Shown: positions 1 through 64,000 of the stretch, piece after piece | Layout: each line of letters begins with the position of its first letter | Numbering within the stretch: the stretch's first letter is position 1 | Source: an uncultured Gammaproteobacteria bacterium | GTDB lineage: Bacteria > Patescibacteriota > Microgenomatia > UBA10105 > UBA927 | DNA: 64,000 nt | NCBI GenBank assembly: GCA_964573695.1 | Contig: CAZNKB010000004.1 | Location: 14,214 to 78,213, forward strand | Reading direction: 5' to 3' | Notes under the pieces: generated by a model | Told to the model about the DNA's origin: nothing | The model's database searches: none | What the model saw: only the letters and a program-made list of their open reading frames with translations | Position numbers and translations under genes: made by a program

Positions 1-162
1 TTCCTCTTTTCCTCTGGTGACCAAAAAAAACTTGAGGCCGCCCGTGGCACGGTGACACAAGCCATAATTGGCATCGTCGTCATGTCCCTTGCATACCTTA
101 TTATCCTCACCATAGAGACGTTTACCGGTGTGAAAGTAACGGATTTTACGATCACCCAATAG
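1..162 (+). CDS. 3' fragment of a hydrophobic protein (...AIIGIVVMSLAYLIILTIETFTG..., stop TAG 160-162). It may be a VirB2/TrbC-like pilin C-terminus, given the neighbouring T4SS-like genes. It is truncated by the window edge.
   Basis: Frame-1 translation runs from base 1 to a stop at 160-162 and ends in a transmembrane-like helix. It lies directly upstream of a VirB6-like gene. Confidence 0.3.
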   Translation, partial: FLFSSGDQKKLEAARGTVTQAIIGIVVMSLAYLIILTIETFTGVKVTDFTITQ

Positions 163-198
163 ATTGACTTTAGTAATTTTTCTCCAGATAATGATTGT

Positions 199-1794
199 AT
201 GCGTCGGATAATTTTATCTATCATGTCATTCATCCTTATCGGGATGATGCTTTTAGTACTCCCTCCCCAAGCCCAGGCGCAAGCCGCTGATCCGACAACC
301 GGTGCCGAATGCGATGATGCCACCTGGTATCTCGACCTAAACTGTGTCGTCGCGGGACTTATGAAGGCCTCCGAAGGGGCGCTCAACAAGCAGGCGGGCG
401 ACGTCGGCACTGCCACCATGAGCCAAGGGCAGCTTATTATCGGATTTCGCGGACTGTGCGACGCAGCTAACCCGGATTGCCCGATCGGATTAAGTTATCA
501 AAAAAGCGCGATGGCAGGGCTTGCCAAAAGCACGCTCGCGATGTATCAACATCCGCCTGCCCGAAGTAGCGAGTATATCGCGGACGTAGGACGCACGCTC
601 GGATTTATGCCCAAAAAAGTAGAGGCGCAGGGTATCGGGTTTTCCGGACTTCAAAGCATGCTCCCCTTATGGAAGGTCTTCCGCAATATCGCTTACGCGT
701 TACTTGCCGTTATTATCATCGTTGTCGGATTTATGGTGATGTTTCGGAAAAAAATCGACCCGAAAACTGTCGTTACCGTCCAAAATGCCATACCACGAAT
801 CGTTATCGCGTTGGGGCTCGTCACCTTTTCCTACGCGATCGTGGGAGCCATGATCGACCTTATGTATTTGGCTATCGTGTTATCCGCTTCGGCAGTCGAT
901 AGCGCTTCGGGCGGTAATTTAGGAAAACTATTAAGCCTTGCGACCACGCTTAATCTGGACATACTGCCCCCGAGTTTTACGGCTCCTACGACTTCAGCCC
1001 CGGTAGAAAACGCGACAAAACTTCTCCTAAATGGTGGTGTCAGCGGACTCCTTCGATTTTTCTTTGCAAGCGGCTTTCAGGCATACGACGATATCGGAAC
1101 CATGATTACTCAAAACGACCCGCTAAATATCGCCGCCTGGACCGTCGTTCCCGGAGTAATCGGTTATATGTTCGGACTAAGAGGCGCGCTATTGGGTCTT
1201 ACCACAGGACCGGTACTACTCGCCATTATATTTTTGATCATATTACTCTTTGGTGTGATCCGGCTTATTTTCATGCTACTGGACGCCTATATCAATATCA
1301 TCATTTCGCTGCTCACCGCCCCGTTCCAGCTGATGATGGAAGCAATTCCTGGAACCAATGCATTTAGCTCGTGGTTTAGGAATTTATTATCAAAAATTCT
1401 TGTATTTCCGATTACCGTACTCCTGCTGTTAGTCACGGCGGTACTCACCTCCCAGGACGTTTCAATGAGCATATGGGCTCCCCCGCTACTCTCCACGGGC
1501 GAGGGGACATATGGTATGGCTGGGCTCATCGGGCTCGGCATGCTTATGGTTATCCCAACGATTGTCCAAGGATTACAAAAAGGTCTTAAGGCAGAGCCCC
1601 TTGTCCCCGGAGGGGTTGGTCCTATCGTTGGGCCGCTGGGATCCGGTGTAGGTACGCTATTTAACCTTGGATACCAAGCGAGCTTTATAGCAAGCGCTTT
1701 CCGACACAAACCGGAAGCAAGATCCTCTATGCAGATTGCCCGCGAAGGAGCCGAAAAAGGATTAGGGTCAATTACCGGCGGCGGCGGTCACTAA
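199..1794 (+). CDS. Polytopic membrane protein with an N-terminal signal peptide and at least six transmembrane helices. VirB6/TrbL-like type IV secretion channel component (inference).
   Basis: 531 aa. The signal peptide MRRIILSIMSFILIGMMLLVLPPQAQA is followed by many long hydrophobic segments and a Gly-rich C-terminus. The gene sits beside VirB4- and VirD4-like ATPases. Confidence 0.45.
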   Translation: MRRIILSIMSFILIGMMLLVLPPQAQAQAADPTTGAECDDATWYLDLNCVVAGLMKASEGALNKQAGDVGTATMSQGQLIIGFRGLCDAANPDCPIGLSYQKSAMAGLAKSTLAMYQHPPARSSEYIADVGRTLGFMPKKVEAQGIGFSGLQSMLPLWKVFRNIAYALLAVIIIVVGFMVMFRKKIDPKTVVTVQNAIPRIVIALGLVTFSYAIVGAMIDLMYLAIVLSASAVDSASGGNLGKLLSLATTLNLDILPPSFTAPTTSAPVENATKLLLNGGVSGLLRFFFASGFQAYDDIGTMITQNDPLNIAAWTVVPGVIGYMFGLRGALLGLTTGPVLLAIIFLIILLFGVIRLIFMLLDAYINIIISLLTAPFQLMMEAIPGTNAFSSWFRNLLSKILVFPITVLLLLVTAVLTSQDVSMSIWAPPLLSTGEGTYGMAGLIGLGMLMVIPTIVQGLQKGLKAEPLVPGGVGPIVGPLGSGVGTLFNLGYQASFIASAFRHKPEARSSMQIAREGAEKGLGSITGGGGH

Positions 1795-1813
1795 TATTTT
1801 CTTCTTCTCGCTA

Positions 1814-4800
1814 TCAGTGGTGACTTCCCCCGCTTTCCTGTTCTTTGGTAGATTTTTCTATCGCTATGGCTAGCGTTGCTGCCAGCACAACCCACCAATA
1901 TTTCCGATATAACGCGGTCAACCGATACGGCAAGCCGGTCTTAAACTCTCGCCGCAGGTCCAGAATATATTCGGGATGGTTAATAAACAATCCCATGTCT
2001 TGAGCTGACACCAAAATCTCTTCCATTTTCGCTTCATCCCATGCGTTTGCGTGCGCACCGGTATAGCGTGAGGAATAAGATATCGCCTCCCCCACAGAAT
2101 GCGGCCAATGACTAATTTTTTCTTTTACCAGTTCTTTCCAACGGTCTTTTCCAAACACGAGCTGAAGAATTTTATTGTCCTTAAGCGGGCGCAGATCCAC
2201 CTCTGCCAAATACATCAGTCCGCGGGTCAATCCGGGAACCCAGCCAACTGTTTTTAGGCTTCTGTGTCTGTTCATTTCAAAAAAGACGCGCATCATTTCT
2301 TTTACCGTGTTTTCTGCGGCGTCAGGACCGGAATAATCAACGATCGCGGTTCTCACTTCCATCATTTTCTGAAGAGATTTGGTGTAATCATTGGGAGACA
2401 AAACCATCTCGTTATTTGAGAAAAACTCCAACATACCATTTCTCGCGTTCATTTGTGCTCCCACATCCCGGATTCTTCTGTGCATGGCGACGGTTCCCAG
2501 CTGATAAAAATTCGATTCTTTCCAATCAAAATCTGTCATGCTCATGGTAAGGGGTAATTTAAGCGCTGCGATAGCGTCCATTTTATTGTGAAATGTCCCC
2601 CCCGACGCTTCAACCGTACGCCCGCGGTAAATCTCAGCCTGCATATCGACAAGCACCTGTCGAAGATTTTCGCTCCGCGTTGGATCAAGCTTCAATATGT
2701 TTAAATACGGCACGACCAGGGCATCAAAATCCTTCTTTTCTGCCAAATCCACCCGGGCGAACTGCCAGTCTTTTTCGTGAGCCATTTTAAGCTCGGCAAG
2801 CGAGAGAGCTTCTTTAAATTTCTTCCATTCTTCATGAGTAACCTTGTTCTTCGTTAAGATTCGCTCTGTATCTTCTTCGAGTAATTCCAAAAACTTCGAG
2901 GGATTTCGTCGAAGCATGCGGTCCAATATCGGCTTGCGCTCTGCGGCGTTACCTGCGGTGAGCAATTGAATAGAAAGCGCCTGATTATCCAGTAATGCAG
3001 CGTTTTCCGGCAACTTTTTCATGCTCAAGAGCTTGCCCCGAAGTTCATCTGCTACTCCCTTTTCAAGTCTCCACGCGGTGCCGTCATAAAACCCTCCGCT
3101 TGCCATAAATCCTGGCCCCAAAAGTTCACTAAAGGATATTCCTGTCGCGTCTTCCGCAAATTCCCAGGCTTCCATGGAGGCCTGACGTTCTTTATCATGC
3201 TCATGGTGTTTCGCCTCGCGCCATTCCTTAGACTTGGTAATCTTAAACTTCTCACCCAGTTTCTCAACGGCTCCGCCGATTTTTTTGAACCACCCGGGCT
3301 CCTTCGGATTAATACCCTTGGTGTTTAGCAAATTTTTGCGGAATATACTCCGCGCGGTAATACCCATGTCACCACCGATATTAAATCTGCTCGCGAACGT
3401 TTCCGGATTAAATATGCGTTGGATATCTTCAAACGCAGGAGCTCTCATCACGTGCTTACCAGAAGCCGTACCGTACTCCACGGCTGGTGGAATCGACATC
3501 ATGGCTCCTATCATCGCCATGCGACCCGACCCGATCATGGCAGTCCGAGAGGCCCACAACGCCATACGCACTTCGTATTCGGCAGGTTTGTAATTAGGAT
3601 CTTCAGGATGCTGCGCCTGAAGATATTCAACGAGACGCTTACGGACCTCGATATCGACCGGCGAAAGTCCGCGCGTCTCTAACAGCTCCTGTGTAAAATT
3701 TTCGTTAAGCATTTCTTCCCGATGAGAATAGATCTGGTACAATCTGTCGACTTCTGCTAGCTGCTCGTTTTCCTTTTCTGTCAGCGCCGTTCCCTGGCTC
3801 TTTTTCTTGAGCAATTCCTCGCGATTATTCTTAAGCTTGGAAAGCGTGATGTGCAGCTCGGTATAACTTTGAACGTCGTCGTCCCACAACATGACACCTT
3901 CTGCTGCCAAATCATTCTGTTGCTGTATTTCGTGCATCAGGCGCTGATCTTCTATGGAAAGCGGGCTTTGGGTCTTGCCCTTTGCGGGATCAAATCCTTC
4001 TTGGCGCTGCTTCGCCCTGAGTTCTTTTAAGACATCTTCCCTCTTCATGTGCTTGCCGTTCCAGGAAATTTCTTCCTGCATGTACTTTATGGCTTCGCCG
4101 TATTTTGCGCGCTTGGTGGCCATAAGTTCAAATAACACATGTTCATAAAGACTGTATGCTTCGTTCGAATGATCGAAGTTCTTATAAAGGTGGTCCAAAT
4201 CAGCGCCCTGGAGGAGGCTCATAGCCTTGAGCCTATCCTTCACGTCTCCCGGGTTATACATAAGTCCTTTGACCGCATACTCATATTGTCCGCGGCTATC
4301 CCAATGTTTTTGGTACAGCTGAACCGCTAAGTGATACTCCCCGCCATATTTCCACACGAGATAATCCTTAAACTCCTGAAAGCGCTGATCCTGGGTAAGC
4401 GTCGGTCGAGTCTCTTCGCGTCCCATGGAATATATCTGGTCAATAAAGTCAAAATACCACCGCGCCTCCCCTTCGTCTCCTTGAATAAGCATCTCGACGT
4501 CAGCAGGAGGGATGTAACGGAAATCTGGAAAAACCTCGTCCGGCTTGTGAAGATCCGGGTTGGGAGCGTTCTGCATAATTTCTCCCCACGTTACGACCCT
4601 GCCTCCGCGGAGCTTCTCTTGGTGTTTTTGCATCCGCAAGTCAGTAAACCGCTCAAAATATCGCACGCGCTCTACGGCCTTTTGAACTAATTTTTCGTCG
4701 ACGCCCTCCCTACGGCCTTTTTCTACCATGCGCCGAACGGCGTCGTCGGTGAGTCGGTTGTCATATGCCGCTCCGGGATCTACCCGGAAGCGGTACTGAA

Positions 4801-5449
4801 GCTCCTGCAAATCAAAACCAAGCGGCGTGTCCTTTAAATCGGCGTCGACGGACTCATCGAAAAGTTTTTTGACTTCCTGAGACAACTCAGGATCCCTATC
4901 TGCATTCTCTTCACTTTCTCCTTGAGACGAGCCGTCTTCTACTCCTGATCCTCCGGCAATCACCGGCACCGCTTCAATCTGTAAGTCGGCAAGGCTGGGA
5001 TTTTCAGCGATAATTTTACGCAAATATTTCCTCGCTTCTACTGCTGTCGGACTGGTAAGCCCCGATTCCTTTGCCACCGCTACAAGCTGAAGGCCGATTC
5101 CGCGCATATACTCAGGATCTGCTAGCTGCGCTTCATCGGCGGTAAGAAGCGATTCGACGATGCTAAACACCCGCTCGTCTTTAGGAAATTCTCCGTCTCC
5201 CCCCAACATCCTTCGTTTAGCTGTTTCCGAGGCAACCTCGGCGCGTTTGGCAGCAAATGCCGTCAGGCGCTCCTTGCTTACTTCTTTTACGTCCTTCTTC
5301 ACTTCTTGCTCGAGCTTCACTTCCGGAGTTTCTGGAGAATAGGGGGGCTCTGGAGAAATCGGTGTTTCGGGTGACAAAGGTTGTCCCCCGCTTTGAGCGG
5401 CTTTTTTTGCCGCTTCGTTGAGCCTTTTAAATAACTCCTCATTTGCCAT
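1814..5449 (-). CDS. Large (1211 aa) cytoplasmic protein of unknown function, with a Pro/Glu-rich N-terminus and no signal peptide.
   Basis: Long uninterrupted ORF with no transmembrane segment and no recognisable catalytic motif. No relaxase 3-His motif was seen. It is embedded in the T4SS-like cluster. Confidence 0.6.
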   Translation of the reverse strand: MANEELFKRLNEAAKKAAQSGGQPLSPETPISPEPPYSPETPEVKLEQEVKKDVKEVSKERLTAFAAKRAEVASETAKRRMLGGDGEFPKDERVFSIVESLLTADEAQLADPEYMRGIGLQLVAVAKESGLTSPTAVEARKYLRKIIAENPSLADLQIEAVPVIAGGSGVEDGSSQGESEENADRDPELSQEVKKLFDESVDADLKDTPLGFDLQELQYRFRVDPGAAYDNRLTDDAVRRMVEKGRREGVDEKLVQKAVERVRYFERFTDLRMQKHQEKLRGGRVVTWGEIMQNAPNPDLHKPDEVFPDFRYIPPADVEMLIQGDEGEARWYFDFIDQIYSMGREETRPTLTQDQRFQEFKDYLVWKYGGEYHLAVQLYQKHWDSRGQYEYAVKGLMYNPGDVKDRLKAMSLLQGADLDHLYKNFDHSNEAYSLYEHVLFELMATKRAKYGEAIKYMQEEISWNGKHMKREDVLKELRAKQRQEGFDPAKGKTQSPLSIEDQRLMHEIQQQNDLAAEGVMLWDDDVQSYTELHITLSKLKNNREELLKKKSQGTALTEKENEQLAEVDRLYQIYSHREEMLNENFTQELLETRGLSPVDIEVRKRLVEYLQAQHPEDPNYKPAEYEVRMALWASRTAMIGSGRMAMIGAMMSIPPAVEYGTASGKHVMRAPAFEDIQRIFNPETFASRFNIGGDMGITARSIFRKNLLNTKGINPKEPGWFKKIGGAVEKLGEKFKITKSKEWREAKHHEHDKERQASMEAWEFAEDATGISFSELLGPGFMASGGFYDGTAWRLEKGVADELRGKLLSMKKLPENAALLDNQALSIQLLTAGNAAERKPILDRMLRRNPSKFLELLEEDTERILTKNKVTHEEWKKFKEALSLAELKMAHEKDWQFARVDLAEKKDFDALVVPYLNILKLDPTRSENLRQVLVDMQAEIYRGRTVEASGGTFHNKMDAIAALKLPLTMSMTDFDWKESNFYQLGTVAMHRRIRDVGAQMNARNGMLEFFSNNEMVLSPNDYTKSLQKMMEVRTAIVDYSGPDAAENTVKEMMRVFFEMNRHRSLKTVGWVPGLTRGLMYLAEVDLRPLKDNKILQLVFGKDRWKELVKEKISHWPHSVGEAISYSSRYTGAHANAWDEAKMEEILVSAQDMGLFINHPEYILDLRREFKTGLPYRLTALYRKYWWVVLAATLAIAIEKSTKEQESGGSHH

Positions 5450-5536
5450 ATAAAAAAATAAATAACGTGAAGCAACGCGCTATATTGACGCGCTTACTAT
5501 AATTCTAACGTGTCTCAACGAGAAGAACAAGGGAGC

Positions 5537-6091
5537 TTATCGATACAAATTGTTGATTTGTATATACGAGGCGACGGACGGCGGAACAAACTGATCAATG
5601 GGGAGGCCCTTACTCGCGCGTTGACGTATCTTTGTCGAAGATATATTTGTTCCGACCAGCAACTCGTGAGAGACTACCGTCATATTCGGGTGCAATGGCT
5701 CATTGGGGTACCCGTATCTGGGGAATACAACAAAAGGAATTTGCCGAATAAGTGTTTCCCACTCTCCCCACAGGTGAAGCGTCGGAAGCTGATCAGAGCC
5801 GATAATAAACCGGAACTCGTGTTCTCGCGGTAAATATGGCAGCAGATGTATGGTATCTCCGTCAAGCGCATGATCAATCTCAATAGACGAAACCTTTGTA
5901 TGGGCAAGGGTCAGCAGCTTTGTCATTGCCAGACGGTGCGTGACCTGAGCTACCGGCTTAGGAGGAATTTGACCATAATTTGGCAAAAACCACACCTCAT
6001 CGATGTCTGTAAAGTCTAAAATCTGCTGGGCGATCATGAGATGCCCGATATGAGGCGGGTTAAATGCGCCGCCCAATAACCCAATATTCAT
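5537..6091 (-). CDS. nadD: Nicotinate-nucleotide adenylyltransferase (NaMN adenylyltransferase)
   Basis: GGAFNPPHIGH (the HxGH nucleotidyltransferase motif) and a C-terminal ISSTKIR motif. 184 aa. Confidence 0.85.
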   Translation of the reverse strand: MNIGLLGGAFNPPHIGHLMIAQQILDFTDIDEVWFLPNYGQIPPKPVAQVTHRLAMTKLLTLAHTKVSSIEIDHALDGDTIHLLPYLPREHEFRFIIGSDQLPTLHLWGEWETLIRQIPFVVFPRYGYPNEPLHPNMTVVSHELLVGTNISSTKIRQRASKGLPIDQFVPPSVASYIQINNLYR

Positions 6092-6098
6092 GTCAGCG

Positions 6099-8282
6099 TT
6101 ATTGTACCTTTTTTGTATATCGCTCGCGAGAAACTCGTATAACCGTCTCTCGATGCTCGTTTTTGCTACGTGGAAGCGGCAACGTCATAGCAGAAAATGG
6201 AGTCGACGTTTGATTATCTATGGAAAGCTTCAGCACCACCTGGAAGTTCCCGAGCGCGACGAGTTCGGATTCTTCATATTTCTCGCCGAATTCACGGGTC
6301 AGCAACCTGGCGTCCGCCGCCCCGACCGCAAAGGAGATAATTGACCCTGCATTTCCAAAAATCGCCTTTTGCACATCTTCGTCGATTTGTCCTATATATT
6401 GATTCGCAAGCGTCAGGTTGAGCCTATATTTACGGGCCTCTGATAGAATCTTGATAAACGACTGAGTCGCAAAATTTTGGAACTCGTCGACATAGAGATA
6501 AAAATCGCGCCTGTTTTCTTCTGCTTTATATACCCTGTTCATGGCGGCAAGCTGCATTTTTGTGATAATCATCGCCCCAAGCAAAGCACTGCTATCCTCT
6601 CCTAATTTTCCTTGAGACAAGTTAACAATCACTATTTTCCCTTCGTTCATCATGTGCTCCAAATCCACCGTTGAGACAGGATGACCTACGATGTTGCGGA
6701 TCGTGCGTGACGAAAGAAACTGCCCGACTTTATTGAGGATCGGTGATATGGACTCGCTCCGCATCTGTGGGCTTAGCCGATTAAATTCGTTGAGCCAAAA
6801 ATTTTTGAGCACGCGGTCGTCAAGTTTTTCAACCACCTTCTCTCTATATTTATCATTGGTCAATAATTCCGGGATATCCAAAAAAGTTGATTGTGGTACG
6901 TGTGTGAGCGTGAGAATCGTATTTCTGAGGATATATTCCAATCTCGGCCCCCAACTCATGTGATACAGCTTATAAAAAATAGACACGATGCCCGAAGCCA
7001 CAAGCTCCCGGTATGCAGGATTTTTTACTTCCAGGGGGTTTAAATGAAACGGATGATCCATGTCGGCCGGATCCAAATACGCAACGTCGTTTGTTCTATG
7101 AGAAGGAACGTAATCAAGAAGGATGTCGCTTAGATCTCCGTGGGGGTCTATAACCGCCATACCTTCCCCATTTTTCATGTCGTTTATCGCCATGTTGGCG
7201 ATGAGCGTTGATTTTCCCGTTCCGGTTTTTCCGATAATATAGACGTGTTTCCGTCGGTCTTCCTTTTTCACTCCGAACGTGGTTTGTGTATTTTTGTATT
7301 CTGTTTTTGCAAAAAAGTTTATACGGCGCTTCTCCTCCTGATCCTCCGTCACTATGGGCAGGTTTGCCGGCGCCTCGCCCAAAAGATGCGCCCCCCAATG
7401 GATATTTTTTATCATGGAGAGCCCGATCCCAGGCGGATGCCACAACGATGCCAGCTCTGAGGCGCCCAACACTTGAAATCTCGGCCGTCCGTAATCTCCT
7501 CGGGAGACAAACGACTGTTCAAACTTTTTCTTCTGCCAAAACTGGGGAACTGATAGAGTCAAATTGTTTCCTTCTCCCAGCGTATACACCCCGAACGCTC
7601 CCCCTGTCGTTTGAAGGATGTGCTGAGCACGCTCGACACTCGGAGCAACAGCCAATAACCGAAGTGACGCAAAAAATCCAACCTGGTTCATCTTTGTCTC
7701 CATGATTCGTGCGTGCGGATGCGGCTTTGTCCGCCCGACAGTCGAGTTAGGATCAGGCACTCCGCGAGCGATAATAGACCCTATCGACTGCTGCCAGGAG
7801 CTTCCCGCAGGAGAAAGGCGTATTTGCAGAGCTATCGCTTCCTGAGGCGCAAGTTTAGCAAATTGTCCTGCTACCCCGGAAAGAATATCGAGATCTTTTA
7901 TGTCTTTGTATGTTTTTAGGGGTAAGTAAAAACTATTTCCATATACTAGTTGGCCAGAGGCATGAGGAAGCGAAAGAAAATGCTCGGCATAATCATCGGT
8001 TTTTGCAATTAAAACCCGCGGGTACTGCGCGGTCAACTGACTTTCCAAATACCCCCGAAGGGACTCGGTCGTTGCGACAAAAAAATGAATTCTGCTGTTT
8101 ACCGAAACCATCTCTAAACTGAAATACGGGGCCATATGTCCCGGGTGAAGCAGTCGGGAAATAATTCCCTGATGTCCTCCCCCGCTCCCTAACGCGGCAA
8201 AAACCTGCTCCATGGCAAGCGGTGTTTCTTCACTTTCCCTAGCGTTTTGAATTTCTAATACGGTAAGACCTGAACTGGTCAT
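6099..8282 (-). CDS. P-loop ATPase of the FtsK/HerA/VirD4 (TraG/TraD/TcpA-like) coupling-protein type. There is no N-terminal transmembrane anchor.
   Basis: Walker A motif IIGKTGTGKSTLIANM, followed by MAVIDPHGDLSDI (the DPHGD box typical of conjugative coupling ATPases and HerA) and a Walker B motif FYLYVDEFQNF. 727 aa. Confidence 0.55.
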   Translation of the reverse strand: MTSSGLTVLEIQNARESEETPLAMEQVFAALGSGGGHQGIISRLLHPGHMAPYFSLEMVSVNSRIHFFVATTESLRGYLESQLTAQYPRVLIAKTDDYAEHFLSLPHASGQLVYGNSFYLPLKTYKDIKDLDILSGVAGQFAKLAPQEAIALQIRLSPAGSSWQQSIGSIIARGVPDPNSTVGRTKPHPHARIMETKMNQVGFFASLRLLAVAPSVERAQHILQTTGGAFGVYTLGEGNNLTLSVPQFWQKKKFEQSFVSRGDYGRPRFQVLGASELASLWHPPGIGLSMIKNIHWGAHLLGEAPANLPIVTEDQEEKRRINFFAKTEYKNTQTTFGVKKEDRRKHVYIIGKTGTGKSTLIANMAINDMKNGEGMAVIDPHGDLSDILLDYVPSHRTNDVAYLDPADMDHPFHLNPLEVKNPAYRELVASGIVSIFYKLYHMSWGPRLEYILRNTILTLTHVPQSTFLDIPELLTNDKYREKVVEKLDDRVLKNFWLNEFNRLSPQMRSESISPILNKVGQFLSSRTIRNIVGHPVSTVDLEHMMNEGKIVIVNLSQGKLGEDSSALLGAMIITKMQLAAMNRVYKAEENRRDFYLYVDEFQNFATQSFIKILSEARKYRLNLTLANQYIGQIDEDVQKAIFGNAGSIISFAVGAADARLLTREFGEKYEESELVALGNFQVVLKLSIDNQTSTPFSAMTLPLPRSKNEHRETVIRVSRERYTKKVQ

Positions 8283-8404
8283 GAGGCTATCTTATCATAG
8301 ATATTTTTTTTCTTTCGTGAAAACTACAAAAGTGGAGTTTTCACGGTCCTGATGCGCTTTGTGCTATTGAACCCTATTATTTTTCCCTCTACAATGATTT
8401 ATGT

Positions 8405-9700
8405 ATGGAGCAACATCCGGTTCCTCAAAATGTCACCACGTTTCAGTTTCGGCTGATCGGTGACATGACAATTAAACAATTCGGATATTTATGCGCAGGG
8501 GCAATTTTGGCGTTTATCGCATACAAACTTCCCCTTCCTTTTATCATCACCTGGCCGCTTACCGGTGCTTTCGCGTTTTTGGGGGTCGGGTTTGCGTTTA
8601 TCCCAATAGAAGAGCGACCCATGGACGTGTGGGTGTTTTCTTTTTTTAAAAGCATCTATAGTCCGACACAATATATCTGGTCTCACGAAAGTACTACGCC
8701 AACTCCAAAAACACAGGCCGCCCCGAAAGCTGTACCAAGCCCGACAGTGGCTACCACCGCTGTGCCGGTTGCCACTCCAACACAACCGACCCCTCCCTCC
8801 GCCATACCGCCTCAAGCTCATCCACAAACGTCAAAAAGCGTTTTGTCGGGATTATTCCAAACCCCTACTCCAGCGACCCCACAACCCGCTCAACAGGACA
8901 GAGTGCGTGTTGCAAAACCGCATGTTTCTATTCTGGATGAAATCGCGCTATTTTTTCGCCCAAAACACACACCCTCCTCTGTTGCTGTCCAGTCCGATAC
9001 GCAACAGATTCCTCCCGTGACCGGAAAACACGCGGACATCGACCCAAAACCACAATCACCTCCCACATCAACGCTCGAAGCATCTCAGATGCAACAAAAA
9101 ATGAAACAACTGGAGGAAACCCTGGCGACGCTTGAAACCCGCCTGGCTACCAAATCCATGACCGAAGACCGCGTTCTGGAACTACAAAAACAACTCACCG
9201 ACGTCATGGTCGCAAAAAACAAAACTGAGGAAGAGCTTGTCACGCTTAAGCGAAAAATGACTCCGGACGCTCCTCCTGTCGCTTCACAAAACGCTCCGAC
9301 GCTCGGTCGCGGCACGGTCAACGTCATCACTACGCAGGAGGCGGCCGTAAAAGTTGGGCTTCCGAGATTAACCAATGTTCCCAACGTGATCACGGGGCTC
9401 GTGAAAGACGACGCCGGCAATCTCCTCCCCGGAATTCTCGTCACGGTAACAAATCATGAAGGTGTTCCTGTCCGCGCGCTAAAAACCAACAAGTTAGGAC
9501 AGTTTGCCGCGTCTACCCAACTTATGAGCGGCGTGTATTTTGTGGAAATCGAAGATCCAAGAGGAAGATTTTCGTTCACCAGAGTGCAAATCACCTTAAA
9601 CGGCTCTGTCGTGCCTGTGCTGGAGATTATCGCACGGAGCGAAAAAGCGTTGACTCGTGAAAAACTCGCACAGGAAATTTTCGGCAAAACATCAATATAA
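8405..9700 (+). CDS. Membrane protein with two N-terminal transmembrane helices (VirB3/PrgI-like?), a Pro/Thr/Ala-rich linker, a coiled-coil segment and a C-terminal prealbumin/CarboxypepD_reg-like beta domain.
   Basis: The N-terminal transmembrane hairpin is LCAGAILAFIAYKLPLPFIITWPLTGAFAFLGVGFAFIPI. The low-complexity PT-rich linker spans roughly residues 100-230. The coiled coil includes KMKQLEETLATLETRLATK. The C-terminus reads GLVKDDAGNLLPGILVTVTNHEGVPV...GVYFVEIEDPRGRF. Confidence 0.45.
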   Translation: MEQHPVPQNVTTFQFRLIGDMTIKQFGYLCAGAILAFIAYKLPLPFIITWPLTGAFAFLGVGFAFIPIEERPMDVWVFSFFKSIYSPTQYIWSHESTTPTPKTQAAPKAVPSPTVATTAVPVATPTQPTPPSAIPPQAHPQTSKSVLSGLFQTPTPATPQPAQQDRVRVAKPHVSILDEIALFFRPKHTPSSVAVQSDTQQIPPVTGKHADIDPKPQSPPTSTLEASQMQQKMKQLEETLATLETRLATKSMTEDRVLELQKQLTDVMVAKNKTEEELVTLKRKMTPDAPPVASQNAPTLGRGTVNVITTQEAAVKVGLPRLTNVPNVITGLVKDDAGNLLPGILVTVTNHEGVPVRALKTNKLGQFAASTQLMSGVYFVEIEDPRGRFSFTRVQITLNGSVVPVLEIIARSEKALTREKLAQEIFGKTSI

Positions 9701-9706
9701 CCATAT

Positions 9707-10360
9707 ATGGCAGACTCAATCGTACCAATACGCGCGTCAACTCAGATTTTTACCGAAATCGTTGACGTCGATCGTGATCTCGTCCTTTTTGCCGACGGCT
9801 CCGTGTCGCTTGTTATCGCCACAACCGCGGTGAACTTCGGTTTGTTATCCGAAAAAGAACAGGATGCCATAATTTACGCCTACGCCGGACTTCTGAACTC
9901 GCTCTCGTTCCCTATACAGATACTTATACAAACAAAACATAAGGATATTTCCGCATACCTAAAACTATTAGAGGATCAGGAAAAACGGCAGAAAAATCCA
10001 AAACTCACCAAGAGTATTCATGGATACCGCCTGTTCGTGGCTTCCATGGTCAAAGAAAAGGATGTCTTGGACAAAAAATTTTATATCGTGCTGCCTTTTT
10101 CAGCCATAGAACTCGGGGTTTCCTCAACCTTGCTGTTCGGGCCCAAAAAATCTGGGCTGCCATACGAAAAATCGTATATACTCGACAGGGCGCTCACCGT
10201 GTTGTTACCCAAAAAAGATCATCTTATTCGTCTGTTAGCCCGTGTCGGGCTTCACGCGACACAACTTAATTCAAGCGCCTTGGTAAAACTCTTTTTTAGC
10301 ATGTATAACCCTGGTAATCCGCCACCCGACGTCACAATGCTAAATCTTGGAAAGGAATAG
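9707..10360 (+). CDS. Hypothetical cytoplasmic protein (217 aa) immediately upstream of VirB4, with a near-overlap suggesting translational coupling.
   Basis: Clean ORF whose stop lies 3 nt before the VirB4 start. No motifs were recognised. Confidence 0.45.
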   Translation: MADSIVPIRASTQIFTEIVDVDRDLVLFADGSVSLVIATTAVNFGLLSEKEQDAIIYAYAGLLNSLSFPIQILIQTKHKDISAYLKLLEDQEKRQKNPKLTKSIHGYRLFVASMVKEKDVLDKKFYIVLPFSAIELGVSSTLLFGPKKSGLPYEKSYILDRALTVLLPKKDHLIRLLARVGLHATQLNSSALVKLFFSMYNPGNPPPDVTMLNLGKE

Positions 10361-10362
10361 TC

Positions 10363-12294
10363 ATGGCCGAACCTTCTAAACTTACCACATTGTTAAACTC
10401 AATTATGGGCTCGTCCGCCCAGTCAAAAATACACCCGTCAACGCCGTCACAGCAACCTCTTTCTGTAACAGATATCATAGCTCCTCCCGCTATAGAGGTA
10501 GATTTTGACCTTCTCAAAGTCGGTGACTGGTACTACCGGTCTCTCTTCGTGGCCGGATACCCTCGTTTCGTTGCGGCCAACTGGCTGGAACCGCTTGTTT
10601 CGTTTAATCATACCCTTGATATCTCGATGTATGTCTATCCCACCCGAAGCGAAGAGATACTCGAAAACCTGAAGCGCAAAGTAGGAGAAATGGAGGCCAC
10701 CATACAGTCAGACCTAAAGCGCGGCAGGGTTATAGAGCCCTCTGTTCAGGTAGCACTTGAAGACGCCCTCGCTCTCCAGCAGGAGCTTGCAAAAGGCTCA
10801 GAACGGTTTTTCCAGTTCGGGCTCTACGTCACGATTCCGGCAAAAACCAGGGAGGACCTCGATAAAACCACCAAACAAGTGGAGGCAACGCTCGGCTCGC
10901 TTCTTATCGTTACCAAAAAATCGATTCTCCAAATGGAAGAGGGCATGAAAACGACGCTCCCCATGGGCAAGGACAGGGTCCTTGTTACGCGCAACATGGA
11001 TACTACTTCGCTTGCAACAACATTTCCTTTTACCACAAGCGAGCTTACGGCAAACGAAGGGATTCTTTACGGCCTAAACGAGCACAATGATTCGCTTATT
11101 ATTTTCGATCGGTTCACGCTCGAAAATGCCAATTCTGTTGTATTTGGAAAATCAGGAGGGGGGAAGAGTTACATGGTGAAGCTTGAAATCATGCGAAGTC
11201 TCATGTTTGACACTGAGGTAATCGTTATTGATCCGGAAAATGAATATGAAAACCTCACACACACGCTTGGCGGAGAATATATCCGGTTTCGTTTCGGATC
11301 CCAAACCAAACTCAACCCGTTTGATTTGGCGCTTTTAGGGTCCGATCTTGATGACCAAAGCGAACTAAGTCAAAAAGTACTATCTTTGCACGGATTCTTC
11401 CGTGTGGTCATGGGAAAACTTACCCCCACGGAAGACGCGCTCTTAGACCGCGCCCTCATCCTAACCTACAAACAAAAAGGGATTACTCCTGACCCGTCGA
11501 CCCACAAAAAAGAGCCGCCACTCATGGAAGATCTCTACAAAACGCTCGTCGGCATGGAGGAGGTGCTGGCGAAAGGCCTGGCCGACCGTATAGAAAAATT
11601 TGTAAAAGGCAGCTTGGTGGGGATATTTGATCAGCAAACAAATGTGTCGATTAGAAACCAGTTGACCGTGTTCTCGATACGCGACCTTGAAGATGAACTC
11701 CGACCGATCGCTATGTATCTTATCCTCGATTTTATATGGAACAAAATCCGTCATGACAAAAAACGCCGGTTACTCATTGTTGATGAGGCCTGGTATATGA
11801 TGAAGTATCCGGACTCTGCCCAATTTCTCTATGGAATTGCCAAGCGGGCAAGAAAATATTACCTTGGTCTCACCACGATCACCCAAGATGTGGAGGATTT
11901 TATGGCAACGGAAATGGGCAAGGCTATCATCCAAAACAGCAGTATGCAGATACTACTCAAACAGTCTTCTGCGGCTATAGACACGATCGCACAGGTTTTT
12001 TATTTGTCTGAGGGAGAAAAACACCTGCTTCTTGCGGCTGATGTAGGACAGGGGTTATTTTTCGCGGGCCCCGCCCACGCAGCCATGAGGGTAATCGCAA
12101 GTCCGGAAGAGCATGAGGTGGCGACAACCCGACCCCAGGAAACGCTAAAAAATCAAGAGGCGCTCGCCCAACAGTCTCTGGACAAGCCCTTATCAACAAA
12201 CGTCCCTATTATTAAGGAAACGGCCCCCGTGCTTCCCAAATCAAATCGCCCTATATTCACCGTAGAAACGGTACAAAACAGTAAAACCGGGTAA
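10363..12294 (+). CDS. VirB4/TrbE/CagE-family type IV secretion ATPase
   Basis: Walker A motif FGKSGGGKSYMVK, followed by VIVIDPENEYENL and a Walker B motif LLIVDEAWYMM. 643 aa with a large N-terminal domain. Confidence 0.75.
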   Translation: MAEPSKLTTLLNSIMGSSAQSKIHPSTPSQQPLSVTDIIAPPAIEVDFDLLKVGDWYYRSLFVAGYPRFVAANWLEPLVSFNHTLDISMYVYPTRSEEILENLKRKVGEMEATIQSDLKRGRVIEPSVQVALEDALALQQELAKGSERFFQFGLYVTIPAKTREDLDKTTKQVEATLGSLLIVTKKSILQMEEGMKTTLPMGKDRVLVTRNMDTTSLATTFPFTTSELTANEGILYGLNEHNDSLIIFDRFTLENANSVVFGKSGGGKSYMVKLEIMRSLMFDTEVIVIDPENEYENLTHTLGGEYIRFRFGSQTKLNPFDLALLGSDLDDQSELSQKVLSLHGFFRVVMGKLTPTEDALLDRALILTYKQKGITPDPSTHKKEPPLMEDLYKTLVGMEEVLAKGLADRIEKFVKGSLVGIFDQQTNVSIRNQLTVFSIRDLEDELRPIAMYLILDFIWNKIRHDKKRRLLIVDEAWYMMKYPDSAQFLYGIAKRARKYYLGLTTITQDVEDFMATEMGKAIIQNSSMQILLKQSSAAIDTIAQVFYLSEGEKHLLLAADVGQGLFFAGPAHAAMRVIASPEEHEVATTRPQETLKNQEALAQQSLDKPLSTNVPIIKETAPVLPKSNRPIFTVETVQNSKTG

Positions 12295-12299
12295 AACGT

Positions 12300-14483
12300 A
12301 TGGCAAGTGACGCTCAGCCGCTTAAAGAATTTACAGAGAACCTGCTGTCTGACGTTTCTTTGGGAAACATTTCTGTTTATGAGGCCATTGCAGCAGCAAG
12401 TCAGTATGCATACCTTCGGGATCTGATTATTTCAGAAAAAGAAACGCTTGGACAGGCGGAGATCATGGGGGAAAAAGATCTCATCCGGGCATTCGAATCA
12501 ATCGTTTCCCGCGCATCCAAAAAACTTACGGAACTTCCGAATTTTCAAAACCAGTCTCCTGATCAACAACTGCGAGAAGATGACGTTCGGGCGCTTGCGG
12601 AAGTTCGTAAATATGCAGCAACCAGGATAAAGGAAGCCGCGCAAAACAACGTCAGAAACCAAAAGCCAGAGCGGCGCGCTTTTATTCACGATCTTGTTAA
12701 CAAATTCAGTTCAACCGTGCCGACACTTACCGACGAAAAAATTGGGGTTGCGGTTGACCACGCGCTTATCGCCGCAGCAGGAGAAGCCACACAGAAACAG
12801 ACCAGGGAACGTTTTGCCGAACTTCTTATGGCGTCAAGCGAGATATCAATGCCCGAGCTTACACCGCAACAGGCAAACAGTCTAAAAAAAGAAATTGAAA
12901 TGGCAACAAATACGAACGACTCGTATATTTCTGAAGTGACGAAACAGAATAAACGCAACAACCAGCTTGTTACCATGCTCTATGAAAAAACCGATATGCA
13001 GCGTCCGGACGTATTTATCGATATCGTATTAAATGCAAAAGATACCGAGCCCGTATCTTCCTTGTTCTTGCGCGCAGAAAAACTTGCGGAGGTTGCTCAG
13101 TCTCTGGAAAACCATCCCAAGCGGGACGGTGGATCGCTTCAGTTTTTTTCCGCTGGTGGAGCTCGTGGAGTGGCAAAGGGGCTACAACAAGGAGCCGACG
13201 GCGTCCTTTCTCTCGTCGGAGAACCCGTGAGAGAGATGATTATTCACGAAAAAGTCAATGGGACACTCCGGGCAATGCTCTCAAATACACAGCGGTTTGC
13301 CGACCGATTAGGTGAAAATTTCGTGCACAGCGCATTGTTTGCTCACGTTGCCCAGGACTTAACTCGCCAACTCTCGGAAAGACCAACAGGGGGACAGGTA
13401 AGAACTGTGTTTGATGACGTATTTTCCTCCGTATTCCGCGGCCCTTTTAATCCTGCCCTTGCGCGTGGGGCACAAGATCGGTTATTGGACTATTTCGAGC
13501 TTGCTCGGGCAAACGCACAATCTCCAAAAGGCAGGGCGTTTCTTCGTTCAGAAATGCGCCTTTGGGACGCGTTTCGCGTATTTGACCAGCAAAGAGCCGT
13601 CGAGACAACAAGGCGCTCCACCCGCGGCGCTTTCTGGCTCCCCTTTTTTGGATTTCGATCACTTAGCAACTTATTCGGGAACACCGTGGGAACATTGGTC
13701 GACAATACCACTTCGTTTCTATTAACAAACCCTTTTGTTCCACGACAATTATCCCGATCGAGAAGGGCGGCAGCAATTCCTACTCCCATAGGGGAGGATA
13801 TGCCCCTTTTGACTGCGCTTATTGTGGTGGGGGCAGTTGTACTACTTTTTGTCTTCCCGTCTCCACTAAATCTCTCTCAGCTTTCTCATAGTGCAAAAGT
13901 GAGCGCGATATTTGCGTCGCTCAGGCGCTACAAAGAAACTGTGCAAAACATAACAAGCGGCAACATCCAGGCAACAACGTTCGTGTGCACATGGAGCGGA
14001 TCATCTCCTGTTTCCCCTATTAGCACGTGTCCTGTCCGTGCGCCGATTACCCAGGGGCCATTTAGTCCGAGCGGGTCACACAAAACATTAAACGCATATG
14101 ATTTTGGCGCAAGCCAGGGAACCCCCGTCGTAGCCGCCCATGATGCATATGTCGCTTCGTATGTTAACTCGTATGCCCCATACCAGTATAAATACGGAAG
14201 TTATGGCAACAACGTCGTCCTGGTGGCCACTGACCCCTCAAGCAATCAACAATATTGCACGAATTACGCGCATTTATTGGATGTTTCTCCTCAGGTAGCA
14301 GCAAGTTCAGGAAAACCCACGTTGATACCCGCGGGTACGGTTATAGGGTACGTCGACACAACAGGATATACTTATGGGTGTATAGGTAATAAATGTGGCG
14401 AGGGGTATGGCACTCATCTCCACTGGGGGTACAAAGGGCCAAACCAATCAACGCCGTTCCCGCTTCCACCCGGGTGCCCATAA
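12300..14483 (+). CDS. Large protein (727 aa) with a helical N-terminal half, a central transmembrane segment and a C-terminal M23 (LytM-type) metallopeptidase domain. Probable T4SS-associated peptidoglycan hydrolase.
   Basis: The C-terminus reads IPAGTVIGYVDTTGYTYGCIGNKCGEGYGTHLHWGY, which matches the M23 HxH signature. The transmembrane helix is LLTALIVVGAVVLLFVF. The gene follows VirB4 directly. Confidence 0.6.
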   Translation: MASDAQPLKEFTENLLSDVSLGNISVYEAIAAASQYAYLRDLIISEKETLGQAEIMGEKDLIRAFESIVSRASKKLTELPNFQNQSPDQQLREDDVRALAEVRKYAATRIKEAAQNNVRNQKPERRAFIHDLVNKFSSTVPTLTDEKIGVAVDHALIAAAGEATQKQTRERFAELLMASSEISMPELTPQQANSLKKEIEMATNTNDSYISEVTKQNKRNNQLVTMLYEKTDMQRPDVFIDIVLNAKDTEPVSSLFLRAEKLAEVAQSLENHPKRDGGSLQFFSAGGARGVAKGLQQGADGVLSLVGEPVREMIIHEKVNGTLRAMLSNTQRFADRLGENFVHSALFAHVAQDLTRQLSERPTGGQVRTVFDDVFSSVFRGPFNPALARGAQDRLLDYFELARANAQSPKGRAFLRSEMRLWDAFRVFDQQRAVETTRRSTRGAFWLPFFGFRSLSNLFGNTVGTLVDNTTSFLLTNPFVPRQLSRSRRAAAIPTPIGEDMPLLTALIVVGAVVLLFVFPSPLNLSQLSHSAKVSAIFASLRRYKETVQNITSGNIQATTFVCTWSGSSPVSPISTCPVRAPITQGPFSPSGSHKTLNAYDFGASQGTPVVAAHDAYVASYVNSYAPYQYKYGSYGNNVVLVATDPSSNQQYCTNYAHLLDVSPQVAASSGKPTLIPAGTVIGYVDTTGYTYGCIGNKCGEGYGTHLHWGYKGPNQSTPFPLPPGCP

Positions 14484-14485
14484 TT

Positions 14486-15490
14486 ATGAATAGAACACAA
14501 ATCATAATCGTCTTTATTTTTGTTTTTGCATTGCTCACGTCCCTTTGGGTCGTATTCTCTAAAAAACCAAGACAGCAACAGACGCTCCCTCCTCAGCTGT
14601 TTGTAACCCCTGTTCCCATTCGTCCTTCGGCCATGCCTCAGTCAATATCCAATAGCCCGGTCACTTATTTGGGCGAACTGCTCTTCACTGCTCCAAAAAC
14701 TGTCCCGTATTATTCGATAAACAGACGAAGAGACTTTGAAACGGAGCGGGCAAGGCTTTTTGCGTTCTATAACATCGCTGCCCCACCAACAACAATCATC
14801 GGTGCTAGGGGGCGGTACGCAAGCTTCGTTCAGGGTGGAAAATCCGGCACGATATCAGAAAACCCTCTAACGTTTGTTGTTCGCGCTTCGGCAACCTCCA
14901 ACAAGACCATAACAAGCGACGCAAATGCTTACCTCTCGGGGGTTACAGGCGCCCTAACCGAGCTATCCTTGCTCCCCTCGTTGTTCGTCCCAACGATTAC
15001 CTCCCAACGATATTTTAAGTTCGATGAATCACACCCTACGGATTTAAAATCTCCAGAGGGAGCCTTGGTTACTCGGTTGGATCTCACTGCTTCGATTGAG
15101 GGGGCGCCTCTCTTTATTGGTGATGCCGATACCCCTGTCTTTTCCGCTAGCTTTAATGGGGATAATACGTTAGTTGAGCTTCGCAGCTCGATCCTACCTG
15201 ATATTACCCGCGAAAAAAACAGTGTCGAAATAATCTCGTACGACGAGGCGCTTCGTAGGCTCAAATCTAACACAGGAATTTTCTCTAGCGTCTCGCTGAC
15301 AAGCGCCGGTGACAAGGAATTCATGACGGGAGCTCTCCCGGACAACATAAAAATCGAGAGAGTAACGCTCGGATACTATTATTCAAATATCCAGGACTAT
15401 CTTATTCCGGTTTTTGTATTTTCCGGATCCGCTCAAGAACCAGGAGGGCCCGCCGTTCTTCGCACGACAACTGTCGTCTCTGCTTTATGA
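14486..15490 (+). CDS. Hypothetical membrane-anchored extracellular protein (N-terminal signal anchor).
   Basis: The internal Met MNRTQIIIVFIFVFALLTSLWVVF starts at 14486, immediately after the M23 protein stop. The ORF-track start at 14393 would overlap the upstream gene. Confidence 0.45.
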   Translation: MNRTQIIIVFIFVFALLTSLWVVFSKKPRQQQTLPPQLFVTPVPIRPSAMPQSISNSPVTYLGELLFTAPKTVPYYSINRRRDFETERARLFAFYNIAAPPTTIIGARGRYASFVQGGKSGTISENPLTFVVRASATSNKTITSDANAYLSGVTGALTELSLLPSLFVPTITSQRYFKFDESHPTDLKSPEGALVTRLDLTASIEGAPLFIGDADTPVFSASFNGDNTLVELRSSILPDITREKNSVEIISYDEALRRLKSNTGIFSSVSLTSAGDKEFMTGALPDNIKIERVTLGYYYSNIQDYLIPVFVFSGSAQEPGGPAVLRTTTVVSAL

Positions 15491-16591
15491 TGTCACTCGC
15501 ACCGGCATGATGATATGAAGATAAGAATCGTCTTTCGCGGGCTTGAACAAACCGGAGTTAAGAGATCCTGTCATTTCAAAAATAAATTCTTCTTCCTGAT
15601 AATTAGAAAGAAAATCAAGTAGGAACCGACTATTAAACGCGATTTCACCCCCGTCACCGTCTATTTTTGCTTGTAGCTCAATCGAGTTTTTTCCCACTTG
15701 TGCGGCGTTTGCGGAAACCACAATTTTTTGTTTATCAAGGTTTAGCCTAACAATGTTTGCGTTGTCCCTGGCAAAAATCGCGGCAGACCGAACAGCCCGC
15801 AGCAGCCCTTCTTTTTCGATCAGCGCCCTGGTTGTGAATGTTTTTGGGATAATCCGTTCAAAGTTTGGATATTCTCCTTCAAGCAACCTGGTAAGAAGCG
15901 TGGTTTCCCCCACAACGAATCCCACCTGGTTGTCTCCTGCTGGACCCACACGAATATCCTCGCTTGTTTTTTCTTCCCCCGACAACTTCACAACCTCAGC
16001 AAGGGCTTTGGCTGGAATAATCGCCTGAGAAAGATTTTTTGCTGAAAACGCCATTCTGTGAAGCGATAGTCGGTATCCGTCGGTTGCAACAAAAAGCGTT
16101 TTCTCCCCTTCATCAATGACTTTCACGCCTGTAAGCATCGGTCTCCCTTCATCTGTCGCGGCCGCAAACAAAACATTAGAGAGCGTCGAGATGAGCGCGC
16201 TTTTATTTATGCTCCCCGCGTCTTTTAATGAGAGCTGTGGCACGGGAGGAAATTCTGTCGCGGCTATGGTCGGTAACTCTGCCTCAAAGCCCGCGCTTGA
16301 AACAAACAGCCTCTCTTCCTTAACACACAAGTGGATCGTCTCAGGCGGAAGAGTTGCGACAAATTCGAAAAGCACCCTCGCTGAAACACATATTGCCCCC
16401 TCTTTCTCAACCTTGCCTCCCACCCAAACGGTTTCCGTCGTTTCCATGTTTGTTCCGGTGAGTTCTAACCCGTCTTTTGTAGCTGTAAGTCGAATATTCT
16501 GCAATACAGGAAGCTGCGGCTTCGTTGGTACTATCCGCGTGACGTGAGTAAGGGCTTTCTGAAGGTTTTCCTGTAAAAGCTTTATATTCAT
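15485..16591 (-). CDS. dnaN: DNA polymerase III beta sliding clamp
   Basis: 368 aa. N-terminus MNIKLLQENLQKAL. Three-domain clamp architecture. Located immediately downstream of dnaA. Confidence 0.85.
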   Translation of the reverse strand: MNIKLLQENLQKALTHVTRIVPTKPQLPVLQNIRLTATKDGLELTGTNMETTETVWVGGKVEKEGAICVSARVLFEFVATLPPETIHLCVKEERLFVSSAGFEAELPTIAATEFPPVPQLSLKDAGSINKSALISTLSNVLFAAATDEGRPMLTGVKVIDEGEKTLFVATDGYRLSLHRMAFSAKNLSQAIIPAKALAEVVKLSGEEKTSEDIRVGPAGDNQVGFVVGETTLLTRLLEGEYPNFERIIPKTFTTRALIEKEGLLRAVRSAAIFARDNANIVRLNLDKQKIVVSANAAQVGKNSIELQAKIDGDGGEIAFNSRFLLDFLSNYQEEEFIFEMTGSLNSGLFKPAKDDSYLHIIMPVRVTS

Positions 16592-16771
16592 ATAACTTAA
16601 TAAGCAGTAGTAATAAGAATTAGGCGTGGAAAAGTGTATGTTTTTTTGATTTACGTGTCAACGGCAAGACAAAACCATGAATTTGTTTGTGGATAAGTAA
16701 TGCCAAAAGCGGCAAAAACGGTGGAGAAATAAGTGGATAAAAGAGCTCGGTTTGTGGATAAGTGGAAAACA
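16592..16771. promoter_or_regulatory. dnaA-dnaN intergenic region carrying three consensus DnaA boxes (TTATCCACA on the minus strand). Candidate oriC or DnaA-regulatory module.
   Basis: TGTGGATAA at 16688-16696. AGTGGATAA at 16732-16740. TGTGGATAA at 16753-16761. Confidence 0.6.
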
Positions 16772-18139
16772 TCATAAAGCAGAGGCCCATAACTTTTGTT
16801 TTATCCCCGTTACGGCAGAACGCAGCGACTCATTTGTGGACAGTTCTTGGGTAATTGTCTCGACGCCGTGCATAATAGTCGTGTGGTCGCGCCCACCCAA
16901 GGACCCGCCGATGTCGTCGTACGTGAGTCCGAGCTCTGTCTTGGATAAATACATATACACTTGTCTGGGGCGCGCAATCGGGCGATCTCTTTTCGGGCCC
17001 TTAAGCAGTGTCGGTTTAATGTCGAAATACGTTGCAACCGCCTCCAAAAGCTCCTGTGAAGTAACGCGTTTTGCGGTTTTTGTGGGACCCATTGCCGACG
17101 ATTTTGTGTTAAGAAGGGACGAGACAAGCTCCGGTGTAATCGGTTGCGGCTTGGCGGCAAGCTCAGTGGTTAGTCGTCGCAAAAACCCCTCTATTGCTCT
17201 GGCATCCACAACATTTGCTGCGATAATTTGAGCTACGTCGTTGGGCACTGCAAGGCCCAAGGTCTTGGCTTTAATGTTTACAATTGCGGCTCGGAGTTCA
17301 AAGTCGGGCGGAGAGATGTCAACGATGAGCCCGCCCTCAAATCTGCTTCGGAGACGGTCTTCGAGGCGGGCAATTTCGTGTGGCGGCCGGTCGCTCGTCA
17401 ACAACACCTGTCCTCCTTCCCGTAGCACCGCGTTAAACGTATGGAAAAACTCCTCCTGCGCTGTTTGTTTTCCTGCTATAAATTGGACGTCGTCAACCAT
17501 GAGGAGCTCGGCTCCTCGGTATTTTTGTTTAAACTGGCGAGCTGTTTTTGTTTGGATTGCTTCTATTATCTCGTTTAAGAACTCCTCACCCATGCAATAC
17601 ACAACCCGAAGAGACGGCTTTGCAATCAAAAGGGAGTTGGCTATGGCGTACATAAGGTGGGTCTTTCCTACCCCGACCCCACCATAAAGAAACAGCGGAT
17701 TATAAGCATTTGCAATTGTTTTTGAAACCGCGGTTGCTGCTGCGTATGCCAGTTGATTTGTTGTAGAAACGGCGTAATTGTCAAACGTCAAATCAGGATT
17801 GATGTGTAGCTTACGAGCCCGAGAAACAGTGTTGGATTCCCCTTCGAGTACCTGAGCAAACAACGGGCCGGGGCTTCTTTCCTCTGAGTCTTTTTTGGGC
17901 AATACAAGAAAAACGAGGCTGACATTGTTGCCTGTTTTGTGATCAACAATACTTTTGATGAGGCTATAATATCTTGTCTCTGCGAGCGTGCGCATGATAG
18001 GGCTGGGGAATCCAACAGACGCAACGTCCCCGCTTAGGCTGACAAGCTCTGAGTGAGCAAAATGCGTGTGATAGGTGGCTTTAGAAACCGACAACTCAAT
18101 TTCTGCAAGCACCGATTTCCAGAGTCTGTTTAAGTCCAT
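16772..18139 (-). CDS. dnaA: Chromosomal replication initiator protein DnaA
   Basis: Walker A motif GGVGVGKTHLMYAIAN, followed by VDDVQFIAGKQTAQEEFFHTFN and a C-terminal DNA-binding helix-turn-helix. 455 aa. Confidence 0.9.
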   Translation of the reverse strand: MDLNRLWKSVLAEIELSVSKATYHTHFAHSELVSLSGDVASVGFPSPIMRTLAETRYYSLIKSIVDHKTGNNVSLVFLVLPKKDSEERSPGPLFAQVLEGESNTVSRARKLHINPDLTFDNYAVSTTNQLAYAAATAVSKTIANAYNPLFLYGGVGVGKTHLMYAIANSLLIAKPSLRVVYCMGEEFLNEIIEAIQTKTARQFKQKYRGAELLMVDDVQFIAGKQTAQEEFFHTFNAVLREGGQVLLTSDRPPHEIARLEDRLRSRFEGGLIVDISPPDFELRAAIVNIKAKTLGLAVPNDVAQIIAANVVDARAIEGFLRRLTTELAAKPQPITPELVSSLLNTKSSAMGPTKTAKRVTSQELLEAVATYFDIKPTLLKGPKRDRPIARPRQVYMYLSKTELGLTYDDIGGSLGGRDHTTIMHGVETITQELSTNESLRSAVTGIKQKLWASAL

Positions 18140-18247
18140 ATGTGGGGCAAGGAGCAGCGTGTGGATAAGTTGTCCACATAGTAATCACCACGCACTTTTT
18201 TGTCAAGTATCCCAAAGGACCGCGGTTGGCTATGATACACTAAATTC
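18140..18247. promoter_or_regulatory. Region upstream of dnaA with an inverted pair of DnaA boxes. Probable dnaA promoter and/or oriC element.
   Basis: TGTGGATAA at 18160-18168 and TTGTCCACA at 18170-18178 form a near-palindrome, TGTGGATAAgTTGTCCACA. Confidence 0.5.
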
Positions 18248-20257
18248 GTGAGAAGATACTTTATGGCAGTAGCAACGCGCTTACGAACAGCGCTCCCGAC
18301 AGACAGGTTTGTTTTGGTTTTTTTTGTTTTGTTGTTTTTGGCGCTTTTTTTTGGTGATGGAAAACAAGCCGTTGTTGAGGTTTATGGCGCCGCCGTTGTG
18401 TTGATGATTTGGTTTTTTCGTTTGTCACAGATTAACGCCCCTATTAGTAAGCTCCCCCGCCTGGTCGCCAATTCCTGGATTTTTGTGTTTATTGCGGCGA
18501 CACTATCAACACTAACGTCCGATAGTGTTGGATTTTCAATTTCTTGGGGCGTCCGGCTCCTAAGCGGTTTTCTCGTATATCAGGTGTTTTATGATTTGTC
18601 CTCGGCGCGTATTGAGACGGCCGTTTCCCGCAGTATGATTGCGGTCGCCGCCGCCGCGACCACCACCTCGTTGATTTTTGGTCTTTTTCCATGGTTTCAA
18701 TCGGTGCTCCCCTCCATGAACTTAATCAGCAGAAGTTACGGACACAGTCACCTGGCAGATCTTCTTGTTTTTGTTTTTCCCTTGGTGTGGGGAGCCGTTG
18801 TCTCACAACAGTTTTTTCGCGGTGCGGCAGTAATGCTTTTGTATTCGGGGGCGTTGTTGTTTACGCTGGCTCGAACAGCCTGGATTGTTGTTTTTGGAGG
18901 TGTTTTTGTGAGCGCGTTTTACCTGAGGAAAATTCAAATCAAAGCACTCCTTGTTCTCGCTCTTTGTTTTGGGATAGTTTTGTGCGTGGTGTTTTTTGGA
19001 AAATCATACCTGATAAAGAAAGGAACCCCTCTGCAATCCTACACAAGGCCAGAGTCGGTCGCTTTCCGGGTTGAATACTGGAACCAGGCGCTCAAGGGTT
19101 TTATGGAGCGTCCAATTACAGGAAACGGGCCGGGAACGTTTTCTCTCGTTTCCACCCGGTTTCAAAAACATCCACTCTCCGCCTCGTGGTTTGCGCATAG
19201 TCAGCCGCTTCAGTTGCTGGCGGAACAGGGAGCTGTTGGTTTTTTGGCGTTTGGCGGATTATTACTCTCTCATGTTTTGATTTGGTACAAAGAGAAATCG
19301 AAATTTAAAAAGGGCGCCACAACAGAAGCGCTTATTTTGGGGTGTGCTCTTGTTGTGGGGTATGGCCTTTTTGAATACGTTCTTGATTACTTTGTCATAT
19401 GGATCATGCTCTTTGCTGTGGCGGGGTTGATTACCGGGAGAATTGCAGAAAAAAAGGCGGAGCCCGGCGCAATTGGGGTCAAAATCGCACTTATCGTTAT
19501 CGGTGTGTACTATATTCTTTGGGTGAGCAGTAACGGAGCTGCGTTACTTTCGAAAAAATATGACGCCGCGTTTCTTCTCGCTCCTTTTGATGCCCCCCAA
19601 ACACTGCTTTATCTTGATAAAAACACAGGGAATCTAGGTCACACGACCCGGTCGTTGGCGTTGTTTTTTCACAAGAGAAACCCACAGATTCTTGACGCCC
19701 TGAGTAAGGATGCGCAAAAAACAGGAGATCACGACAAGTCGCTAGCGCTTGCTAAGCTCGCTTTGTACGCCGACCCACAAAACTTAGAATTACTATCGCG
19801 ATATTTTTCCTTGCATTCTTTGTCGGGAAGCGTATATACCGGGGAGGAAATGCTGGAGTTTTTGAAGTACGCGCTCCCCGACCGTTATGGATCCTATGCG
19901 GAGTCATTTTCACCGTATGTTAAAGAGATAAATGACGCAACACACGATATTTTTACAACACCCGAGCCGCTTCGCGAGGGGGTTGTGTCCCTTTTATATT
20001 TAATTGGACTAAAACAGCTGCATGATCGTCCCCATATCACACTTCTGTTTTGGAATCTGGCAAAAGACATAAGCCCGGATTACGCGGCCATGTATATAGA
20101 GTTGGCCATGTACTATCAACACATTGAGCACAACGATAAGAAAGCACAGGAGGTATTGCGTGAATGCGCAACTCGAGAGTCTCCTCGGGACCAGTGCCGC
20201 GCCTTTTTTGACACGGAGCTTCTTCCCCCGGGAGATTACTATGAGGCGATGAGGTAG
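18248..20257 (+). CDS. Wzy_C/O-antigen-ligase-family polytopic membrane protein with a C-terminal TPR-like soluble domain
   Basis: At least ten transmembrane helices. Contains HSQPLQLLAEQGAVGFLAF, a Wzy_C-like loop. The C-terminal ~230 aa are helical-repeat rich. Confidence 0.55.
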   Translation: MRRYFMAVATRLRTALPTDRFVLVFFVLLFLALFFGDGKQAVVEVYGAAVVLMIWFFRLSQINAPISKLPRLVANSWIFVFIAATLSTLTSDSVGFSISWGVRLLSGFLVYQVFYDLSSARIETAVSRSMIAVAAAATTTSLIFGLFPWFQSVLPSMNLISRSYGHSHLADLLVFVFPLVWGAVVSQQFFRGAAVMLLYSGALLFTLARTAWIVVFGGVFVSAFYLRKIQIKALLVLALCFGIVLCVVFFGKSYLIKKGTPLQSYTRPESVAFRVEYWNQALKGFMERPITGNGPGTFSLVSTRFQKHPLSASWFAHSQPLQLLAEQGAVGFLAFGGLLLSHVLIWYKEKSKFKKGATTEALILGCALVVGYGLFEYVLDYFVIWIMLFAVAGLITGRIAEKKAEPGAIGVKIALIVIGVYYILWVSSNGAALLSKKYDAAFLLAPFDAPQTLLYLDKNTGNLGHTTRSLALFFHKRNPQILDALSKDAQKTGDHDKSLALAKLALYADPQNLELLSRYFSLHSLSGSVYTGEEMLEFLKYALPDRYGSYAESFSPYVKEINDATHDIFTTPEPLREGVVSLLYLIGLKQLHDRPHITLLFWNLAKDISPDYAAMYIELAMYYQHIEHNDKKAQEVLRECATRESPRDQCRAFFDTELLPPGDYYEAMR

Positions 20258-20326
20258 CGCTTCTTGTTTTTGGCGCACCGTGTAAAATGGTAACGAATAT
20301 TGCCCGCGTGTGCTACACTTTACCGT

Positions 20327-21148
20327 ATGAAAATCGAACTCAAGTCATCCCGAAAGCCATTTATTACCAAAATAGACATTGTTATCTTGTTGTGCATCAT
20401 TGCTCTCCTGGCATCCGTCGGAGTTGCGGTAAAGCTTGTGCTTCAAAAAGACACATTTGTCACTGTTGAGTTATTGGCATCCGGCGGCGAATGGTGGTGG
20501 GGCGTTCCCCCTCCATATTACTGGAACGCAAAAAGCGTCGTGATCGGAGCGAAGGAGTACGATACATTCAAAAAACCAACCGCCGAAATAGTTGACTTGG
20601 TGAAATACGGTGAGGACGATCGGAAGTTTATGTGGATGAGGGTCCGTTTGCGCGCGAAATATAATTATCTTACAAAAGAGTACATTTTCCGTCAGGAGTC
20701 CCTGCAGATAGGTAAAACGATTCACATTGCCCCCAACAATGTCGCGCTGGTTGGGAACGTTGTTGGGATAGAGGGGGTGGGCACCCTGTGGGACACAGAA
20801 TATTTACAAATCACGGGCAAGGCGATACACATAAAAGATTGGGAGGCGGAAGCGATACAAATCGGAGTAAAAGCGGTCGATAGCAAGGGTGATGTTGTGG
20901 CGGAAATACTTGATAAATATACGGAACAAGAAGATATTACGACAACAACATGGACGGGAGAGCCTCTTCACAAAAAAGATCCGAATTTCAAAAATGTGAC
21001 GGTCACAATGAGAATCCGCGCGGTAAAAGACGGCACCATGCGTTATTTTAACTACAACCAGCCGATTTCAATAGGAAACAAAATACGCATACAATTTCCT
21101 ACGACCGCCGTAGAAGTGAATATTATGAGCGCTAGACCCGCACAATAG
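20327..21148 (+). CDS. Hypothetical protein with an N-terminal transmembrane anchor (extracytoplasmic beta-rich domain)
   Basis: ORF with the internal start MKIELKSSRKPFITKIDIVILLCIIALLASVGVAV. No motif was recognised. Confidence 0.4.
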   Translation: MKIELKSSRKPFITKIDIVILLCIIALLASVGVAVKLVLQKDTFVTVELLASGGEWWWGVPPPYYWNAKSVVIGAKEYDTFKKPTAEIVDLVKYGEDDRKFMWMRVRLRAKYNYLTKEYIFRQESLQIGKTIHIAPNNVALVGNVVGIEGVGTLWDTEYLQITGKAIHIKDWEAEAIQIGVKAVDSKGDVVAEILDKYTEQEDITTTTWTGEPLHKKDPNFKNVTVTMRIRAVKDGTMRYFNYNQPISIGNKIRIQFPTTAVEVNIMSARPAQ

Positions 21149-21932
21149 GCTTCTTTTGCGCAACAAAATAAACACTCCACGATGTCAGGCCGGCTTTCCG
21201 AAGTGGAACACCAAGCTCACCCCATGAAATAATCTGTAGCCCCACCCGAGACGCAAAAGCAGCTATTTCGGGAAAAAAATAATATCGAAGAACGTGATCC
21301 TCGCTCACCCGACGGACAGGTCCGTTCTTAGGCTGAATAGTTAGCGAGTGGTGCACGTGAACGGTGTTAGTCAGGCGAGTAAGCGAGGGGGTTTTTTTCC
21401 TGGTAATAGAAAATTCGGGAGTATTATATGATTGCGTCATATTTTTCGGTTTAGAAGAAAGGACCCCCGGGCCATGCCAGCAGTCGAAAATAAAGACTCC
21501 TCCCGGCCTGAGTTGTTTGGCAGCGGTTTTGAAAAAACGTGTCGCGTCGCGATCCGTTGTCATGTAGCTTAGTACGTCAAAAAGCGACACAACGCTATCA
21601 AACTGACCGGTTTTGTTATACGTGAGGATGTCAGAAACCACATAGGAGATCGCCGCCTTTGCCTTGTCTGCCTTTGTTCTGGCGATGTGTATCATGTTTG
21701 CCGATTTGTCGACGCCAGTTACCTCGTATCCAAGGCGTGCAAAGGCAAGAGCGTATGACCCTGTTCCGCAACCAAGATCAAGAAGTGTCGGGTGTTGGAT
21801 ATCGGGAAGAAGTTTTTGGAGCAATTTTGCCATGAGAAAAGTATTTTTCTTTATGTTACGGGAAGCGTATATTGCGTCATAGTATGGCGCTGTTTTCGTA
21901 AACACATTTTTGTTGGTATTTTGATGTTTCAT
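21132..21932 (-). CDS. Class I SAM-dependent methyltransferase
   Basis: LLDLGCGTGSYALAFARLGYEVTGVDKS, the motif I GxGxG. Confidence 0.7.
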   Translation of the reverse strand: MKHQNTNKNVFTKTAPYYDAIYASRNIKKNTFLMAKLLQKLLPDIQHPTLLDLGCGTGSYALAFARLGYEVTGVDKSANMIHIARTKADKAKAAISYVVSDILTYNKTGQFDSVVSLFDVLSYMTTDRDATRFFKTAAKQLRPGGVFIFDCWHGPGVLSSKPKNMTQSYNTPEFSITRKKTPSLTRLTNTVHVHHSLTIQPKNGPVRRVSEDHVLRYYFFPEIAAFASRVGLQIISWGELGVPLRKAGLTSWSVYFVAQKKPIVRV

Positions 21933-23107
21933 GTTTCAAGCGAGGAGATTGTCCGCACGAGGATTGAAGCGGTTGTGGTCCAGTCAAAGCGGGATTTTAT
22001 ATATTGCCTGGCTGCCAGCCTCATTTTTTGACTGGTAGCCGGCGGCAATCGGAAAGCAGAAGATAGCACATCGCCCGCCTGCGTATGGTTATGGGGATCA
22101 ATATAAAATCCGGTTTTCCCATGAAGTATTTCGCGGTCGTCTCCTCTGCTTCGTATTACCGGGGTGCCGCAGGACTGCGCTTCTAAGACCGAAAGACTTG
22201 CTGTAGATCCCCCTGCGCATTCGGGTGAGCCGGTATAAACAAAAAAATCGAGAGACCGATAGAATTTCGGCAAGTCCTGCTCCTTGATGTTCCCAATAAA
22301 CTTTACAAGTTTATCTATTCCGGCGCGCTTCATAAAACGCAGGTATTTTATTTTTACGTCTCGATCAGGGATGCTTTCTGATATTTTTGCTCGCACCGGT
22401 AAGCCCCGGGAATGGAGATCGGCTACGATGCCGAGAAAATCTTCGGTGCCCTTAAATATCGTGTAGTCCGTGCTGTGTCCCAAGAGAAACCTGCGGGTTT
22501 TTAAGCGATGAGACGGCGCGTACGAAAAAGCCGCACAGTCGACGCCGTTAGGAAGATACACGTCAGGCTTTCTTCCGTAGGTATCCATAATATATTGTTC
22601 GACGGACGGGCCAAGAGACGTAAGAATAGCAGAAGCGTTATATGCCCATTTGTCTAAGTGGGCATAGAAAAATTTTGCTACTGCGACACAAAATCGGGAA
22701 AACGGCGTTAAAGAAGATATTCTAATTGGGTCGTAAAAAATAGCGAGCGGCTCAAAACAATGACAAATCGCTTTGGAAGAAATAATGACAGACAAAAAAT
22801 TCATCGGGAAATTTGTTGCAAACAAAACATCACCCTGTTTTACCGTTTTTTTAAGTTGAAAGAAATTTACCATGAGCGTAAGCGGGAGAAGCAGCCAGAA
22901 TAATTTTGGCGGCGTCCATAAGAGCCTCACCTGCACACGCACGTCGTTGTAGCGCCTGCGCCAATACGGACTAATACGGTGAAGGTATAATGTAACATCA
23001 TGAGACTCTCTAACCCGCTTGAGCAGTTCAAAAAGGTATTTCTCCCCTCCTCTGGAATATATGCTTTCCGTGTGTAACACATGAAGGCGTCGCTTTGTCG
23101 AAATCAT
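21929..23107 (-). CDS. Glycosyltransferase family 4 (GT-B, retaining)
   Basis: C-terminal segment FVYTGSPECAGGSTASLSVLEAQSCGTPVI (the E-x7-E / GT1-GT4 motif). The start was moved to the internal Met MISTKRR at 23107 so that it abuts the upstream permease stop. Confidence 0.65.
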   Translation of the reverse strand: MISTKRRLHVLHTESIYSRGGEKYLFELLKRVRESHDVTLYLHRISPYWRRRYNDVRVQVRLLWTPPKLFWLLLPLTLMVNFFQLKKTVKQGDVLFATNFPMNFLSVIISSKAICHCFEPLAIFYDPIRISSLTPFSRFCVAVAKFFYAHLDKWAYNASAILTSLGPSVEQYIMDTYGRKPDVYLPNGVDCAAFSYAPSHRLKTRRFLLGHSTDYTIFKGTEDFLGIVADLHSRGLPVRAKISESIPDRDVKIKYLRFMKRAGIDKLVKFIGNIKEQDLPKFYRSLDFFVYTGSPECAGGSTASLSVLEAQSCGTPVIRSRGDDREILHGKTGFYIDPHNHTQAGDVLSSAFRLPPATSQKMRLAARQYIKSRFDWTTTASILVRTISSLET

Positions 23108-23886
23108 ATTTTTGTAAAAGTCCCGAAACGTTTCGCGACGCGAAACGCCAGGGAAACGGATATCGCTCCGGCGATTGTGTATCCTGCAATAAGCCACACC
23201 GCTTTATCGAGAGACAGATATTGCGCGGGGTATGATCGTATGGATTCGAATACATACGATGAGGGTACAGCATATGATATGTGCTGTAGCACCGGCGGCA
23301 GCGCCGTGCGTTCATAGAACACCAGCGAAAAAATTTGTAGAACAGTGCTCAATAACCAACCTATAAATCCTACCCGTTCTCCGAACAAGCAAATTGCCGC
23401 AATAGCATATAACGATAGCGAGATGCCAACCAATTCAAGCAGGATAATCCAGAGGAATACCTGCGGACCGAACGTGAGCACAAACGACGGATAAATAAGT
23501 ACTAGGATGAGGCCAAGCACCGTTAGAGAGATTATTATTTTTGTCAGCGAAGCGGCGGTAATTCCAGTAATGAGCTCCGTAAGACTTATCGGGGTTATGA
23601 GAAGGCTTTGAATATTTTTTGAAGCGAAGTCATCAATAAATTGGGCGGTCGTTTCCTGAATAATGCGGGCGGTGCAATTCCAGTAAACGATTCCAGTAAG
23701 AATGTTTAGGGTGATGGTCGCCCCCACTTGCGATTGATCAAGCTGCGAGGAGGCAAGAATGGCAAACAAGACGACTTCTATTCCCGGCCAGATCAGTATT
23801 TCAATGATTCGGGCGGGATTTCTCCTCATTGAATAGAGATAGTGCAGGTATAGCCCCAATAGTCTTTTGGGTGAAAAGTTAAACAT
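23104..23886 (-). CDS. ABC-2 type polysaccharide/teichoic-acid exporter permease (Wzm/TagG-like)
   Basis: Six transmembrane helices and ABC-2 topology. Located directly downstream of an ABC ATPase. Start taken at MFNFSP (23886). The longer start at 23913 is also possible. Confidence 0.65.
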   Translation of the reverse strand: MFNFSPKRLLGLYLHYLYSMRRNPARIIEILIWPGIEVVLFAILASSQLDQSQVGATITLNILTGIVYWNCTARIIQETTAQFIDDFASKNIQSLLITPISLTELITGITAASLTKIIISLTVLGLILVLIYPSFVLTFGPQVFLWIILLELVGISLSLYAIAAICLFGERVGFIGWLLSTVLQIFSLVFYERTALPPVLQHISYAVPSSYVFESIRSYPAQYLSLDKAVWLIAGYTIAGAISVSLAFRVAKRFGTFTKI

Positions 23887-24559
23887 AATATTGTCTCGCC
23901 TGAGAAGACACAAGCGGTTTTCCGTCGTAAACCAGTGAACCTTTCGACAGTATGATCATGCGCGTGCAAAACGACCGTATCTCATCGGGGTTTTGCGATA
24001 CGAGCATGGTTATTTTTGAGTGGGTATTTCTGTTTTTGAGATAGTCGTGTGTTTTGTGGGTAAGTATGGGATCCATGTGGGCGGTTATTTCATCGAGCAA
24101 CAATATTTTAGGATTGTTTATGAGGGATTTTGCCAGATTTACAAAAGAATTTTCTCCGGATGAAAGCCGGTAGACTTTTTTGTGAAAGAGCGATTCTTGC
24201 ATGCTGAAATGTTTCCAAAGTGAGATCAGGTACTTCCTTGTGTCCGCTCTATTGTATAGCAACCCATAAGTGGTGAGGTTTTCCATAACGGTAGCGTACC
24301 CGCTTAGCCGCTGGCTGGAAGATGCATAGTTGAGGAGTTGCAGAACTTGTTGGCGGTGCTGAGTCAGTGATAGGCCCGTGATCGAAACGAAGCCCTTGTC
24401 AGGATCCATGAGGCCACTCATGATGTGAAGCAGCGTTGATTTCCCTGCGCCGACTGATCCGGCTATTCCAACAATCTCGCCCGGACGCACGGAAAGTGAT
24501 ACATTTGATAAAATGAGTTTTCTGCCCAGTGTTTTTGCTACAGATGTAAGTTCAATCAT
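23879..24559 (-). CDS. ABC transporter ATP-binding protein (Wzt/TagH-like, short form without a C-terminal carbohydrate-binding domain)
   Basis: Walker A motif GIAGSVGAGKSTLLHIMSG. ABC signature LSSGENSFVNLAKSL. Walker B motif ILLLDEITAHMD. Confidence 0.8.
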   Translation of the reverse strand: MIELTSVAKTLGRKLILSNVSLSVRPGEIVGIAGSVGAGKSTLLHIMSGLMDPDKGFVSITGLSLTQHRQQVLQLLNYASSSQRLSGYATVMENLTTYGLLYNRADTRKYLISLWKHFSMQESLFHKKVYRLSSGENSFVNLAKSLINNPKILLLDEITAHMDPILTHKTHDYLKNRNTHSKITMLVSQNPDEIRSFCTRMIILSKGSLVYDGKPLVSSQARQYYV

Positions 24560-25934
24560 GAAACGAAAATATGCGGATTTTTTTCATGGCCTAGCCCGTA
24601 TCACGGATAGATTATATCTGAGGGCGTATTATCCGACAATAATGTATGGAGCCACATTCGCACTGACGGCGCTTTCGGTGCTTTTTGTCTTTTCGCTCCC
24701 TGCGCCTCTTCGACCGAAAACCAGCATCGGGCTCATGACGCTTATTTCAGCTACTGCGTTTGGGCTCATGATGTACATAAGGGGGCGCCGTTTGACATGG
24801 TTGCATCCAAAGATGTGGGAGCCGATTTATTATGCGGTGTTTAGTTATGTCACGGCAGTGTTGTTGTCTTTGGTGTTTACGAAAACTATTCAGGACACGA
24901 CGCCGCTTAAGCTGCTCTTGTCAGGAGTGGCACTTTTTTTGATCGCAGGAGAGCTTAAACCTACCGAACAGATGAAACGAACCGGCATACACGTCCTGGG
25001 ATTTGTGGCGGTTGGTATCGCCACGCTTGGATTGTTGCAAACGATATTTCCCGATTTCATGAATATGATTGCAAAAGGTTTTTTACAAGGAAGAAACGCT
25101 TACGGTATCGCAATTGAGTTCAATAGGGGTCGATTGCTTCATTGGGGAGCCCTTGTTTTCGTTTTTCCATTTTTTTATGCATCAGCGCTTCTTGTGTCGT
25201 GGAAAAAAGAGTTTTGGACAACAATCTATGTTGTATATGGATACGCAATCACTTTTATGGTTATGGCGGTGTCGAATTTTCGCTGGTTATTTGTTGTGTT
25301 TTTGGTGGTTTCAGTGGGATTCGGTTTATATGCAAAGCGAGCGAAACTCATATCGGGAAAAAAATTGTATTATATCGGGCTTGCGATCGCGCTTACGTTT
25401 GTAGCGGGAATGATCCTGGCGAACGCCGTATTCGGGTACAATCTTTTGGACCGATTCTTACTGAAGGACGCACACCGGGATGTTACAGAATCATTAGGGA
25501 GGGTTACTCTCTATAATCAGGCGCTTACCGTTTTTCAGGCGTACCCGGTTTTCGGCGCCGGGTATGGTAATTATTTTTCTGTGGTGTGGCCATTTCCTCA
25601 TATGCAGTATTTTTCCATTTTTGATCAATTCGAACCGTTCCCTGTGCCCATTGCCGCGCACAATGAGTTCTATACTGTGCTCGCTGAAACCGGTATTGTC
25701 GGATTTATCAGCTATTTATTGCTGGTGTATTTTATTGGTAAGCGCTTGTTTTTGCTCGTCTCAAACGTTTATTTAGGCCGGACGGATAAAGTTTTTGTCT
25801 TGGCGCTTGCATCCTCATATGTTGCCATTTGTCTCTATATACTGTTTGAAAATATGTACCCCCAAAACATTGCATACCTGTTGTTCGTGGGAATAGTTGC
25901 TCACCGGTGGATTACTCCGGATACAACGTCATGA
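24558..25934 (+). CDS. Wzy_C/O-antigen-ligase-family polytopic membrane protein
   Basis: About 11 transmembrane helices. Contains YNQALTVFQAYPVFGAGYGNYF, a Wzy_C-type periplasmic loop. Start chosen at MKRKYADFF. The ORF-track start at 24513 overlaps the divergent ATPase gene. Confidence 0.55.
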   Translation: MKRKYADFFHGLARITDRLYLRAYYPTIMYGATFALTALSVLFVFSLPAPLRPKTSIGLMTLISATAFGLMMYIRGRRLTWLHPKMWEPIYYAVFSYVTAVLLSLVFTKTIQDTTPLKLLLSGVALFLIAGELKPTEQMKRTGIHVLGFVAVGIATLGLLQTIFPDFMNMIAKGFLQGRNAYGIAIEFNRGRLLHWGALVFVFPFFYASALLVSWKKEFWTTIYVVYGYAITFMVMAVSNFRWLFVVFLVVSVGFGLYAKRAKLISGKKLYYIGLAIALTFVAGMILANAVFGYNLLDRFLLKDAHRDVTESLGRVTLYNQALTVFQAYPVFGAGYGNYFSVVWPFPHMQYFSIFDQFEPFPVPIAAHNEFYTVLAETGIVGFISYLLLVYFIGKRLFLLVSNVYLGRTDKVFVLALASSYVAICLYILFENMYPQNIAYLLFVGIVAHRWITPDTTS

Positions 25935-26917
25935 AACACATGGACAAAACCACGGTGACCGTTCAAATCGTAACCCACAATAATTCCAGCACAATTGGAG
26001 ATTGTATCCGATCGGTGCTGAAGCAGAGGTACAAAAATATATCATTTGTTGTGATAGACAATGCGTCCACTGACGGGACACAACAAATACTCCGCCGTTT
26101 TAGAGTTCAGACGATACTATTGACTCGAAATATCGGATACGCCGCGGCACACAATATAGCGTTGCGGCGTTTCACAGGAGAATATGTACTTACGCTAAAT
26201 CCCGATATTGTCATAGATAGGGATTTTGTTGGCGGGTTGGTACACGCGCTTGAACATGCGCCCTCAGACGTCGGGTCGGCGCAAGCGTTATTATATCGGG
26301 TGGAAAAATTGACAGCACGTTCTCAGACGATAGACAGCGCAGGTATATATATGAATGTGTTTCGTCGCCAGAATCTTCGTTTTGGGGGGACAAATAAAAA
26401 AACGCATATTTTTTTGAAGGAATATATTTTTGGTCCGGACGGGGCAGCCGCGTTTTATCGTCGCGCGATGCTTGTGGATATAGACCTCGGTAACGGCATA
26501 TTTGATGAAGATTATTTCATGCACAAAGAAGATGTTGATGTGAGTTGGCGCGCTCAGCTTCGCGGTTGGAGATCTCTATTTGTGCCTGAGGCGGTCGGAT
26601 ATCATATCCGGACATTCCGTCCCGGACAGCGGATTCATGTTTCTGCGGGGCTTCGGGCACACGCGTTACGGAATAGATATTACCTCATCACAAAAAACGA
26701 TTTGGCGTTATTATGGGTGCGAGACGCATTATGGATTAGTCTTTATGATGTGGGCATTTTTTTCTACACGATGCTTCGTGAGCGTGAGTCTCTGAAGGCA
26801 TATCGGGAAGTGTTGGGGGGTTTTGGGCGTTTACTTCGGAAGCGCAAACGCATACAAGCATCCCGTAAGGCGAGTACAAGATATATGTCTCAATGGTTTC
26901 GTTGGAGGCATATATGA
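25931..26917 (+). CDS. Glycosyltransferase family 2
   Basis: TVQIVTHNNSSTIGDCIRSVLKQRYKNISFVVIDNASTDGT (GT-A fold and DxD region). There is a 4-nt overlap with the upstream gene. Confidence 0.75.
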   Translation: MKHMDKTTVTVQIVTHNNSSTIGDCIRSVLKQRYKNISFVVIDNASTDGTQQILRRFRVQTILLTRNIGYAAAHNIALRRFTGEYVLTLNPDIVIDRDFVGGLVHALEHAPSDVGSAQALLYRVEKLTARSQTIDSAGIYMNVFRRQNLRFGGTNKKTHIFLKEYIFGPDGAAAFYRRAMLVDIDLGNGIFDEDYFMHKEDVDVSWRAQLRGWRSLFVPEAVGYHIRTFRPGQRIHVSAGLRAHALRNRYYLITKNDLALLWVRDALWISLYDVGIFFYTMLRERESLKAYREVLGGFGRLLRKRKRIQASRKASTRYMSQWFRWRHI

Positions 26918-27924
26918 CTCACAAAAAGTCAGTAGTTTATGTAGGGATTGTAACGTATAACAGCGCCCCACTGATCAGGCGCTGCCTAGAGGCCATATTG
27001 AAACAGCGACATGTCGATGTCCGTGTTACCGTACTTGATAATGATTCTCGGGATCATGTTGCCCGCGTCATACGAAAATATAAGCAGAGCGTCACATTCA
27101 TTCAAAGTTCCGTAAATGTAGGATTTGGCGGAGGACATAACGCCATTCTCAATTCTTTGCATCTTCGCAACACCGATTACTATATGGCGCTTAATCCAGA
27201 CGCAAGGCTTGAGCCGGATTGTCTCGCGCGGCTCGTTGCTGCATCCAAAAGGCGCCGCGCTTCGTGGGTGACCGGAAAGCTATATAGGGATTCAGCGCAT
27301 AAAGTATTGTACAGTGTCGGACACGCCCTGCTTCGGGATGGCTACGCATTCAATATAGGATTCGGAATGACTGACCACGGTCAATACGATACACCCAGAG
27401 AAGTGTTTGGTGCTCCCGGAGCTGCCGCACTTTATCAAGGTTCCATGATACACACACTTTCGGTCCGGGGGAATTTTTTTGATCCGTCACTGTTTATGTA
27501 TTACGAGGATGTCGATATAGACTGGCGTGCTCGCGTACGCGGGCTTCGTTGCTGGTATGAGCCTTCGGCAATCGTGGTGCATCCAGGAGGAAAGTTCCCC
27601 CGCACTCTAGAGGCCGAGGTACTTGCCAATCGTTTTCTGTCCGTTTGCAAAAATGCCCTGCCGAGAGATTTGTTTTTTTACAACCTGCCTGGCATCTGCA
27701 TTCATATAGCAATGCGCCTTGCCGTTACTCCCCGTGTTGGGATCCGAGTCCTCAAAAAATGTCTTAAAGAGGCCTTCCATGTCCTCGGCGCCCGGACAAA
27801 CACCCCGGTTTCCCGTGTAGTTATGCATGGTTGGTTTTTGTGGTCATCCAAAGAATTATCCCGCCAGCCCACTTCACTGACTGATCGCGTGAATGCGTTT
27901 GCGCGCCGTCTATTGCACGCATAA
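26914..27924 (+). CDS. Glycosyltransferase family 2 (paralog of the preceding gene)
   Basis: VVYVGIVTYNSAPLIRRCLEAILKQRHVDVRVTVLDNDSRD. Same architecture as the preceding gene, which suggests a tandem paralog. Confidence 0.75.
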   Translation: MTHKKSVVYVGIVTYNSAPLIRRCLEAILKQRHVDVRVTVLDNDSRDHVARVIRKYKQSVTFIQSSVNVGFGGGHNAILNSLHLRNTDYYMALNPDARLEPDCLARLVAASKRRRASWVTGKLYRDSAHKVLYSVGHALLRDGYAFNIGFGMTDHGQYDTPREVFGAPGAAALYQGSMIHTLSVRGNFFDPSLFMYYEDVDIDWRARVRGLRCWYEPSAIVVHPGGKFPRTLEAEVLANRFLSVCKNALPRDLFFYNLPGICIHIAMRLAVTPRVGIRVLKKCLKEAFHVLGARTNTPVSRVVMHGWFLWSSKELSRQPTSLTDRVNAFARRLLHA

Positions 27925-27945
27925 GGGACATCCGATACTATACTT

Positions 27946-28287
27946 TTGTATGTTTTCCTCGATAAAGCAACTCGGGACACTTATCACAAAATCAAAAAAA
28001 ATCTGGATTATTCCTATAATTCTTTTTGTTGTTATTGTGGCGCTCCTTATTATCAGCGCTCAGATTTCCCCCCTGCCGGTATTTTTGTACCCCATTTTAT
28101 GATCGCGTTTTTTAAACGGCTCAATGCCTGGTTTATTTCTGTTGTGCTTACGGTTGTCTATTTTATCGGTGTTGGCATTGCAAGACTTCTGTATGTCGTC
28201 GGAGCTCCCAAAGAGACCACAAAGGATTCGTATTGGACACCGGCCGATAAGACACGAACCTCTGATGAATTATTAACGCCGTACTAA
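27946..28287 (+). CDS. Small hypothetical membrane protein
   Basis: 113-aa ORF with two predicted transmembrane segments. Weak support. Confidence 0.3.
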   Translation: MYVFLDKATRDTYHKIKKNLDYSYNSFCCYCGAPYYQRSDFPPAGIFVPHFMIAFFKRLNAWFISVVLTVVYFIGVGIARLLYVVGAPKETTKDSYWTPADKTRTSDELLTPY

Positions 28288-28289
28288 CG

Positions 28290-29978
28290 ATGAAAATTCT
28301 TGGCATATCAGCTTTTTATCATGACAGCGCCGCTGTTTTGTATGTTGACGGAACACTGGTTTCGGCAATAGAGGAAGAGCGGTTTAGCAGAGTAAAGCAC
28401 GATAACGCGTTTCCGTTTAAGGCAATTCAATACTGCTTAAATTCAGTTGGTCTGACGATAGATGATATAGACGCGGTGGCATATTATGAGAAGCCGCTTC
28501 TTAAATTTGAGCGGTTGCTGGAAACATTTGTGGTGACTTACCCGTTTGCGCTCAAGCCGTTTTTGCAGGCCATCCCCGATTGGCTTGGCCAAAAAATAAA
28601 CGTTGAAGACATTATCAAAAACAAAGTCGGTTTTCACAAAAAGATTTATTATGTTCCTCATCATGTAAGTCACGCTGCTGCTGCATATTATTCCTCCCCG
28701 TATAGTTCAGCGGCCATTCTTACCATTGATGGTGTTGGTGAATACCAAACGACAGCGTTATGGAAGGGGGAAAAAGGAAAACTGACCCTTCTCGGGAGTA
28801 TTGATTTTCCACACTCGGCAGGACTTCTCTACTCTACGTTCACCGCGTATTTGGGTTTCAAGGTAAACGAAGATGAATATAAGGTTATGGGATTATCGGC
28901 ATACGGGTCACCGACGTATAAAGAGGATATATATCATCTTATCGACGTCAAGCCGGACGGTAGCTTCCGACTCAACATGGAGTATTTTTCTTACCGCGAA
29001 ACATTCAGGATGTTCAATAATAGATTTATTTCGCTTTTTGGGCCTCCCCGCAAGCCAGGAGAAAAAGTAGAAAAAAGGCATCGCGATATCGCGGCAAGCA
29101 TTCAGGCCGTCATGGAAGAACTCTTGTTTGCAATGCTTACCCACCTTCATGCTCTTACTAAATCCTCACATCTTTGCATGGGTGGCGGGGTAGCGCTCAA
29201 TGCTTTGGCAAACGGAAAGATATATACCAAAACACCATTTAAAAAAGTGCATATATTAGGTGCCGCCGGTGACAGCGGGGCCGCCATTGGGGCGGCGCTG
29301 TATGTCCAGCGGCAGATAGACAAAGGCGGCGGGCAGCAGCAAATTAAAGGACTGTATTTGGGATCGGCATACAGCAACGAGAGTATTGAGGCGGTATTGC
29401 TTTGTTATCCCAAATTAACGTACAGGAAATTTAGTGATGAAAGTGAGCTGCTACGATCCGTTGCAGCGCTGTTGTCCAAGGGAAAAACAGTTGGTTGGTT
29501 TTGGGGGCGTACGGAGTATGGCCCAAGGGCATTGGGTGCGCGCTCGATTCTATCCCGCCCCAGTCCGCGAAGCATGAAGGATGTCATGAATAAAATAAAA
29601 CGGCGGGAAGAGTTTCGTCCGTTTGCCGGATCAATCCTTCAGGATCATGTGCACGAATATTTTCATACTCCGGAAAAAAAGTATTACTCCCCCTTTATGA
29701 ACGTCTGTCTGGTGGTAAGGGAGAAGAAGCGCAAAGAATTGGCTGCGATTGTGCATGCGGATAACACATGCAGAATCCAAACAGTCAGCCCTGATAACGG
29801 CAGATACTACCGATTGATCAAAGAATTCTACAGGCAAACCGGCACACCGTGCGTTCTCAACACGAGCTTTAACGTCATGGGTGAACCGATTGTGGAGCAT
29901 CCGCGGCAGGCAATTGAGGATTTTCTCAATTCAAAAATGGACGCTCTTGTTATCGGTGATTTATTCATTCATAAATAG
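28290..29978 (+). CDS. Carbamoyltransferase of the NodU/CmcH/NovN family (O-carbamoylation of a sugar or hydroxyl acceptor)
   Basis: N-terminus MKILGISAFYHDSAAVLYVDGTLVSAIEEERFSRVKHD, an ASKHA/YrdC-like carbamoyltransferase N-terminal domain. 562 aa, which is the typical size. Confidence 0.8.
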   Translation: MKILGISAFYHDSAAVLYVDGTLVSAIEEERFSRVKHDNAFPFKAIQYCLNSVGLTIDDIDAVAYYEKPLLKFERLLETFVVTYPFALKPFLQAIPDWLGQKINVEDIIKNKVGFHKKIYYVPHHVSHAAAAYYSSPYSSAAILTIDGVGEYQTTALWKGEKGKLTLLGSIDFPHSAGLLYSTFTAYLGFKVNEDEYKVMGLSAYGSPTYKEDIYHLIDVKPDGSFRLNMEYFSYRETFRMFNNRFISLFGPPRKPGEKVEKRHRDIAASIQAVMEELLFAMLTHLHALTKSSHLCMGGGVALNALANGKIYTKTPFKKVHILGAAGDSGAAIGAALYVQRQIDKGGGQQQIKGLYLGSAYSNESIEAVLLCYPKLTYRKFSDESELLRSVAALLSKGKTVGWFWGRTEYGPRALGARSILSRPSPRSMKDVMNKIKRREEFRPFAGSILQDHVHEYFHTPEKKYYSPFMNVCLVVREKKRKELAAIVHADNTCRIQTVSPDNGRYYRLIKEFYRQTGTPCVLNTSFNVMGEPIVEHPRQAIEDFLNSKMDALVIGDLFIHK

Positions 29979-30301
29979 TGGTATAGGGATAATAGAGATG
30001 AAGAGAAGCAGTGCTTCTAATAATCGCTAGCATCTATTGTTGAGAATCTACGCACGGGATAAGTGATAAACGTTGTAAAATGTCAAATAGCTGAAAGGCC
30101 ATATCTTTGTGTTCCTTCGTGGACGGGTGATAATCATAGGGATGAAACGTTTCGGTGATTTCTATGGGAGCGTAACACGTATTTTCCGATGATTGTATAA
30201 ATTTGGTAATGAGATCTAGGAATCGACCAGGAATAGTCGTGTCTGTCGTTACGAGCATGGTGCCGGCGTACACTTTTCGCATATCAGATAGCGCGGAAGT
30301 C

Positions 30302-31039
30302 TCAAGAGAGAAGCTCCTCTTGTTGTTTAATAGTGGCGTGTTTAAAATCTTCGGTAATTTTTTTGTACGCGAGATCCGATGCTTCAAGCGAGATATCCAT
30401 TGGAGTTTTGGATTTTTGTGATTCGTTCGTTGCCTCAAGCTCGTTTCTGTATTGCATGCTTAAGTCGTGATACCGATCCGCATTGAGATATATATTTTCG
30501 TCTCGCATGAACCAAATAACAAGATCGGGGTTGTATTTAGCTCCCAAGTCTTTGTACCTCTCCAGGGCGTAGATCAAGTCAAAGCCCGGCACGCCAAGAT
30601 TGATAACTTCAAATTTTAAGTTATTTTTGCACAATGGGGCACTTTGTAGCTTATCCTCAAGCAATTCAGAAAAATTTTGTGACGTATTTACCCACATGCC
30701 ATACACGAATGAGTCGCCTAATGTAATTATTCTATAGGTGTTTGCTGGTTTGTCTGGCGTGTAGTCATATCGATCGTGCAAGCGATCTTTGTTAAATGAG
30801 TATGAAACGGGTTGTGAAAGCCACGCGACACGTTCTTCCTTTGTGGTGCCCGAAGGAAGGGTGTAATAATTTCGTAGACGTTCGTTTGGTGAAAGATGAA
30901 TTATTTCTGACGTGAGCGGGTTTATATTTAGTGGGGCGTCGCGATTTTGTGTTTTTGTCAATAAAATTGAGGTACTTATATATAAAATCGCACAGATTTC
31001 TATTACAATTAGGCCGCTAACGAATCGGTTTAATTTCAT
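30302..31039 (-). CDS. SGNH/GDSL hydrolase-family protein with an N-terminal signal anchor. It appears frame-disrupted near its 3' end (see findings).
   Basis: Transmembrane anchor LIVIEICAILYISTSILL. Block I motif IITLGDSFVYG. The conserved C-terminal DxxH block (YDYHPS) lies in a different frame, in ORF 30034-30438. Confidence 0.55.
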   Translation of the reverse strand: MKLNRFVSGLIVIEICAILYISTSILLTKTQNRDAPLNINPLTSEIIHLSPNERLRNYYTLPSGTTKEERVAWLSQPVSYSFNKDRLHDRYDYTPDKPANTYRIITLGDSFVYGMWVNTSQNFSELLEDKLQSAPLCKNNLKFEVINLGVPGFDLIYALERYKDLGAKYNPDLVIWFMRDENIYLNADRYHDLSMQYRNELEATNESQKSKTPMDISLEASDLAYKKITEDFKHATIKQQEELLS

Positions 31040-31093
31040 GCGTCGTAGTCAAAAGGTAATCAATGGGGCGTCATCATAGTAGCATATGTTTTT

Positions 31094-32881
31094 ATGAAGA
31101 CATTCAGGGTATTTGATCTTGCTTTTGTTTCCGGTTCTATATCGGAGGTCGTACAGCGTATCGCCCAATGGATTGATACGGATAAGCACGCGTACATATG
31201 TGTCACCGGAGCACATGGTGTCGTTGAGGCGAGCGGAAAACCACTCGTCAAAACGGCTCATAAAGAAGCGACTTTGATCGTGCCAGACGGCATGCCATTG
31301 GTTTGGATTGGGAGATTGTTGGGGGCCAAAAATACGCAGAGGATATATGGTCCTGACCTGTTTCTTGCTTTGTGTCGCCGGGCGCAAGAAGAAAAATGGA
31401 GTATATTTCTTTACGGATCATCGCCACACGTTCTGAAGAAACTTACGTCTGAGTTAATCCGTAGATTTCCGTTGTTACGGGTGGCGGGGCGTCTCGCTCC
31501 CCCATTCCGGCTATTAAGCAAAGCCGAAGACGAAAAATTTATCGACAGCATTAATGCAACGAAAGCGCAGATTGTGTTTGTTGGTCTGAGTACCCCCAAA
31601 CAAGAAATATGGATGTATGAGCACCGGTCGAGGCTTAACGTAAATGTGTTGATTGGGGTGGGTGCGGCATTTGATTTTGTCGCGCGTACGAAAAAACAGG
31701 CTCCGCGTTTTATACAACAGTCAGGTTTTGAGTGGTTGTTCAGGTTTTTGCAGGAGCCACGAAGGCTTTGGCGTCGGGCATTGGTTGTAAACGCGCGGTT
31801 CTTGATATTGACAGCGAAAGAAACATTATCTTTGGTGGCACACGTGCGCCGCAGAAACGTTTTGCGTACTATCCTGGTCAGCTTGTTACTGACGGGGCTG
31901 CTATTGGGGCTCGCAGAGCTGGCCTCACGAATGATGACTGATTTTGGATTTATTTCGTATTACCACCCGATAAAAATTCAGACTCTTATAGAGCCAAGCG
32001 CCCAAACAGAAGATTGGCGCCTGACTCATATATACCGTGATGAACAGTTTATGCCGGACTCGCTGCTTTTTTGGAAACCGAAGCCAGGAGCATGGCGGTA
32101 TAACAAAGACGGATTTGTCGGTAGTGTAAATCGGTCTGTGTTGCATGAAGCAAAAGAGCGCGGCGGGTGTAGTGTTTTGGCTATTGGAGATTCAAACACT
32201 CAGGGAATCGCAGAGTTTTCCTGGCCAGAGAGTTTGAATGAGCTTTTTGTAACAAACGGACTATCCACCAGAGTGGCCAACGCGGGAGTAGCAGGATACA
32301 GTTCATTTCAAGGTGAGTATTTATATAATCAATTGGCAGCGAGTCTACAGCCAACGGTAGTGGTTGTCAGTTTTGGCTGGAATGATATGACACCAGATAT
32401 GGGCATGCCGGACCGGAATTTTTCCCGTTTCTCCTTGCCAGCAAATAGCCTGCTAAGCAGATCTAAGTTATACTTGATAATCCAAAATATTTTTTCCCCG
32501 AAGGTAGAGAATGACGGAGAGTATCATCCCCGAGTGAGCGTATCTGAATACAAAGAAAACCTCAATGCTATTATTACTACTGCTCAACAACACAAGAGCA
32601 CGGTGCTGCTTCTAACAAGGCCGTATAATCCCGAGCATATGGTGTGGAATTCAGTGAGCCCGCTCCTCAAAGGGGGTTGGAGAAAATACGTCTATGATTA
32701 TAACGGTGTAGTCCGAGATGTTGCCCACAAGCGGTCAGTTCAACTCATAGACATGGAGGCGAAATTCAGTACAGATGCAGCCTATTTTCTTGATGATTCG
32801 CATTTCACACTGGAGGCAAGCAGGATTGCTGCAATGTTTATATATGAGCAGATGCGTCGTAATGACTTAGTATGTAAGTAA
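31094..32881 (+). CDS. Fusion protein: an N-terminal WecB/TagA/CpsF (GT26) glycosyltransferase, a transmembrane helix, and a C-terminal SGNH/GDSL hydrolase domain
   Basis: The N-terminus has the GT26-like segment IVPDGMPLVWIGRLLGAK...IFLYGSSPHV. The transmembrane helix is ILVSLLLTGLLLGLAELA. The C-terminal domain begins CSVLAIGDSNTQGI (the GDS block). Confidence 0.6.
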   Translation: MKTFRVFDLAFVSGSISEVVQRIAQWIDTDKHAYICVTGAHGVVEASGKPLVKTAHKEATLIVPDGMPLVWIGRLLGAKNTQRIYGPDLFLALCRRAQEEKWSIFLYGSSPHVLKKLTSELIRRFPLLRVAGRLAPPFRLLSKAEDEKFIDSINATKAQIVFVGLSTPKQEIWMYEHRSRLNVNVLIGVGAAFDFVARTKKQAPRFIQQSGFEWLFRFLQEPRRLWRRALVVNARFLILTAKETLSLVAHVRRRNVLRTILVSLLLTGLLLGLAELASRMMTDFGFISYYHPIKIQTLIEPSAQTEDWRLTHIYRDEQFMPDSLLFWKPKPGAWRYNKDGFVGSVNRSVLHEAKERGGCSVLAIGDSNTQGIAEFSWPESLNELFVTNGLSTRVANAGVAGYSSFQGEYLYNQLAASLQPTVVVVSFGWNDMTPDMGMPDRNFSRFSLPANSLLSRSKLYLIIQNIFSPKVENDGEYHPRVSVSEYKENLNAIITTAQQHKSTVLLLTRPYNPEHMVWNSVSPLLKGGWRKYVYDYNGVVRDVAHKRSVQLIDMEAKFSTDAAYFLDDSHFTLEASRIAAMFIYEQMRRNDLVCK

Positions 32882-32970
32882 ATATTTATAACGACACATA
32901 TGTGTATCGTCTAATTTTATCCCCCCCCGGTAAGTTATTCCTGGTGAAAAAAAGCATGAGTGCGGTGACT

Positions 32971-34074
32971 TTAACCCGAAAATGATTGTTGTATTGCGAG
33001 AGAGGTGTTTATGTATTCTTTTTTGCTGTTTCCCAACCCTGACGGGAGATAGAATCCTGTTTTTTCCAGTAAATCCGCGACCGGGAAATGCGTGTGTTGG
33101 TGCAGGCCAAGCTTTTTGAATGCCGTGCGCGGAGAATAAAAAAAGGTTCTTGTTTGGACGCCGTATTTTGTCATGAGCAGATCAATAAGCTTACTGCGTG
33201 ATACGTGAGCCTTCGGATCTACGCGTACGGCGTACATCCAATACACATTTGTCGCCCAGGATTTTTCCATTGGAAGGATAAGACCGGGTATGTCGGAAAG
33301 CTGGTTACGGTAAATTTTTGCCATCGCACGTTTCTTTTTCAGGGATGTGTTTATTTCTTCCAGACTGGCGAGGCCCACTGCCGCCTGCATGTTGCTCATG
33401 AGATAGGTGTACCCTACCCCCTCGTGAATAAATCGTTTTTTCGTGTGGTTAAGTGCTTTTACTCTATTGACTGTGTCGATGTATTTTTTGTTATTGGAGA
33501 CGACCATGCCGCCCTCCCCCGTTGTGACAATTTTATTTGCGTAAAAGCTAAAGATAGAGATATCTCCTATTGATCCGACCTTTTTGCCTTTGTACTCCGC
33601 CCCGTGTGCTTCTGCCGCATCCTCTAGCACTTTGAGTTTATGCTTTTTGGCCAGCTTCATAATGGGATCCATATCGCAAGGATGACCAAATAGATGAACA
33701 ACCATAATTACTTTGGTGCGTTTGGTTATGGCTTTTTCGATAAGGGAGGGATTAATGCAATAGGTTTCCGGATCTACATCTACGGGAACCGCGTTTGCTC
33801 CGGTATACCAAGCCGCGAAATAACACGAAGCTATCGTCATGGCAGGTACGATAACCTCGTCTCCCGGTCCAACGCCTAACGCAAGTAAGGCCAGATGAAG
33901 CGCGGCGGTGCCTGAACTTGTGGTCGCCGCGTGATTGACACCAAGGTATGAGGCAAACTCGCTTTCAAAGCGCTTCACAAATGGTCCTTCTGAGGAAAAC
34001 CAACCTGAGCGCACACATTGCGTTAGGTATTTTTGCGCATGTTTTGGAATAGCCGGTCGATTTACAGGAATCAT
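32971..34074 (-). CDS. DegT/DnrJ/EryC1/StrS-family PLP-dependent sugar aminotransferase
   Basis: IPVNRPAIPKHAQKYLTQCVRSGWFSSEGPFVKRFESEFASYLG. The fold-type-I AAT-like architecture is typical for NDP-sugar aminotransferases. Confidence 0.8.
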   Translation of the reverse strand: MIPVNRPAIPKHAQKYLTQCVRSGWFSSEGPFVKRFESEFASYLGVNHAATTSSGTAALHLALLALGVGPGDEVIVPAMTIASCYFAAWYTGANAVPVDVDPETYCINPSLIEKAITKRTKVIMVVHLFGHPCDMDPIMKLAKKHKLKVLEDAAEAHGAEYKGKKVGSIGDISIFSFYANKIVTTGEGGMVVSNNKKYIDTVNRVKALNHTKKRFIHEGVGYTYLMSNMQAAVGLASLEEINTSLKKKRAMAKIYRNQLSDIPGLILPMEKSWATNVYWMYAVRVDPKAHVSRSKLIDLLMTKYGVQTRTFFYSPRTAFKKLGLHQHTHFPVADLLEKTGFYLPSGLGNSKKEYINTSLAIQQSFSG

Positions 34075-35063
34075 GATATTTGTGCCCACTCGCGTTTTTT
34101 GGAAGATCTATATGCCGCCTCAATCATTTTGATGACGCTCGCGCCGTCATTGGCGTCCGGTTCCGGTTGACGATTGTTTCGTATGCACTCGGCCAAATAG
34201 AGTAGCTCCCTGTGGTAGGAGTCCTTCTGTTCATTCGAATAGTCATACGTTGCGCACACGCCTTCCTTTGCCCCAATCGTCACGGTGTCGTGCGTCGTGG
34301 AATCGATCAGAATATACCCTTTTTCTCCCCAAAGTTCGATATGGAGGTATCCCGCCCATTGTAGCCAGCTGGAAGTTATGACGGCCTGTCTCTTGTCCCG
34401 GGTGATATAAACGGCAGAACCTGTGTCCTCCACCTTTGCGTCTTTCCAAAGATTTGTCGTCATGACTGCGGTGCAACTGGTGAAATCCCCCATAAACATG
34501 CGGGCGATATCCAGCAAATGGCATCCGTTATCAATAAACGTCCCGCCTCCCGATACTGTTGGATTCCAAAACCATTTTTTGGATACTCTCGCGCCGTTGG
34601 TTCCTATGCTTCCTTTGAAAAAAAGTAGTTTTCCAATCTCGCCATTTTCATAGAGTTCCCTTGCTTTTTGGACGGTATGAAAAAAACGATGATTGGATCC
34701 CGTTTTGACTATCTTATGGTATTTTTTTGCGGCGGCCGCGATTTTTTTTGCGTCGGCAAGCGTTGTCGCGAGAGGTTTCTCACATAATATATGCATGCCA
34801 AGCTTCATGGCCTGAATACTCATAATTTTATGAAATCCGTTAGGGGTTGCGATTATTGCAAGGTCAGCGTCCCCGACAAGGTGAGTCAAGCTTGAGACAA
34901 CCGGCACGCCGAATTGTTTGGCGATCCGGTTACGTTGTTCCACAACCGGATCAACGACGGCGATTACGCGAAAATCATTTTTTAATGCCAAACACGCGCT
35001 TAATCGTTTCGTGCCGAAAAATCCCGCCCCGACAACAATAACTCGTATCGGTTTTTTTTCCAT
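34071..35063 (-). CDS. Gfo/Idh/MocA-family NAD(P)-dependent oxidoreductase (sugar dehydrogenase)
   Basis: Rossmann motif IRVIVVGAGFFGTKRL. The consensus EKP motif is present as CEKPLA. There is a 4-nt overlap with the downstream aminotransferase, which suggests an oxidase-aminotransferase pair making an amino sugar. Confidence 0.8.
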   Translation of the reverse strand: MEKKPIRVIVVGAGFFGTKRLSACLALKNDFRVIAVVDPVVEQRNRIAKQFGVPVVSSLTHLVGDADLAIIATPNGFHKIMSIQAMKLGMHILCEKPLATTLADAKKIAAAAKKYHKIVKTGSNHRFFHTVQKARELYENGEIGKLLFFKGSIGTNGARVSKKWFWNPTVSGGGTFIDNGCHLLDIARMFMGDFTSCTAVMTTNLWKDAKVEDTGSAVYITRDKRQAVITSSWLQWAGYLHIELWGEKGYILIDSTTHDTVTIGAKEGVCATYDYSNEQKDSYHRELLYLAECIRNNRQPEPDANDGASVIKMIEAAYRSSKKREWAQIS

Positions 35064-35112
35064 GCGCGGAAATTGTAACAGAGTGACCTTTTAATTTCAC
35101 GCGCTTGATATA

Positions 35113-36264
35113 ATGCCGATGATGAAACAAAGCCCGGTTATTTTTTTGTTTAACTCGCCGATTAGCAGTGGATGTGACTATGTTATGCAAACGATGAGAA
35201 TCGTTGCGCGACGTAATCCGGTGTATGGTATGTGTTTAGGGGATGTAATCTCCCTCCCTAACTATCTCGTGGGGAAAGACAAATGGATTGTCCGAAAGAT
35301 GCACGGAGCAACAATCATCCGGCCTGTAAGCGTGTTTCCTGGTTTGCGTTTCCGATTTGTTCGCCAGCTCACATACATATTGGCCGCCTTAGCGTTGCGC
35401 CTTTTTGTCGATATAAAACACCGGCCTTCACGCAAATTACTCTGGTATTTTGAGCCGTTTCATATCCCGGTACTTCGTGATCTGTTTTGGAAATATCAAA
35501 CTATATACGACTGTGTGGATTATTATCCCGGGTTTAGTGATGTTGCACGCAGGGAACATGCCGCGCTTATGCGTCAGTCGACGTACGTGTTTGCCAACTC
35601 AAAGGTGTTAGTCCGCGCATTGGAAAAGTTCCGTTCTGATGTGGTTTCGGTGCCTCAGGGATTTGCAAGCGATATGTTCCGCGGTCTTCCAATTCCTCCC
35701 GTTGCTCCCAACAAGCGGATTTTTACGGTTGGATATATAGGAAGTATTAGCGCCCGTATGGATTTTTCGTTACTTAAAAAAGTCATTCGTAAGCTGCCAG
35801 AAATTTCTTTCATTTTCGTCGGAGGCAGAGAATTCAACGTATTTGGTACACACGATGATGCACAGCAAGCCTTTCGTTCCCTGTGCCAGTACCCAAATGT
35901 TACGTGGGTGCCGGAGGTGGTGAAAGCGAGTATCCCAACGTATCTTTCCCGTTTTGATCTCGGGATCGTCCCGTACCGGACGGATATTGCTTTTAACCGG
36001 TACGCTTTTCCGATGAAAGTGCTTGAGTATTTCGCTTTGGGCCGACCCGTCATTTCAACAAATATCATGTCGCTGCGCGATTATGCCCGCGACGGTTTGT
36101 TGACACAAGCGATTACGGCAGACGCGGTTGTCCGTGCCATACGATACTACAGGAATCACGGGTGGAATAGTCGCAGTCAAAAACGTCAGGCGGCCGAGGC
36201 AAAGCGAAATGCCTGGGAGCATAAAGTCGATGAGATTATGACAACGATTTCTCGGGTAAGTTAA
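35113..36264 (+). CDS. Glycosyltransferase family 4-like (GT-B)
   Basis: C-terminal segment KVLEYFALGRPVISTNIMSLRDYARDG, the GT1/GT4 nucleotide-binding motif. Confidence 0.6.
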   Translation: MPMMKQSPVIFLFNSPISSGCDYVMQTMRIVARRNPVYGMCLGDVISLPNYLVGKDKWIVRKMHGATIIRPVSVFPGLRFRFVRQLTYILAALALRLFVDIKHRPSRKLLWYFEPFHIPVLRDLFWKYQTIYDCVDYYPGFSDVARREHAALMRQSTYVFANSKVLVRALEKFRSDVVSVPQGFASDMFRGLPIPPVAPNKRIFTVGYIGSISARMDFSLLKKVIRKLPEISFIFVGGREFNVFGTHDDAQQAFRSLCQYPNVTWVPEVVKASIPTYLSRFDLGIVPYRTDIAFNRYAFPMKVLEYFALGRPVISTNIMSLRDYARDGLLTQAITADAVVRAIRYYRNHGWNSRSQKRQAAEAKRNAWEHKVDEIMTTISRVS

Positions 36265-37186
36265 TGTTGGGTCTTTTTGCAACCGGATCGCGCCGCGCAT
36301 ACCAAAGCGCCACGACAAGTCCCCATATGGCGATTAGGAAGTGTCGCAATTCATGTGTTACCTGCTTGCCTGAGGTAATTTGCCGAATGATCGTAAGAAA
36401 ACTTGATTTGACGATTGGTACGGCAAACGAAAATCCTTGAAACGCGAAGTATCCGTAACACGCGGTTTCACCGCACGTATACGAACGAGTCTGTGCGGAC
36501 ATTTGATCTTTGGTGAGCCACCGGTTGTGAGATACGGTCATAGTAGGTTCATAAAGAATTGTGTGATGCTCAATGAGCAACCGAAGCGCCATTTCGGCAT
36601 CTTCGGCATTGCTGCCTATCGATCCCGGGCCAAGCCATGTTTTAAATAATCCAGAAGATTCGATAGCAGATTTTCTGATTGCCATGTTGTTTCCGAACCC
36701 TATCGATCGGAAATGAGGCGTTGGAACGGAAATGATCGTCCGTTTCGTACTCGTAAAAATTGAAGGGCAGATGCGTCCTTTATGGATATTGGGCTTATAC
36801 GGAACAGTACGTCCAAAAAAAGCAGATTGACGCCTATGTTTTTGGGCTATTTGGGAAATAACCGATAACCAGCGAGCGCTTACGATACAATCATCATCGG
36901 TGAACGCAAATAAACGCCCCCGCGCCTTACTCAAAGCGTGATTTAATGCGGAGCTTTTGCCTCCCGACGGCACAAACACATGTACAAGTTGTGGTAGATA
37001 CGGAAATTGTTTTGTATCAATGCTGTTTGGAACTGTGCTTTGATCCGCGACGATGACCTCAAAATTTTTGAACGTATTTCGTTCTAATGACCGCAAGACT
37101 CGGATAAGATCTTCTTGCCTGTTTTTGGTTGCGATAATAACGCTTATGAGCGGTGCCGCTAGTCTTTGAAAGCTATCCGGAGCCAT
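36236..37186 (-). CDS. Glycosyltransferase family 2
   Basis: LISVIIATKNRQEDLIRVLRSLERNTFKNFEVIVADQSTVP, followed by a DxD motif (TDDD). Confidence 0.7.
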   Translation of the reverse strand: MAPDSFQRLAAPLISVIIATKNRQEDLIRVLRSLERNTFKNFEVIVADQSTVPNSIDTKQFPYLPQLVHVFVPSGGKSSALNHALSKARGRLFAFTDDDCIVSARWLSVISQIAQKHRRQSAFFGRTVPYKPNIHKGRICPSIFTSTKRTIISVPTPHFRSIGFGNNMAIRKSAIESSGLFKTWLGPGSIGSNAEDAEMALRLLIEHHTILYEPTMTVSHNRWLTKDQMSAQTRSYTCGETACYGYFAFQGFSFAVPIVKSSFLTIIRQITSGKQVTHELRHFLIAIWGLVVALWYARRDPVAKRPNINLPEKSLS

Positions 37187-37190
37187 GATG

Positions 37191-37892
37191 TTATATGTCG
37201 ATAAAAAGCGCCTTTTTCTTGCGTTTTGTCAGAATTCCTAGCCCGATGTTTCCCGGCAGTTCTAGCGTGTTGTTGGGATGCGTGTGTTTAATTTCTGCCC
37301 ATAATTTGTGTACACCCAGGACGAGATCATTTATCCGTTTGACATGTATGTCATGAAAAGACATGGCACCGTCCGGAAGGAGTCTCGGCCAGAATGTGGT
37401 GAAGTCGAATTTTGCGCCTTTATACGAATGGTCCCCATCCACGTATATGTACCCCCAACGGTCTGATTTGTGCGCCGCCGCAAACTCCTTCGTGGTAGTA
37501 ACATGAAGTTTGATATGTTGTCCTGCTCCGAATTTTCCGAAATATTTTTTCGGATTAATTTTTTTCCACGTGCCTACTCCACCCCAGTTGTCCGGCTCAT
37601 TTGGGTCATTTTCGTCAAAACCCGCATCGACAAAATCCACAAATCCGCGACCATTATCTTTGCATGCGAGCGCGCAAATAATAGGTATATAGCCGTATCT
37701 GCTCCCTATGCACAAAACGCGTTCAGGACGTAGTGTCCGTATCATCGCATAGTGTATCCAGCCGTATCCTAAATTTCCTGTTGTAAGATCGATTTCGTGC
37801 CAGTTATGTTCTCTGGCATACGTTCGTATAAGGCCTCGTGCAATTTTTTTGTGGATCAATTCCGGAACGAGTGATATGGTAGGGATGATCAT
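37191..37892 (-). CDS. TylF/MycF/CmcI-like (Methyltransf_24) class I SAM-dependent O-methyltransferase
   Basis: RVLCIGSRYGYIPIICALAC...FVDFVDAGFD...YIYVDGDHSYKGAKFD. The YIDGDHxY motif is characteristic of macrocin-O-methyltransferase-like enzymes. Confidence 0.55.
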   Translation of the reverse strand: MIIPTISLVPELIHKKIARGLIRTYAREHNWHEIDLTTGNLGYGWIHYAMIRTLRPERVLCIGSRYGYIPIICALACKDNGRGFVDFVDAGFDENDPNEPDNWGGVGTWKKINPKKYFGKFGAGQHIKLHVTTTKEFAAAHKSDRWGYIYVDGDHSYKGAKFDFTTFWPRLLPDGAMSFHDIHVKRINDLVLGVHKLWAEIKHTHPNNTLELPGNIGLGILTKRKKKALFIDI

Positions 37893-38031
37893 AAGAGAAT
37901 TTGCGGCGCTTTCGAAATAGTTGTTCGATTATATCACTCCCCTCATTGATTTGATGAGCCGTAGTGGTATTACCGTTTGGTAATCCTATTAGTTTTTGCT
38001 GTGTATAGTTTCGTATCACCGAAGATGACAC

Positions 38032-38949
38032 GTGCTCGTTGTTGGGAGCACGATATGGGGCTTTTGTTGCGATACACGATCACGTATAATCCTATACGTT
38101 TGTGGTTTGCCCGATTGGATTTATATGTCTAACAAACGTACAAAAAATAACTTTATCCCCAGAACAAAAAAAATATTTAACAAACTTTTTCGGCGATATG
38201 TGGCGGTTCCGTTTTTATACGGGAATTTAGCAAAAAGCATGCCGGAATTGGGGTTTACCGATACCATTCGGATGCTACTGAGGCATTACGTACGCGTTCC
38301 CTGGTTCGGGCAAAAATATTTGTTCAACGTTCGGTTTAATCACGACATTATAGAATATTATGATGGTTATCTTCTTCAAAACACAAAATCATCAAAAGGA
38401 TTTTTAGGATTTGGACTTATGCATTATGCGTTGATTACGAATACGCGACCGAAACGCGTGCTTTGTATTGGCTCCAAAAAGGGATTCATTCCTGCAATGT
38501 GCGCTATGGCATGTCGTGACATGAAATACGGACACGTGGACTTTGTGGACGCGGGATACTCTGACGCCGATGAAAATAGTAACCAGCATTGGGGAGGCGT
38601 AGGATTATGGAGAAACGTGAATCCCAAACACCACTTTTCCTTCCTTGAGTTGTCGCCATATATCACAACACATGTGATGACAACAAAAGATTTTTTCCGG
38701 AAGAACAGGGAAAAATACCAATATATTTATATAGACGGAGATCATACATATGAAGGTGTGAAGCATGATTATCTTAAGGCATGGCCTCATCTTGAAGTAA
38801 ACGGCTACATGGTCTTTCACGATACTCGCGTGCAGCATATAAAAGATCAGCTCCCTTATGGAGTCGGGAAGTTATGGCAGGAGATAAAAAGTCATAACAA
38901 AATTACGTTTGATGTCGCTGCCGGCCTCGGAATAATACAAAAAAAATAA
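38032..38949 (+). CDS. TylF/CmcI-like class I SAM-dependent O-methyltransferase (divergent paralog of 37191-37892)
   Basis: RVLCIGSKKGFIPAMCAMAC...HVDFVDAGYSD...YIYIDGDHTYEGVKHD. The true start may be the internal Met at 38125 (MSNKRTKNN). Confidence 0.55.
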   Translation: MLVVGSTIWGFCCDTRSRIILYVCGLPDWIYMSNKRTKNNFIPRTKKIFNKLFRRYVAVPFLYGNLAKSMPELGFTDTIRMLLRHYVRVPWFGQKYLFNVRFNHDIIEYYDGYLLQNTKSSKGFLGFGLMHYALITNTRPKRVLCIGSKKGFIPAMCAMACRDMKYGHVDFVDAGYSDADENSNQHWGGVGLWRNVNPKHHFSFLELSPYITTHVMTTKDFFRKNREKYQYIYIDGDHTYEGVKHDYLKAWPHLEVNGYMVFHDTRVQHIKDQLPYGVGKLWQEIKSHNKITFDVAAGLGIIQKK

Positions 38950-38957
38950 TACAGACT

Positions 38958-40193
38958 ATGTTAAAAGGCGCCTTTTTTTATCTTACTCATCATCCAACGC
39001 TGGTAAGCGATGGTGTCGTTGATTTCTCCCATTTTCCTTCCGTGCACAGGCTTAGGTTGGCGACGCGGCGGTTTTCAATCGCAAGCCATACACCGGCGTT
39101 TGTTTTGGATATGGAGATCATGGCCCAGCGCTTAATGGTTGCAAAACGAAGCTTAAAAAAATACTGGAAATCATCAGCCGTCGCGTACTCGTTCAAGACA
39201 AACTATGCTCCCATTGCCAGACTTCGTCGTTATGGTGTTTATGCGGATGTTACATCCGATCGGGAGTTAGCGTATGCATTAAAGGAAGGATATCAAGGTA
39301 AACACATCATATTTAACGGTCCGAATAAAACCCGTGAAACTATACGCACCGCCTGGAAACACAACGTGCTCATACAAATTGATAATCGCGAGGAGCTTAT
39401 GATGATACACGCGATGTCTCGTTCCATGCGATTGCCTGTCCGCATCGGCTGTCGGTTGAATCCCACCGGGCACAGTATGGAATTCAGCCGATTCGGATTA
39501 CACCCAGACGAATTATTTGACCCAGAAATTTTGTCCATGTTGATACATAGCAAGAACCTGTTGTTTGAGGGTGTGCATTTTCATACTGGGTCCGATATAG
39601 ATGATCTTTCTATCTTTGAAAAAGCGGCGACAATGGCCGGGCAAGTCGTACAAAAATTTGCCCACTTAGGTGTCGCTGTTCGTTATGTGAACTGCGGCGG
39701 CGGCGTTAAATCTCACGGGATGAAACCCTACGACAAAAAAACGTGGCATCCGTATGAATTTGATACCTACGTCGAAACAATCTGGAGAGCTCTTAGAAGG
39801 CAGTATGCAAACGCTCAACATCTCACGATCATGATAGAGCCGGGAAGATATCTTGTGGATGATGCATCGGTGTTTATTGCGCGCGCTCGTAGGGTAAAGG
39901 CAGGTATAAAGCAATCTGTGTATACAGACGGTTCAACCGCAATGCTTCCCCTTTCTCAGTATCGTCCTCAAATCGTCCGCGCGTATTCTCCGCTCTTTTC
40001 GCCGCGCCAATCTGCTCCGAAGCCTACGATCGTATATGGCGCGACGCTTCGGGAAGAAGATATCTTGTATCGTGGCTGGCTGCCTGCACTTTCTCCCGAT
40101 GATTTTCTCATATTTTATAGTGTTGGCGCATACAATCAAGCCTTGGCCTCTGATTTTATTTACGAGAAACCCAAATCTTTCGTATTTGAGTAA
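38958..40193 (+). CDS. Fold-type-III PLP-dependent decarboxylase (Orn/DAP/Arg decarboxylase family 2, alanine-racemase-like TIM barrel)
   Basis: VHFHTGSDIDD (the HxHxGS box). Domain order matches diaminopimelate/ornithine decarboxylases. 411 aa. Confidence 0.6.
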   Translation: MLKGAFFYLTHHPTLVSDGVVDFSHFPSVHRLRLATRRFSIASHTPAFVLDMEIMAQRLMVAKRSLKKYWKSSAVAYSFKTNYAPIARLRRYGVYADVTSDRELAYALKEGYQGKHIIFNGPNKTRETIRTAWKHNVLIQIDNREELMMIHAMSRSMRLPVRIGCRLNPTGHSMEFSRFGLHPDELFDPEILSMLIHSKNLLFEGVHFHTGSDIDDLSIFEKAATMAGQVVQKFAHLGVAVRYVNCGGGVKSHGMKPYDKKTWHPYEFDTYVETIWRALRRQYANAQHLTIMIEPGRYLVDDASVFIARARRVKAGIKQSVYTDGSTAMLPLSQYRPQIVRAYSPLFSPRQSAPKPTIVYGATLREEDILYRGWLPALSPDDFLIFYSVGAYNQALASDFIYEKPKSFVFE

Positions 40194-40275
40194 TAAGCTC
40201 GTAGGATGTCATCCGTAAGGATCAGCTGCCGACCATGTAATTGGTTATATAAACGCTTATGCTACAATTCGTGCT

Positions 40276-41517
40276 ATGTTCTCCCAAATAACTCAAAGAA
40301 AATTACTGAGGCAACTTGAGCATTTAGAGGGTTTCGACCAGCAACTCCTAAATCTTACGGCAAATCAGAACACCTTGTCTCCGTTAGCTATGAGATTTTA
40401 CCGATCGCCCATGGGGCTTCGGTATGATTTCGGAAGAGGCGCGAAGGGGGTCATGACTGCAGACAACTTTGGAAACTTTTCTGCTATCACCTACCCCAAA
40501 ATGCATGACCTCCTAGACGATGCGCATCGCAAAGCGAAACAAATGCTTCACGCAAAGGAAGTAAACCTCAATTGTCTGTCAGGGGCCCATGCGATGTTAT
40601 GTGCCCTATTGGGTTCTACTAAGCCCGGCGACACGATCATGTCTGTTCGAGAGGAAGACGGTGGGCATTTCTGTACCAAACCTATTGTCGATAGCATTGG
40701 GAGAAAACACGTGTTTGCTGAATATGATGTAACACACCTAACCTTTGATGTGCAAAAGACTGCGGCGCGATTCCGTTCTTCCGGGGCTCGGGTGTTGTAT
40801 CTTGATACATCGGTGTTGTTGCGGCCGCATCCTCTGCGAGAGCTTCGACGCGCGATTCCTCAACACGCCATTATCATTTACGATGCAAGTCATACGTTGG
40901 GATTAATAATGGGCGGTGAATTTCAGGCGCCACTTTCCGAAGGGGCAGATGTTATTTCGGCAAATACCCATAAAACATTTCCCGGACCTCATAAAGGGAT
41001 ATTGGCATTTAGGAGTATGGAAATGGCGGATCGTATGCGTCCGGTTATACAAAATTTGTATTCGACGGTGCATACAAATAGTCTGTTGGCGCTCGCGGTG
41101 ACCATACTGGAAATGTCGACGTTTGGGCGGACATATGCAAAGCAAGTGATTCGAAACTCCAATGCTTTTGGTGATGCATTAGCTCGTGCGGGATTCCGTG
41201 TGCGAAAAGTGGACGATATGTACAGTCATAATCACCAGGCCCACGTGTTTATTGATAACACAGGTGATGCTGCAGTGGGGATGTTTCTCAAAAACGGCAT
41301 GTCTATCAACACCAGCGATGCATTGGGTGGAAAAACGTTTATCCGTTTTGGTATGCAGGAGATTACAAAACGCGGGATGAGTGAACAAGATGTGCAGAAG
41401 TTAGCTGTGTGTGTAGGGGGTGTTTTGAAGGGTAAATCGGTTTCGAAGGAAGTCGCGGCGCTGAATAAACGTTTTTCGGGAGTCAGTTACTGTTTTCCGT
41501 ACAGTAATAATTTTTGA
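40276..41517 (+). CDS. Serine hydroxymethyltransferase-like fold-type-I PLP enzyme (divergent SHMT/threonine-aldolase relative)
   Basis: ISANTHKTFPGPHKGIL aligns with the SHMT PLP-lysine box TTTHKTLRGPRGG. 413 aa. Confidence 0.5.
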   Translation: MFSQITQRKLLRQLEHLEGFDQQLLNLTANQNTLSPLAMRFYRSPMGLRYDFGRGAKGVMTADNFGNFSAITYPKMHDLLDDAHRKAKQMLHAKEVNLNCLSGAHAMLCALLGSTKPGDTIMSVREEDGGHFCTKPIVDSIGRKHVFAEYDVTHLTFDVQKTAARFRSSGARVLYLDTSVLLRPHPLRELRRAIPQHAIIIYDASHTLGLIMGGEFQAPLSEGADVISANTHKTFPGPHKGILAFRSMEMADRMRPVIQNLYSTVHTNSLLALAVTILEMSTFGRTYAKQVIRNSNAFGDALARAGFRVRKVDDMYSHNHQAHVFIDNTGDAAVGMFLKNGMSINTSDALGGKTFIRFGMQEITKRGMSEQDVQKLAVCVGGVLKGKSVSKEVAALNKRFSGVSYCFPYSNNF

Positions 41518-42833
41518 ACGTCGCAAAAGAAGTCTTCTACGCTTCGTTTGCGAACATGCGGAAGGAAAAAAAATTTATATAAGATAGCCTGTCTTATATA
41601 GTTACCGCTAAATCGATACTTTTTTTTCTTCGCATACAACCAATAGCGTTTTTCGATAAATTTAGACAAGGAAAAGTGTTTCTTTTTGTCAAATATGACG
41701 CCGCATGTAAGCCCTAACGGATCACTTATTATTTCTGCATGAGGAAAGAGTTGACGTATGCGTTCAATAAAAAATTCTTTCAGACGTAGCTGTTTATTGA
41801 TGACGAAACGAAACTGCGATTTACCATATTGATGAATGACCGCCCATATCGCTGCGGCTGTGGCTCCGGGTCGTGATCCGGAAATAGTATTGTCTCGCAT
41901 CGCGAATACCGGCACTTCTTTTTCTATGAGTGTACGTAGAGGCGTGCGATACAAAACAGCGCCGGCACCGTACGGGACTGCAGCAAATTTGGAGAAATCT
42001 ACGGAAAACGAATGAATATACGGGCTTGAAAAGGGTTTGTAGTCTTCGGTAATAAATGGAAGAATAAATCCGTTAAACGCCGCGTCAATTGCGATAGATA
42101 CGTGAATATGTTTGTGGATTTTTTGTAGGTCATAGACAAGTGTTGTGATTGCCTTTATGTCGTCGCTCGATCCTGTTTCCGTGTACCCAGCGGTTGCAGA
42201 AATCAGAAACCCGCGTGTGCCCTGCCTAATAAGACGGAGCATGGTAGATTTGAGCGCGTGAATATCCATGGTCCAAGAGCACGGATCAAGCGGTATAGAG
42301 GTATGTGCCAAAGAAAACATCGCACATGCTTTATCGATAGAATAGTGCGTGAGATCTGTTTCGAGCACATGTATCTGGTGTAACGCGGCGTATTGCAGAA
42401 GATATGCTTTTCCAATCCATACAGCATAGAGATTGCCTTCTGTCCCGCCCGACGTAACATAACCTTCGACGTGTTCTGATTTTGCTTTATACAGGTGGAT
42501 GAGTTTTTGGATGAGTTCGTATTCGAGTCGTTTCGTACCACCTTCGTGTGAAGCATTGCTCCAATTGCCAAGATTATTGGTGTTGCATCGGAGAAAATCT
42601 CCGTACACTTTGGCGGCGTATGGATTGGCTCGTGGAGCGAGCGCGCCTATGTTATGACTGATTCCGTATTTTTTGATGTCGTTTTCCGTCTGTGAAAGCC
42701 GTGCATTGATGCGGAATTTTGCATATGGGTGTTCAGGAAAAACTGTTTTCATGAGCGGGCCATACGCGATCGATGCGGGATTTCTTAGACGGGCGTACAT
42801 CTTGCGTATAAATGTTCGTAACGTGTTGTTCAT
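41487..42833 (-). CDS. Group II PLP-dependent amino-acid decarboxylase (MfnA / tyrosine- / glutamate-decarboxylase-like)
   Basis: VTSGGTEGNLYAVWIG (the group II decarboxylase SGGTEAN box). There is a downstream PLP-lysine region, with SVDFSKFAAVPYGAGAVLYR as the candidate. 448 aa. Confidence 0.6.
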   Translation of the reverse strand: MNNTLRTFIRKMYARLRNPASIAYGPLMKTVFPEHPYAKFRINARLSQTENDIKKYGISHNIGALAPRANPYAAKVYGDFLRCNTNNLGNWSNASHEGGTKRLEYELIQKLIHLYKAKSEHVEGYVTSGGTEGNLYAVWIGKAYLLQYAALHQIHVLETDLTHYSIDKACAMFSLAHTSIPLDPCSWTMDIHALKSTMLRLIRQGTRGFLISATAGYTETGSSDDIKAITTLVYDLQKIHKHIHVSIAIDAAFNGFILPFITEDYKPFSSPYIHSFSVDFSKFAAVPYGAGAVLYRTPLRTLIEKEVPVFAMRDNTISGSRPGATAAAIWAVIHQYGKSQFRFVINKQLRLKEFFIERIRQLFPHAEIISDPLGLTCGVIFDKKKHFSLSKFIEKRYWLYAKKKKYRFSGNYIRQAILYKFFFLPHVRKRSVEDFFCDVQKLLLYGKQ

Positions 42834-42849
42834 GGGGTAAGTGCGAGTT

Positions 42850-43833
42850 TTACCACCGGTCGTGTACGTACGGCTTTATGCGGCGGGTATATATAGCCCG
42901 GACGCCGTCCATTGTTGTCTTATCCAGTTTTGGCATGTCGCTGGCCCTGCTGTTTTCCATGATCTGGTTTGGCGATTTCCCACCCGCGATAACCGTTGAC
43001 ACGGCGTCTTGCATAAGGATCCAACGAAGGGCGAATTGTGCCATGGTAAATTCTTTGGGTGTGATTGCTCGTAAATCCCTCACCGCTTTGAGCCCGGCGC
43101 CAAAATCTACCCCAGCAAATGTTTCTCCAATATCAAAATACTGACCGCGCCTATTGAACGAGCGGTGGTCATTTTTGGGAAATCGGGAGATTATATGAAA
43201 TTTGCCCGTGAGAAGTCCGCTTGCTAACGGTACGCGAACAATCACGCCTACATTTCGACGTTTTGCTTCCCGAAAAAACAATTCCATTGGCCGTTGGCGG
43301 AACATGTTACAAATTATTTGTACCGATGAAACATTGGGGTACTCGATAGCCTTAAGTCCTTCCTCGACTTTTTCTACACTGACTCCGTAATATTTTATCC
43401 TGCCTTTTTTCACGAGTTCGTCAAGGAAGAAGAATATTTCTGGGCGATAAAATACTTGTGTGGGAGGCGTATGAAGCTGCACTAAATCCAAGCAGTCGGT
43501 TCGAAGATTTTTTCGGCACCGATCTACAAATGCGGCAATATTACTTTTTGTATACCCTTCTGCCACGTGCGGGGAGAGACGACGGCCGATTTTTGTCGCG
43601 ACGATTACTCGACGTCGGCACGATGCGGCATACTCTCCAATAAGACGCTCACTTCTCCCGTCGCCGTAGATATCCGCAGTGTCGATAAAATTGATCCCCG
43701 CACTATCCAGGCTTGCCAATGCCGTTCTCGCCTGTTCTTCAGTCACTGTTCCCCAATCAGATCCCAGCGACCAGCTACCGTAGCCGATTTCCGATACTTT
43801 GAATTTGGTTTTCCCTAAAAATCTGTATTTCAT
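42850..43833 (-). CDS. Aldo/keto reductase family oxidoreductase
   Basis: MKYRFLGKTKFKVSEIGYGSWSLG...GINFIDTADIYGDGRSERLIG, the canonical AKR N-terminus. 327 aa. Confidence 0.8.
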   Translation of the reverse strand: MKYRFLGKTKFKVSEIGYGSWSLGSDWGTVTEEQARTALASLDSAGINFIDTADIYGDGRSERLIGEYAASCRRRVIVATKIGRRLSPHVAEGYTKSNIAAFVDRCRKNLRTDCLDLVQLHTPPTQVFYRPEIFFFLDELVKKGRIKYYGVSVEKVEEGLKAIEYPNVSSVQIICNMFRQRPMELFFREAKRRNVGVIVRVPLASGLLTGKFHIISRFPKNDHRSFNRRGQYFDIGETFAGVDFGAGLKAVRDLRAITPKEFTMAQFALRWILMQDAVSTVIAGGKSPNQIMENSRASDMPKLDKTTMDGVRAIYTRRIKPYVHDRW

Positions 43834-43858
43834 AGATTCACAAATCCTTGCCGATTTT

Positions 43859-45229
43859 TTACGATCGATTATATATTTGGGCAGAAAAATTTAATACCGA
43901 ATATTTATACGGATGCAAAAAACGGTGTATTTTATGGACAAGCCGTCGCGGATACCTTGCGTTGACACGGATTATTTCTTGAGCATATGTATCCATCTCG
44001 AGCCGAAATTGTTTGCCTGCCATTCCGTCGCGCCGGTCGAGTAGATAGGCAGCTGTCTTTTGGCGTTTGGATAATATAGTATCAGATTCTTTTGTCTTCA
44101 CAAGATGACGTATGCGGGCGAAAAGCTGTTTGAAATCCGTAACCGTATACGAAAGTTTTTGTACCTCAGACAATTTCGGGAAGCGTTCTCCCCATAATCC
44201 CTGCGTTTGATCAGGATACAAATAGATAACCGGCTTGCCGAGAGAAAGAAATTCTCCCGATATACTTGATAAGTCGGTAACCATGATATCCGCTGCAATA
44301 AGAGAGTGATTTGGTCCCCAAAAAGAAGAGATGCTTGAATCGTCGAAACACACATTATCGAAATGATTCAGTACGCGAAGAATTTTTGGCTTTGCACCAT
44401 ACTGAAGAATAGATATGTGGTGAGGGCGGATGATGACATTTAGGTGCAATTTGCGTGCAATCGTACAAAATTCATAAAGATGTTTTTCATCTTCCTCCTC
44501 TCGCCCGATAGACCAAATCTTGAGTGATTCCCACGTCGGCGAATAGAGGAGAGTTTTTTTGCGCGGATCTAGGTTAAAGCGTTTGAGAATTTTATTCTTG
44601 TCGAGTTGCCCGGTATACAGCGTATCATCAAGCACTCTTCCAATTCGGCGCATCCGAGGATCATTGGGATCAAGTTCTCCGAATGTGACAAGTTCATCGT
44701 GTACGATTTTTCCAGAAAGCAGCAGGCGTCCGTACGTATGAAGCGACCGGATGTGATCGTCGCGTATATACGGCAATGGGCCGATTTGGAATAGCTCACC
44801 ATGAAAAACCTGTACAATATGGCCTCTCATTGGTTTTTCGATAATTGGCAACACCATGTCCAAAAGCCACATAACGGGGGTGACATAAAGAGAGGCAAGG
44901 AATCTGACGTGCAACGCAAATTTTCGCATCCACTCCTCGTGTGCAATGTGTTTATCGGGGGGAAGCGAGCAGTATGACGGCGAACATAAGTCTAGCGGGT
45001 GTGTTGCATACGGCATGTCAAAAAGAATTTTGTTTGATATGAATCGGGGTGCTTTTGTGAAGCTTTTGGTATTTGAATACACCATGACAGGAAGAATATA
45101 CGGTGAAGAGATTAAATTTTTGTAGTAAGCATCCATATTTCTCCCCGACCCCGCCGAGGAATCTATTGCCATAATGAAACAGGGTATTGTTGTGACAAGC
45201 GGTTTTATTGTTTTAGATGAATGATGCAT
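43859..45229 (-). CDS. CDP-glycerol/CDP-polyol:poly(polyol-phosphate) phosphotransferase (TagB/TagF/Glyphos_transf family)
   Basis: C-terminal half LHLNVIIRPHHISI...FDDSSISSFWGPNHSLIAADIMVTDLSSISGEFLSLGKPVIYLYPD resembles the TagF catalytic core (conserved His, then the SEF...KPV region). Confidence 0.55.
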   Translation of the reverse strand: MHHSSKTIKPLVTTIPCFIMAIDSSAGSGRNMDAYYKNLISSPYILPVMVYSNTKSFTKAPRFISNKILFDMPYATHPLDLCSPSYCSLPPDKHIAHEEWMRKFALHVRFLASLYVTPVMWLLDMVLPIIEKPMRGHIVQVFHGELFQIGPLPYIRDDHIRSLHTYGRLLLSGKIVHDELVTFGELDPNDPRMRRIGRVLDDTLYTGQLDKNKILKRFNLDPRKKTLLYSPTWESLKIWSIGREEEDEKHLYEFCTIARKLHLNVIIRPHHISILQYGAKPKILRVLNHFDNVCFDDSSISSFWGPNHSLIAADIMVTDLSSISGEFLSLGKPVIYLYPDQTQGLWGERFPKLSEVQKLSYTVTDFKQLFARIRHLVKTKESDTILSKRQKTAAYLLDRRDGMAGKQFRLEMDTYAQEIIRVNARYPRRLVHKIHRFLHPYKYSVLNFSAQIYNRS

Positions 45230-45341
45230 GGTGAAAGTTTGGGGTAGGCATCCGTTCGTTAGACAGAGCGATCGATTTATTCCGTCGATTGGTAATTTGT
45301 GGCTTTATCCGAAAAGATTTTTCAATTATATTCATGTATGT

Positions 45342-45354
45342 TTGACACTGTCAA
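45342..45354. promoter_or_regulatory. Perfect 13-nt palindrome TTGACACTGTCAA in the divergent intergenic region between the TagF-like operon and the kinase gene
   Basis: TTGACA-C-TGTCAA as seen directly in the sequence. It could be a -35 element embedded in an operator. Confidence 0.3.
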
Positions 45355-45420
45355 TTTAACCCTTTTTTATTTGGCGCGAGCTGTGGAGAGTTTCTCGCGG
45401 TAGAATATGGTTTATTTTGT

Positions 45421-46041
45421 ATGAAAATAGCATTTATCGGCATGTCGGGAAGCGGAAAGACATTCTGGTCAAAACAGTTGTCGGCGAGAGGATTTATATC
45501 CTGGTGCTGCGACGAGCTAATAGGACAAAAACTTGCGAACGAGCAGCATATATTTGGTTCCACGGGCACGAAAACCGTAGCAGAATGGATGGGTCAACCC
45601 TATGAAATACAGTATCAGGAGCGTAGTGCGCTGTATTTGGAGAAAGAGGCGTTGATGATGCAGGAAATTCTGACTTCTGTAGAACGCTCCCGAGCGGATG
45701 AGAACATAGTTATTGATACGACCGGTAGTCTGATTTACATCAACGAAAATATTATCCGGTCATTGAAACGTCAAGTAACTTTTGTATACTTGTGTCCTCC
45801 GGCATCGTATATAGATCGTATGATACAGCTGTATTTTGACGACCCGAAGCCGATAATTTGGGGTGATGCATACCATAGAAAATCCGGAGAAACACGCCTT
45901 CAGTCAATACGCCGATGTTACCCTGCGCTTCTTCAGTACAGAAGCACGCGGTACCAAATACTCGCGGACAAAACAGTGAACACAAGTGTGTTTACAAGGC
46001 CTGATTTTACGGTAGATACATTACTGCCGCTTCTTGTCTGA
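45421..46041 (+). CDS. P-loop small-molecule kinase (shikimate/gluconate-kinase-like, AAA_33-type)
   Basis: MKIAFIGMSGSGKTFWSKQL, a Walker A motif at the extreme N-terminus. 206 aa. This is the only plus-strand gene in a minus-strand biosynthetic operon. Confidence 0.5.
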   Translation: MKIAFIGMSGSGKTFWSKQLSARGFISWCCDELIGQKLANEQHIFGSTGTKTVAEWMGQPYEIQYQERSALYLEKEALMMQEILTSVERSRADENIVIDTTGSLIYINENIIRSLKRQVTFVYLCPPASYIDRMIQLYFDDPKPIIWGDAYHRKSGETRLQSIRRCYPALLQYRSTRYQILADKTVNTSVFTRPDFTVDTLLPLLV

Positions 46042-46062
46042 GAGTGAATTTTACGCGTTGTG

Positions 46063-46821
46063 CTATTTGCGGGATATAATTTTGTGGATGTGGGCATTGG
46101 CAAACGTTAAATCTTCTTTCGTGTCGACGTCACACCAGAAGTCCGTTTTTAGATTGTCTTGGTAATAAACATTGCCACCTTTTTGGGCAATGTGCTGGAA
46201 TGCGTATTCAGGATATTCCTGGGTCAGATTATTATTGATGATAATCTCAAGCGAAGTGCAGACTTCCTCAGACGCATCTTTTGGGACGTAGTCGATTCCC
46301 TGCGCTACACCGTACGATGCTTCCCAGGGAATTTGTTTCCCGTACTCGATAACGGTGCCCGTTTTTTGATTCACCCGTATGGAGAATTCTTCCGCACTCT
46401 CCCTCTTTTTCGGTTCGACGGCTGAGGTAATTCCTTTTGCATTGCGGGTTAAGCGTTCCGGAATTTCTTTGTTGTATAGGAGATCACCTGCCAGCCGCAA
46501 AAAATTGGTATTCCGTATGTGTTTTCGTGCCAAAAAGAACGAATATATACTATTTTTTTCTTCATACGCGTTGTTGTATATAAATGTACTATGCAGATTT
46601 GGAAAAAATTCCCGTACAAAGTGTCTGATCATGGATGCTTTATGTCCGACAACGAATATGATGTCTGAGACGCCGATTGCGCAAAGATTGGAAATCGAAT
46701 ACCAAAGAAGCGGTTTGCCGCCCACCGGAAGTAGACACTTTGGCATTGTATAAGTTACTGGCTGAAGCCTCCCGCCATCTCCTGCGACCAGGATTAGAGC
46801 TTTGATATTTTTTTTCTTCAT
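46063..46821 (-). CDS. Sugar-phosphate / phospho-alcohol nucleotidyltransferase (LicC/GlmU-N-like NTP_transferase fold)
   Basis: KALILVAGDGGRLQPVTYTMPKCLLPVGGKPLLWYSISNL, the G-x-G-x-R-(L) pyrophosphorylase motif. Start taken at MKKKNIKAL (46821), which gives a 4-nt overlap with the upstream methyltransferase. Confidence 0.7.
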   Translation of the reverse strand: MKKKNIKALILVAGDGGRLQPVTYTMPKCLLPVGGKPLLWYSISNLCAIGVSDIIFVVGHKASMIRHFVREFFPNLHSTFIYNNAYEEKNSIYSFFLARKHIRNTNFLRLAGDLLYNKEIPERLTRNAKGITSAVEPKKRESAEEFSIRVNQKTGTVIEYGKQIPWEASYGVAQGIDYVPKDASEEVCTSLEIIINNNLTQEYPEYAFQHIAQKGGNVYYQDNLKTDFWCDVDTKEDLTFANAHIHKIISRK

Positions 46822-47705
46822 ATGATTCCTTCGGGCCATCGGCGCAGTACAGAAAAATTGATAAACTGTTTTAGGGTATTTATGTCTGCGACGCCGGTTG
46901 TGGGCTTGGTGCATACGAGTATGGTCCGCCAGCTGTTTTTCATCCAGTGGGCATTGGAGTATTCTCCAAAGAGATTTTCGATGCGGAAACCTACGCGTTC
47001 CAGCATGTCTTTGTATTGACCAAGAGTATATTGGTACATGTAGTAGTTAAACGATCCTTTCCGGTTATTTTTGCTCCATTTTCTGTGATAGGAATCGAGC
47101 TGCGATGTTTCGAAATAAATGTTGGTATCAATGAGCTTATATCCGTCGACGGCGCCATGTTTCGTAAACTGATAGACGCCTTTTCTGAGTTTTTTTCCGT
47201 GAGACCGTATATACGCAACATGTGCATGGGCATTGATGATGTCTATCATGAATTTTCCTCCTGGTTTGAGTGCTCGGAAAACACGGCGTAATACGTCTAC
47301 ATTTTCATCATGGGGGAAATATCCGAATGCCGAATACATAGAGATGATGACGTCATATCGGTTGCGCATATGCATGTGTCTCATATCCTGTTTGACAAAT
47401 TTGACCGGTATACGGGCGTTTTGTGCGTCACGACGCGCAATGCCGAGAAAATAGTCCGAATAGTCGAGTCCCGTGACGCGGAATCCACATTTGGCTAGTT
47501 CGATGGTGTGCCTGCCGTGTCCGCAGCCTAAATCAAGAATATTCATGTGGCGAGAAATCCCCAACGCCCGGATGATAAACTGCGCTTCCGCTTTGGCTCG
47601 CTGACCAGATATAATCGGATTATAGAGATTGAAATACGTGGCCCCGAATTCTTTTTTCCACCAGTATTTAGGGGCATGGGATAAGCGATCGTAGGATGGG
47701 ATCAT
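46818..47705 (-). CDS. Class I SAM-dependent methyltransferase
   Basis: ILDLGCGHGRHTIELAKCGFRVTGLDYSD (motif I). There are 4-nt overlaps on both sides. Confidence 0.75.
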   Translation of the reverse strand: MIPSYDRLSHAPKYWWKKEFGATYFNLYNPIISGQRAKAEAQFIIRALGISRHMNILDLGCGHGRHTIELAKCGFRVTGLDYSDYFLGIARRDAQNARIPVKFVKQDMRHMHMRNRYDVIISMYSAFGYFPHDENVDVLRRVFRALKPGGKFMIDIINAHAHVAYIRSHGKKLRKGVYQFTKHGAVDGYKLIDTNIYFETSQLDSYHRKWSKNNRKGSFNYYMYQYTLGQYKDMLERVGFRIENLFGEYSNAHWMKNSWRTILVCTKPTTGVADINTLKQFINFSVLRRWPEGII

Positions 47706-49015
47706 AAACTATATACCTCCGGAATTTGCATGATCCAGTTCTGCGCAATAGCATACGTGAGCGCACCCTGATTTGGAATAAGTATTTTATCGCCAATTTG
47801 TATGTCTTGGGCAAAACAAGAATATCCCCAAAGATCTCGTGTGGTGCAAAGTTTGCCGTACAGAGTCATGGGGATGCTGGTGTGTGATGGTCTGGTTAAG
47901 TTTATGACCGGAAAATACTCGTACATATACCTTTGCCATCCGACCATATTAATCCCGCCATCAACGATGCACACGCCGTTGTCTTTTATGTCTACTACCG
48001 TTAGCACGATGTGCATCGCGTTGTTGCATATGATGCGTCCTGGTTCGGCAAAGTATTGTGCTAGTACTAACGGAGCAAGATACGTTCGTATGGCGTTCCC
48101 GATATTTTGGGCATACGCAGTAAGCGGTATGGCATCCCTGACTTTGAAATTGCTCGAAAATCTTCGTTTGACGTCATCGTATGAACTGTCGGAGTGTTCC
48201 GATGCATCGCGCGAAAATTCGTACGGATAGTACCCCTCGGTCTCAAACGCCTCAAATCCGCCTCCGATGTCTATGTATTTGATTTCTTTCCGTTCCGATT
48301 TGGTAAAATGCGTCGAAAGATACGCGGCAAGTTCCTTAATACTGTTTTGGTATGGGGTGGCGTTTTTGTTTCGGGAAGCGTGAAAATGTATGCCTTCGAT
48401 TCTAATCCATGGATATTTTTTTGCTGTTCTCCAGAATGTCGCAAGGTTAGCAATACCGATACCGAATTTTGCCCACTGGGGCATGGCGCTTAAATGGAGA
48501 CGCACGCCAATTCGGACGAGTTTGTTACGTTTTTTGGTAATGCGACCGATTCGCTCGAGTTCCTGAAAACTATCGACGTGTATCCGCACCTTTTTGTTGT
48601 TATTTACGGCCAACTCGATTTCTTCGTCGGTTTTGCCGGGGCTGTAATAAACAATGTCCGTACAACCTAAATGAAGTGATTGAGACAACTCCCAGCCACT
48701 TGCCACATCCAGACCGTAACCCGCCTTGATTGTTTCTCGGATTAGTTTGGGGTACGGATTGATTTTGAACGCGTAATACGGGGAAAAATTCGGTATTGAT
48801 GAGCTCATTGTCGTCTGAAACTCCCTGATGTCGTGAATAAGCGACCGTCTGTCATATAGGTAAAACGGCGTGTTGTGTTTTTTGGTCACTGCCAGCATGG
48901 AAGTTCGTTTTTTCAGTTGGTCAATAACGATATGTACTAACCCGTTCGTATCTGAATGACGCTGCAGGCCAGACGGAGTATGTTTCGCTTTCAGAGTGTG
49001 GGGCGCCTGTCTCAT
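47702..49015 (-). CDS. Fold-type-III PLP-dependent decarboxylase (Orn/DAP/Arg decarboxylase family 2). This is the second copy in the island.
   Basis: TPFYLYDRRSLIHDIREFQ...YAFKINPYPKLIRETIKAGYGLDVASGWELSQSL (YAxKxN PLP-lysine box and DVxSxxEL). Confidence 0.65.
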   Translation of the reverse strand: MRQAPHTLKAKHTPSGLQRHSDTNGLVHIVIDQLKKRTSMLAVTKKHNTPFYLYDRRSLIHDIREFQTTMSSSIPNFSPYYAFKINPYPKLIRETIKAGYGLDVASGWELSQSLHLGCTDIVYYSPGKTDEEIELAVNNNKKVRIHVDSFQELERIGRITKKRNKLVRIGVRLHLSAMPQWAKFGIGIANLATFWRTAKKYPWIRIEGIHFHASRNKNATPYQNSIKELAAYLSTHFTKSERKEIKYIDIGGGFEAFETEGYYPYEFSRDASEHSDSSYDDVKRRFSSNFKVRDAIPLTAYAQNIGNAIRTYLAPLVLAQYFAEPGRIICNNAMHIVLTVVDIKDNGVCIVDGGINMVGWQRYMYEYFPVINLTRPSHTSIPMTLYGKLCTTRDLWGYSCFAQDIQIGDKILIPNQGALTYAIAQNWIMQIPEVYSL

Positions 49016-49767
49016 AATGGGTCGGTGAATTCCTGATTTTTGGCCTGCATAGATTTATAGAATTCATCTACCAGGCGTTTTGAACCGTTGTGTGATACAC
49101 GGCCATGGTCTAACACGATGATCCGGTCGCAATTGTTTTTGACGTAAGAAAGCCAGTGCGTGACGATTAAGATCGTTGTCCCTAGCTTGTAGAATTTTTC
49201 TATGGTTTTGAGCGCCTTGTCTTGAAATTTTTGATCGCCGACATACATGCTTTCATCCAGGATAAGAATATCGGGTTTTGTATGTATCGTTATGGAAAAT
49301 CCCAATTTGAGTTTCATGCCGTCGGAATAAGTAAACACCGGCGCGTCAATAAACCGTCCGATGTCAGCATATTCGGTAATCGCATTTAATTTTGAATCAA
49401 TTTCGCTTTTGCTCATGTTTAGCAGCATGCCGTTAAGATAAATATTTTGAATGCCGCTTAGCTCAGGAAGAAACCCGGCTTCAAGGTTGATAAGAGACAC
49501 CACGCGGCCGTGTGTGGTGACGGATCCTAACGTGGGCGTTGTGATTCCGGAGATGATTTTAAGCAGCGTCGTTTTTCCTGAACCATTGGGTCCGATGATG
49601 CCAACCCGCTCCCCCTTTTTTATCGTCAGGTTGATATCCCGAAGGGCCCAGAATACTTCGTTTTTACCTTTGATGATCGTTTCGACCAGCGTGGGTTTTT
49701 CATGGTGAATTTCGTATTTTTTGCCGATATTATTAAGCGCAATGGCGGTTGACGTGTTTTTTTTCAT
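49012..49767 (-). CDS. ABC transporter ATP-binding protein (TagH/Wzt-like, short)
   Basis: GIIGPNGSGKTTLLKIISG. ABC signature YSDGMKLKLGFS. Walker B motif ILILDES. Confidence 0.8.
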   Translation of the reverse strand: MKKNTSTAIALNNIGKKYEIHHEKPTLVETIIKGKNEVFWALRDINLTIKKGERVGIIGPNGSGKTTLLKIISGITTPTLGSVTTHGRVVSLINLEAGFLPELSGIQNIYLNGMLLNMSKSEIDSKLNAITEYADIGRFIDAPVFTYSDGMKLKLGFSITIHTKPDILILDESMYVGDQKFQDKALKTIEKFYKLGTTILIVTHWLSYVKNNCDRIIVLDHGRVSHNGSKRLVDEFYKSMQAKNQEFTDPL

Positions 49768-50543
49768 ACCCAGTCATCAAAGTTTTTACTTTCTTTCTGA
49801 AACGTGACAATACCGAGCGCCGTAATGATACCAATTGCCGCTATATTGCTTATGAGCATGCCGGGTCCTGGCAAGGCCGCTCCGATAAGCGCATGCTGCA
49901 TGAGTTGAACGATTGAAGTAAGCGGGTTAAGGCGCCACAACCAAAGCAGCTCTCTGGGTATTTGCGAGAGTGAGTAGATAATCGGCGTGGCATAAAACCA
50001 CACGATGAGAATTGCCTGCACAAAAAAGTTGACGTCACGGTATCTCACATTGAGGGCGGTTGTAAGCAAACTGATGCCAATGGTAAAACATGCAAGCATG
50101 GTAAATGCCGCCAGGAAGTAGACGGGAGACAGCAAGGTAAACTCGCCAAGAAATGATACCGGGATAAGAAATAGGAGTAGCGCCACAAAATAGTTTATGA
50201 GATTGGATAAAATGATAGAAACCGGAATGACCGCGCGCGGAAACGCGGCTTTTTTGATAAGTGTACGTTCATTGAGTATCGACGGGGTCGTTTTTGTAAA
50301 TGAAAGGGAAAAAAAATTCCATGTGATAAGGCCGGTAAAGAGATGAAAATAATAATTTTCGACCGGATCTTTGATAAATAATGTGAAAATAAATCCGATA
50401 ACGATCATCTGGATCATCGGATTGATGACAAGCCACAAAAAACCAAACACGGTGTTTTTGTACCGGGCGCGCAGTTCTTTTTCGGTCATTCCCCATAACA
50501 GTTCAAAAAAATGACCAGGGGCTCTGTGTTTCATGCACCACAT
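49764..50543 (-). CDS. ABC-2 type exporter permease (TagG/Wzm-like)
   Basis: Six transmembrane helices. N-terminus MTEKELRARYKNTVFGFLWLVINPMIQM, the ABC-2 conserved N-terminal motif. There is a 4-nt overlap with the ATPase. Confidence 0.7.
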   Translation of the reverse strand: MWCMKHRAPGHFFELLWGMTEKELRARYKNTVFGFLWLVINPMIQMIVIGFIFTLFIKDPVENYYFHLFTGLITWNFFSLSFTKTTPSILNERTLIKKAAFPRAVIPVSIILSNLINYFVALLLFLIPVSFLGEFTLLSPVYFLAAFTMLACFTIGISLLTTALNVRYRDVNFFVQAILIVWFYATPIIYSLSQIPRELLWLWRLNPLTSIVQLMQHALIGAALPGPGMLISNIAAIGIITALGIVTFQKESKNFDDWV

Positions 50544-50669
50544 TATACGATATACGCTTGTCTGCTTCTATGAGATCGACAAGGGGTATGCTGAGAAGAG
50601 CGAAGACGAAATACTTGTGCGGCGGGACGTTTCTCGCATATTATATCTGGTATCCGCCCGCAACTTGTT

Positions 50670-51263
50670 ATGGGAATTATCTATTTGGTACTCACCGGCT
50701 GTTTGTATATCGTTTCCCTTCCTATCCAGGTTATTATCGCTGTCGCAATTTTTTGTAGTTCCGGTTGGCCGGTATTATTTGTGCAGCAGCGGATAGGCAA
50801 AGGTGGTAAGCGATTTATGATGTATAAGTTCCGGACCATGACCAACGGGGCTCATCTCGAGCAAAAAAAGTACTTGAAGATAAATGAGTCGAAAGGCCCG
50901 GTATTTAAGATCCGCAATGACCCGCGGTTTACCAACATCGGAAGGTTTTTGAGTCATACAGGGCTTGACGAACTGCCGCAGCTTTATAATGTCATTCGGG
51001 GCGATATGGCGTTTATCGGCCCCCGCCCGTTGCCCGTTTCCGAGGTGAAAGCACTGGAGCCTTGGATGCGCGTACGGCATACGATTCTGCCCGGCATAAT
51101 ATCCCCCGCCATTCTCACCGGAAAATATCACAAAAATTTTGACTGGTGGATGAAAAGTGATGTCGAATACGCCCAGCAAAAATCGGTACAAGGTGATATT
51201 CGCCTGGTCTTTCACTTTTTGACGTTTATCCTGAGATTGCTATGGAAAGAGTTGTTCCTGTGA
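50670..51263 (+). CDS. Initiating polyprenyl-phosphate phosphoglycosyl transferase (bacterial sugar transferase, PglC/WbaP C-terminal-domain type)
   Basis: WPVLFVQQRIGKGGKRFMMYKFRTMTNGA...GLDELPQLYNVIRGDMAFIGPRP, the hallmark KFRTM and DELPQ motifs. Confidence 0.8.
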   Translation: MGIIYLVLTGCLYIVSLPIQVIIAVAIFCSSGWPVLFVQQRIGKGGKRFMMYKFRTMTNGAHLEQKKYLKINESKGPVFKIRNDPRFTNIGRFLSHTGLDELPQLYNVIRGDMAFIGPRPLPVSEVKALEPWMRVRHTILPGIISPAILTGKYHKNFDWWMKSDVEYAQQKSVQGDIRLVFHFLTFILRLLWKELFL

Positions 51264-51370
51264 GCCTGCCGCTTGACAGAAAGCCGGTGAAACAGCCTAT
51301 ACTATATATAATGTATGAACGTAAGCACATATGCCAATATGCGGACGTAACAGTATAGAGATGTTTATCC

Positions 51371-51393
51371 CCCGGTTTACAACCGGGTTTTTT
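51371..51393 (+). terminator. Rho-independent terminator hairpin (CCCGGTT-TAC-AACCGGG) followed by TTTTTT
   Basis: 7-bp GC-rich stem, 3-nt loop and 6-T run, as seen in the sequence. It lies 108 nt downstream of the sugar transferase gene. Confidence 0.5.
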
Positions 51394-51456
51394 ACAGCTA
51401 TTTGGACTTGACAGAGCTGAATAAAGAATGTTACTATAGGTTAGTATTTTTCACCT

Positions 51457-53640
51457 ATGAGTTTTGAAAGTAACAAGGCACGGTTTAATATCAAGAACGC
51501 TGTCAAGCACGGCGTGATTACCGGTCTTATGGGTTGGGCGGCAATCGAAGGGGTACAGGCGTATCAGCCCAACGCACATCAGGTTTTTGCGGAGCGAGGC
51601 GCTCATACCCAGTTTTACTCCGGTGATGTTGGTTTCGGAACGCATACTGACCGCCCGAACACTATTGATGTGACATATCGCGGAAGATCGGTCGCCGCTA
51701 TCCCCTCCAGTTCATTTGGTCAACCCCAACAAAGCGCAGAGCGCGTCGTCAGACGTGGTGACGGGAGGGCGCATAGGACATCCGACACGAGAAGAACTCA
51801 AGAAACAGCTCAAAACAGTGCCCCCTCGTATGTTCGATTAGAATCCATGCCAAGTTTGGCGGAGGACGTAGTAAATCAAACGACATTGAAAGCGACTCCT
51901 GTTCAGGCACAAATTCCGCCCTGGGTTCCCTTGGTGGTCATGGCGCCGGAAATGATCTATGGCGTTGGAACAACGTTAAACAAAACGCTTATTCATAGCA
52001 GCGCATTACAAAGGCGACTCAATGTGTTCGAAATGAGTTCGTTAGAAGCACGGCTGATTGCAGCTTGCGCGGTACCACTAACGACGATTGCCTCCCCCAC
52101 AGAAAGCCCGGCTCCTATAGCCGTAACGGTGGCTCCTGAAGTAACCGGAACACCGCTCGTAAACGAAGTGTTAACAAGTACTCCGGCACCACGAATAGAA
52201 ACCCTTGTGGCGATAGACGGCTCATATCCTACAAAGGTGTCTCTCGTGGAGTCCCCGAAGGTCTATAGTTACGGAGGACCAGAGGGGCGGGAAAATATGG
52301 ACGAGGTTACGCGCGCGATGTTTGACCGCTATATCGCGGAACTCGCCCGCGAAGGCTTGATCCAAGGATCCAATCCTGAAGCATTGTATCTCGACTTTGA
52401 CAAGAAATTTGATTTTAAGATGTACGTAACTGATCAAATGCTGACCCGGATTATCCAGTATAAATCCGGCGGCGCTTTTTTGGTGCCGGATAACATGGTA
52501 GGTCAGGTGTATCGGGAGCTACAACTTTCGTACAACGATCTGTTTCAGGGAGGGGCTCCTATTGACGTAGGTACAGACAACTTCGGCTTTCGGCAGTTTC
52601 AGGCTGACCGAGTTGGCGGTGTTGGCGCATGGCCTGTGCTTGTGAATGTGGACGAGCAAAGCATACCCGTTTCATGGCTCAATATGGATCGTGGAGGCGC
52701 GGTGACGCCCCTAGAAAGTTCGGTAGCTGTCGTGACTCCTGGCGTAACCCAAGTTCCGCAAGGGGTCGAATCACCCCAGCCTGCTGTCACAGAGCCCGGA
52801 GCGACTCGGGTCGTCACGGAAAACGGGCATGACTATGTCTATACCTACACGAAGCTGGGAGAAACCGAGACTGGCGAAGAACTGTGGGGATACGTGCGGG
52901 AGGCCGGCACGATCATATTATTCGACGGGCCTATAAGAAATTATTTACCATTCCAAATTTTGGTTTCCCAAAATGTCCAAAACGAACGAAATTTCGTTTC
53001 TGTTAATTACACAGATCAAACAGATATTAATAGTCCGAACCCTTGGTTAACCCGCACGCTTAGTCCAGAACTACAAAAGAGGTACTTTGCGGAAGACCCA
53101 AGGAAAGGCACGATGACAGACATGGAAGGATCAAGAGTATTACAAATGGAAATGCTTGGATTAGGAGAAGGTGACCATAAACAAGCTTATTTGGATATCA
53201 TTGTCGCAAACGGTACGCCGGAAGGCGAAGTGAAACGGGTAAAACTGAGCGAAACCACAGGGATTATTCTGACAATCATGACGCCTGAAGATATCGCCAA
53301 GCTCGGAGGTGAGAATGTTATTGAGTTACATGCGCAGGACGGAGACCGTAATTACACGTATTATGTACAGGTATATGACGTGGATGAAAAAGGCAACGAA
53401 CTAGCTAGAGTAGCCTTTAAAGATCCGCTGAACGAAATTCCGGAAGCAGTGTTGCGGAAGGTATTGTTTTCCATACCCGGGAATATGATAGATCACAAAG
53501 ATCAGCGTGAGCAAGGGTTCACCAACGTAGCTCAGATATTTGCGCAATACTCCGCAAAAACAAACGAAACAACGGGTAAGCCGGAAGTTGAGATAGAACT
53601 TTTACCAGATATACCCGTACTTACCACCCCAACTCCGTAG
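51457..53640 (+). CDS. Large hypothetical protein (727 aa). It may be extracytoplasmic, and no catalytic motif was recognised.
   Basis: Long ORF preceded by a TTGACA-N18-TACTAT promoter-like element (51407-51436). Confidence 0.5.
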   Translation: MSFESNKARFNIKNAVKHGVITGLMGWAAIEGVQAYQPNAHQVFAERGAHTQFYSGDVGFGTHTDRPNTIDVTYRGRSVAAIPSSSFGQPQQSAERVVRRGDGRAHRTSDTRRTQETAQNSAPSYVRLESMPSLAEDVVNQTTLKATPVQAQIPPWVPLVVMAPEMIYGVGTTLNKTLIHSSALQRRLNVFEMSSLEARLIAACAVPLTTIASPTESPAPIAVTVAPEVTGTPLVNEVLTSTPAPRIETLVAIDGSYPTKVSLVESPKVYSYGGPEGRENMDEVTRAMFDRYIAELAREGLIQGSNPEALYLDFDKKFDFKMYVTDQMLTRIIQYKSGGAFLVPDNMVGQVYRELQLSYNDLFQGGAPIDVGTDNFGFRQFQADRVGGVGAWPVLVNVDEQSIPVSWLNMDRGGAVTPLESSVAVVTPGVTQVPQGVESPQPAVTEPGATRVVTENGHDYVYTYTKLGETETGEELWGYVREAGTIILFDGPIRNYLPFQILVSQNVQNERNFVSVNYTDQTDINSPNPWLTRTLSPELQKRYFAEDPRKGTMTDMEGSRVLQMEMLGLGEGDHKQAYLDIIVANGTPEGEVKRVKLSETTGIILTIMTPEDIAKLGGENVIELHAQDGDRNYTYYVQVYDVDEKGNELARVAFKDPLNEIPEAVLRKVLFSIPGNMIDHKDQREQGFTNVAQIFAQYSAKTNETTGKPEVEIELLPDIPVLTTPTP

Positions 53641-53694
53641 GTGCTTGTAATTTCCCTTTCACTCCCCTATCCTAACATTAGGGCTATTTATTCT

Positions 53695-54339
53695 ATGAGG
53701 CGCGTGATTATTGTTGTCATCGTTATCATTGTGGTGATCCCTCTTGTGTTTGTTGCCTATAGAAATTGGGATGCTTTACAGGAGGCCGCTTTTAAAGCGA
53801 AATTTCTAACGCGACGAGCTTCCGTACCTAGTCAGAAATATTCTGCCTCAACCAAAACTCCGGAGGCAAGTATCGCGCTCGTCGACACGGCGTTTTTGGA
53901 CTACATTACAGAAACACTGCACGTATATGACGTCGACGCCATTGCCGACCCTGAGCGATATATGGATAAGAAGACAAGCGTTGTTCGTCACACCGTTTCA
54001 CGGCTTACGTTTGAGCTCGTTCCTACGCTTGATCGATATATCGTAGCTCTTGGCGGAAGTGCTGATTTTGCCGGACGCGGCATGTACGCAGTCGAGGGTG
54101 ACACACTTGTAGTCCGGGTATCGCTTAATGAGGCAGAGCTTATAAAAAGCAATGGTCCGGTAAAATTTAATATGGAGGATATGTATCTCGATACTGCACT
54201 TCAAACGCTTCTTTATGCGACTGTTAAACCCGGAGCATCCATACGTCCTGACGAGCTTGCCAAAGTACAAAAAGCAATAAAAGACAATATTACTAGCGGG
54301 ATATTTGTTCGTCCGGTGAAGATAGAAACACAAAAATAA
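53695..54339 (+). CDS. Hypothetical protein with an N-terminal transmembrane anchor
   Basis: The internal start gives MRRVIIVVIVIIVVIPLVFVAY. The ORF-track start at 53641 abuts the upstream stop and is equally possible. Confidence 0.4.
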   Translation: MRRVIIVVIVIIVVIPLVFVAYRNWDALQEAAFKAKFLTRRASVPSQKYSASTKTPEASIALVDTAFLDYITETLHVYDVDAIADPERYMDKKTSVVRHTVSRLTFELVPTLDRYIVALGGSADFAGRGMYAVEGDTLVVRVSLNEAELIKSNGPVKFNMEDMYLDTALQTLLYATVKPGASIRPDELAKVQKAIKDNITSGIFVRPVKIETQK

Positions 54340-54341
54340 CT

Positions 54342-55859
54342 ATGCCACGATTTACCCTTAGGCTTGCTCTCTGTGTCTTCGCGGTGCTGCTTGGAGTTAT
54401 CCTCACCAGGCCGCAGCCGGTGTATGCCAATAGTGTGTGTACGGATAATCCCGTTGCATGCGTCATGATGTGGATTCCCTGGACGCACACGATCGAGTCT
54501 ACGCAGGGTTGCACTACTGATGCGTATGGCATTAGAACATGTCCTACCATACAGGTAACAGACATGGTCGAACGGTGTACTATTCCACAAGCCGGCGGCG
54601 GATCATGCCAGTGTTGTTATGAGACCGGGTGTTATCTGGATTGCGGTAATATTCCTGGTACCGGTGGCGGTGGCGGTGGTAACACAGATCCTCCGCCTGA
54701 TCCTGGCGTGACCCTGACCCCAACTCCCACTCCTGCTCCAGGAACGATCAATATCGTCGCACGTGAGGTGACTAACGACACAACCTGTACTGCTATATCC
54801 AATTCTATAGACCCCGTGGTAGGGACGATATTTGGCTTTACTCCGTCGTCGGCTTCCAGCCCAAGTCCACAGACGCAATTGGACAATACTCCTGTTTCTT
54901 TTACGAATCTACCTATCGGATCATATACGATTACCTATACTCCGCCTGCACCAGAATGGATACTGGCTAACGCGTGTATATATAGAAATGGCGTACTTAC
55001 AGCATACGGACAAAACGCAGACCTTTTTAGCGGAAACACGTTGGAGTGGAGAATAGGGTTTACGAGAGGATCTGCCTGGGTGCAGACTTCGGGAGGAGAC
55101 GTGTATGCAGCGTCCAGCGTCCGCTCGTATATCCCCAATGTCAGCCCGCGAGTATTTAACGCCAATGGTTCAAATGGGTATCCGGGAGTCGTGACGTATG
55201 GCACAAGTTATGATTTTGATCCAGACTGGACACTGACGGGTAGTACATACGTGTCATCGAGTAATTGGATAGTACAGGAAACACAAGCGCCTGTTGATTA
55301 TTATGACTTTTTTTATCGCCGATACGGATCCCCCACTATTCCGACGACAAATTCGGCTTTTGGAAACCTCCTTGCGGTCACGAAGCCTGCAACTAGCGTG
55401 ACGCCCTACTACGTGCTCGGGGATATGACGACAAGCGGAAACTGGATCGTGGGAAGTAATGAATCTATCGTTATTCTTGTGGACGGAAATCTGACCATTG
55501 GTGGAAATATCAATATTACCGGAAACGGGTTCATCGCGTTTATCGTCAATGGGGATATCACCATTTCGGATGCCATAGGGACGACCGTTTCGTCCGTGGC
55601 GCCGGTTGTTGAGGGTGTATACATCACCAACACTACAGGAACATTTGCGACCGGCGCGTCCTTAGCGGCAAGCACCGCAAAATTTGTGGGCAACGGTATG
55701 TTTGTGGCGGGCAACTTTCTGCTCGAGCGCGACCTTGAGATTTCGGGGGGCAACACAACGTATCCTGCAGCGCTTTTTACTTTTGATCCACAACTACTCC
55801 TCACGATGCCCGACTCAATGAAAGACTTGCCAGTCACATGGCAGGAAGTCGCACCGTGA
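54342..55859 (+). CDS. Secreted protein with a signal peptide, a Cys-rich N-terminal region, a Gly/Pro linker and a C-terminal domain with beta-helix-like repeats
   Basis: Signal peptide MPRFTLRLALCVFAVLLGVILT. Linker PGTGGGGGGNTDPPPDPGVTLTPTPTPAPG. Repeat-like strands GNWIVGSNESIVILVDGNLTIGGNINITGNGFIAFIVNGDITISD. Confidence 0.5.
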   Translation: MPRFTLRLALCVFAVLLGVILTRPQPVYANSVCTDNPVACVMMWIPWTHTIESTQGCTTDAYGIRTCPTIQVTDMVERCTIPQAGGGSCQCCYETGCYLDCGNIPGTGGGGGGNTDPPPDPGVTLTPTPTPAPGTINIVAREVTNDTTCTAISNSIDPVVGTIFGFTPSSASSPSPQTQLDNTPVSFTNLPIGSYTITYTPPAPEWILANACIYRNGVLTAYGQNADLFSGNTLEWRIGFTRGSAWVQTSGGDVYAASSVRSYIPNVSPRVFNANGSNGYPGVVTYGTSYDFDPDWTLTGSTYVSSSNWIVQETQAPVDYYDFFYRRYGSPTIPTTNSAFGNLLAVTKPATSVTPYYVLGDMTTSGNWIVGSNESIVILVDGNLTIGGNINITGNGFIAFIVNGDITISDAIGTTVSSVAPVVEGVYITNTTGTFATGASLAASTAKFVGNGMFVAGNFLLERDLEISGGNTTYPAALFTFDPQLLLTMPDSMKDLPVTWQEVAP

Positions 55860-55903
55860 TCCTTTATACGAGTTAAATCCCTAATTTTGGTACAATAAGG
55901 GTC

Positions 55904-57313
55904 ATGACGTTTGAACAACTCCGGCTGAAACATCCCAGGCTTACGTATACCAGATACCGCGTCACCAGAGGAGATTCTTCGCTTGTTATTTCGTACGAAT
56001 TTTTGCTTGAGCCCGATATCAGTCTGCAGTCAGTGGTCACCGTTCCCTTTTCCGGGGTTGTGACGGATACAATATTGGAACCGTTCGTTTTCAATCTCGG
56101 GCTTATCGAAGCGATAAGTTACTGGAAGCTCGCGTGTCCCAGGGAATTTGTGGTCGAAGCCGGTCATCTGACCTCGGAACAAGTCAGGTTCTGGTACGAC
56201 CTATTTATTCACGGACTTGGTGAGTTTTATTATCAAAATCAGATAGATTTCACGATGCCTGATTTTTTGCATATCCGATCATCTGATGCGATTGGGCAGC
56301 ATAACGTATGGGATCAGTCGTTGGGCCAACGGGCGGTGAATAACTCGTCTTTCCCTACGACTCATCAAGCGGCTGATTTGGTTTTGGTAGGTGGCGGCAA
56401 GGATTCAGCTGTAACGTTAGGAATGATGAAACAGGGCGATAGAACGCTCCAAACTATTGTTTTGAATCCCACCAAAGCGGCCAGTGATGTCATAAGGAGT
56501 TCTGGTTTCCCCGCCCCCCTGATAGTGAAGCGTACGTTGGATCCAAAGCTTCTTGACTTAAATGGTGCGGGATATCTTAACGGGCATACTCCTTTTTCTG
56601 CCTACATAGCTTTTTTGGGTGTGTTGGTGTCGTCACTCACGGGTAGTGAAAACGTCATCGTCTCAAACGAAAGAAGCGCCAATGAGGGGAACGTGTCCTA
56701 CCGTGGCATGGAGGTAAATCACCAGTATTCCAAAAGTTTCCGGTTTGAAACAATGTTTCGACAGTATTGTATAGACACATTTGAACAGTGCGGTTCATAT
56801 TTCAGTCTGCTCCGTCCTCTCAATGATATGCAGATAGCGGCAATCTTTGCGACGTATCCTCAGTTTTTTACCACATTTAGGAGCTGTAATAAGGGAGCGA
56901 AGACCGGTGTTTGGTGCGGGGCCTGCGCAAAATGTGCGTTTACGTATCTTACCCTGTCCCCCTATATGTCCCACGAACAGATGCGAATTAGTTTTGGAGC
57001 GGATTTATTTGCCAGTACTGCAATTATCGAACATATCCGAGCGCTGGTCGGGCTCGTTCCGGTAAAGCCGTTTGAATGCGTCGGCACCCGCGATGAGGCA
57101 AAGCTCGCTGTTATATTGGTAGTGGAAAAATATCTCGAAGAACATAGGGAGGTCCCTGAAGGGTTACTCAAGATAAAAAGCGATTTGTTTCTGAGTCGCC
57201 AGGATATTGTGGAATTACGGCGCCTCGTGCTGGACACTTGGGGTGACACATATAATTTACCGCCGGAGTACGTGTCGCTTCTTCGTGCAGTCTGGCAGAC
57301 TATCAGTAGATAG
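55904..57313 (+). CDS. PP-loop ATP-pyrophosphatase-superfamily protein with a C-terminal Cys cluster. Possible MurL-like glycopeptidyl-glutamate epimerase (inference).
   Basis: LVLVGGGKDSAVTLGMM (SGGxDS PP-loop) at about residue 165. The C-terminus has CNKGAKTGVWCGACAKC. The gene is immediately upstream of murD. Confidence 0.5.
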   Translation: MTFEQLRLKHPRLTYTRYRVTRGDSSLVISYEFLLEPDISLQSVVTVPFSGVVTDTILEPFVFNLGLIEAISYWKLACPREFVVEAGHLTSEQVRFWYDLFIHGLGEFYYQNQIDFTMPDFLHIRSSDAIGQHNVWDQSLGQRAVNNSSFPTTHQAADLVLVGGGKDSAVTLGMMKQGDRTLQTIVLNPTKAASDVIRSSGFPAPLIVKRTLDPKLLDLNGAGYLNGHTPFSAYIAFLGVLVSSLTGSENVIVSNERSANEGNVSYRGMEVNHQYSKSFRFETMFRQYCIDTFEQCGSYFSLLRPLNDMQIAAIFATYPQFFTTFRSCNKGAKTGVWCGACAKCAFTYLTLSPYMSHEQMRISFGADLFASTAIIEHIRALVGLVPVKPFECVGTRDEAKLAVILVVEKYLEEHREVPEGLLKIKSDLFLSRQDIVELRRLVLDTWGDTYNLPPEYVSLLRAVWQTISR

Positions 57314-57321
57314 ATAAACAT

Positions 57322-58710
57322 ATGCAAAGCAATGAAATTCACGGAAATTCCGTGTTGATTTTGGGATATGGCCGGGAGGGAAAAAGCATCCATGCCTGGC
57401 TACAAAAGTATCATCCGTCTCTTCGAGTGGGTATTGCTGATAAACACGCAAAGACGGAGCTTATGTCGGGGGAAACATACAAAGGAGCTACCGTCTATAA
57501 CGGTGAAGGATATCTTTTTCATTTGTCTGAGTACGATACGATTATCAGAAGCCCCGGTATTTCTCCGTATACATCTGAAATTTCAGATTTTTTGAAAAAA
57601 GGCGGAGTCATGACGTCAGCGACCAACATATTCTTCTCTCTCGTTCCTGGTATCACAGTCGGAGTGACCGGAACGAAAGGAAAAAGTACGACGTCGAGTT
57701 TGATAGCGCATATTCTTTCGTCTCATTTTGATGATGTGCGTCTGGCTGGCAATATTGGTGTTCCCATGCTTGATAGTTTGGCGGCTGCTACGGAGCGAAC
57801 GATTTTTGTGTTGGAGTTGTCTAGTCACCAGTTATATGACTGTCGATATAGTCCGCATATTGGGGTTGTGCTGGGAATCGTATCTGAGCATTTGGATTAT
57901 TATCCTGACTTGATGAGTTACGCCAAGGCAAAATCGAATATCGCCAACAGACAAACCGTCAAAGATTTTCTGATTTATAACCCGATGCATACCGTGGTGC
58001 GTGAGTTGGTGCGATTGAGCCCGGCTACACACGTACTTTATCAGGCGCAAGAGGAAGAAAAAATTCATACATTTCTTCGAAATGGTGAGATCATGGTGAA
58101 GGACAATGGCGAAGCGATACCTGTTATCAAAATGGCAGACGTGCCACTACTGGGGAACGAGGAGAATACTTTGGCGGCAGTAACCGTTGCTCATCTTATG
58201 CGTGTTCCCGTAAAGACTATAGCATCGGCGATTGCTCCGTTTAAGTCTCTCCCTCACCGGTTGGAATTTGTCGGGGAGTACAGAAAAATCCGATTTTATA
58301 ATGACTCGTTAGCCACTATTCCTCAGGCAACAATCCATGCATTAGAGGCATTAGGATCGGATGTGACAACACTTATTGTCGGAGGATATGACCGCGGGAT
58401 CGATTATAGAGAGCTAGGTACATATTTGCGCGGTCACCCAGTGCAAACACTTATCTTATTGCCTGATACCGGCGAGAAAATTTGGGAAGCAATTGGCATG
58501 CCTATTACGGAGACAAAGGCGTCCTCTATTATGAAACCATATCGGGTGGATTCTATGGAAGAAGCGTTGAAGGTAAGCTTTGCGCGTACGCAACAAGGGA
58601 AAATATGCCTTCTCTCCCCTGGGAGCGCGAGTTATAATATGTTCCGTGATTATGCTGATCGGGGTGAGCAGTTCGCTGCATGGGTGAGAAAGATTGGGTC
58701 AGGCGTATAA
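57322..58710 (+). CDS. murD: UDP-N-acetylmuramoyl-L-alanine--glutamate ligase (MurD, or the MurD2 L-Glu-adding variant)
   Basis: Rossmann motif ILGYGREGKS. Mur-ligase P-loop VGVTGTKGKSTTSSLIAHIL, followed by VLELSSHQL. 462 aa. Confidence 0.8.
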   Translation: MQSNEIHGNSVLILGYGREGKSIHAWLQKYHPSLRVGIADKHAKTELMSGETYKGATVYNGEGYLFHLSEYDTIIRSPGISPYTSEISDFLKKGGVMTSATNIFFSLVPGITVGVTGTKGKSTTSSLIAHILSSHFDDVRLAGNIGVPMLDSLAAATERTIFVLELSSHQLYDCRYSPHIGVVLGIVSEHLDYYPDLMSYAKAKSNIANRQTVKDFLIYNPMHTVVRELVRLSPATHVLYQAQEEEKIHTFLRNGEIMVKDNGEAIPVIKMADVPLLGNEENTLAAVTVAHLMRVPVKTIASAIAPFKSLPHRLEFVGEYRKIRFYNDSLATIPQATIHALEALGSDVTTLIVGGYDRGIDYRELGTYLRGHPVQTLILLPDTGEKIWEAIGMPITETKASSIMKPYRVDSMEEALKVSFARTQQGKICLLSPGSASYNMFRDYADRGEQFAAWVRKIGSGV

Positions 58711-58779
58711 ATACGGCATAACACGGGAATTTCTCCTGCCTCCCTTGCGCGAAAAATTGGAATTGAGTATACTTAGGGC

Positions 58780-58917
58780 ATGCCGAAACGAACATATCAA
58801 CCGAAAAAACTGAAAAGAAAACGTGTCCACGGATTCCGAGAGCGCATGAAAAGCGTCAAGGGGCGTTTGGTACTCAAGCGCCGTAGGGCAACAGGACGGA
58901 AAAAATTAACCGTCTAA
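58780..58917 (+). CDS. rpmH: 50S ribosomal protein L34. It is absent from the ORF track because it is only 45 aa long.
   Basis: Translation [45 protein letters not shown] matches the L34 consensus, with a stop at 58915-58917. Confidence 0.85.
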
Positions 58918-58924
58918 ACAGCGC

Positions 58925-59317
58925 ATGTTTTCTCCTTCCAATAGACTTCTCTCCAAGGATATTCCCTTTGTTATGAAAACAGGTTTTCATATACGCGCAG
59001 TGGGCATAGAAGTTGTCTATCTTATGCGTCAGGCCGACCCGCGTTTTGTCCCGCAAAACGGGACTCCACTCTCAGAGCCTCGTTTCGCCATAATTGTTTC
59101 TTCGAAAGTAGATAAACGGGCAACTCGACGGAATCGGATGAAACGGCTTGTACGTGAGGCGTTGCAGGATTTACTGCCTTTCATAACGAAGGGGTTTTGC
59201 GCAGTTTTTGTCGTGCGTTCTCGATTGCCAGATACAGAAGAGGAAGTGCGTGAATTGATACACAACACGCTCAACACACTCAACACACATTGGATATTGA
59301 AGGGATCAACGACATGA
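58925..59317 (+). CDS. rnpA: Ribonuclease P protein component
   Basis: [18 protein letters not shown] (RNR-box). 130 aa. Canonical position after rpmH. Confidence 0.8.
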
Positions 59318-59559
59318 AGCACCTAATACTGCGTGCCATACGGTTCTATCAGAGATATCTTTCGCCAGATACCGGCGTGTTTCGAGCGCTTTGGCTCGTG
59401 GATAGCGCGTGCCGTTTTTACCCGACGTGCAGTGAGTATACGTATCAAGCGGTCGATCACTATGGTATAATGCGAGGACTGTATATGGGATTGAGGCGAA
59501 TTCTCCGTTGTCATCCCTGGTCAAAAGGTGGAGTTGATCCTGTGCCGAGCGAATCATAA
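59314..59559 (+). CDS. yidD: Membrane protein insertion efficiency factor YidD
   Basis: YQRYLSP...[15 protein letters not shown]...[12 protein letters not shown]. Start taken at MKHLIL, which gives an ATGA overlap with rnpA. Confidence 0.8.
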
Positions 59560-59565
59560 CGACGT

Positions 59566-60369
59566 ATGACAAACCCAACACTTTGGAACCAATTATTTGT
59601 ATGGCCGATTGTCAATCTGCTAGTCGGATTTTACAAATTATTTGAGTGGCTCAGCGTGCCGGGGGCATTGGGATTTGCCGTTATCGCTCTTACGGTAGTT
59701 ATCCGCTTGCTTCTTTATCCTCTTATGGCGGCTCAAATGAAGTCCGCAAAAAAAATGCAGAAGCTAAAGCCTCATCTTGATGCGCTCAACATAAAACACA
59801 AAGATGACAAAAAAGCGCTGCAACAAGCGCAGCTGGATTTATATAAAACGCATGGAGTAAATCCCGCGGCAGGGTGTCTCCCCCTTCTTATTCAGATGCC
59901 GGTACTCATCGCTCTTTACAACGTGTTTTATCAAGTGCTTCAAAACGGTAATGCGGCGAAATTGGTTTCGGACCTTAACGCTATTTTATATATTCCAGTA
60001 CTTCATCTAACGAGTCTTGATTTGTCATTTTTCGGTACGAATCTTGGTGTGAAACCAAGCTCATGGCAGACGGACGGTTGGTGGTTGCTTCTCATTCCCG
60101 TCATTACTGCGGGATTACAGTGGTACCAAAGCAAGCTTATGTTGCCGCAGGCCGGTTTGTCTGATAATGGGCAGAAAGCGCAAGTCACCAAGACTGATGA
60201 GAAGAAGCCTGAAGATACCGCAGCGGAAATGCAGAAGCAAATGGCCATGATTACGCCTGTTATGTTCGGTATGTTTGCCTATCAATTTCCATTGGGACTT
60301 GCTCTCTACTGGAACGTTTTCGGGCTTTTTGGTATCATGCAGCAACTCCGAATAAACGCGGAGAAATAA
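59566..60369 (+). CDS. yidC: YidC/Oxa1 membrane protein insertase (short Gram-positive/CPR-type form)
   Basis: IRLLLYPLMAAQMKSAKKMQKLKPHLDAL...GVNPAAGCLPLLIQMPVLIALY. 267 aa. Confidence 0.85.
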   Translation: MTNPTLWNQLFVWPIVNLLVGFYKLFEWLSVPGALGFAVIALTVVIRLLLYPLMAAQMKSAKKMQKLKPHLDALNIKHKDDKKALQQAQLDLYKTHGVNPAAGCLPLLIQMPVLIALYNVFYQVLQNGNAAKLVSDLNAILYIPVLHLTSLDLSFFGTNLGVKPSSWQTDGWWLLLIPVITAGLQWYQSKLMLPQAGLSDNGQKAQVTKTDEKKPEDTAAEMQKQMAMITPVMFGMFAYQFPLGLALYWNVFGLFGIMQQLRINAEK

Positions 60370-60377
60370 TAATTACT

Positions 60378-60827
60378 ATGGAAGATACACAAACAGTGGC
60401 GCATATCGTAGAAGAGGTCTTGGGTAAACTCGAAATAGTAGGCTCTGTTTCGGTTTCCACAGACGAGACGGGAGCATTTCGTGTGGGTATTGAAACGGAA
60501 GAAACGGGATTACTCATCGGACACCACGGAAAAACTCTCGAAAGTCTCCAGCTTATTCTGGGTATTATAGTTTCCAAATCGCTTGGTCGGTGGGTAAAAG
60601 CATATGTGAATGTCGGCGATTATCGTGAGAAACGAGAAGAGACTCTTATGCATATGGCTCAGCGTGCGGCAGATCGCGCGCTCGCACTTGGTAGGCCGGT
60701 AGAATTAGCAAGGTTGACTCCCGCTGAAAGAAGAATTATTCATCTTACGCTTTCCGGTGACGATCGCATCGAGACCGAGTCGATTGGTGAGGGCGACGAT
60801 CGCACTCTACTCGTAAAACCCAAATAA
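60378..60827 (+). CDS. jag: Jag/KhpB-like protein with KH and R3H RNA-binding domains
   Basis: C-terminal R3H segment AERRIIHLTLSGDDRIETESIGEGDDRTLLVKP. Canonical position after yidC. Confidence 0.7.
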   Translation: MEDTQTVAHIVEEVLGKLEIVGSVSVSTDETGAFRVGIETEETGLLIGHHGKTLESLQLILGIIVSKSLGRWVKAYVNVGDYREKREETLMHMAQRAADRALALGRPVELARLTPAERRIIHLTLSGDDRIETESIGEGDDRTLLVKPK

Positions 60828-60856
60828 CCCTCGTATCAAGGGGTATAATAGAAACA

Positions 60857-62188
60857 ATGGCGTTTCATAAGCGATTGTTTTTTTTGCTTCTTGTATTGCT
60901 TCCCACCCAGTTAGGTTTGCATTATTGGCCTGTGTGGGCGGTAGTTCTCGGTAGAAAAATTGATTATCTCTCCCCCACTGTTTATGTAACGGACGTGCTC
61001 GTTGTTTCTTTGTTGCTTTCTTTTGTGGTGCAATACTGGCGAGATGTCAAAAACGCATTTCTCCGCTTATGTTCTCACCGGGTTATACTGGGCGCCGTTG
61101 TTTTTTTGTTGTTTGTTCTCGTAAACATATGGATCGCGCGTGCGCCGGCGGTTTCTATATATAAGTGGCTAAAATTTTTGGAGTATATCGCTCTCGCTTG
61201 GTATATCGTGTATACGAAACCATCGCTTATTTATATGGCCAAGGCCATATCAATAGGAATTTTTTACACGTCGGTACTCACGGTTTTTCAATTTGTGTTA
61301 CAACATTCCGTTGGGGGCCTGCTGTGGTATTTGGGAGAGCGCACGTTTACGCTCGATACGCCGGGAATAGCACGATTTAGTTATTGTTCCCCTTTTGTTT
61401 CAGAATGCCGGCTTATTTTGCGGCCATATGCTACATTCCCCCACCCTAACGTATTGGGTGGGTTTTTGGCAACAGCTCTCCCGTTCCACATTTTTGGGTT
61501 ACCGTTTTGGATTGGAGGTAGAAAATCGTTTTTTCGCATAGTGTATTATTGGGGAACGCTTGTTTTGGGAAGCGTTGCTTTGATTTTAACTTTTAGCCGT
61601 GGAGCGTGGTTTGCCACTGCGGGCATATTATCCGTTTCATTATTTGTATTTTTTTGGGATAAGTTCAAAAAACATACTCTCATCGGAATGTCCGCAAAAG
61701 TTACCGCGGGTATTTTGAGTGCGGCCTTCGTCGTATTTTTCACATTTGTCGCCGTCTTTCGTCCGGGTATCGCGGACGAGAGTGTCGTCCGAAGAATTGA
61801 ACTGAACAAAACAGCAATTAATTTGTGGAGATCATCGCCGGTTTTTGGGATAGGGTTGGGAAATTTTCTTACGGAATTACCAGGGCAAACTCCCGGGAGA
61901 CAAATTAATTTTTTGCAGCCTGTTCATAATATTTACCTTCTCATGCTCTCTGAGGTTGGTTTACTGGGATTAGCAGCATTTATATTGGTACACGCTGTTG
62001 TGTTACGCCGTGCTATATTTGGCCTGCTGGCTAGCCGGATCGTCCCTCGCCAAGCAGGACTTATCTATGTGTTGTCCTGGGGTTTTCTGCTTATGTTAGG
62101 CAACATAGATCACTTCCTTCTTACCTTACAGCAGGGACAACTATGGCTTCTTGTTCTTTTCTCGCTTGTTTGGCAGAGCGAAAAATAA
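60857..62188 (+). CDS. Wzy_C/O-antigen-ligase-family polytopic membrane protein
   Basis: ILTFSRGAWFATAG (the SRGxW Wzy_C motif). At least ten transmembrane helices. Confidence 0.6.
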   Translation: MAFHKRLFFLLLVLLPTQLGLHYWPVWAVVLGRKIDYLSPTVYVTDVLVVSLLLSFVVQYWRDVKNAFLRLCSHRVILGAVVFLLFVLVNIWIARAPAVSIYKWLKFLEYIALAWYIVYTKPSLIYMAKAISIGIFYTSVLTVFQFVLQHSVGGLLWYLGERTFTLDTPGIARFSYCSPFVSECRLILRPYATFPHPNVLGGFLATALPFHIFGLPFWIGGRKSFFRIVYYWGTLVLGSVALILTFSRGAWFATAGILSVSLFVFFWDKFKKHTLIGMSAKVTAGILSAAFVVFFTFVAVFRPGIADESVVRRIELNKTAINLWRSSPVFGIGLGNFLTELPGQTPGRQINFLQPVHNIYLLMLSEVGLLGLAAFILVHAVVLRRAIFGLLASRIVPRQAGLIYVLSWGFLLMLGNIDHFLLTLQQGQLWLLVLFSLVWQSEK

Positions 62189-62201
62189 CGAACGTGCTAC
62201 A

Positions 62202-63509
62202 ATGAACCCTATGTTTACCGATTGGTTTCCTAATGGCTCGCTTCGTAGAATCGTGGCAGGAAACACGATAAGCCAGCTCATTGGCCGGGCCGTGAGTTCC
62301 GTGGCGATCGTTGTCGTCAGCTTATTGATCGCAAAACGATATGGTCCCGAGGGGTACGGAGATTTTGTAAAAATCACAACGTACGTTGGATTTTTTTACT
62401 TGGTTGCTGATTTTGGACTAAACGCAGTGTATCTTCAGCGGACAATCGGTAGTGCTAAAGCGAAGGCTCAAGCATCGGCAAAGCCGTGGAGATTATTATT
62501 GGGGCTTCGTTTGGTTGTAAGCATGATATTGGTGGTAGTCGCTCTGGGAATTTTGTCCTTTATGCCGTCCGGTGTCAGTCAGGGGTATACAACACTTGTA
62601 CGAACAGGCATAATTCTGTTCGTCCCTGTTATCGTAGCCCAGGCAGTAACGACCACGACGAATGCTTTTTTTCAGCAGATTCTTCGATACGACCTGTCGA
62701 CGGTTGCCCAAAATATCGGATCGGTTTCCATGCTGCTTGCCGCGGTGGGGCTATCATTTTTCACCCCCGTGGCGGGCCCCTTTCTCGGAATTATTTCTGT
62801 CATTACGGGTAGCGTCGTCACCGCACTTCTCTCCCTTTCTTTGGTGCGTCGACGTTTGGGTATGATCAGGCCGGTAGTTTTGTTGCCTGAATTTGTCACC
62901 TATTTGCGTCATAGCACTCCTCTCGGATTGGCACTCATATTTAACCTCATATATTTTCATTCAGATAGCATTGTGTTGACGTTGACCCGATCGACCCGTG
63001 AAGTGGGTATGTATGGTTTGGCATATAAAATATTTGAGCTGCCCTTGGTGATCCCGATTTTTTTTATGAATTCGGTATATCCTCTGTTGCTCCAAAAAAG
63101 TGATCGTGCAAAGGGAGGCCAGGAACAAATCTTCGGTAGCTCATTTAAATTTTTGCTTGGTAGCTCTGTCGTTATGATGTTTGTGCTGTGGATTGCGGCC
63201 CCTCTGGTGGCGTGGGTGCGGCCTGATTTTGCGGGAGCCCAGGAGCCTTTGCGCATTCTTATTTTGGGGTTGCCTGTTTTTTTTGTCTCTGCGTTATTTA
63301 TGTGGTTTCTTATCGCGCGCAAACAACAGGGGACCCTACTTATGATTCATGGTGCCGCGATGGTGGGAAATATTGTCTGTAATATTGTGTTTATTCCACA
63401 GTATGGTATGTTTGCTGCGGCATGGATAACCATATTGTCGGAGATTTTTGTTTTATTATGTTCTGCCATTGCCGCGACAAGGAATCGCGCGAATTTATTG
63501 ATTTCTTAA
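62202..63509 (+). CDS. MOP-superfamily flippase (Wzx / MurJ-like polysaccharide-lipid flippase)
   Basis: About 12-14 transmembrane helices. N-terminus NTISQLIGRAVSSVAIVVVSLLIAKRYGPEGYGDF, typical of Wzx/MurJ. Start taken at MNPMFTD, after the upstream stop. Confidence 0.6.
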   Translation: MNPMFTDWFPNGSLRRIVAGNTISQLIGRAVSSVAIVVVSLLIAKRYGPEGYGDFVKITTYVGFFYLVADFGLNAVYLQRTIGSAKAKAQASAKPWRLLLGLRLVVSMILVVVALGILSFMPSGVSQGYTTLVRTGIILFVPVIVAQAVTTTTNAFFQQILRYDLSTVAQNIGSVSMLLAAVGLSFFTPVAGPFLGIISVITGSVVTALLSLSLVRRRLGMIRPVVLLPEFVTYLRHSTPLGLALIFNLIYFHSDSIVLTLTRSTREVGMYGLAYKIFELPLVIPIFFMNSVYPLLLQKSDRAKGGQEQIFGSSFKFLLGSSVVMMFVLWIAAPLVAWVRPDFAGAQEPLRILILGLPVFFVSALFMWFLIARKQQGTLLMIHGAAMVGNIVCNIVFIPQYGMFAAAWITILSEIFVLLCSAIAATRNRANLLIS

Positions 63510-63510
63510 T

Positions 63511-63948
63511 ATGAAATACGTCATCCATACAGACGGGGGAGCCAGAGGAAATCCCGGTCCGGCTGCGATCGGAGTAGTTATTGAATTAGTTACCGGTAAC
63601 GAAGATAGTAACGCACAAGTGATCGCGGAGTTTGGTAAGAAGATAGGGGAGACTACAAACAACACGGCCGAGTATACGGCAGTGGTAGAAGCCTTGAAAT
63701 ACTTCAGTAAGGGCGACGTAACACATCGACCGGGGAAGTCTGACGAAGTGGATTTTTATTTAGATTCGACGTTGGTAGTCAATCAATTGAACGGTCTATA
63801 TAGAGTGAAGGAGCCACATCTTCGTACGCTGCTTTTCACTGTTCGTATGCTTGAGTCGGAGTTAAATTCCCCCATACGATATATATCTGTGCCAAGGGAG
63901 CAGAATCAACGTGCGGATTATTTCGTGAACCGAGCCCTCGATTCATAA
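63511..63948 (+). CDS. rnhA: Ribonuclease HI
   Basis: MKYVIHTDGGARGNPGPAAIGVVI...NNTAEYTAVVEAL (DEDD catalytic core: D, E in TAEY, D). 145 aa. Confidence 0.7.
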   Translation: MKYVIHTDGGARGNPGPAAIGVVIELVTGNEDSNAQVIAEFGKKIGETTNNTAEYTAVVEALKYFSKGDVTHRPGKSDEVDFYLDSTLVVNQLNGLYRVKEPHLRTLLFTVRMLESELNSPIRYISVPREQNQRADYFVNRALDS

Positions 63949-64000
63949 CCTGCTCATGTCCGATACTCCTGTTTGTACCTAACGCGCTTCTTTTGTTTGT

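Follow-up and report, generated by a model that had tools for sequence, protein, structure and literature searches.

In a glycopolymer island beside the replication origin (oriC) of a very small, uncultured Patescibacteria (CPR) bacterium, we found a conserved core of seven genes that looks like an undescribed route from homoserine to a charged, choline-like polymer tag. The window, that is, the whole stretch of 64,000 nucleotides that was analysed, carries this island, which looks teichoic-acid/capsule-like from ORF and Pfam annotation. The seven genes form a cassette (43859-50543) encoding an ABC-2 permease, its ATPase, decarboxylase 2, a methyltransferase, a cytidylyltransferase, a TagF-like transferase and a P-loop kinase. 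In our model, homoserine would be converted to phosphohomoserine and then to 3-aminopropanol phosphate, which would be N-methylated, activated with CDP, transferred to a glycan and exported. The cassette would add a zwitterionic head group to the polymer and export the product. This model as a whole is tentative, and we give it somewhat less than an even chance. One point against it is that no record of a natural 3-aminopropanol-phosphate substituent on a glycan was found in the literature searched.

Features of the island (Pfam)
18248..32881: left half of the island, with two Wzy_C, DUF4330, a methyltransferase, GT4, an ABC-2/ATPase pair, two GT2, a NodU-like carbamoyltransferase and a WecG/TagA (GT26)-GDSL fusion
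18248-20257 and 24513-25934: Wzy_C
21929-23197 and 35113-36264: GT4
23104-24559: first ABC-2/ATPase pair
25907-26917, 26893-27924 and 36236-37186: GT2
31094-32881: GT26 WecG/TagA with a fused GDSL domain
32971..37892: amino-sugar and backbone genes, with a DegT aminotransferase, a GFO/IDH/MocA oxidoreductase, GT4, GT2 and a second Methyltransf_24
32971-34089: DegT aminotransferase (1.9e-111), a fifth PLP enzyme
38125..38949, plus strand: Methyltransf_24 protein (PF13578, 2.7e-16; longest ORF from 38032)
38958..40193, plus strand: fold-type-III PLP decarboxylase 1 (Orn_Arg_deC_N, 1e-35)
40276..41517, plus strand: SHMT-superfamily enzyme (PF00464, just 68 bits)
41487..42833, minus strand: group-II PLP decarboxylase, His/Ser/Tyr-Asp decarboxylase-like (PF00282 Pyridoxal_deC, 5e-20)
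42850..43833, minus strand: aldo/keto reductase, AKR (PF00248, 5e-62)
43859..45229, minus strand: TagF-like CDP-alcohol phosphotransferase (PF04464, 6e-10, 39 bits)
45421..46041, plus strand: P-loop kinase (under the Pfam cut-off)
46063..46821, minus strand: LicC/PntC-like nucleotidyltransferase (NTP_transferase, 1e-16)
46818..47705, minus strand: class I SAM methyltransferase (Methyltransf_25, 4e-23)
47702..49015, minus strand: fold-type-III PLP decarboxylase 2 (3e-28)
49012..49767, minus strand: ABC transporter ATPase, short TagH/Wzt type, 251 aa (PF00005, 1.6e-22)
49764..50543, minus strand: ABC-2 permease, whose gene opens the cassette operon (PF01061, 1.7e-18)
50670..51263, plus strand: small phosphoglycosyl transferase of the Bac_transf family, transcribed away from the cassette operon (PF02397, 3e-47)

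The island and its seven-gene cassette

The ORF positions and family assignments given for the island in an earlier note on this DNA were borne out by the ORF list and Pfam. Judged from sequence, these ORFs are genes and not chance ORFs, since they have strong family matches and are syntenic in related genomes. The left edge of the island adjoins dnaA (16772-18139) and dnaN, and the GC skew flips sign there. Meanwhile, glycan genes run on beyond 51263, with a Wzy_C gene at 60857 and a Polysacc_synt (Wzx-type) gene at 62151. Matches to the NodU model (152 bits) in the left half, and to the NCBIfam models of LegC-family aminotransferase (302 bits) and UDP-GlcNAc 3-dehydrogenase-like proteins (106 bits) in 32971..37892, were all under their cut-offs. 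The gene order of 32971..37892 is identical in the loci L001, L005 and L007. From the roles of their families, the small phosphoglycosyl transferase, whose gene position is kept in L005, L007, L093 and L094, would start a lipid-linked glycan, and the GT2, GT4 and GT26 enzymes would lengthen it.

The 4-nt overlaps reported earlier are real: ATGA is present on the minus strand at all four junctions, including both ends of the ATPase gene, and the five operon genes are coupled. A survey of this neighbourhood in related genomes, as had been suggested, found the cassette conserved in four further Patescibacteria loci (L009, L093, L094 and, in part, L007). L009 and L093 have the cassette genes in identical order, L094 has all seven, and the permease gene is syntenic in all four. 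No SHMT-like, group-II, AKR or decarboxylase 1 gene was found within 10 kb of the L094 cassette. In L005, SHMT-like, group-II and AKR genes are present but the cassette is not, and nucleotidyltransferase, TagF-like, methyltransferase and kinase genes were not found there. L007 has a HisC/CobD-family enzyme (hisC 204 bits, CobD 123 bits) in place of the kinase and decarboxylase 2. Because it retains the methyltransferase, nucleotidyltransferase and TagF-like genes, the head group may differ between lineages. Furthermore, the kinase and decarboxylase 2 have been gained or lost jointly across the five loci, and every cassette with the kinase has the decarboxylase and the methyltransferase.

The earlier note had counted four PLP enzymes of three folds within 10 kb. 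The four are as named and belong to three families; however, fold types I and III are the only ones represented, because the SHMT-like enzyme and the group-II decarboxylase are both fold-type I. The DegT aminotransferase had been overlooked. In addition, decarboxylase 2 alone lies in the conserved cassette, and the other three are outside it, as seen in L094 and L005. Together with the AKR and Methyltransf_24 genes, these three form a separable, lineage-variable module, whose product is probably a further amine or amino-alcohol substituent.

The kinase and the homoserine substrate

A PDB search with the P-loop kinase gave no significant match. By its model matches, the protein belongs to a shikimate-kinase-like homoserine kinase family: the Desulfovibrio-type homoserine kinase model NF040667 was matched by all 44 family members (best 1.6e-13), shikimate kinase models by just 12 of the 44. 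The neighbours of 53 metagenome homologues included threonine synthase (14), homoserine dehydrogenase (12), Asd (5) and aspartate kinase (4). Among 37 metagenome loci that were 3 kb or longer, 16 had one or both of homoserine dehydrogenase and threonine synthase next to the kinase, typically as hom-X-thrC. In the tree, cassette copies, which are conserved in L009, L093 and L094, were nested among thr-operon copies. There is an experimental precedent in DvMF_0971, a homoserine kinase that complements E. coli thrB (PMC5764234). Because of this family membership, the substrate is most likely homoserine rather than Ser or Thr, and the first step would convert L-homoserine to O-phosphohomoserine. 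The five-step logic proposed earlier survives as a proposal, on firmer ground than before: its genes are those of the cassette conserved in four more loci, and the nearest characterised relatives of each enzyme agree with the step proposed for it, but its starting amino acid is most likely not Ser or Thr. Two further observations count against the model: the kinase gene lies on the strand opposite to the operon, and no hom or asd gene was found in the window as a source of homoserine. Patescibacteria generally lack amino-acid biosynthesis.

The same genes could also be read as a serine/ethanolamine route, which we consider unlikely. The group-II enzyme would be a plant-type serine decarboxylase supplied with serine by the SHMT-like protein, and the P-loop protein would phosphorylate ethanolamine. 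A phosphoethanolamine N-methyltransferase-like methylation, formation of CDP-ethanolamine or CDP-choline by the LicC-like enzyme and TagF-like transfer would follow. The group-II enzyme matched the MfnA (148 bits) and HDC (141 bits) models, both under their cut-offs, and among its PDB relatives are HDC at 1e-24 and a serine decarboxylase from plants at 4e-21. In keeping with this route, the methyltransferase matches plant PMTs at about 1e-9, LicC is the top PDB sequence match of the nucleotidyltransferase (4e-15), and the group-II and SHMT-like genes recur jointly in L005, L009, L031 and L093. However, L094 has the full cassette without these two genes within 10 kb, and L005 has them without the other genes needed. 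Model matches and operon context make the kinase family a homoserine kinase one, and decarboxylase 2, the sole PLP gene within the operon, would be left with no role.

As for the SHMT-like protein, ordinary glyA was rejected by both model scores and PDB matches. The fluorothreonine transaldolase model gave 243 bits vs 164 for SHMT, both under their cut-offs, and threonine transaldolase ObiH (1e-44) and the archaeal SHMT of M. jannaschii (6e-39) are nearer than bacterial SHMT (about 1e-17). Its place in the pathway is uncertain, because across Patescibacteria the family occurs mostly in non-glycan contexts.

Activation, transfer and export

Returning to the homoserine model, the nucleotidyltransferase would be a CTP:phospho-aminopropanol cytidylyltransferase and make the CDP-activated form. 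Its start is Met32 (46821), not the longest-ORF start at 46914; the resulting 252 aa protein is as long as its homologues, and a search of the protein collection gave just 9 relatives. Foldseek with the AF2 model (pLDDT 88.7) gave PntC at TM 0.80-0.83 and LicC at 0.77, with RmlA close behind. This small structural lead over RmlA-type sugar-1-phosphate enzymes counts against the homoserine model.

The TagF-like protein is a proposed head-group transferase. Its sole PDB match is the TagF-like capsule polymerase Cps3D (3e-4), and its YxPxWE, RPHP and TDLSS motifs do not vary among five cassette copies. Pfam and the Cps3D match speak for the fold, but at 39 bits and 3e-4 the TagF-like assignment is weak. 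The enzyme would attach phospho-aminopropanol to a hydroxyl of the glycan, either as a cap or as a side group. Since 3-aminopropanol phosphate has no spare hydroxyl, the enzyme would cap or decorate the glycan rather than build the poly(polyol-phosphate) chain envisaged in the earlier note. The ABC-2 pump would then export the lipid-linked polymer.

Slightly less probable than the serine route is a plain CDP-polyol teichoic acid, in which the AKR, kinase, nucleotidyltransferase and TagF-like protein would make and polymerise a CDP-polyol phosphate, as happens in pneumococcal CDP-2-glycerol synthesis, which uses a reductase, a kinase and a LicC-type transferase. Other, unrelated modifications would be the work of the PLP enzymes and methyltransferases. 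CDP-glycerol or CDP-ribitol is the usual substrate of TagF-family enzymes, and the top matches of the nucleotidyltransferase, by sequence and by structure, include the polyol-phosphate cytidylyltransferase IPCT. In addition, the AKR and TagF-like genes are neighbours in L007, L009 and L093 as well as in the window. However, the AKR, for which every NCBIfam match was far under its cut-off, is an accessory gene missing from the minimal cassette of L094. The homoserine kinase family also argues against this route, as do the decarboxylase and methyltransferase genes, which are ATGA-coupled to the nucleotidyltransferase gene and retained in every kinase-bearing cassette.

The decarboxylases and their neighbours

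In the homoserine model, decarboxylase 2 would be a phosphohomoserine decarboxylase that takes off the alpha-carboxylate to give 3-aminopropanol phosphate; alternatively, it may act after CDP activation, on CDP-homoserine. Its PLP Lys, HFH, GGG and EPGR motifs are intact and conserved across its family. In all five other, non-island genomes sampled, homologues with 40-48% identity have an S66 peptidase gene on one side and a class I methyltransferase gene on the other. The neighbouring methyltransferase of L089 matches MccD (5fcd) over its full length (1.5e-27), and the likeness to MccD was shown for this one of the five. MccD makes an O-(3-amino-3-carboxypropyl) phosphate that MccE decarboxylates (PMC10491745). 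Chemically, this product is a phosphohomoserine ester. Decarboxylase 2 is 22% identical to an MccE-like protein (69 bits), and DAP decarboxylases are no more distant, so that gene context is what would link it to acp/phosphohomoserine substrates.

The cassette methyltransferase is proposed to N-methylate the aminopropyl head group one to three times. Its closest PDB relative is 9ri2 (9.5e-26), which is NmbA, a bacillithiol N-methyltransferase (PMC12719100). Further functionally named relatives are mostly N-methyltransferases.

The pairing also permits SAM-derived aminopropylation, which we hold for still less probable than a CDP-polyol polymer. Decarboxylase 2 and the methyltransferase-fold protein, whose genes overlap by 4 nt, would be an MccE/MccD-type pair, in keeping with the class I methyltransferase next to the decarboxylase family in the five genomes above. 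Either aminocarboxypropyl transfer from SAM would precede decarboxylation, or SAM would be decarboxylated before aminopropyl transfer, the acceptor being a precursor phosphate or amine; both orders are discussed for microcin C (PMC10491745). However, the cassette methyltransferase belongs to another subfamily, sharing only 16-18% identity with the methyltransferases that neighbour the decarboxylase homologues of L088-L090. It is not MccD-like, a point that counts against the homoserine model too. Its closest relative is a true N-methyltransferase, MccD is absent from its top 60 PDB matches, and the conserved homoserine kinase would be left unexplained.

That housekeeping threonine, lysine/polyamine and one-carbon enzymes merely happen to share an origin-proximal glycan locus is very improbable: each of the families of the SHMT-like protein, decarboxylase 2 and the kinase is common in non-glycan contexts (35-48% identity), but the operon is ATGA-coupled, the kinase and decarboxylase 2 come and go jointly, no hom, thrC or DAP-pathway genes were found near the cassette, and both decarboxylases fall far under the lysA cut-off (141 bits for decarboxylase 2, which was rejected as lysA, and 168 for decarboxylase 1, vs 298), as the check on lysine biosynthesis showed.

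The two decarboxylases are 22% identical in pairwise comparison. In the PDB, decarboxylase 1 is closest to FslC (6e-30), followed by DAP decarboxylases. A PDB search with the Methyltransf_24 protein at 38125..38949 found no relatives; its counterpart in L001 is called as 274 aa, and its gene precedes decarboxylase 1 both here and in L007.

A conserved cassette in the glycan island

According to Pfam, the island at 18248-51263 of the window encodes two Wzy_C proteins, GT2 and GT4 transferases, a GT26 WecG/TagA-GDSL fusion, a small Bac_transf phosphoglycosyl transferase and two ABC-2/ATPase pairs. Four PLP enzymes are also encoded there, namely a pair of fold-type-III decarboxylases, a group-II decarboxylase and a member of the SHMT superfamily. 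An aldo/keto reductase, a weakly matching TagF-family protein, a P-loop protein, an NTP_transferase and a class I methyltransferase complete the set. ORF calling and the Pfam scan recovered every ORF named in an earlier note made from the sequence alone, each where that note had placed it and in the family proposed. The 4-nt overlaps by which it had joined the permease, ATPase, decarboxylase, methyltransferase and nucleotidyltransferase genes are ATGA at all four minus-strand junctions. Its count of three different folds among four PLP enzymes needs correction: there are three families and two fold types, as the SHMT-like and group-II enzymes are both of fold type I. A DegT aminotransferase (32971-34089; Pfam) is a fifth PLP enzyme in the island. 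The features discussed here are as follows.

8405-14483, PrgI-family protein, VirB4/TraG-type P-loop ATPase and M23 peptidase-domain protein, a type-IV-secretion-like set upstream of dnaN
28290-29978, NodU/CmcH-type carbamoyltransferase, within the island
31094-32881, single ORF with a WecG/TagA GT26 domain (2e-61) and a C-terminal GDSL/SGNH domain (8e-16)
38125-38949, Methyltransf_24 protein
38958-40193, fold-type-III decarboxylase 1
40276-41517, SHMT-like enzyme
41487-42833, group-II decarboxylase
42850-43833, aldo/keto reductase
43859-45229, TagF-like protein
45421-46041, P-loop kinase
46063-46821, nucleotidyltransferase of 252 aa when started at Met32 (46821), a homologue-like size
46818-47705, methyltransferase
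47702-49015, fold-type-III decarboxylase 2
up to 50543, ATPase and ABC-2 permease
50670-51263, phosphoglycosyl transferase
51457-57313, four large ORFs right of the phosphoglycosyl transferase, with no Pfam match or sub-threshold DUF7305

The left edge of the island is abutted by dnaA and dnaN (15485-18247), and the sign of the GC skew flips around 16-18 kb. Thus, the glycan locus lies beside oriC. GC inside the island is slightly below that of the surroundings (0.44-0.48 versus 0.47-0.50). Two loci from other contigs, L090 and L094, have a similar origin-proximal position, with rnpA, dnaA and dnaN close by. Glycan genes are also found right of 51263 (Wzy_C at 60857 and Polysacc_synt at 62151). 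The window additionally encodes MurD and YidC, and an Rfam scan of it gave no matches.

We compared 80 genome loci around homologues of the SHMT-like gene, scored with the island proteins, and then extended this set by the neighbourhoods of decarboxylase 2 homologues; five distinct loci were informative. The neighbouring ORFs were typed by Pfam scan; all-against-all clustering was too strict for such divergent proteins. The gene orders were as follows.

L009 and L093, the order of the window: group-II decarboxylase, aldo/keto reductase, TagF-like, (P-loop), NTP-transferase, methyltransferase, decarboxylase 2, ATPase, ABC-2 permease; extra are another group-II gene and one for a glutamine-synthetase-like ligase
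L094, a minimal version: phosphoglycosyl transferase, ABC-2 permease, ATPase, decarboxylase 2, methyltransferase, NTP-transferase, TagF-like, P-loop
L007: aldo/keto reductase, TagF-like, NTP-transferase, methyltransferase, ATPase, ABC-2 permease and phosphoglycosyl transferase kept; P-loop gene and decarboxylase 2 missing; instead Methyltransf_24, decarboxylase 1, a HisC/CobD-family enzyme and an SHMT-like gene
L005: SHMT-like, aldo/keto reductase, group-II decarboxylase, Methyltransf_24 and ABC pair; nucleotidyltransferase, methyltransferase and TagF-like missing

In L094, the SHMT-like, group-II, aldo/keto reductase and decarboxylase 1 genes are all absent within 10 kb. The comparison of the five loci thus separates a conserved cassette, whose kinase and decarboxylase 2 genes either both occur or are both missing, from a variable module with the other PLP enzymes. 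The proposal that the four PLP enzymes serve one pathway therefore holds in part: decarboxylase 2 belongs to the conserved cassette, and the other three lie in the separable module.

Enzymes of the cassette

The P-loop kinase has no significant solved relative in the PDB, and its family is without a Pfam model. The window protein matches NF040667 weakly (22.7 bits, cut-off 197). This model was matched by all 44 family members scanned, the window protein included (best E 1.6e-13), with scores far under the cut-off, and shikimate kinase models were matched by 12 of the 44. Judged by these scores, the protein belongs to a family related to NF040667 (DvMF_0971 type) and is not an equivalog. A metagenome scan with an alignment of four cassette copies gave 53 loci at 34-45% identity. 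Among 109 ORFs beside the P-loop homologues, Pfam recognized threonine synthase (14), homoserine dehydrogenase (12), aspartate-semialdehyde dehydrogenase (5), aspartate kinase (4) and ThrRS (3). Homoserine dehydrogenase and/or threonine synthase adjoins the P-loop gene in 16 of the 37 loci of at least 3 kb, typically in the order hom, P-loop, thrC; the metagenome loci L095 (627-1268), L098 (1071-1832) and L105 (7825-8433) and 13 further ones have the gene in this thrB position. In a neighbour-joining tree, the cassette copies were nested among the thr-operon copies. Furthermore, DvMF_0971, a shikimate-kinase-like homoserine kinase of Desulfovibrio and of NF040667 type, complements an E. coli thrB mutant (PMC5764234). 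The model matches, thr-operon context, tree nesting and this precedent together show that the window protein belongs to a homoserine kinase family, and we infer homoserine as the substrate of the window copy. However, unlike these relatives, the cassette copies lie in a glycan locus without a hom or thrC gene. For many uncultured genomes, the family is probably the answer to the 'missing homoserine kinase'; its value for annotation is that it would supply a thrB function to the many metagenomic thr operons that lack one.

Both fold-type-III decarboxylases belong to the PF02784 superfamily (123.6 and 99.2 bits, cut-off 23.4), and they share 22% identity. The PLP lysine and the HxH, GGG and EPGR motifs are visible in decarboxylase 1; in decarboxylase 2 the PLP motifs are intact, and its 14 relatives all have them unchanged. 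Among solved structures, the two enzymes are related to DAP decarboxylases, FslC, 6knh (which we take to be SbnH) and BtrK. An ordinary role in lysine or polyamine biosynthesis, the alternative named in the earlier note, was checked for lysA, and both enzymes score far under the cut-off of TIGR01048 (297.9 bits), with 168 bits for 38958-40193 and 141 bits for 47702-49015. Decarboxylase 2 is 22% identical to an MccE-like protein, a similarity no greater than that to DAP decarboxylases. An identical copy lies on a 148,653-bp NCBI contig, with more copies in Logan assemblies of SRR14932511.

Relatives of decarboxylase 2 (40-48% identity) are widespread in Patescibacteria. All five non-island contigs examined carry a string of S66 peptidase (MccF family), fold-type-III decarboxylase, class I methyltransferase (~275 aa) and two DCD-family genes, at these positions.

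L088, 6992-11100
L089, 6982-11128
L090, 6989-11218
L148, 4984-9230
L149, 4980-9213

The L089 methyltransferase matches MccD (5fcd) over its full length at 1.5e-27, the next match being 8e-4; by synteny, the neighbour in the other four contigs is likely of the MccD family as well. No MccB/ThiF-like gene was seen flanking the string in the five contigs. A class II aaRS gene (tRNA-synt_2) follows it in three of the five, and the two DCD genes are dCTP deaminase-like. In microcin C, MccD moves a 3-amino-3-carboxypropyl group from SAM to a phosphate, and the N-domain of MccE decarboxylates it to aminopropyl (PMC10491745). The MccD-made intermediate is chemically an O-phosphohomoserine ester. The string looks like a phylum-wide aminopropylation module; this MccD/E/F-like module is common in the phylum and bears on metabolic reconstruction. 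The partner kinase in the island and the partner transferase elsewhere thus give two independent lines to the same substrate type, and by analogy this gene context points to a phosphohomoserine-type substrate of decarboxylase 2.

The methyltransferase of the cassette has 9ri2 as by far its best solved relative (9.5e-26), which is NmbA, the N-methylating enzyme of bacillithiol (PMC12719100). An MccD-type 3-amino-3-carboxypropyl transferase was considered for this protein and rejected: with the methyltransferases that adjoin the decarboxylase homologues of L088-L090 it shares 16-18% identity, and MccD is outside its top 60 PDB matches, NmbA being the best relative.

For the nucleotidyltransferase, LicC is the top PDB sequence match (4e-15, covering the N-terminal half only). 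Foldseek with its model (pLDDT 88.7) placed PntC first (TM 0.80-0.83), then LicC and IPCT, with RmlA-type enzymes just behind PntC/LicC (E 3e-17 versus 3e-16). Its best NCBIfam match, rmlA_long, scores 79 bits, far under the cut-off, and a search of the protein collection gave only nine relatives. The TagF-like protein has a weak match to a partial region of PF04464, above the cut-off (39 versus 22.1 bits), and its sole PDB match is the TagF-like capsule polymerase Cps3D (3e-4). The motifs YxPxWE, RPHP and TDLSS, presumably the catalytic motifs of the TagF family, are invariant in all five copies.

A predicted aminopropanol head group and known systems

We propose that the P-loop kinase would convert homoserine to O-phosphohomoserine, which decarboxylase 2 would turn into 3-aminopropanol phosphate. 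The methyltransferase would then N-methylate this product, and the PntC/LicC-like nucleotidyltransferase would convert the N-methylated form to a CDP-activated donor. From this donor, the TagF-like protein would place the phospho-head group on the lipid-linked glycan that the glycosyltransferases of the island assemble, and the ABC-2 pump would export the decorated glycan. Since 3-aminopropanol has no second hydroxyl, the TagF-like protein would decorate and not polymerise. Alternatively, by analogy with MccE, the decarboxylation could follow cytidylylation and take place on CDP-homoserine.

We regard the general scheme, in which a head group is made, CDP-activated, transferred and exported, as fairly probable. 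The version with homoserine and aminopropanol is tentative. More tentative still is the full reading, namely that some Patescibacteria would make a choline-like surface tag by a so far undescribed pathway, with a P-loop homoserine kinase and a fold-III O-phosphohomoserine decarboxylase, followed by N-methylation, CDP activation and TagF-family attachment to a wall glycopolymer, the same decarboxylase clade also serving the widespread MccD/MccE/MccF-like module. Beyond family assignment and synteny, all of this is what we infer. In L007, a HisC/CobD-family enzyme takes the place of the kinase and decarboxylase 2, and this family acts on phosphorylated substrates. Thus, the nucleotidyltransferase may accept phospho-amino-alcohols generally, with a lineage-dependent head group.

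Each enzyme class and the overall logic are known from other systems (Lic, PntC, CobD/Cj1436, MccD/E, TagF); we know of no precedent for their combination or for the predicted head group. In the Lic system, which places phosphocholine on teichoic acids or LOS (LicA, LicC, LicD), there is likewise a kinase, then CTP activation of a small phospho-amino-alcohol, whose phospho-head group is finally placed on a surface glycan, and LicC is the top sequence match and among the best structural matches of the window nucleotidyltransferase. However, Lic salvages external choline, uses an APH-fold kinase, has no decarboxylase or methyltransferase, and its transferase is of the LicD and not the TagF family. 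In the window, an amino acid would be the source of a de novo head group with three carbons. PntC (Tde1415-type CTP:2-aminoethylphosphonate cytidylyltransferase), the top structural match, also serves surface decoration, through activation of a small aminoalkyl phosph(on)ate. However, its substrate is a phosphonate from the PEP mutase pathway, and Pfam found no PepM or Ppd gene in the window.

CobD, with the PduX kinase, and Cj1436 of C. jejuni act where a hydroxy-amino acid is phosphorylated and then PLP-decarboxylated to a phospho-amino-alcohol. This order resembles the proposed one, and L007 has a HisC/CobD-family gene. However, these are fold-type I decarboxylases with a GHMP-type kinase and threonine or serine phosphate as substrates, and their products go to a cobamide or an amide-linked capsule side group instead of a CDP-activated donor. 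Wall teichoic acid synthesis (TagA, TagF/TarL, TagGH) shares the TagA-like GT26, the TagF-family transferase, the ABC-2 exporter and the lipid-linked start, but it is initiated by TagO and activated by TagD/TarI, where the window has Bac_transf and a LicC/PntC-like enzyme. As the predicted donor has no second hydroxyl, a polyol-phosphate chain is not expected, unlike in wall teichoic acid.

Microcin C synthesis also uses a fold-III PLP decarboxylase, which takes O-(3-amino-3-carboxypropyl) phosphate to aminopropyl phosphate (PMC10491745), and the neighbours of the decarboxylase 2 homologues in the five other Patescibacteria extend this likeness. However, the 3-amino-3-carboxypropyl phosphate would come from a homoserine kinase in the window and comes from SAM in microcin C; the methyltransferase beside decarboxylase 2 in the window is NmbA-like and not MccD-like; and the target is a peptidyl nucleotide there and would be a glycan here. 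Literature searches on a phosphohomoserine decarboxylase and on aminopropyl-phosphate substituents brought up nothing relevant.

Most Patescibacteria are uncultured, and many are attached to host cells; to our knowledge, their surface chemistry is almost unexplored. From the cassette, one would expect a specific surface molecule, phospho-(N-methyl)aminopropanol, with one carbon more than phosphoethanolamine or phosphocholine. If this is true, the fold-III PLP family gains an O-phosphohomoserine decarboxylase, the TagF family gains a new donor type, and homoserine gains a new use at the cell surface.

The variable module and other genes of the island

The SHMT-like enzyme was checked for an ordinary glyA identity, the alternative named in the earlier note. 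It scores 164 bits with the SHMT model NF000586 (cut-off 335) and just 68 bits with PF00464. The nearest named family is fluorothreonine transaldolase (TIGR04506), whose cut-off it also misses (243 versus 650 bits). Its closest solved relatives are ObiH (1e-44) and the SHMT of M. jannaschii (6e-39), bacterial SHMTs following at ~1e-17. Meanwhile, the group-II decarboxylase (PF00282 72 bits, cut-off 27) has its nearest relatives in the histidine decarboxylases, the plant serine decarboxylases and MfnA, all under their cut-offs (MfnA 148 versus 299, HDC 141 versus 305). By score, an ordinary housekeeping identity appears to fit none of the SHMT-like, fold-III and group-II PLP enzymes. The SHMT-like and decarboxylase families occur mainly in Patescibacteria, the nearest named genome being a Candidatus Gottesmanbacteria MAG.

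The SHMT-like gene was rejected as the anchor of a pathway, as its neighbours are mixed and without a constant partner (80 loci, Pfam of both neighbours): Aminotran_1_2 in 8 of 75, alanine racemase in 5 of 75 and TPP enzyme in 6 of 75, plus housekeeping genes. Across the wider family its contexts are mostly non-glycan, and it may simply be the Ser/Gly/Thr enzyme of the lineage. In the window, Methyltransf_24, decarboxylase 1 and SHMT-like genes are co-directional, and in L007 they form a tight string that includes the HisC-like gene. The group-II decarboxylase recurs with SHMT-like, Methyltransf_24 and the ABC pair in L005, L009, L031 and L093. One may speculate that a beta-hydroxy amino acid (e.g. 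serine or 4-hydroxythreonine (phosphate)) is the product of the SHMT/transaldolase-like enzyme and that a decarboxylase of the module would turn it into an amino-alcohol. For the Methyltransf_24 protein as a second 3-amino-3-carboxypropyl transferase, the PDB search gave no relative at all, and a literature search gave nothing relevant on threonine transaldolase in polysaccharide clusters. The second group-II decarboxylase adjoins the glutamine-synthetase-like ligase in L009 (7157-9873) and L093 (18913-21320), a pair missing from the window. The top model of the ligase is gamma-glutamylputrescine synthetase (328 bits, under the cut-off), and the pair hints at a gamma-glutamyl-amine conjugate.

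The carbamoyltransferase suggests O-carbamoylation of the glycan; in L090 and L148, such a gene is also found close to the string of decarboxylase and methyltransferase. The GT26 domain of L005 has PQQ beta-propeller repeats as its fusion partner instead, in a protein of 1146 aa. The large ORFs at 51457-57313 are possibly surface or pilus-like proteins tied to the locus, and comparable unannotated ORFs, some with DUF7305, follow the phosphoglycosyl transferase in L007 and L093. Three ORFs share a length of exactly 727 aa but proved mutually unrelated. L090, too, has TraC-like and VirB4/TraG-type ATPase genes upstream of its dnaA region.

A tblastn search for MccD on plasmids found only an orphan MccE-like gene on the Salmonella Weltevreden plasmid NZ_CP100719.1 (L092, 4929-6695), with no other mcc genes in its 11-kb stretch. 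Its 588-aa product, a fold-III decarboxylase plus GNAT, is annotated only as GNAT acetyltransferase, and the gene lies beside IS/transposase-like ORFs.

The cultured Paenibacillus sp. FSL H8-0122 has an SHMT-like homologue of 50% identity (L003, 6280-21245). Its string consists of an ABC transporter, GT2, the SHMT-like gene, a class I/II aminotransferase, a HAD phosphatase, GT2-TPR and GTP cyclohydrolase II, then two GluRS-like proteins, one of them fused to GlutR_N and shikimate-dehydrogenase domains, and a CBASS-like SAVED/cyclase pair lies just upstream.

Follow-up and report, generated by a model that had tools for sequence, protein, structure and literature searches.

The window, a 64-kb stretch of DNA from a Gottesmanbacteria-like CPR host, carries a murL-like gene and a murD-type ligase gene side by side, as outlined in Table 1. 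Both genes are on the + strand, with 8 nt between them, and the murL start codon is backed by the aligned N-termini of 32 homologs. A preliminary description had delimited both reading frames, beside rpmH, exactly as they stand in the table. The rpmH–jag block that follows is conserved context and lies outside the D-glutamate pathway; the order murL-murD-rpmH...jag-wzy-flippase is also found in the related loci L003, L004, L005, L007 and L101. A possible extended -10 element can be seen upstream of murL, from which transcription may start with a very short or absent leader. It is not called by a consensus promoter scan because a -35 element is absent, and the promoter and terminator scan as a whole returned no more matches than expected from shuffled sequence. 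Searches of the window for tRNAs and Rfam families gave none, and tblastn with E. coli proteins located no other Mur ligase, mraY, ftsW, murG, murC, ddl or ftsZ in its 64 kb.

Table 1 Positions of the gene pair, its motifs and its flanking elements in the window
Feature	Position	Strand	Remarks
Possible extended -10 element, TGgTAcAAT	55888..55896	+	ends 7 nt before the murL ATG; by eye
murL	55904..57313	+	469 aa; domains: MurL_N, QueC-like PP-loop, 4-Cys motif, helical C-terminal region
PP-loop-like ATP pyrophosphatase motif, VGGGKDS (aa 162-168)	56387..56407	+	between strand 155-161 and helix 166-175
NGHTPFS motif (aa 226-232)	56579..56599	+	N226, G227, H228, P230 invariant in 82 sequences
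NHQYSKS motif (aa 272-278)	56717..56737	+	H273, Q274, K277 invariant in 82 sequences
Four-cysteine motif, C328-x9-C338-x2-C341-x2-C344	56885..56935	+	all four Cys invariant in 82 sequences
KPFECVGT motif (aa 388-395)	57065..57088	+	P389, C392 invariant; K388, E391, G394 at least 95% conserved
murD2-type ligase gene	57322..58710	+	462 aa; predicted UDP-MurNAc-L-Ala:L-glutamate ligase
VSEHLDYY, Glu189	57880..57903	+	aligns with D182 of E. coli MurD and E197 of X. oryzae MurD2; published L-Glu determinant
NDSLATIP, Leu330	58300..58323	+	replaces E. coli K319
GGYDRGIDY, Arg358	58381..58407	+	aligns with K348 of E. coli MurD and R358 of X. oryzae MurD2; second published L-Glu determinant
rpmH-rnpA-yidD-yidC-jag/KhpB block	58780..60827	+	directly 3' of murD2; Pfam Ribosomal_L34, Ribonuclease_P, 60KD_IMP, KH/R3H
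rpmH	58780..58917		first gene 3' of murD2

The upstream protein as a MurL homolog

The preliminary description had suggested that the upstream PP-loop protein is similar to MurL, and profile and pairwise searches bear this out. The sole NCBIfam match of the 469-aa protein is NF041275 (MurL_Xanthmoales), aligned across profile positions 54-395 of 447 with an E value of 8.7e-66, and BLASTP against the RefSeq-annotated MurL of Xanthomonas sacchari gives a 339-aa alignment at 32% identity (E 1e-46). Throughout our comparisons, Xanthomonas MurL and MurD2 are represented by these RefSeq-annotated X. sacchari orthologs. The Pfam families of Xanthomonas MurL, MurL_N (PF26299) and MurL_epimerase_C (PF26298), are found on all 120 closest homologs of the window protein, including those 97% and 89% identical to it (P0002). 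A Pfam scan of the window protein itself, run with a model set that excluded PF26298 and PF26299, gave just a sub-threshold match to DUF6395, and a PDB sequence search returned nothing even at E 10.

At 222 bits, the window protein scores far under the 700-bit equivalog cutoff of NF041275, which X. sacchari MurL passes with 836 bits. MurL homologs from other phyla that adjoin MurD2-type ligases score 237 to 273 bits, and a Pseudonocardia paralog scores 323 bits. The cutoff admits Xanthomonadales only, so a score below it reflects lineage and not function. The proteins are also of similar length (469 aa in the window, 451 aa in X. sacchari), and in both cases the gene lies immediately upstream of a MurD-type ligase gene in the same orientation. 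The known systems differ in being proteobacterial or actinobacterial, whereas the window comes from CPR/Patescibacteria, and where the window pair adjoins rpmH-rnpA-yidC, Xanthomonas has a lysC/lysA-type gene upstream.

The window protein carries all 29 residues that are invariant across 82 family members, Xanthomonas included. GGGKDS, NGH.P, NHQ.SK, SCN...WCG.C.KC and KPFECVG are common to it and Xanthomonas MurL, with SCN and WC..C.KC also among the family-invariant motifs. The PP-loop of the same 82 sequences always has G165 and D167, and conservation of G164, K166 and S168 is 95% or higher. The string LVGGGKDSAV, reported earlier as an SGGxDS loop, is present at about aa 160-169, but the loop reads GGGKDS, with Gly in place of the first Ser. 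Similarly, the CxxCxxC motif described as C-terminal exists as CGACAKC at aa 338-344, but it sits about 70% of the way along the protein, short of the extreme C-terminus. The full four-cysteine motif is predicted to bind zinc, as the corresponding site of QueC does. From their conservation, the residues of NGHTPFS, including His228, are candidates for substrate or catalytic roles, and His273 and Lys277 are candidate catalytic residues. Cys392, which lies in a motif kept in Xanthomonas MurL, is a candidate acid/base for C-alpha proton exchange.

Predicted fold and comparison with QueC

The AlphaFold2 model of MurL (pLDDT 91.3) has a QueC/QatC-like PP-loop fold. Foldseek places QatC, QueC and Cap9 at the top (probability 1.0 for QatC and QueC, 0.92 for Cap9), followed by TtuA, MnmA, ThiI and argininosuccinate synthetase. 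In addition to the predicted fold, MurL shares with QueC (PDB 3bl5), QatC and Cap9 an xGGxDS loop and a C-x(8/9)-C-x2-C-x2-C motif; in QueC, SGGxDS is the phosphate-binding motif and C(x)8CxxCxxC the zinc motif (PMC13329287). QueC converts the carboxylate of CDG to an amide and then to a nitrile in two ATP-dependent steps, using ammonia (PMC13329287), and MurL is likewise ATP-dependent with a carboxylate substrate. MurL differs in having an extra N-terminal MurL_N domain and a helical C-terminal region, and its predicted substrate and outcome are UDP-muramyl dipeptide and epimerization. At the level of sequence, window MurL has no PF06508 (QueC) match in Pfam, and when the MurL profile was compared with E. 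coli QueC by hhalign, the Cys motif alone was aligned (with C188, C197, C200 and C203), at an E value of 0.009 and a probability of 4.5%. Since this similarity is not significant, the link between MurL and QueC rests on the predicted fold. MurL resembles QueC by fold and hallmark motifs but is not a member of QueC family PF06508; the protein is neither QueC nor TilS, in keeping with the preliminary description. A defense-type QatC/Cap9 role was also considered and rejected, as a PADLOC scan gave no match.

The literature describes MurL as having no known domains, and reviews call its mechanism unclear (PMC5808125, PMC8788868); our literature search on MurL structure or fold found nothing beyond these Dairi-group reviews. 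The QueC-like fold, as modeled, could provide a concrete mechanistic frame. It had been suggested earlier that a PP-loop adenylating enzyme would fit MurL chemistry, and the fold search supports this suggestion. A 2026 survey of the QueC family (PMC13329287) makes no mention of MurL.

Predicted specificity of the MurD2-type ligase

The 462-aa ligase contains the domains Mur_ligase_M, Mur_ligase_C and MurD-like_N and keeps all of the MurD catalytic residues K115, N138, E157, H183, K198 and T321 (E. coli numbering, used below unless stated). This three-domain architecture and catalytic set are shared with canonical MurD (E. coli b0088), and the catalytic residues with Xanthomonas MurD2. A score of 333.9 bits puts the ligase above the murD equivalog cutoff of TIGR01087, which does not discriminate because Xanthomonas MurD2 exceeds it too. 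Overall identity does not discriminate either (29% to Xanthomonas MurD2, 28% to E. coli MurD), and the MurD2 call therefore rests on specificity residues, tree placement and linkage.

Specificity sites were compared in an alignment of E. coli MurD, X. sacchari MurD2, 14 further canonical MurDs and 66 MurL-adjacent MurDs. Position 182 is Glu in 63 of the 66 MurL-adjacent enzymes and in none of the 15 canonical ones, which have D, A or N. Leu or Ile occupies position 319 in 65/66 MurL-adjacent MurDs, with Ile in X. sacchari MurD2 and Lys in 14/15 canonical MurDs; the loss of K319 as a MurD2 signature was derived in the present analysis, and the literature does not use it as a family definition. 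Arg is found at position 348 in all 66 MurL-adjacent MurDs and in X. sacchari MurD2, while canonical enzymes have Lys (12 of 15) or, in three Bacilli, Arg. Because Arg348 also occurs in these D-Glu-specific Bacilli MurDs, what counts for the call is that it is found together with Glu182 and without Lys319. The three positions read E, L and R in the window ligase and E, I and R in X. sacchari MurD2. In published mutagenesis, the double mutation E197D/R358K turns MurD2 into a D-Glu ligase, and K319T allows E. coli MurD to accept L-Glu (PMC8788868). The window ligase has Ala at position 414 and Tyr at 416, where X. oryzae has Pro and Phe, so that the aromatic residue is shared but the proline is not; among MurL-adjacent MurDs, 17/66 have Pro at 414 and 62/66 have Phe or Tyr at 416. 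These positions are not decisive because the X. oryzae P433A and F435L mutants kept L-Glu specificity (PMC8788868).

A neighbor-joining tree separates the 15 canonical MurDs from the window ligase, X. sacchari MurD2 and the 66 MurL-adjacent enzymes in 158 of 200 bootstrap replicates (79%); this is a simple distance tree with one MurD2 from a characterized genus. The ligase thus groups apart from canonical enzymes, both by residue and by tree, as the preliminary description had anticipated. Its gene also differs from canonical murD in being preceded by murL and in lying away from the mraY-ftsW slot.

Linkage and distribution of the pair

Of 80 related genome loci, spread across many phyla, 71 have a co-oriented murD after murL. 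Since the pair is kept at this frequency and the MurL motifs are invariant in 82 family members, neither can be put down to chance. In 19 CPR loci mraY precedes murL, mostly in the full order mraY-murL-murD-ftsW-murG, and where the pair occupies the mraY-ftsW slot no second murD was found within flanks of up to 6 kb. Three loci have in-frame murL-murD fusions, as do 26 of 149 50%-cluster representatives; 22 of the 26 carry the E-[L/I]-R signature. MurL scans returned 2,477 50%-identity clusters at E <= 1e-3 and at least 594 species-representative genomes from many phyla, including gut Bacteroidales and Clostridia MAGs. This suggests that the MurL/MurD2 system has a much broader distribution than published accounts indicate; on MurL/MurD2 in CPR, we found nothing beyond the Dairi-group reviews (PMC5808125, PMC8788868).

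Proposed pathway

The two genes very probably form a murL-murD2 operon for an alternative early peptidoglycan pathway, with activities predicted from sequence. Homology, motifs, fold, specificity residues, linkage and fusions all favor the earlier proposal that the stand-alone murD and its PP-loop neighbor are a MurD2/MurL-type pair. The pair is a further member of the known Xanthomonas-type system and not a new system; this route was described in 2017 in Xanthomonas and first shown in X. oryzae (reviewed in PMC5808125 and PMC8788868). In the proposed scheme, MurD2 would use ATP and the acyl-phosphate chemistry of Mur ligases to add L-glutamate, not D-glutamate, to UDP-MurNAc-L-Ala. The QueC-like PP-loop domain of MurL would consume ATP in adenylating the terminal Glu at its alpha-carboxylate, with release of PPi and, at a later stage, of AMP. 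Adenylation would acidify the C-alpha proton, which could then be exchanged by invariant residues, the candidates being Cys392, His228, His273 and Lys277. Characterized MurL requires ATP and Mg2+, yields AMP and works in the L-to-D direction only (PMC8788868, PMC5808125), and an acyl-adenylate intermediate has been proposed for it (PMC8788868). The use of ATP, together with L-specific adenylation, is proposed to make the epimerization one-way. A host with this pathway would need no free D-glutamate for its wall, and we infer that glutamate racemase is absent from its genome.

Alternative explanations

The pair could be genuine but redundant: the genome may encode murI or a D-amino-acid aminotransferase elsewhere, perhaps along with a canonical dcw murD. 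We consider this rather unlikely. The window gives a view of 64 kb of the genome, and the host lineage carries the pair beside rpmH and not in the dcw cluster. Bacteroidota- and Clostridia-labeled loci show no mraY, ftsW or murG within the examined flanks of the pair, while cultured Bacteroidales keep a canonical dcw murD. CPR genomes, however, are small and seldom retain redundant pathways. The pair itself fills the mraY-ftsW slot in most of the 19 CPR loci described above. With E. coli MurI as query, tblastn gave chance-level matches alone in the 64-kb window (E >= 1.3), the 80 related loci yielded nothing at E <= 1e-5, and Pfam scans of window ORFs of at least 150 aa detected no Asp_Glu_race or Aminotran_4 domains; no murI or Aminotran_4 gene appears in the window or in about 0.8 Mb of related loci. 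According to the account of Penalver et al. 2024 in PMC11974145, at least one CPR bacterium, Ca. Saccharimonas aalborgensis, possesses a MurI whose activity was demonstrated experimentally, a point in favor of redundancy, but all published MurD2/MurL organisms are without D-Glu-forming genes (PMC8788868). On the absence of murI in CPR, our literature search found nothing beyond the Dairi-group reviews.

It is improbable, by our estimate, that the CPR proteins have drifted in function, with MurL amidating the Glu alpha-carboxylate to iso-glutamine by analogy with QueC, or with L-Glu or another residue left at stem position 2. To our knowledge, CPR peptidoglycan composition is essentially uncharacterized. 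The nearest annotated MurL from a characterized genus is just 32% identical, and the ammonia-dependent conversion of a carboxylate to an amide by QueC offers a chemical precedent (PMC13329287). Nevertheless, every residue invariant in the 82-member family is kept, the partner ligase has the L-Glu signature of Xanthomonas MurD2, and distant actinobacterial orthologs from Micromonospora and Salinispora show the same two activities as the X. oryzae pair (PMC8788868).

That the 469-aa protein is a QueC/QatC enzyme with another job (7-deazaguanine/tRNA modification or phage defense) beside an ordinary D-Glu ligase is very improbable and already largely refuted, for although QatC and QueC are its best solved-structure matches, the GGxDS and four-Cys motifs are of QueC type and the ligase exceeds the TIGR01087 cutoff, the protein matches MurL models strongly and specifically and has no Pfam QueC, PADLOC or PDB-sequence match, its linkage to murD spans many phyla and extends to fusion proteins, and the ligase has MurD2 residues and clears a cutoff that Xanthomonas MurD2 clears as well.

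Implications for annotation and distribution

With the window genes read as a murL-murD2 pair, a broader reading can be drawn, to which we give about even credence. MurD2/MurL would be a major, and possibly the main, D-Glu route across much of Patescibacteria and in many uncultured Bacteroidales, Clostridia, Acidobacteria and other lineages, with murL located in the dcw cluster between mraY and murD in many CPR genomes and fused to murD in many genomes. MurL would be a QueC-like, zinc-binding PP-loop adenylating enzyme in which invariant Cys392 (or His228, His273 or Lys277) carries out C-alpha proton exchange. If the widespread homologs are functional, many ultra-small CPR bacteria would make their wall without free D-glutamate, and the narrow-spectrum argument would weaken.

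For annotation, the prediction is that the window murD encodes an L-glutamate ligase and that the upstream "hypothetical protein" is the epimerase. NCBI names the CPR MurL homologs hypothetical, and TIGR01087 and RefSeq label even Xanthomonas MurD2 a D-glutamate ligase; with these labels, standard pipelines miss MurL/MurD2 pairs.

The murL-murD pair and its surroundings

The two adjoining genes murL and murD very probably encode a MurL/MurD2 system. The preliminary description had proposed this from the pairing of a PP-loop protein with a stand-alone murD, and the proposal is supported both by the similarity of the 469-aa protein to MurL and by the MurD2-type, non-canonical character of the ligase. 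The system itself is known; no report of it in the CPR phylum was found in the accessible literature, of which coverage is incomplete. The analysis also has three useful by-products: a three-residue signature for MurD2, evidence that the pathway is widespread and often fused, and an assignment of a predicted QueC-like fold to MurL.

Both ORFs were recovered at exactly the coordinates first proposed, on the forward strand, with 8 nt between the murL TAG and the murD ATG. Downstream follow rpmH, rnpA, yidD, yidC, a gene for a Jag/KhpB-type KH-R3H protein and then those for a Wzy_C protein and a polysaccharide flippase. The claim that murD adjoins rpmH, apart from the dcw genes, holds within the 64-kb window given these neighbours and tblastn searches of the window, in which E. 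coli MraY, FtsW, MurG, MurC, MurE, MurF, Ddl, FtsA and FtsZ had no further homologue. E. coli MurI gave chance-level matches alone in the same 64 kb (E ≥ 1.3, tblastn), and Pfam scans of essentially all window ORFs of at least 150 aa returned no Asp_Glu_race or Aminotran_4 domain. Because these tblastn and Pfam scans of the window are negative, the earlier account of the locus is correct.

Features of the window, with coordinates and strand
Feature	Position	Strand	Detail
Two large ORFs	199-5449	+ and -	531 aa (+), 1211 aa (-)
VirD4/TraG-like coupling ATPase	6099-8282	-	
PrgI-family protein	8405-9700		
VirB4/TraG P-loop ATPase	10363-12294		
M23-peptidase protein	12300-14483		727 aa
dnaN and dnaA	15485-18139	-	
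Glycan cluster	18248-51263		
Wzy_C proteins	18248, 24513, 60857		third outside glycan cluster
Carbamoyltransferase	28290-29978		in glycan cluster
WecG/TagA-GDSL lipase fusion	31094-32881		in glycan cluster
Three consecutive proteins	51457-55859		727, 232 and 505 aa
TGgTAcAAT element	55888-55896		extended -10-like
murL	55904-57313	+	469 aa
murD	57322-58710	+	462 aa
Palindrome	57340-57354		CACGGAAATTCCGTG
TATACT element	~58765-58775		
rpmH-rnpA-yidD-yidC-jag	58780-60827		

Several smaller features surround the pair. Directly 5' of murL, the three consecutive proteins have no Pfam domain except for a weak DUF7305 match; the 505-aa protein includes a linker rich in Gly, Pro and Thr, and it and the 727-aa protein are 51-56% identical to counterparts in the closest MAG (L003). 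The TGgTAcAAT element stops 7 nt short of the murL start codon, and the TATACT element stands at the same distance from the rpmH ATG, suggesting that both genes may have very short or absent mRNA leaders. A perfect palindrome 18 nt into murD scans as terminator-like on both strands; such sites are as numerous in the window as expected from shuffled sequence.

Identity of the 469-aa protein

The PP-loop and cysteine motif previously noticed in this protein are present as VGGGKDS (aa 162-168) and CGACAKC (aa 338-344), the latter forming C-x9-C-x2-C-x2-C together with Cys328. Its relationship to MurL is likewise borne out. The sole NCBIfam match is NF041275 (MurL_Xanthmoales; E 8.7e-66, 222 bits, profile positions 54-395 of 447), the model for UDP-N-acetyl-alpha-D-muramoyl-L-alanyl-L-glutamate epimerase. 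The score lies below the equivalog cutoff of 700 bits, which is lineage-specific: Xanthomonas sacchari MurL reaches 836 bits, and since MurL homologues of other phyla beside MurD2-type ligases score 237-273 bits, the sub-cutoff score can be attributed to that specificity. In direct comparison, 339 residues of the 469-aa protein align to X. sacchari MurL at 32% identity (E 1e-46), with GGGKDS, NGH.P, NHQ.SK, SCN...WCG.C.KC and KPFECVG common to both. The reference murL-murD pair was taken from a RefSeq-annotated replicon mis-filed in a plasmid collection; this 508-kb 'plasmid' record (L084) looks like chromosomal sequence.

Conservation can also be assessed across the family. A search of 5.8 billion proteins found 6,054 relatives, and all of the best 120 carry PF26298 and PF26299, named MurL_epimerase_C and MurL_N in a contig look-up. 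These Pfam families, and the JGI name "epimerase" on one homologue (P0088), place the family in databases and show that it is already recognised there. In an alignment of 82 sequences (the window protein, X. sacchari MurL and those of 80 genomes of many phyla), 29 columns are invariant, among them PP-loop G165 and D167, H228, H273, K277, the four cysteines and C392; window MurL matches all 29.

The partner ligase

The ligase has Mur_ligase_M, Mur_ligase_C and MurD-like N-domains, and the catalytic residues K115, N138, E157, H183, K198 and T321 are all kept in the alignment. General similarity says little about which glutamate isomer is added. The ligase passes TIGR01087 at 334 bits, but this model does not discriminate, since X. 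sacchari MurD2 also passes (298 bits), and neither does overall identity (29% to MurD2, 28% to E. coli MurD). Because the X. sacchari enzyme (L084 7136-8572) is itself annotated as a D-glutamate ligase in RefSeq, MurD2-type ligases are systematically mis-named by standard pipelines.

Specific residues are more informative. In X. oryzae MurD2, E197 and R358 take the places of D182 and K348 in the E. coli enzyme. Mutating both (E197D/R358K) shifts specificity to D-Glu, whereas P433 and F435 (A414 and L416 in E. coli) are without effect on specificity; K319T is the one mutation enabling E. coli MurD to use L-Glu (PMC8788868). These positions were compared among the window ligase, E. coli MurD, X. 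sacchari MurD2, 14 further canonical MurDs (flanks annotated in seven, with a dcw-type neighbour in six of these) and 66 MurL-adjacent MurDs. In the sample analysed, E182 with non-K319 and R348 separates MurD2-type from canonical enzymes.

Residues of MurD proteins at three specificity-related positions (E. coli numbering)
Protein	182	319	348
Canonical MurD (n=15)	D 11, A 3, N 1	K 14, I 1	K 12, R 3
X. sacchari MurD2	E	I	R
MurL-adjacent MurD (n=66)	E 63, D 3	L 31, I 34, Q 1	R 66
Window MurD	E189	L330	R358

A neighbour-joining tree (417 columns) splits the 15 canonical MurDs from all others in 158 of 200 bootstraps. With this split and its Glu, Leu and Arg, the window ligase does not group with canonical D-Glu enzymes, in line with the initial proposal. 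One otherwise canonical-looking MurD, that of Subdoligranulum variabile (L097), has an intermediate signature (Asn, Ile and Lys at 182, 319 and 348) and falls at the group boundary in some bootstrap trees.

Distribution, linkage and fusion

A 2021 review listed MurL/MurD2 for Xanthomonadales, three genera of Alphaproteobacteria and four of rare actinomycetes only, and described the system as restricted to relatively few genera (PMC8788868). Our searches provide evidence for a widespread and often fused pathway. The family forms 2,477 clusters at 50% identity with E ≤ 1e-3 (1,143 with E ≤ 1e-30), and a genome scan found at least 594 genomes with MurL relatives, which are encoded in 594 of the 600 pattern matches listed. 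By title, about 22 of the best 80 of these loci are CPR, 21 are Bacteroidota and 7 are Clostridia, and Acidobacteria, Rokubacteria, Methylomirabilia, Bdellovibrionota, Binatia and Actinomycetota are represented too; the MAG labels are those given on deposit, and some are probably mistaken. Complete CPR genomes among the finds are Nealsonbacteria CP179889.1 and Gottesmanbacteria JAHFKK010000001.1. Among the genome matches listed, the best to window MurL are MAGs of Patescibacteria, Ca. Gottesmanbacteria, Curtissbacteria and Microgenomates, and because these reach 45-61% identity, the window bacterium is a Gottesmanbacteria-like CPR organism with no close species representative. With this pair it could perhaps do without glutamate racemase, as first proposed. 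For CPR bacteria, the accessible part of the literature mentions a functional MurI in at least one species (Penalver 2024, cited in PMC11974145).

A same-strand MurD homologue lies 3' of murL in 71 of these best 80 loci, usually within 200 nt, and three of the nine remaining loci end 540 nt or less from murL. Gene order can be informative as well. In 19 loci, whose labels are Paceibacterota, Nealsonbacteria, Saccharibacteria or unclassified, murL comes directly after mraY, and most of these have the full order mraY-murL-murD-ftsW-murG, with no second murD in the fetched flanks (up to 6 kb). Here the pair fills the housekeeping murD slot, which links it in CPR bacteria to the synthesis of peptidoglycan. 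The window's own lineage conserves the order murL-murD-rpmH-rnpA-yidD-yidC-jag-wzy-flippase, which is seen in five loci: L003 (a Patescibacteria MAG with MurL 59% identical to the window's), L004 and L005 (both Gottesmanbacteria), L007 and L101.

L016 (5962-8490), L029 (5962-8271) and L082 (5914-8703) each encode MurL and MurD as one in-frame protein, uninterrupted by stop codons. Among the best 149 representatives at 50% identity, 26 are fusions, 24 MurL-MurD and two reversed (P0158 and P0268), and the E-[L/I]-R signature is found in 22 of the 26. Fusion proteins, including P0130-P0268, are about 740-1250 aa long; P0234 (1247 aa) has an additional C-terminal extension.

Some MurL genes stand apart from a ligase gene. 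Five loci (L009, L011, L012, L046 and L073) have at least 3.5 kb of sequence 3' of murL with no MurD within that flank, and in L046 murL is directly preceded by mraY; the partner ligase may lie elsewhere, or the MurL homologue may act alone. A MurL-like gene with no adjoining murD is also found on Pseudonocardia plasmids: P. alni plasmid pPaSha1 (L085 4929-6329) and also H2 and H4. The L085 protein scores 323 bits to NF041275 and has nearly all invariant residues, and its gene adjoins one for a WD40-repeat protein; it is possibly a MurL paralogue that acts on a different substrate.

Predicted fold and proposed mechanism of MurL

MurL requires ATP and Mg2+, produces AMP and works in the L-to-D direction only; it is said to lack "known conserved domains", and adenylation of the Glu alpha-carboxylate has been put forward as a hypothesis (PMC8788868, PMC5808125). 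No description of its fold was found in the accessible literature, of which coverage is incomplete. An AlphaFold2 model from a 33-sequence alignment is confident (pLDDT 91.3, pTM 0.90) and places VGGGKDS between a strand (155-161) and a helix (166-175), the classical PP-loop position. Foldseek matched this model in the PDB to QatC (9y02_B; E 2e-4, probability 1.0, 454 aligned columns), B. subtilis QueC (3bl5; E 6e-4, probability 1.0, target TM 0.61) and Cap9 (probability 0.92), followed by TtuA, MnmA, ThiI and argininosuccinate synthetase. These families all belong to the PP-loop ATP-pyrophosphatase group.

Two motifs define QueC, SGGxDS and C(x)8CxxCxxC, the second of which binds zinc. The enzyme turns the carboxylate CDG first into an amide and then into a nitrile, each step requiring ATP (PMC13329287). 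Both hallmark motifs are present in MurL, although its cysteine spacer is one residue longer; the four cysteines align to QueC C188, C197, C200 and C203 in a profile alignment that alone is not significant. Membership of the QueC family itself can be ruled out, because MurL has no PF06508 match in Pfam scans, no PADLOC match and no sequence relative in the PDB. The model thus points to a QueC-like PP-loop/4-Cys fold, from which we infer that MurL may act like a QueC-type carboxylate-activating enzyme. The PP-loop domain would adenylate the terminal L-Glu alpha-carboxylate; the C-alpha proton, now acidic, would be exchanged by an invariant residue; and hydrolysis would then free the D-epimer. 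Cys392, His228, His273 and Lys277 are candidates for the base, and the four cysteines for a putative zinc site.

Other features of the window

The two large ORFs at the start of the window have zero Pfam matches, and the gene set at 6099-14483 resembles a type-IV-secretion or conjugation system. The cumulative GC-skew minimum falls at ~16 kb, and with dnaN and dnaA there, replication probably starts close by. Next to dnaA is the usual place of the rpmH-rnpA-yidD-yidC-jag block. In the window this block is ~40 kb away, with a large glycan-synthesis cluster between. This very large cluster, envelope-polysaccharide or teichoic-acid-like, includes two of the three Wzy_C (O-antigen-ligase-like) proteins, many GT2/GT4 glycosyltransferases, a DegT aminotransferase, two Orn/DAP-decarboxylase-like proteins, an SHMT-like protein, a CDP-glycerol glycerophosphotransferase-like protein and ABC-2 exporters.
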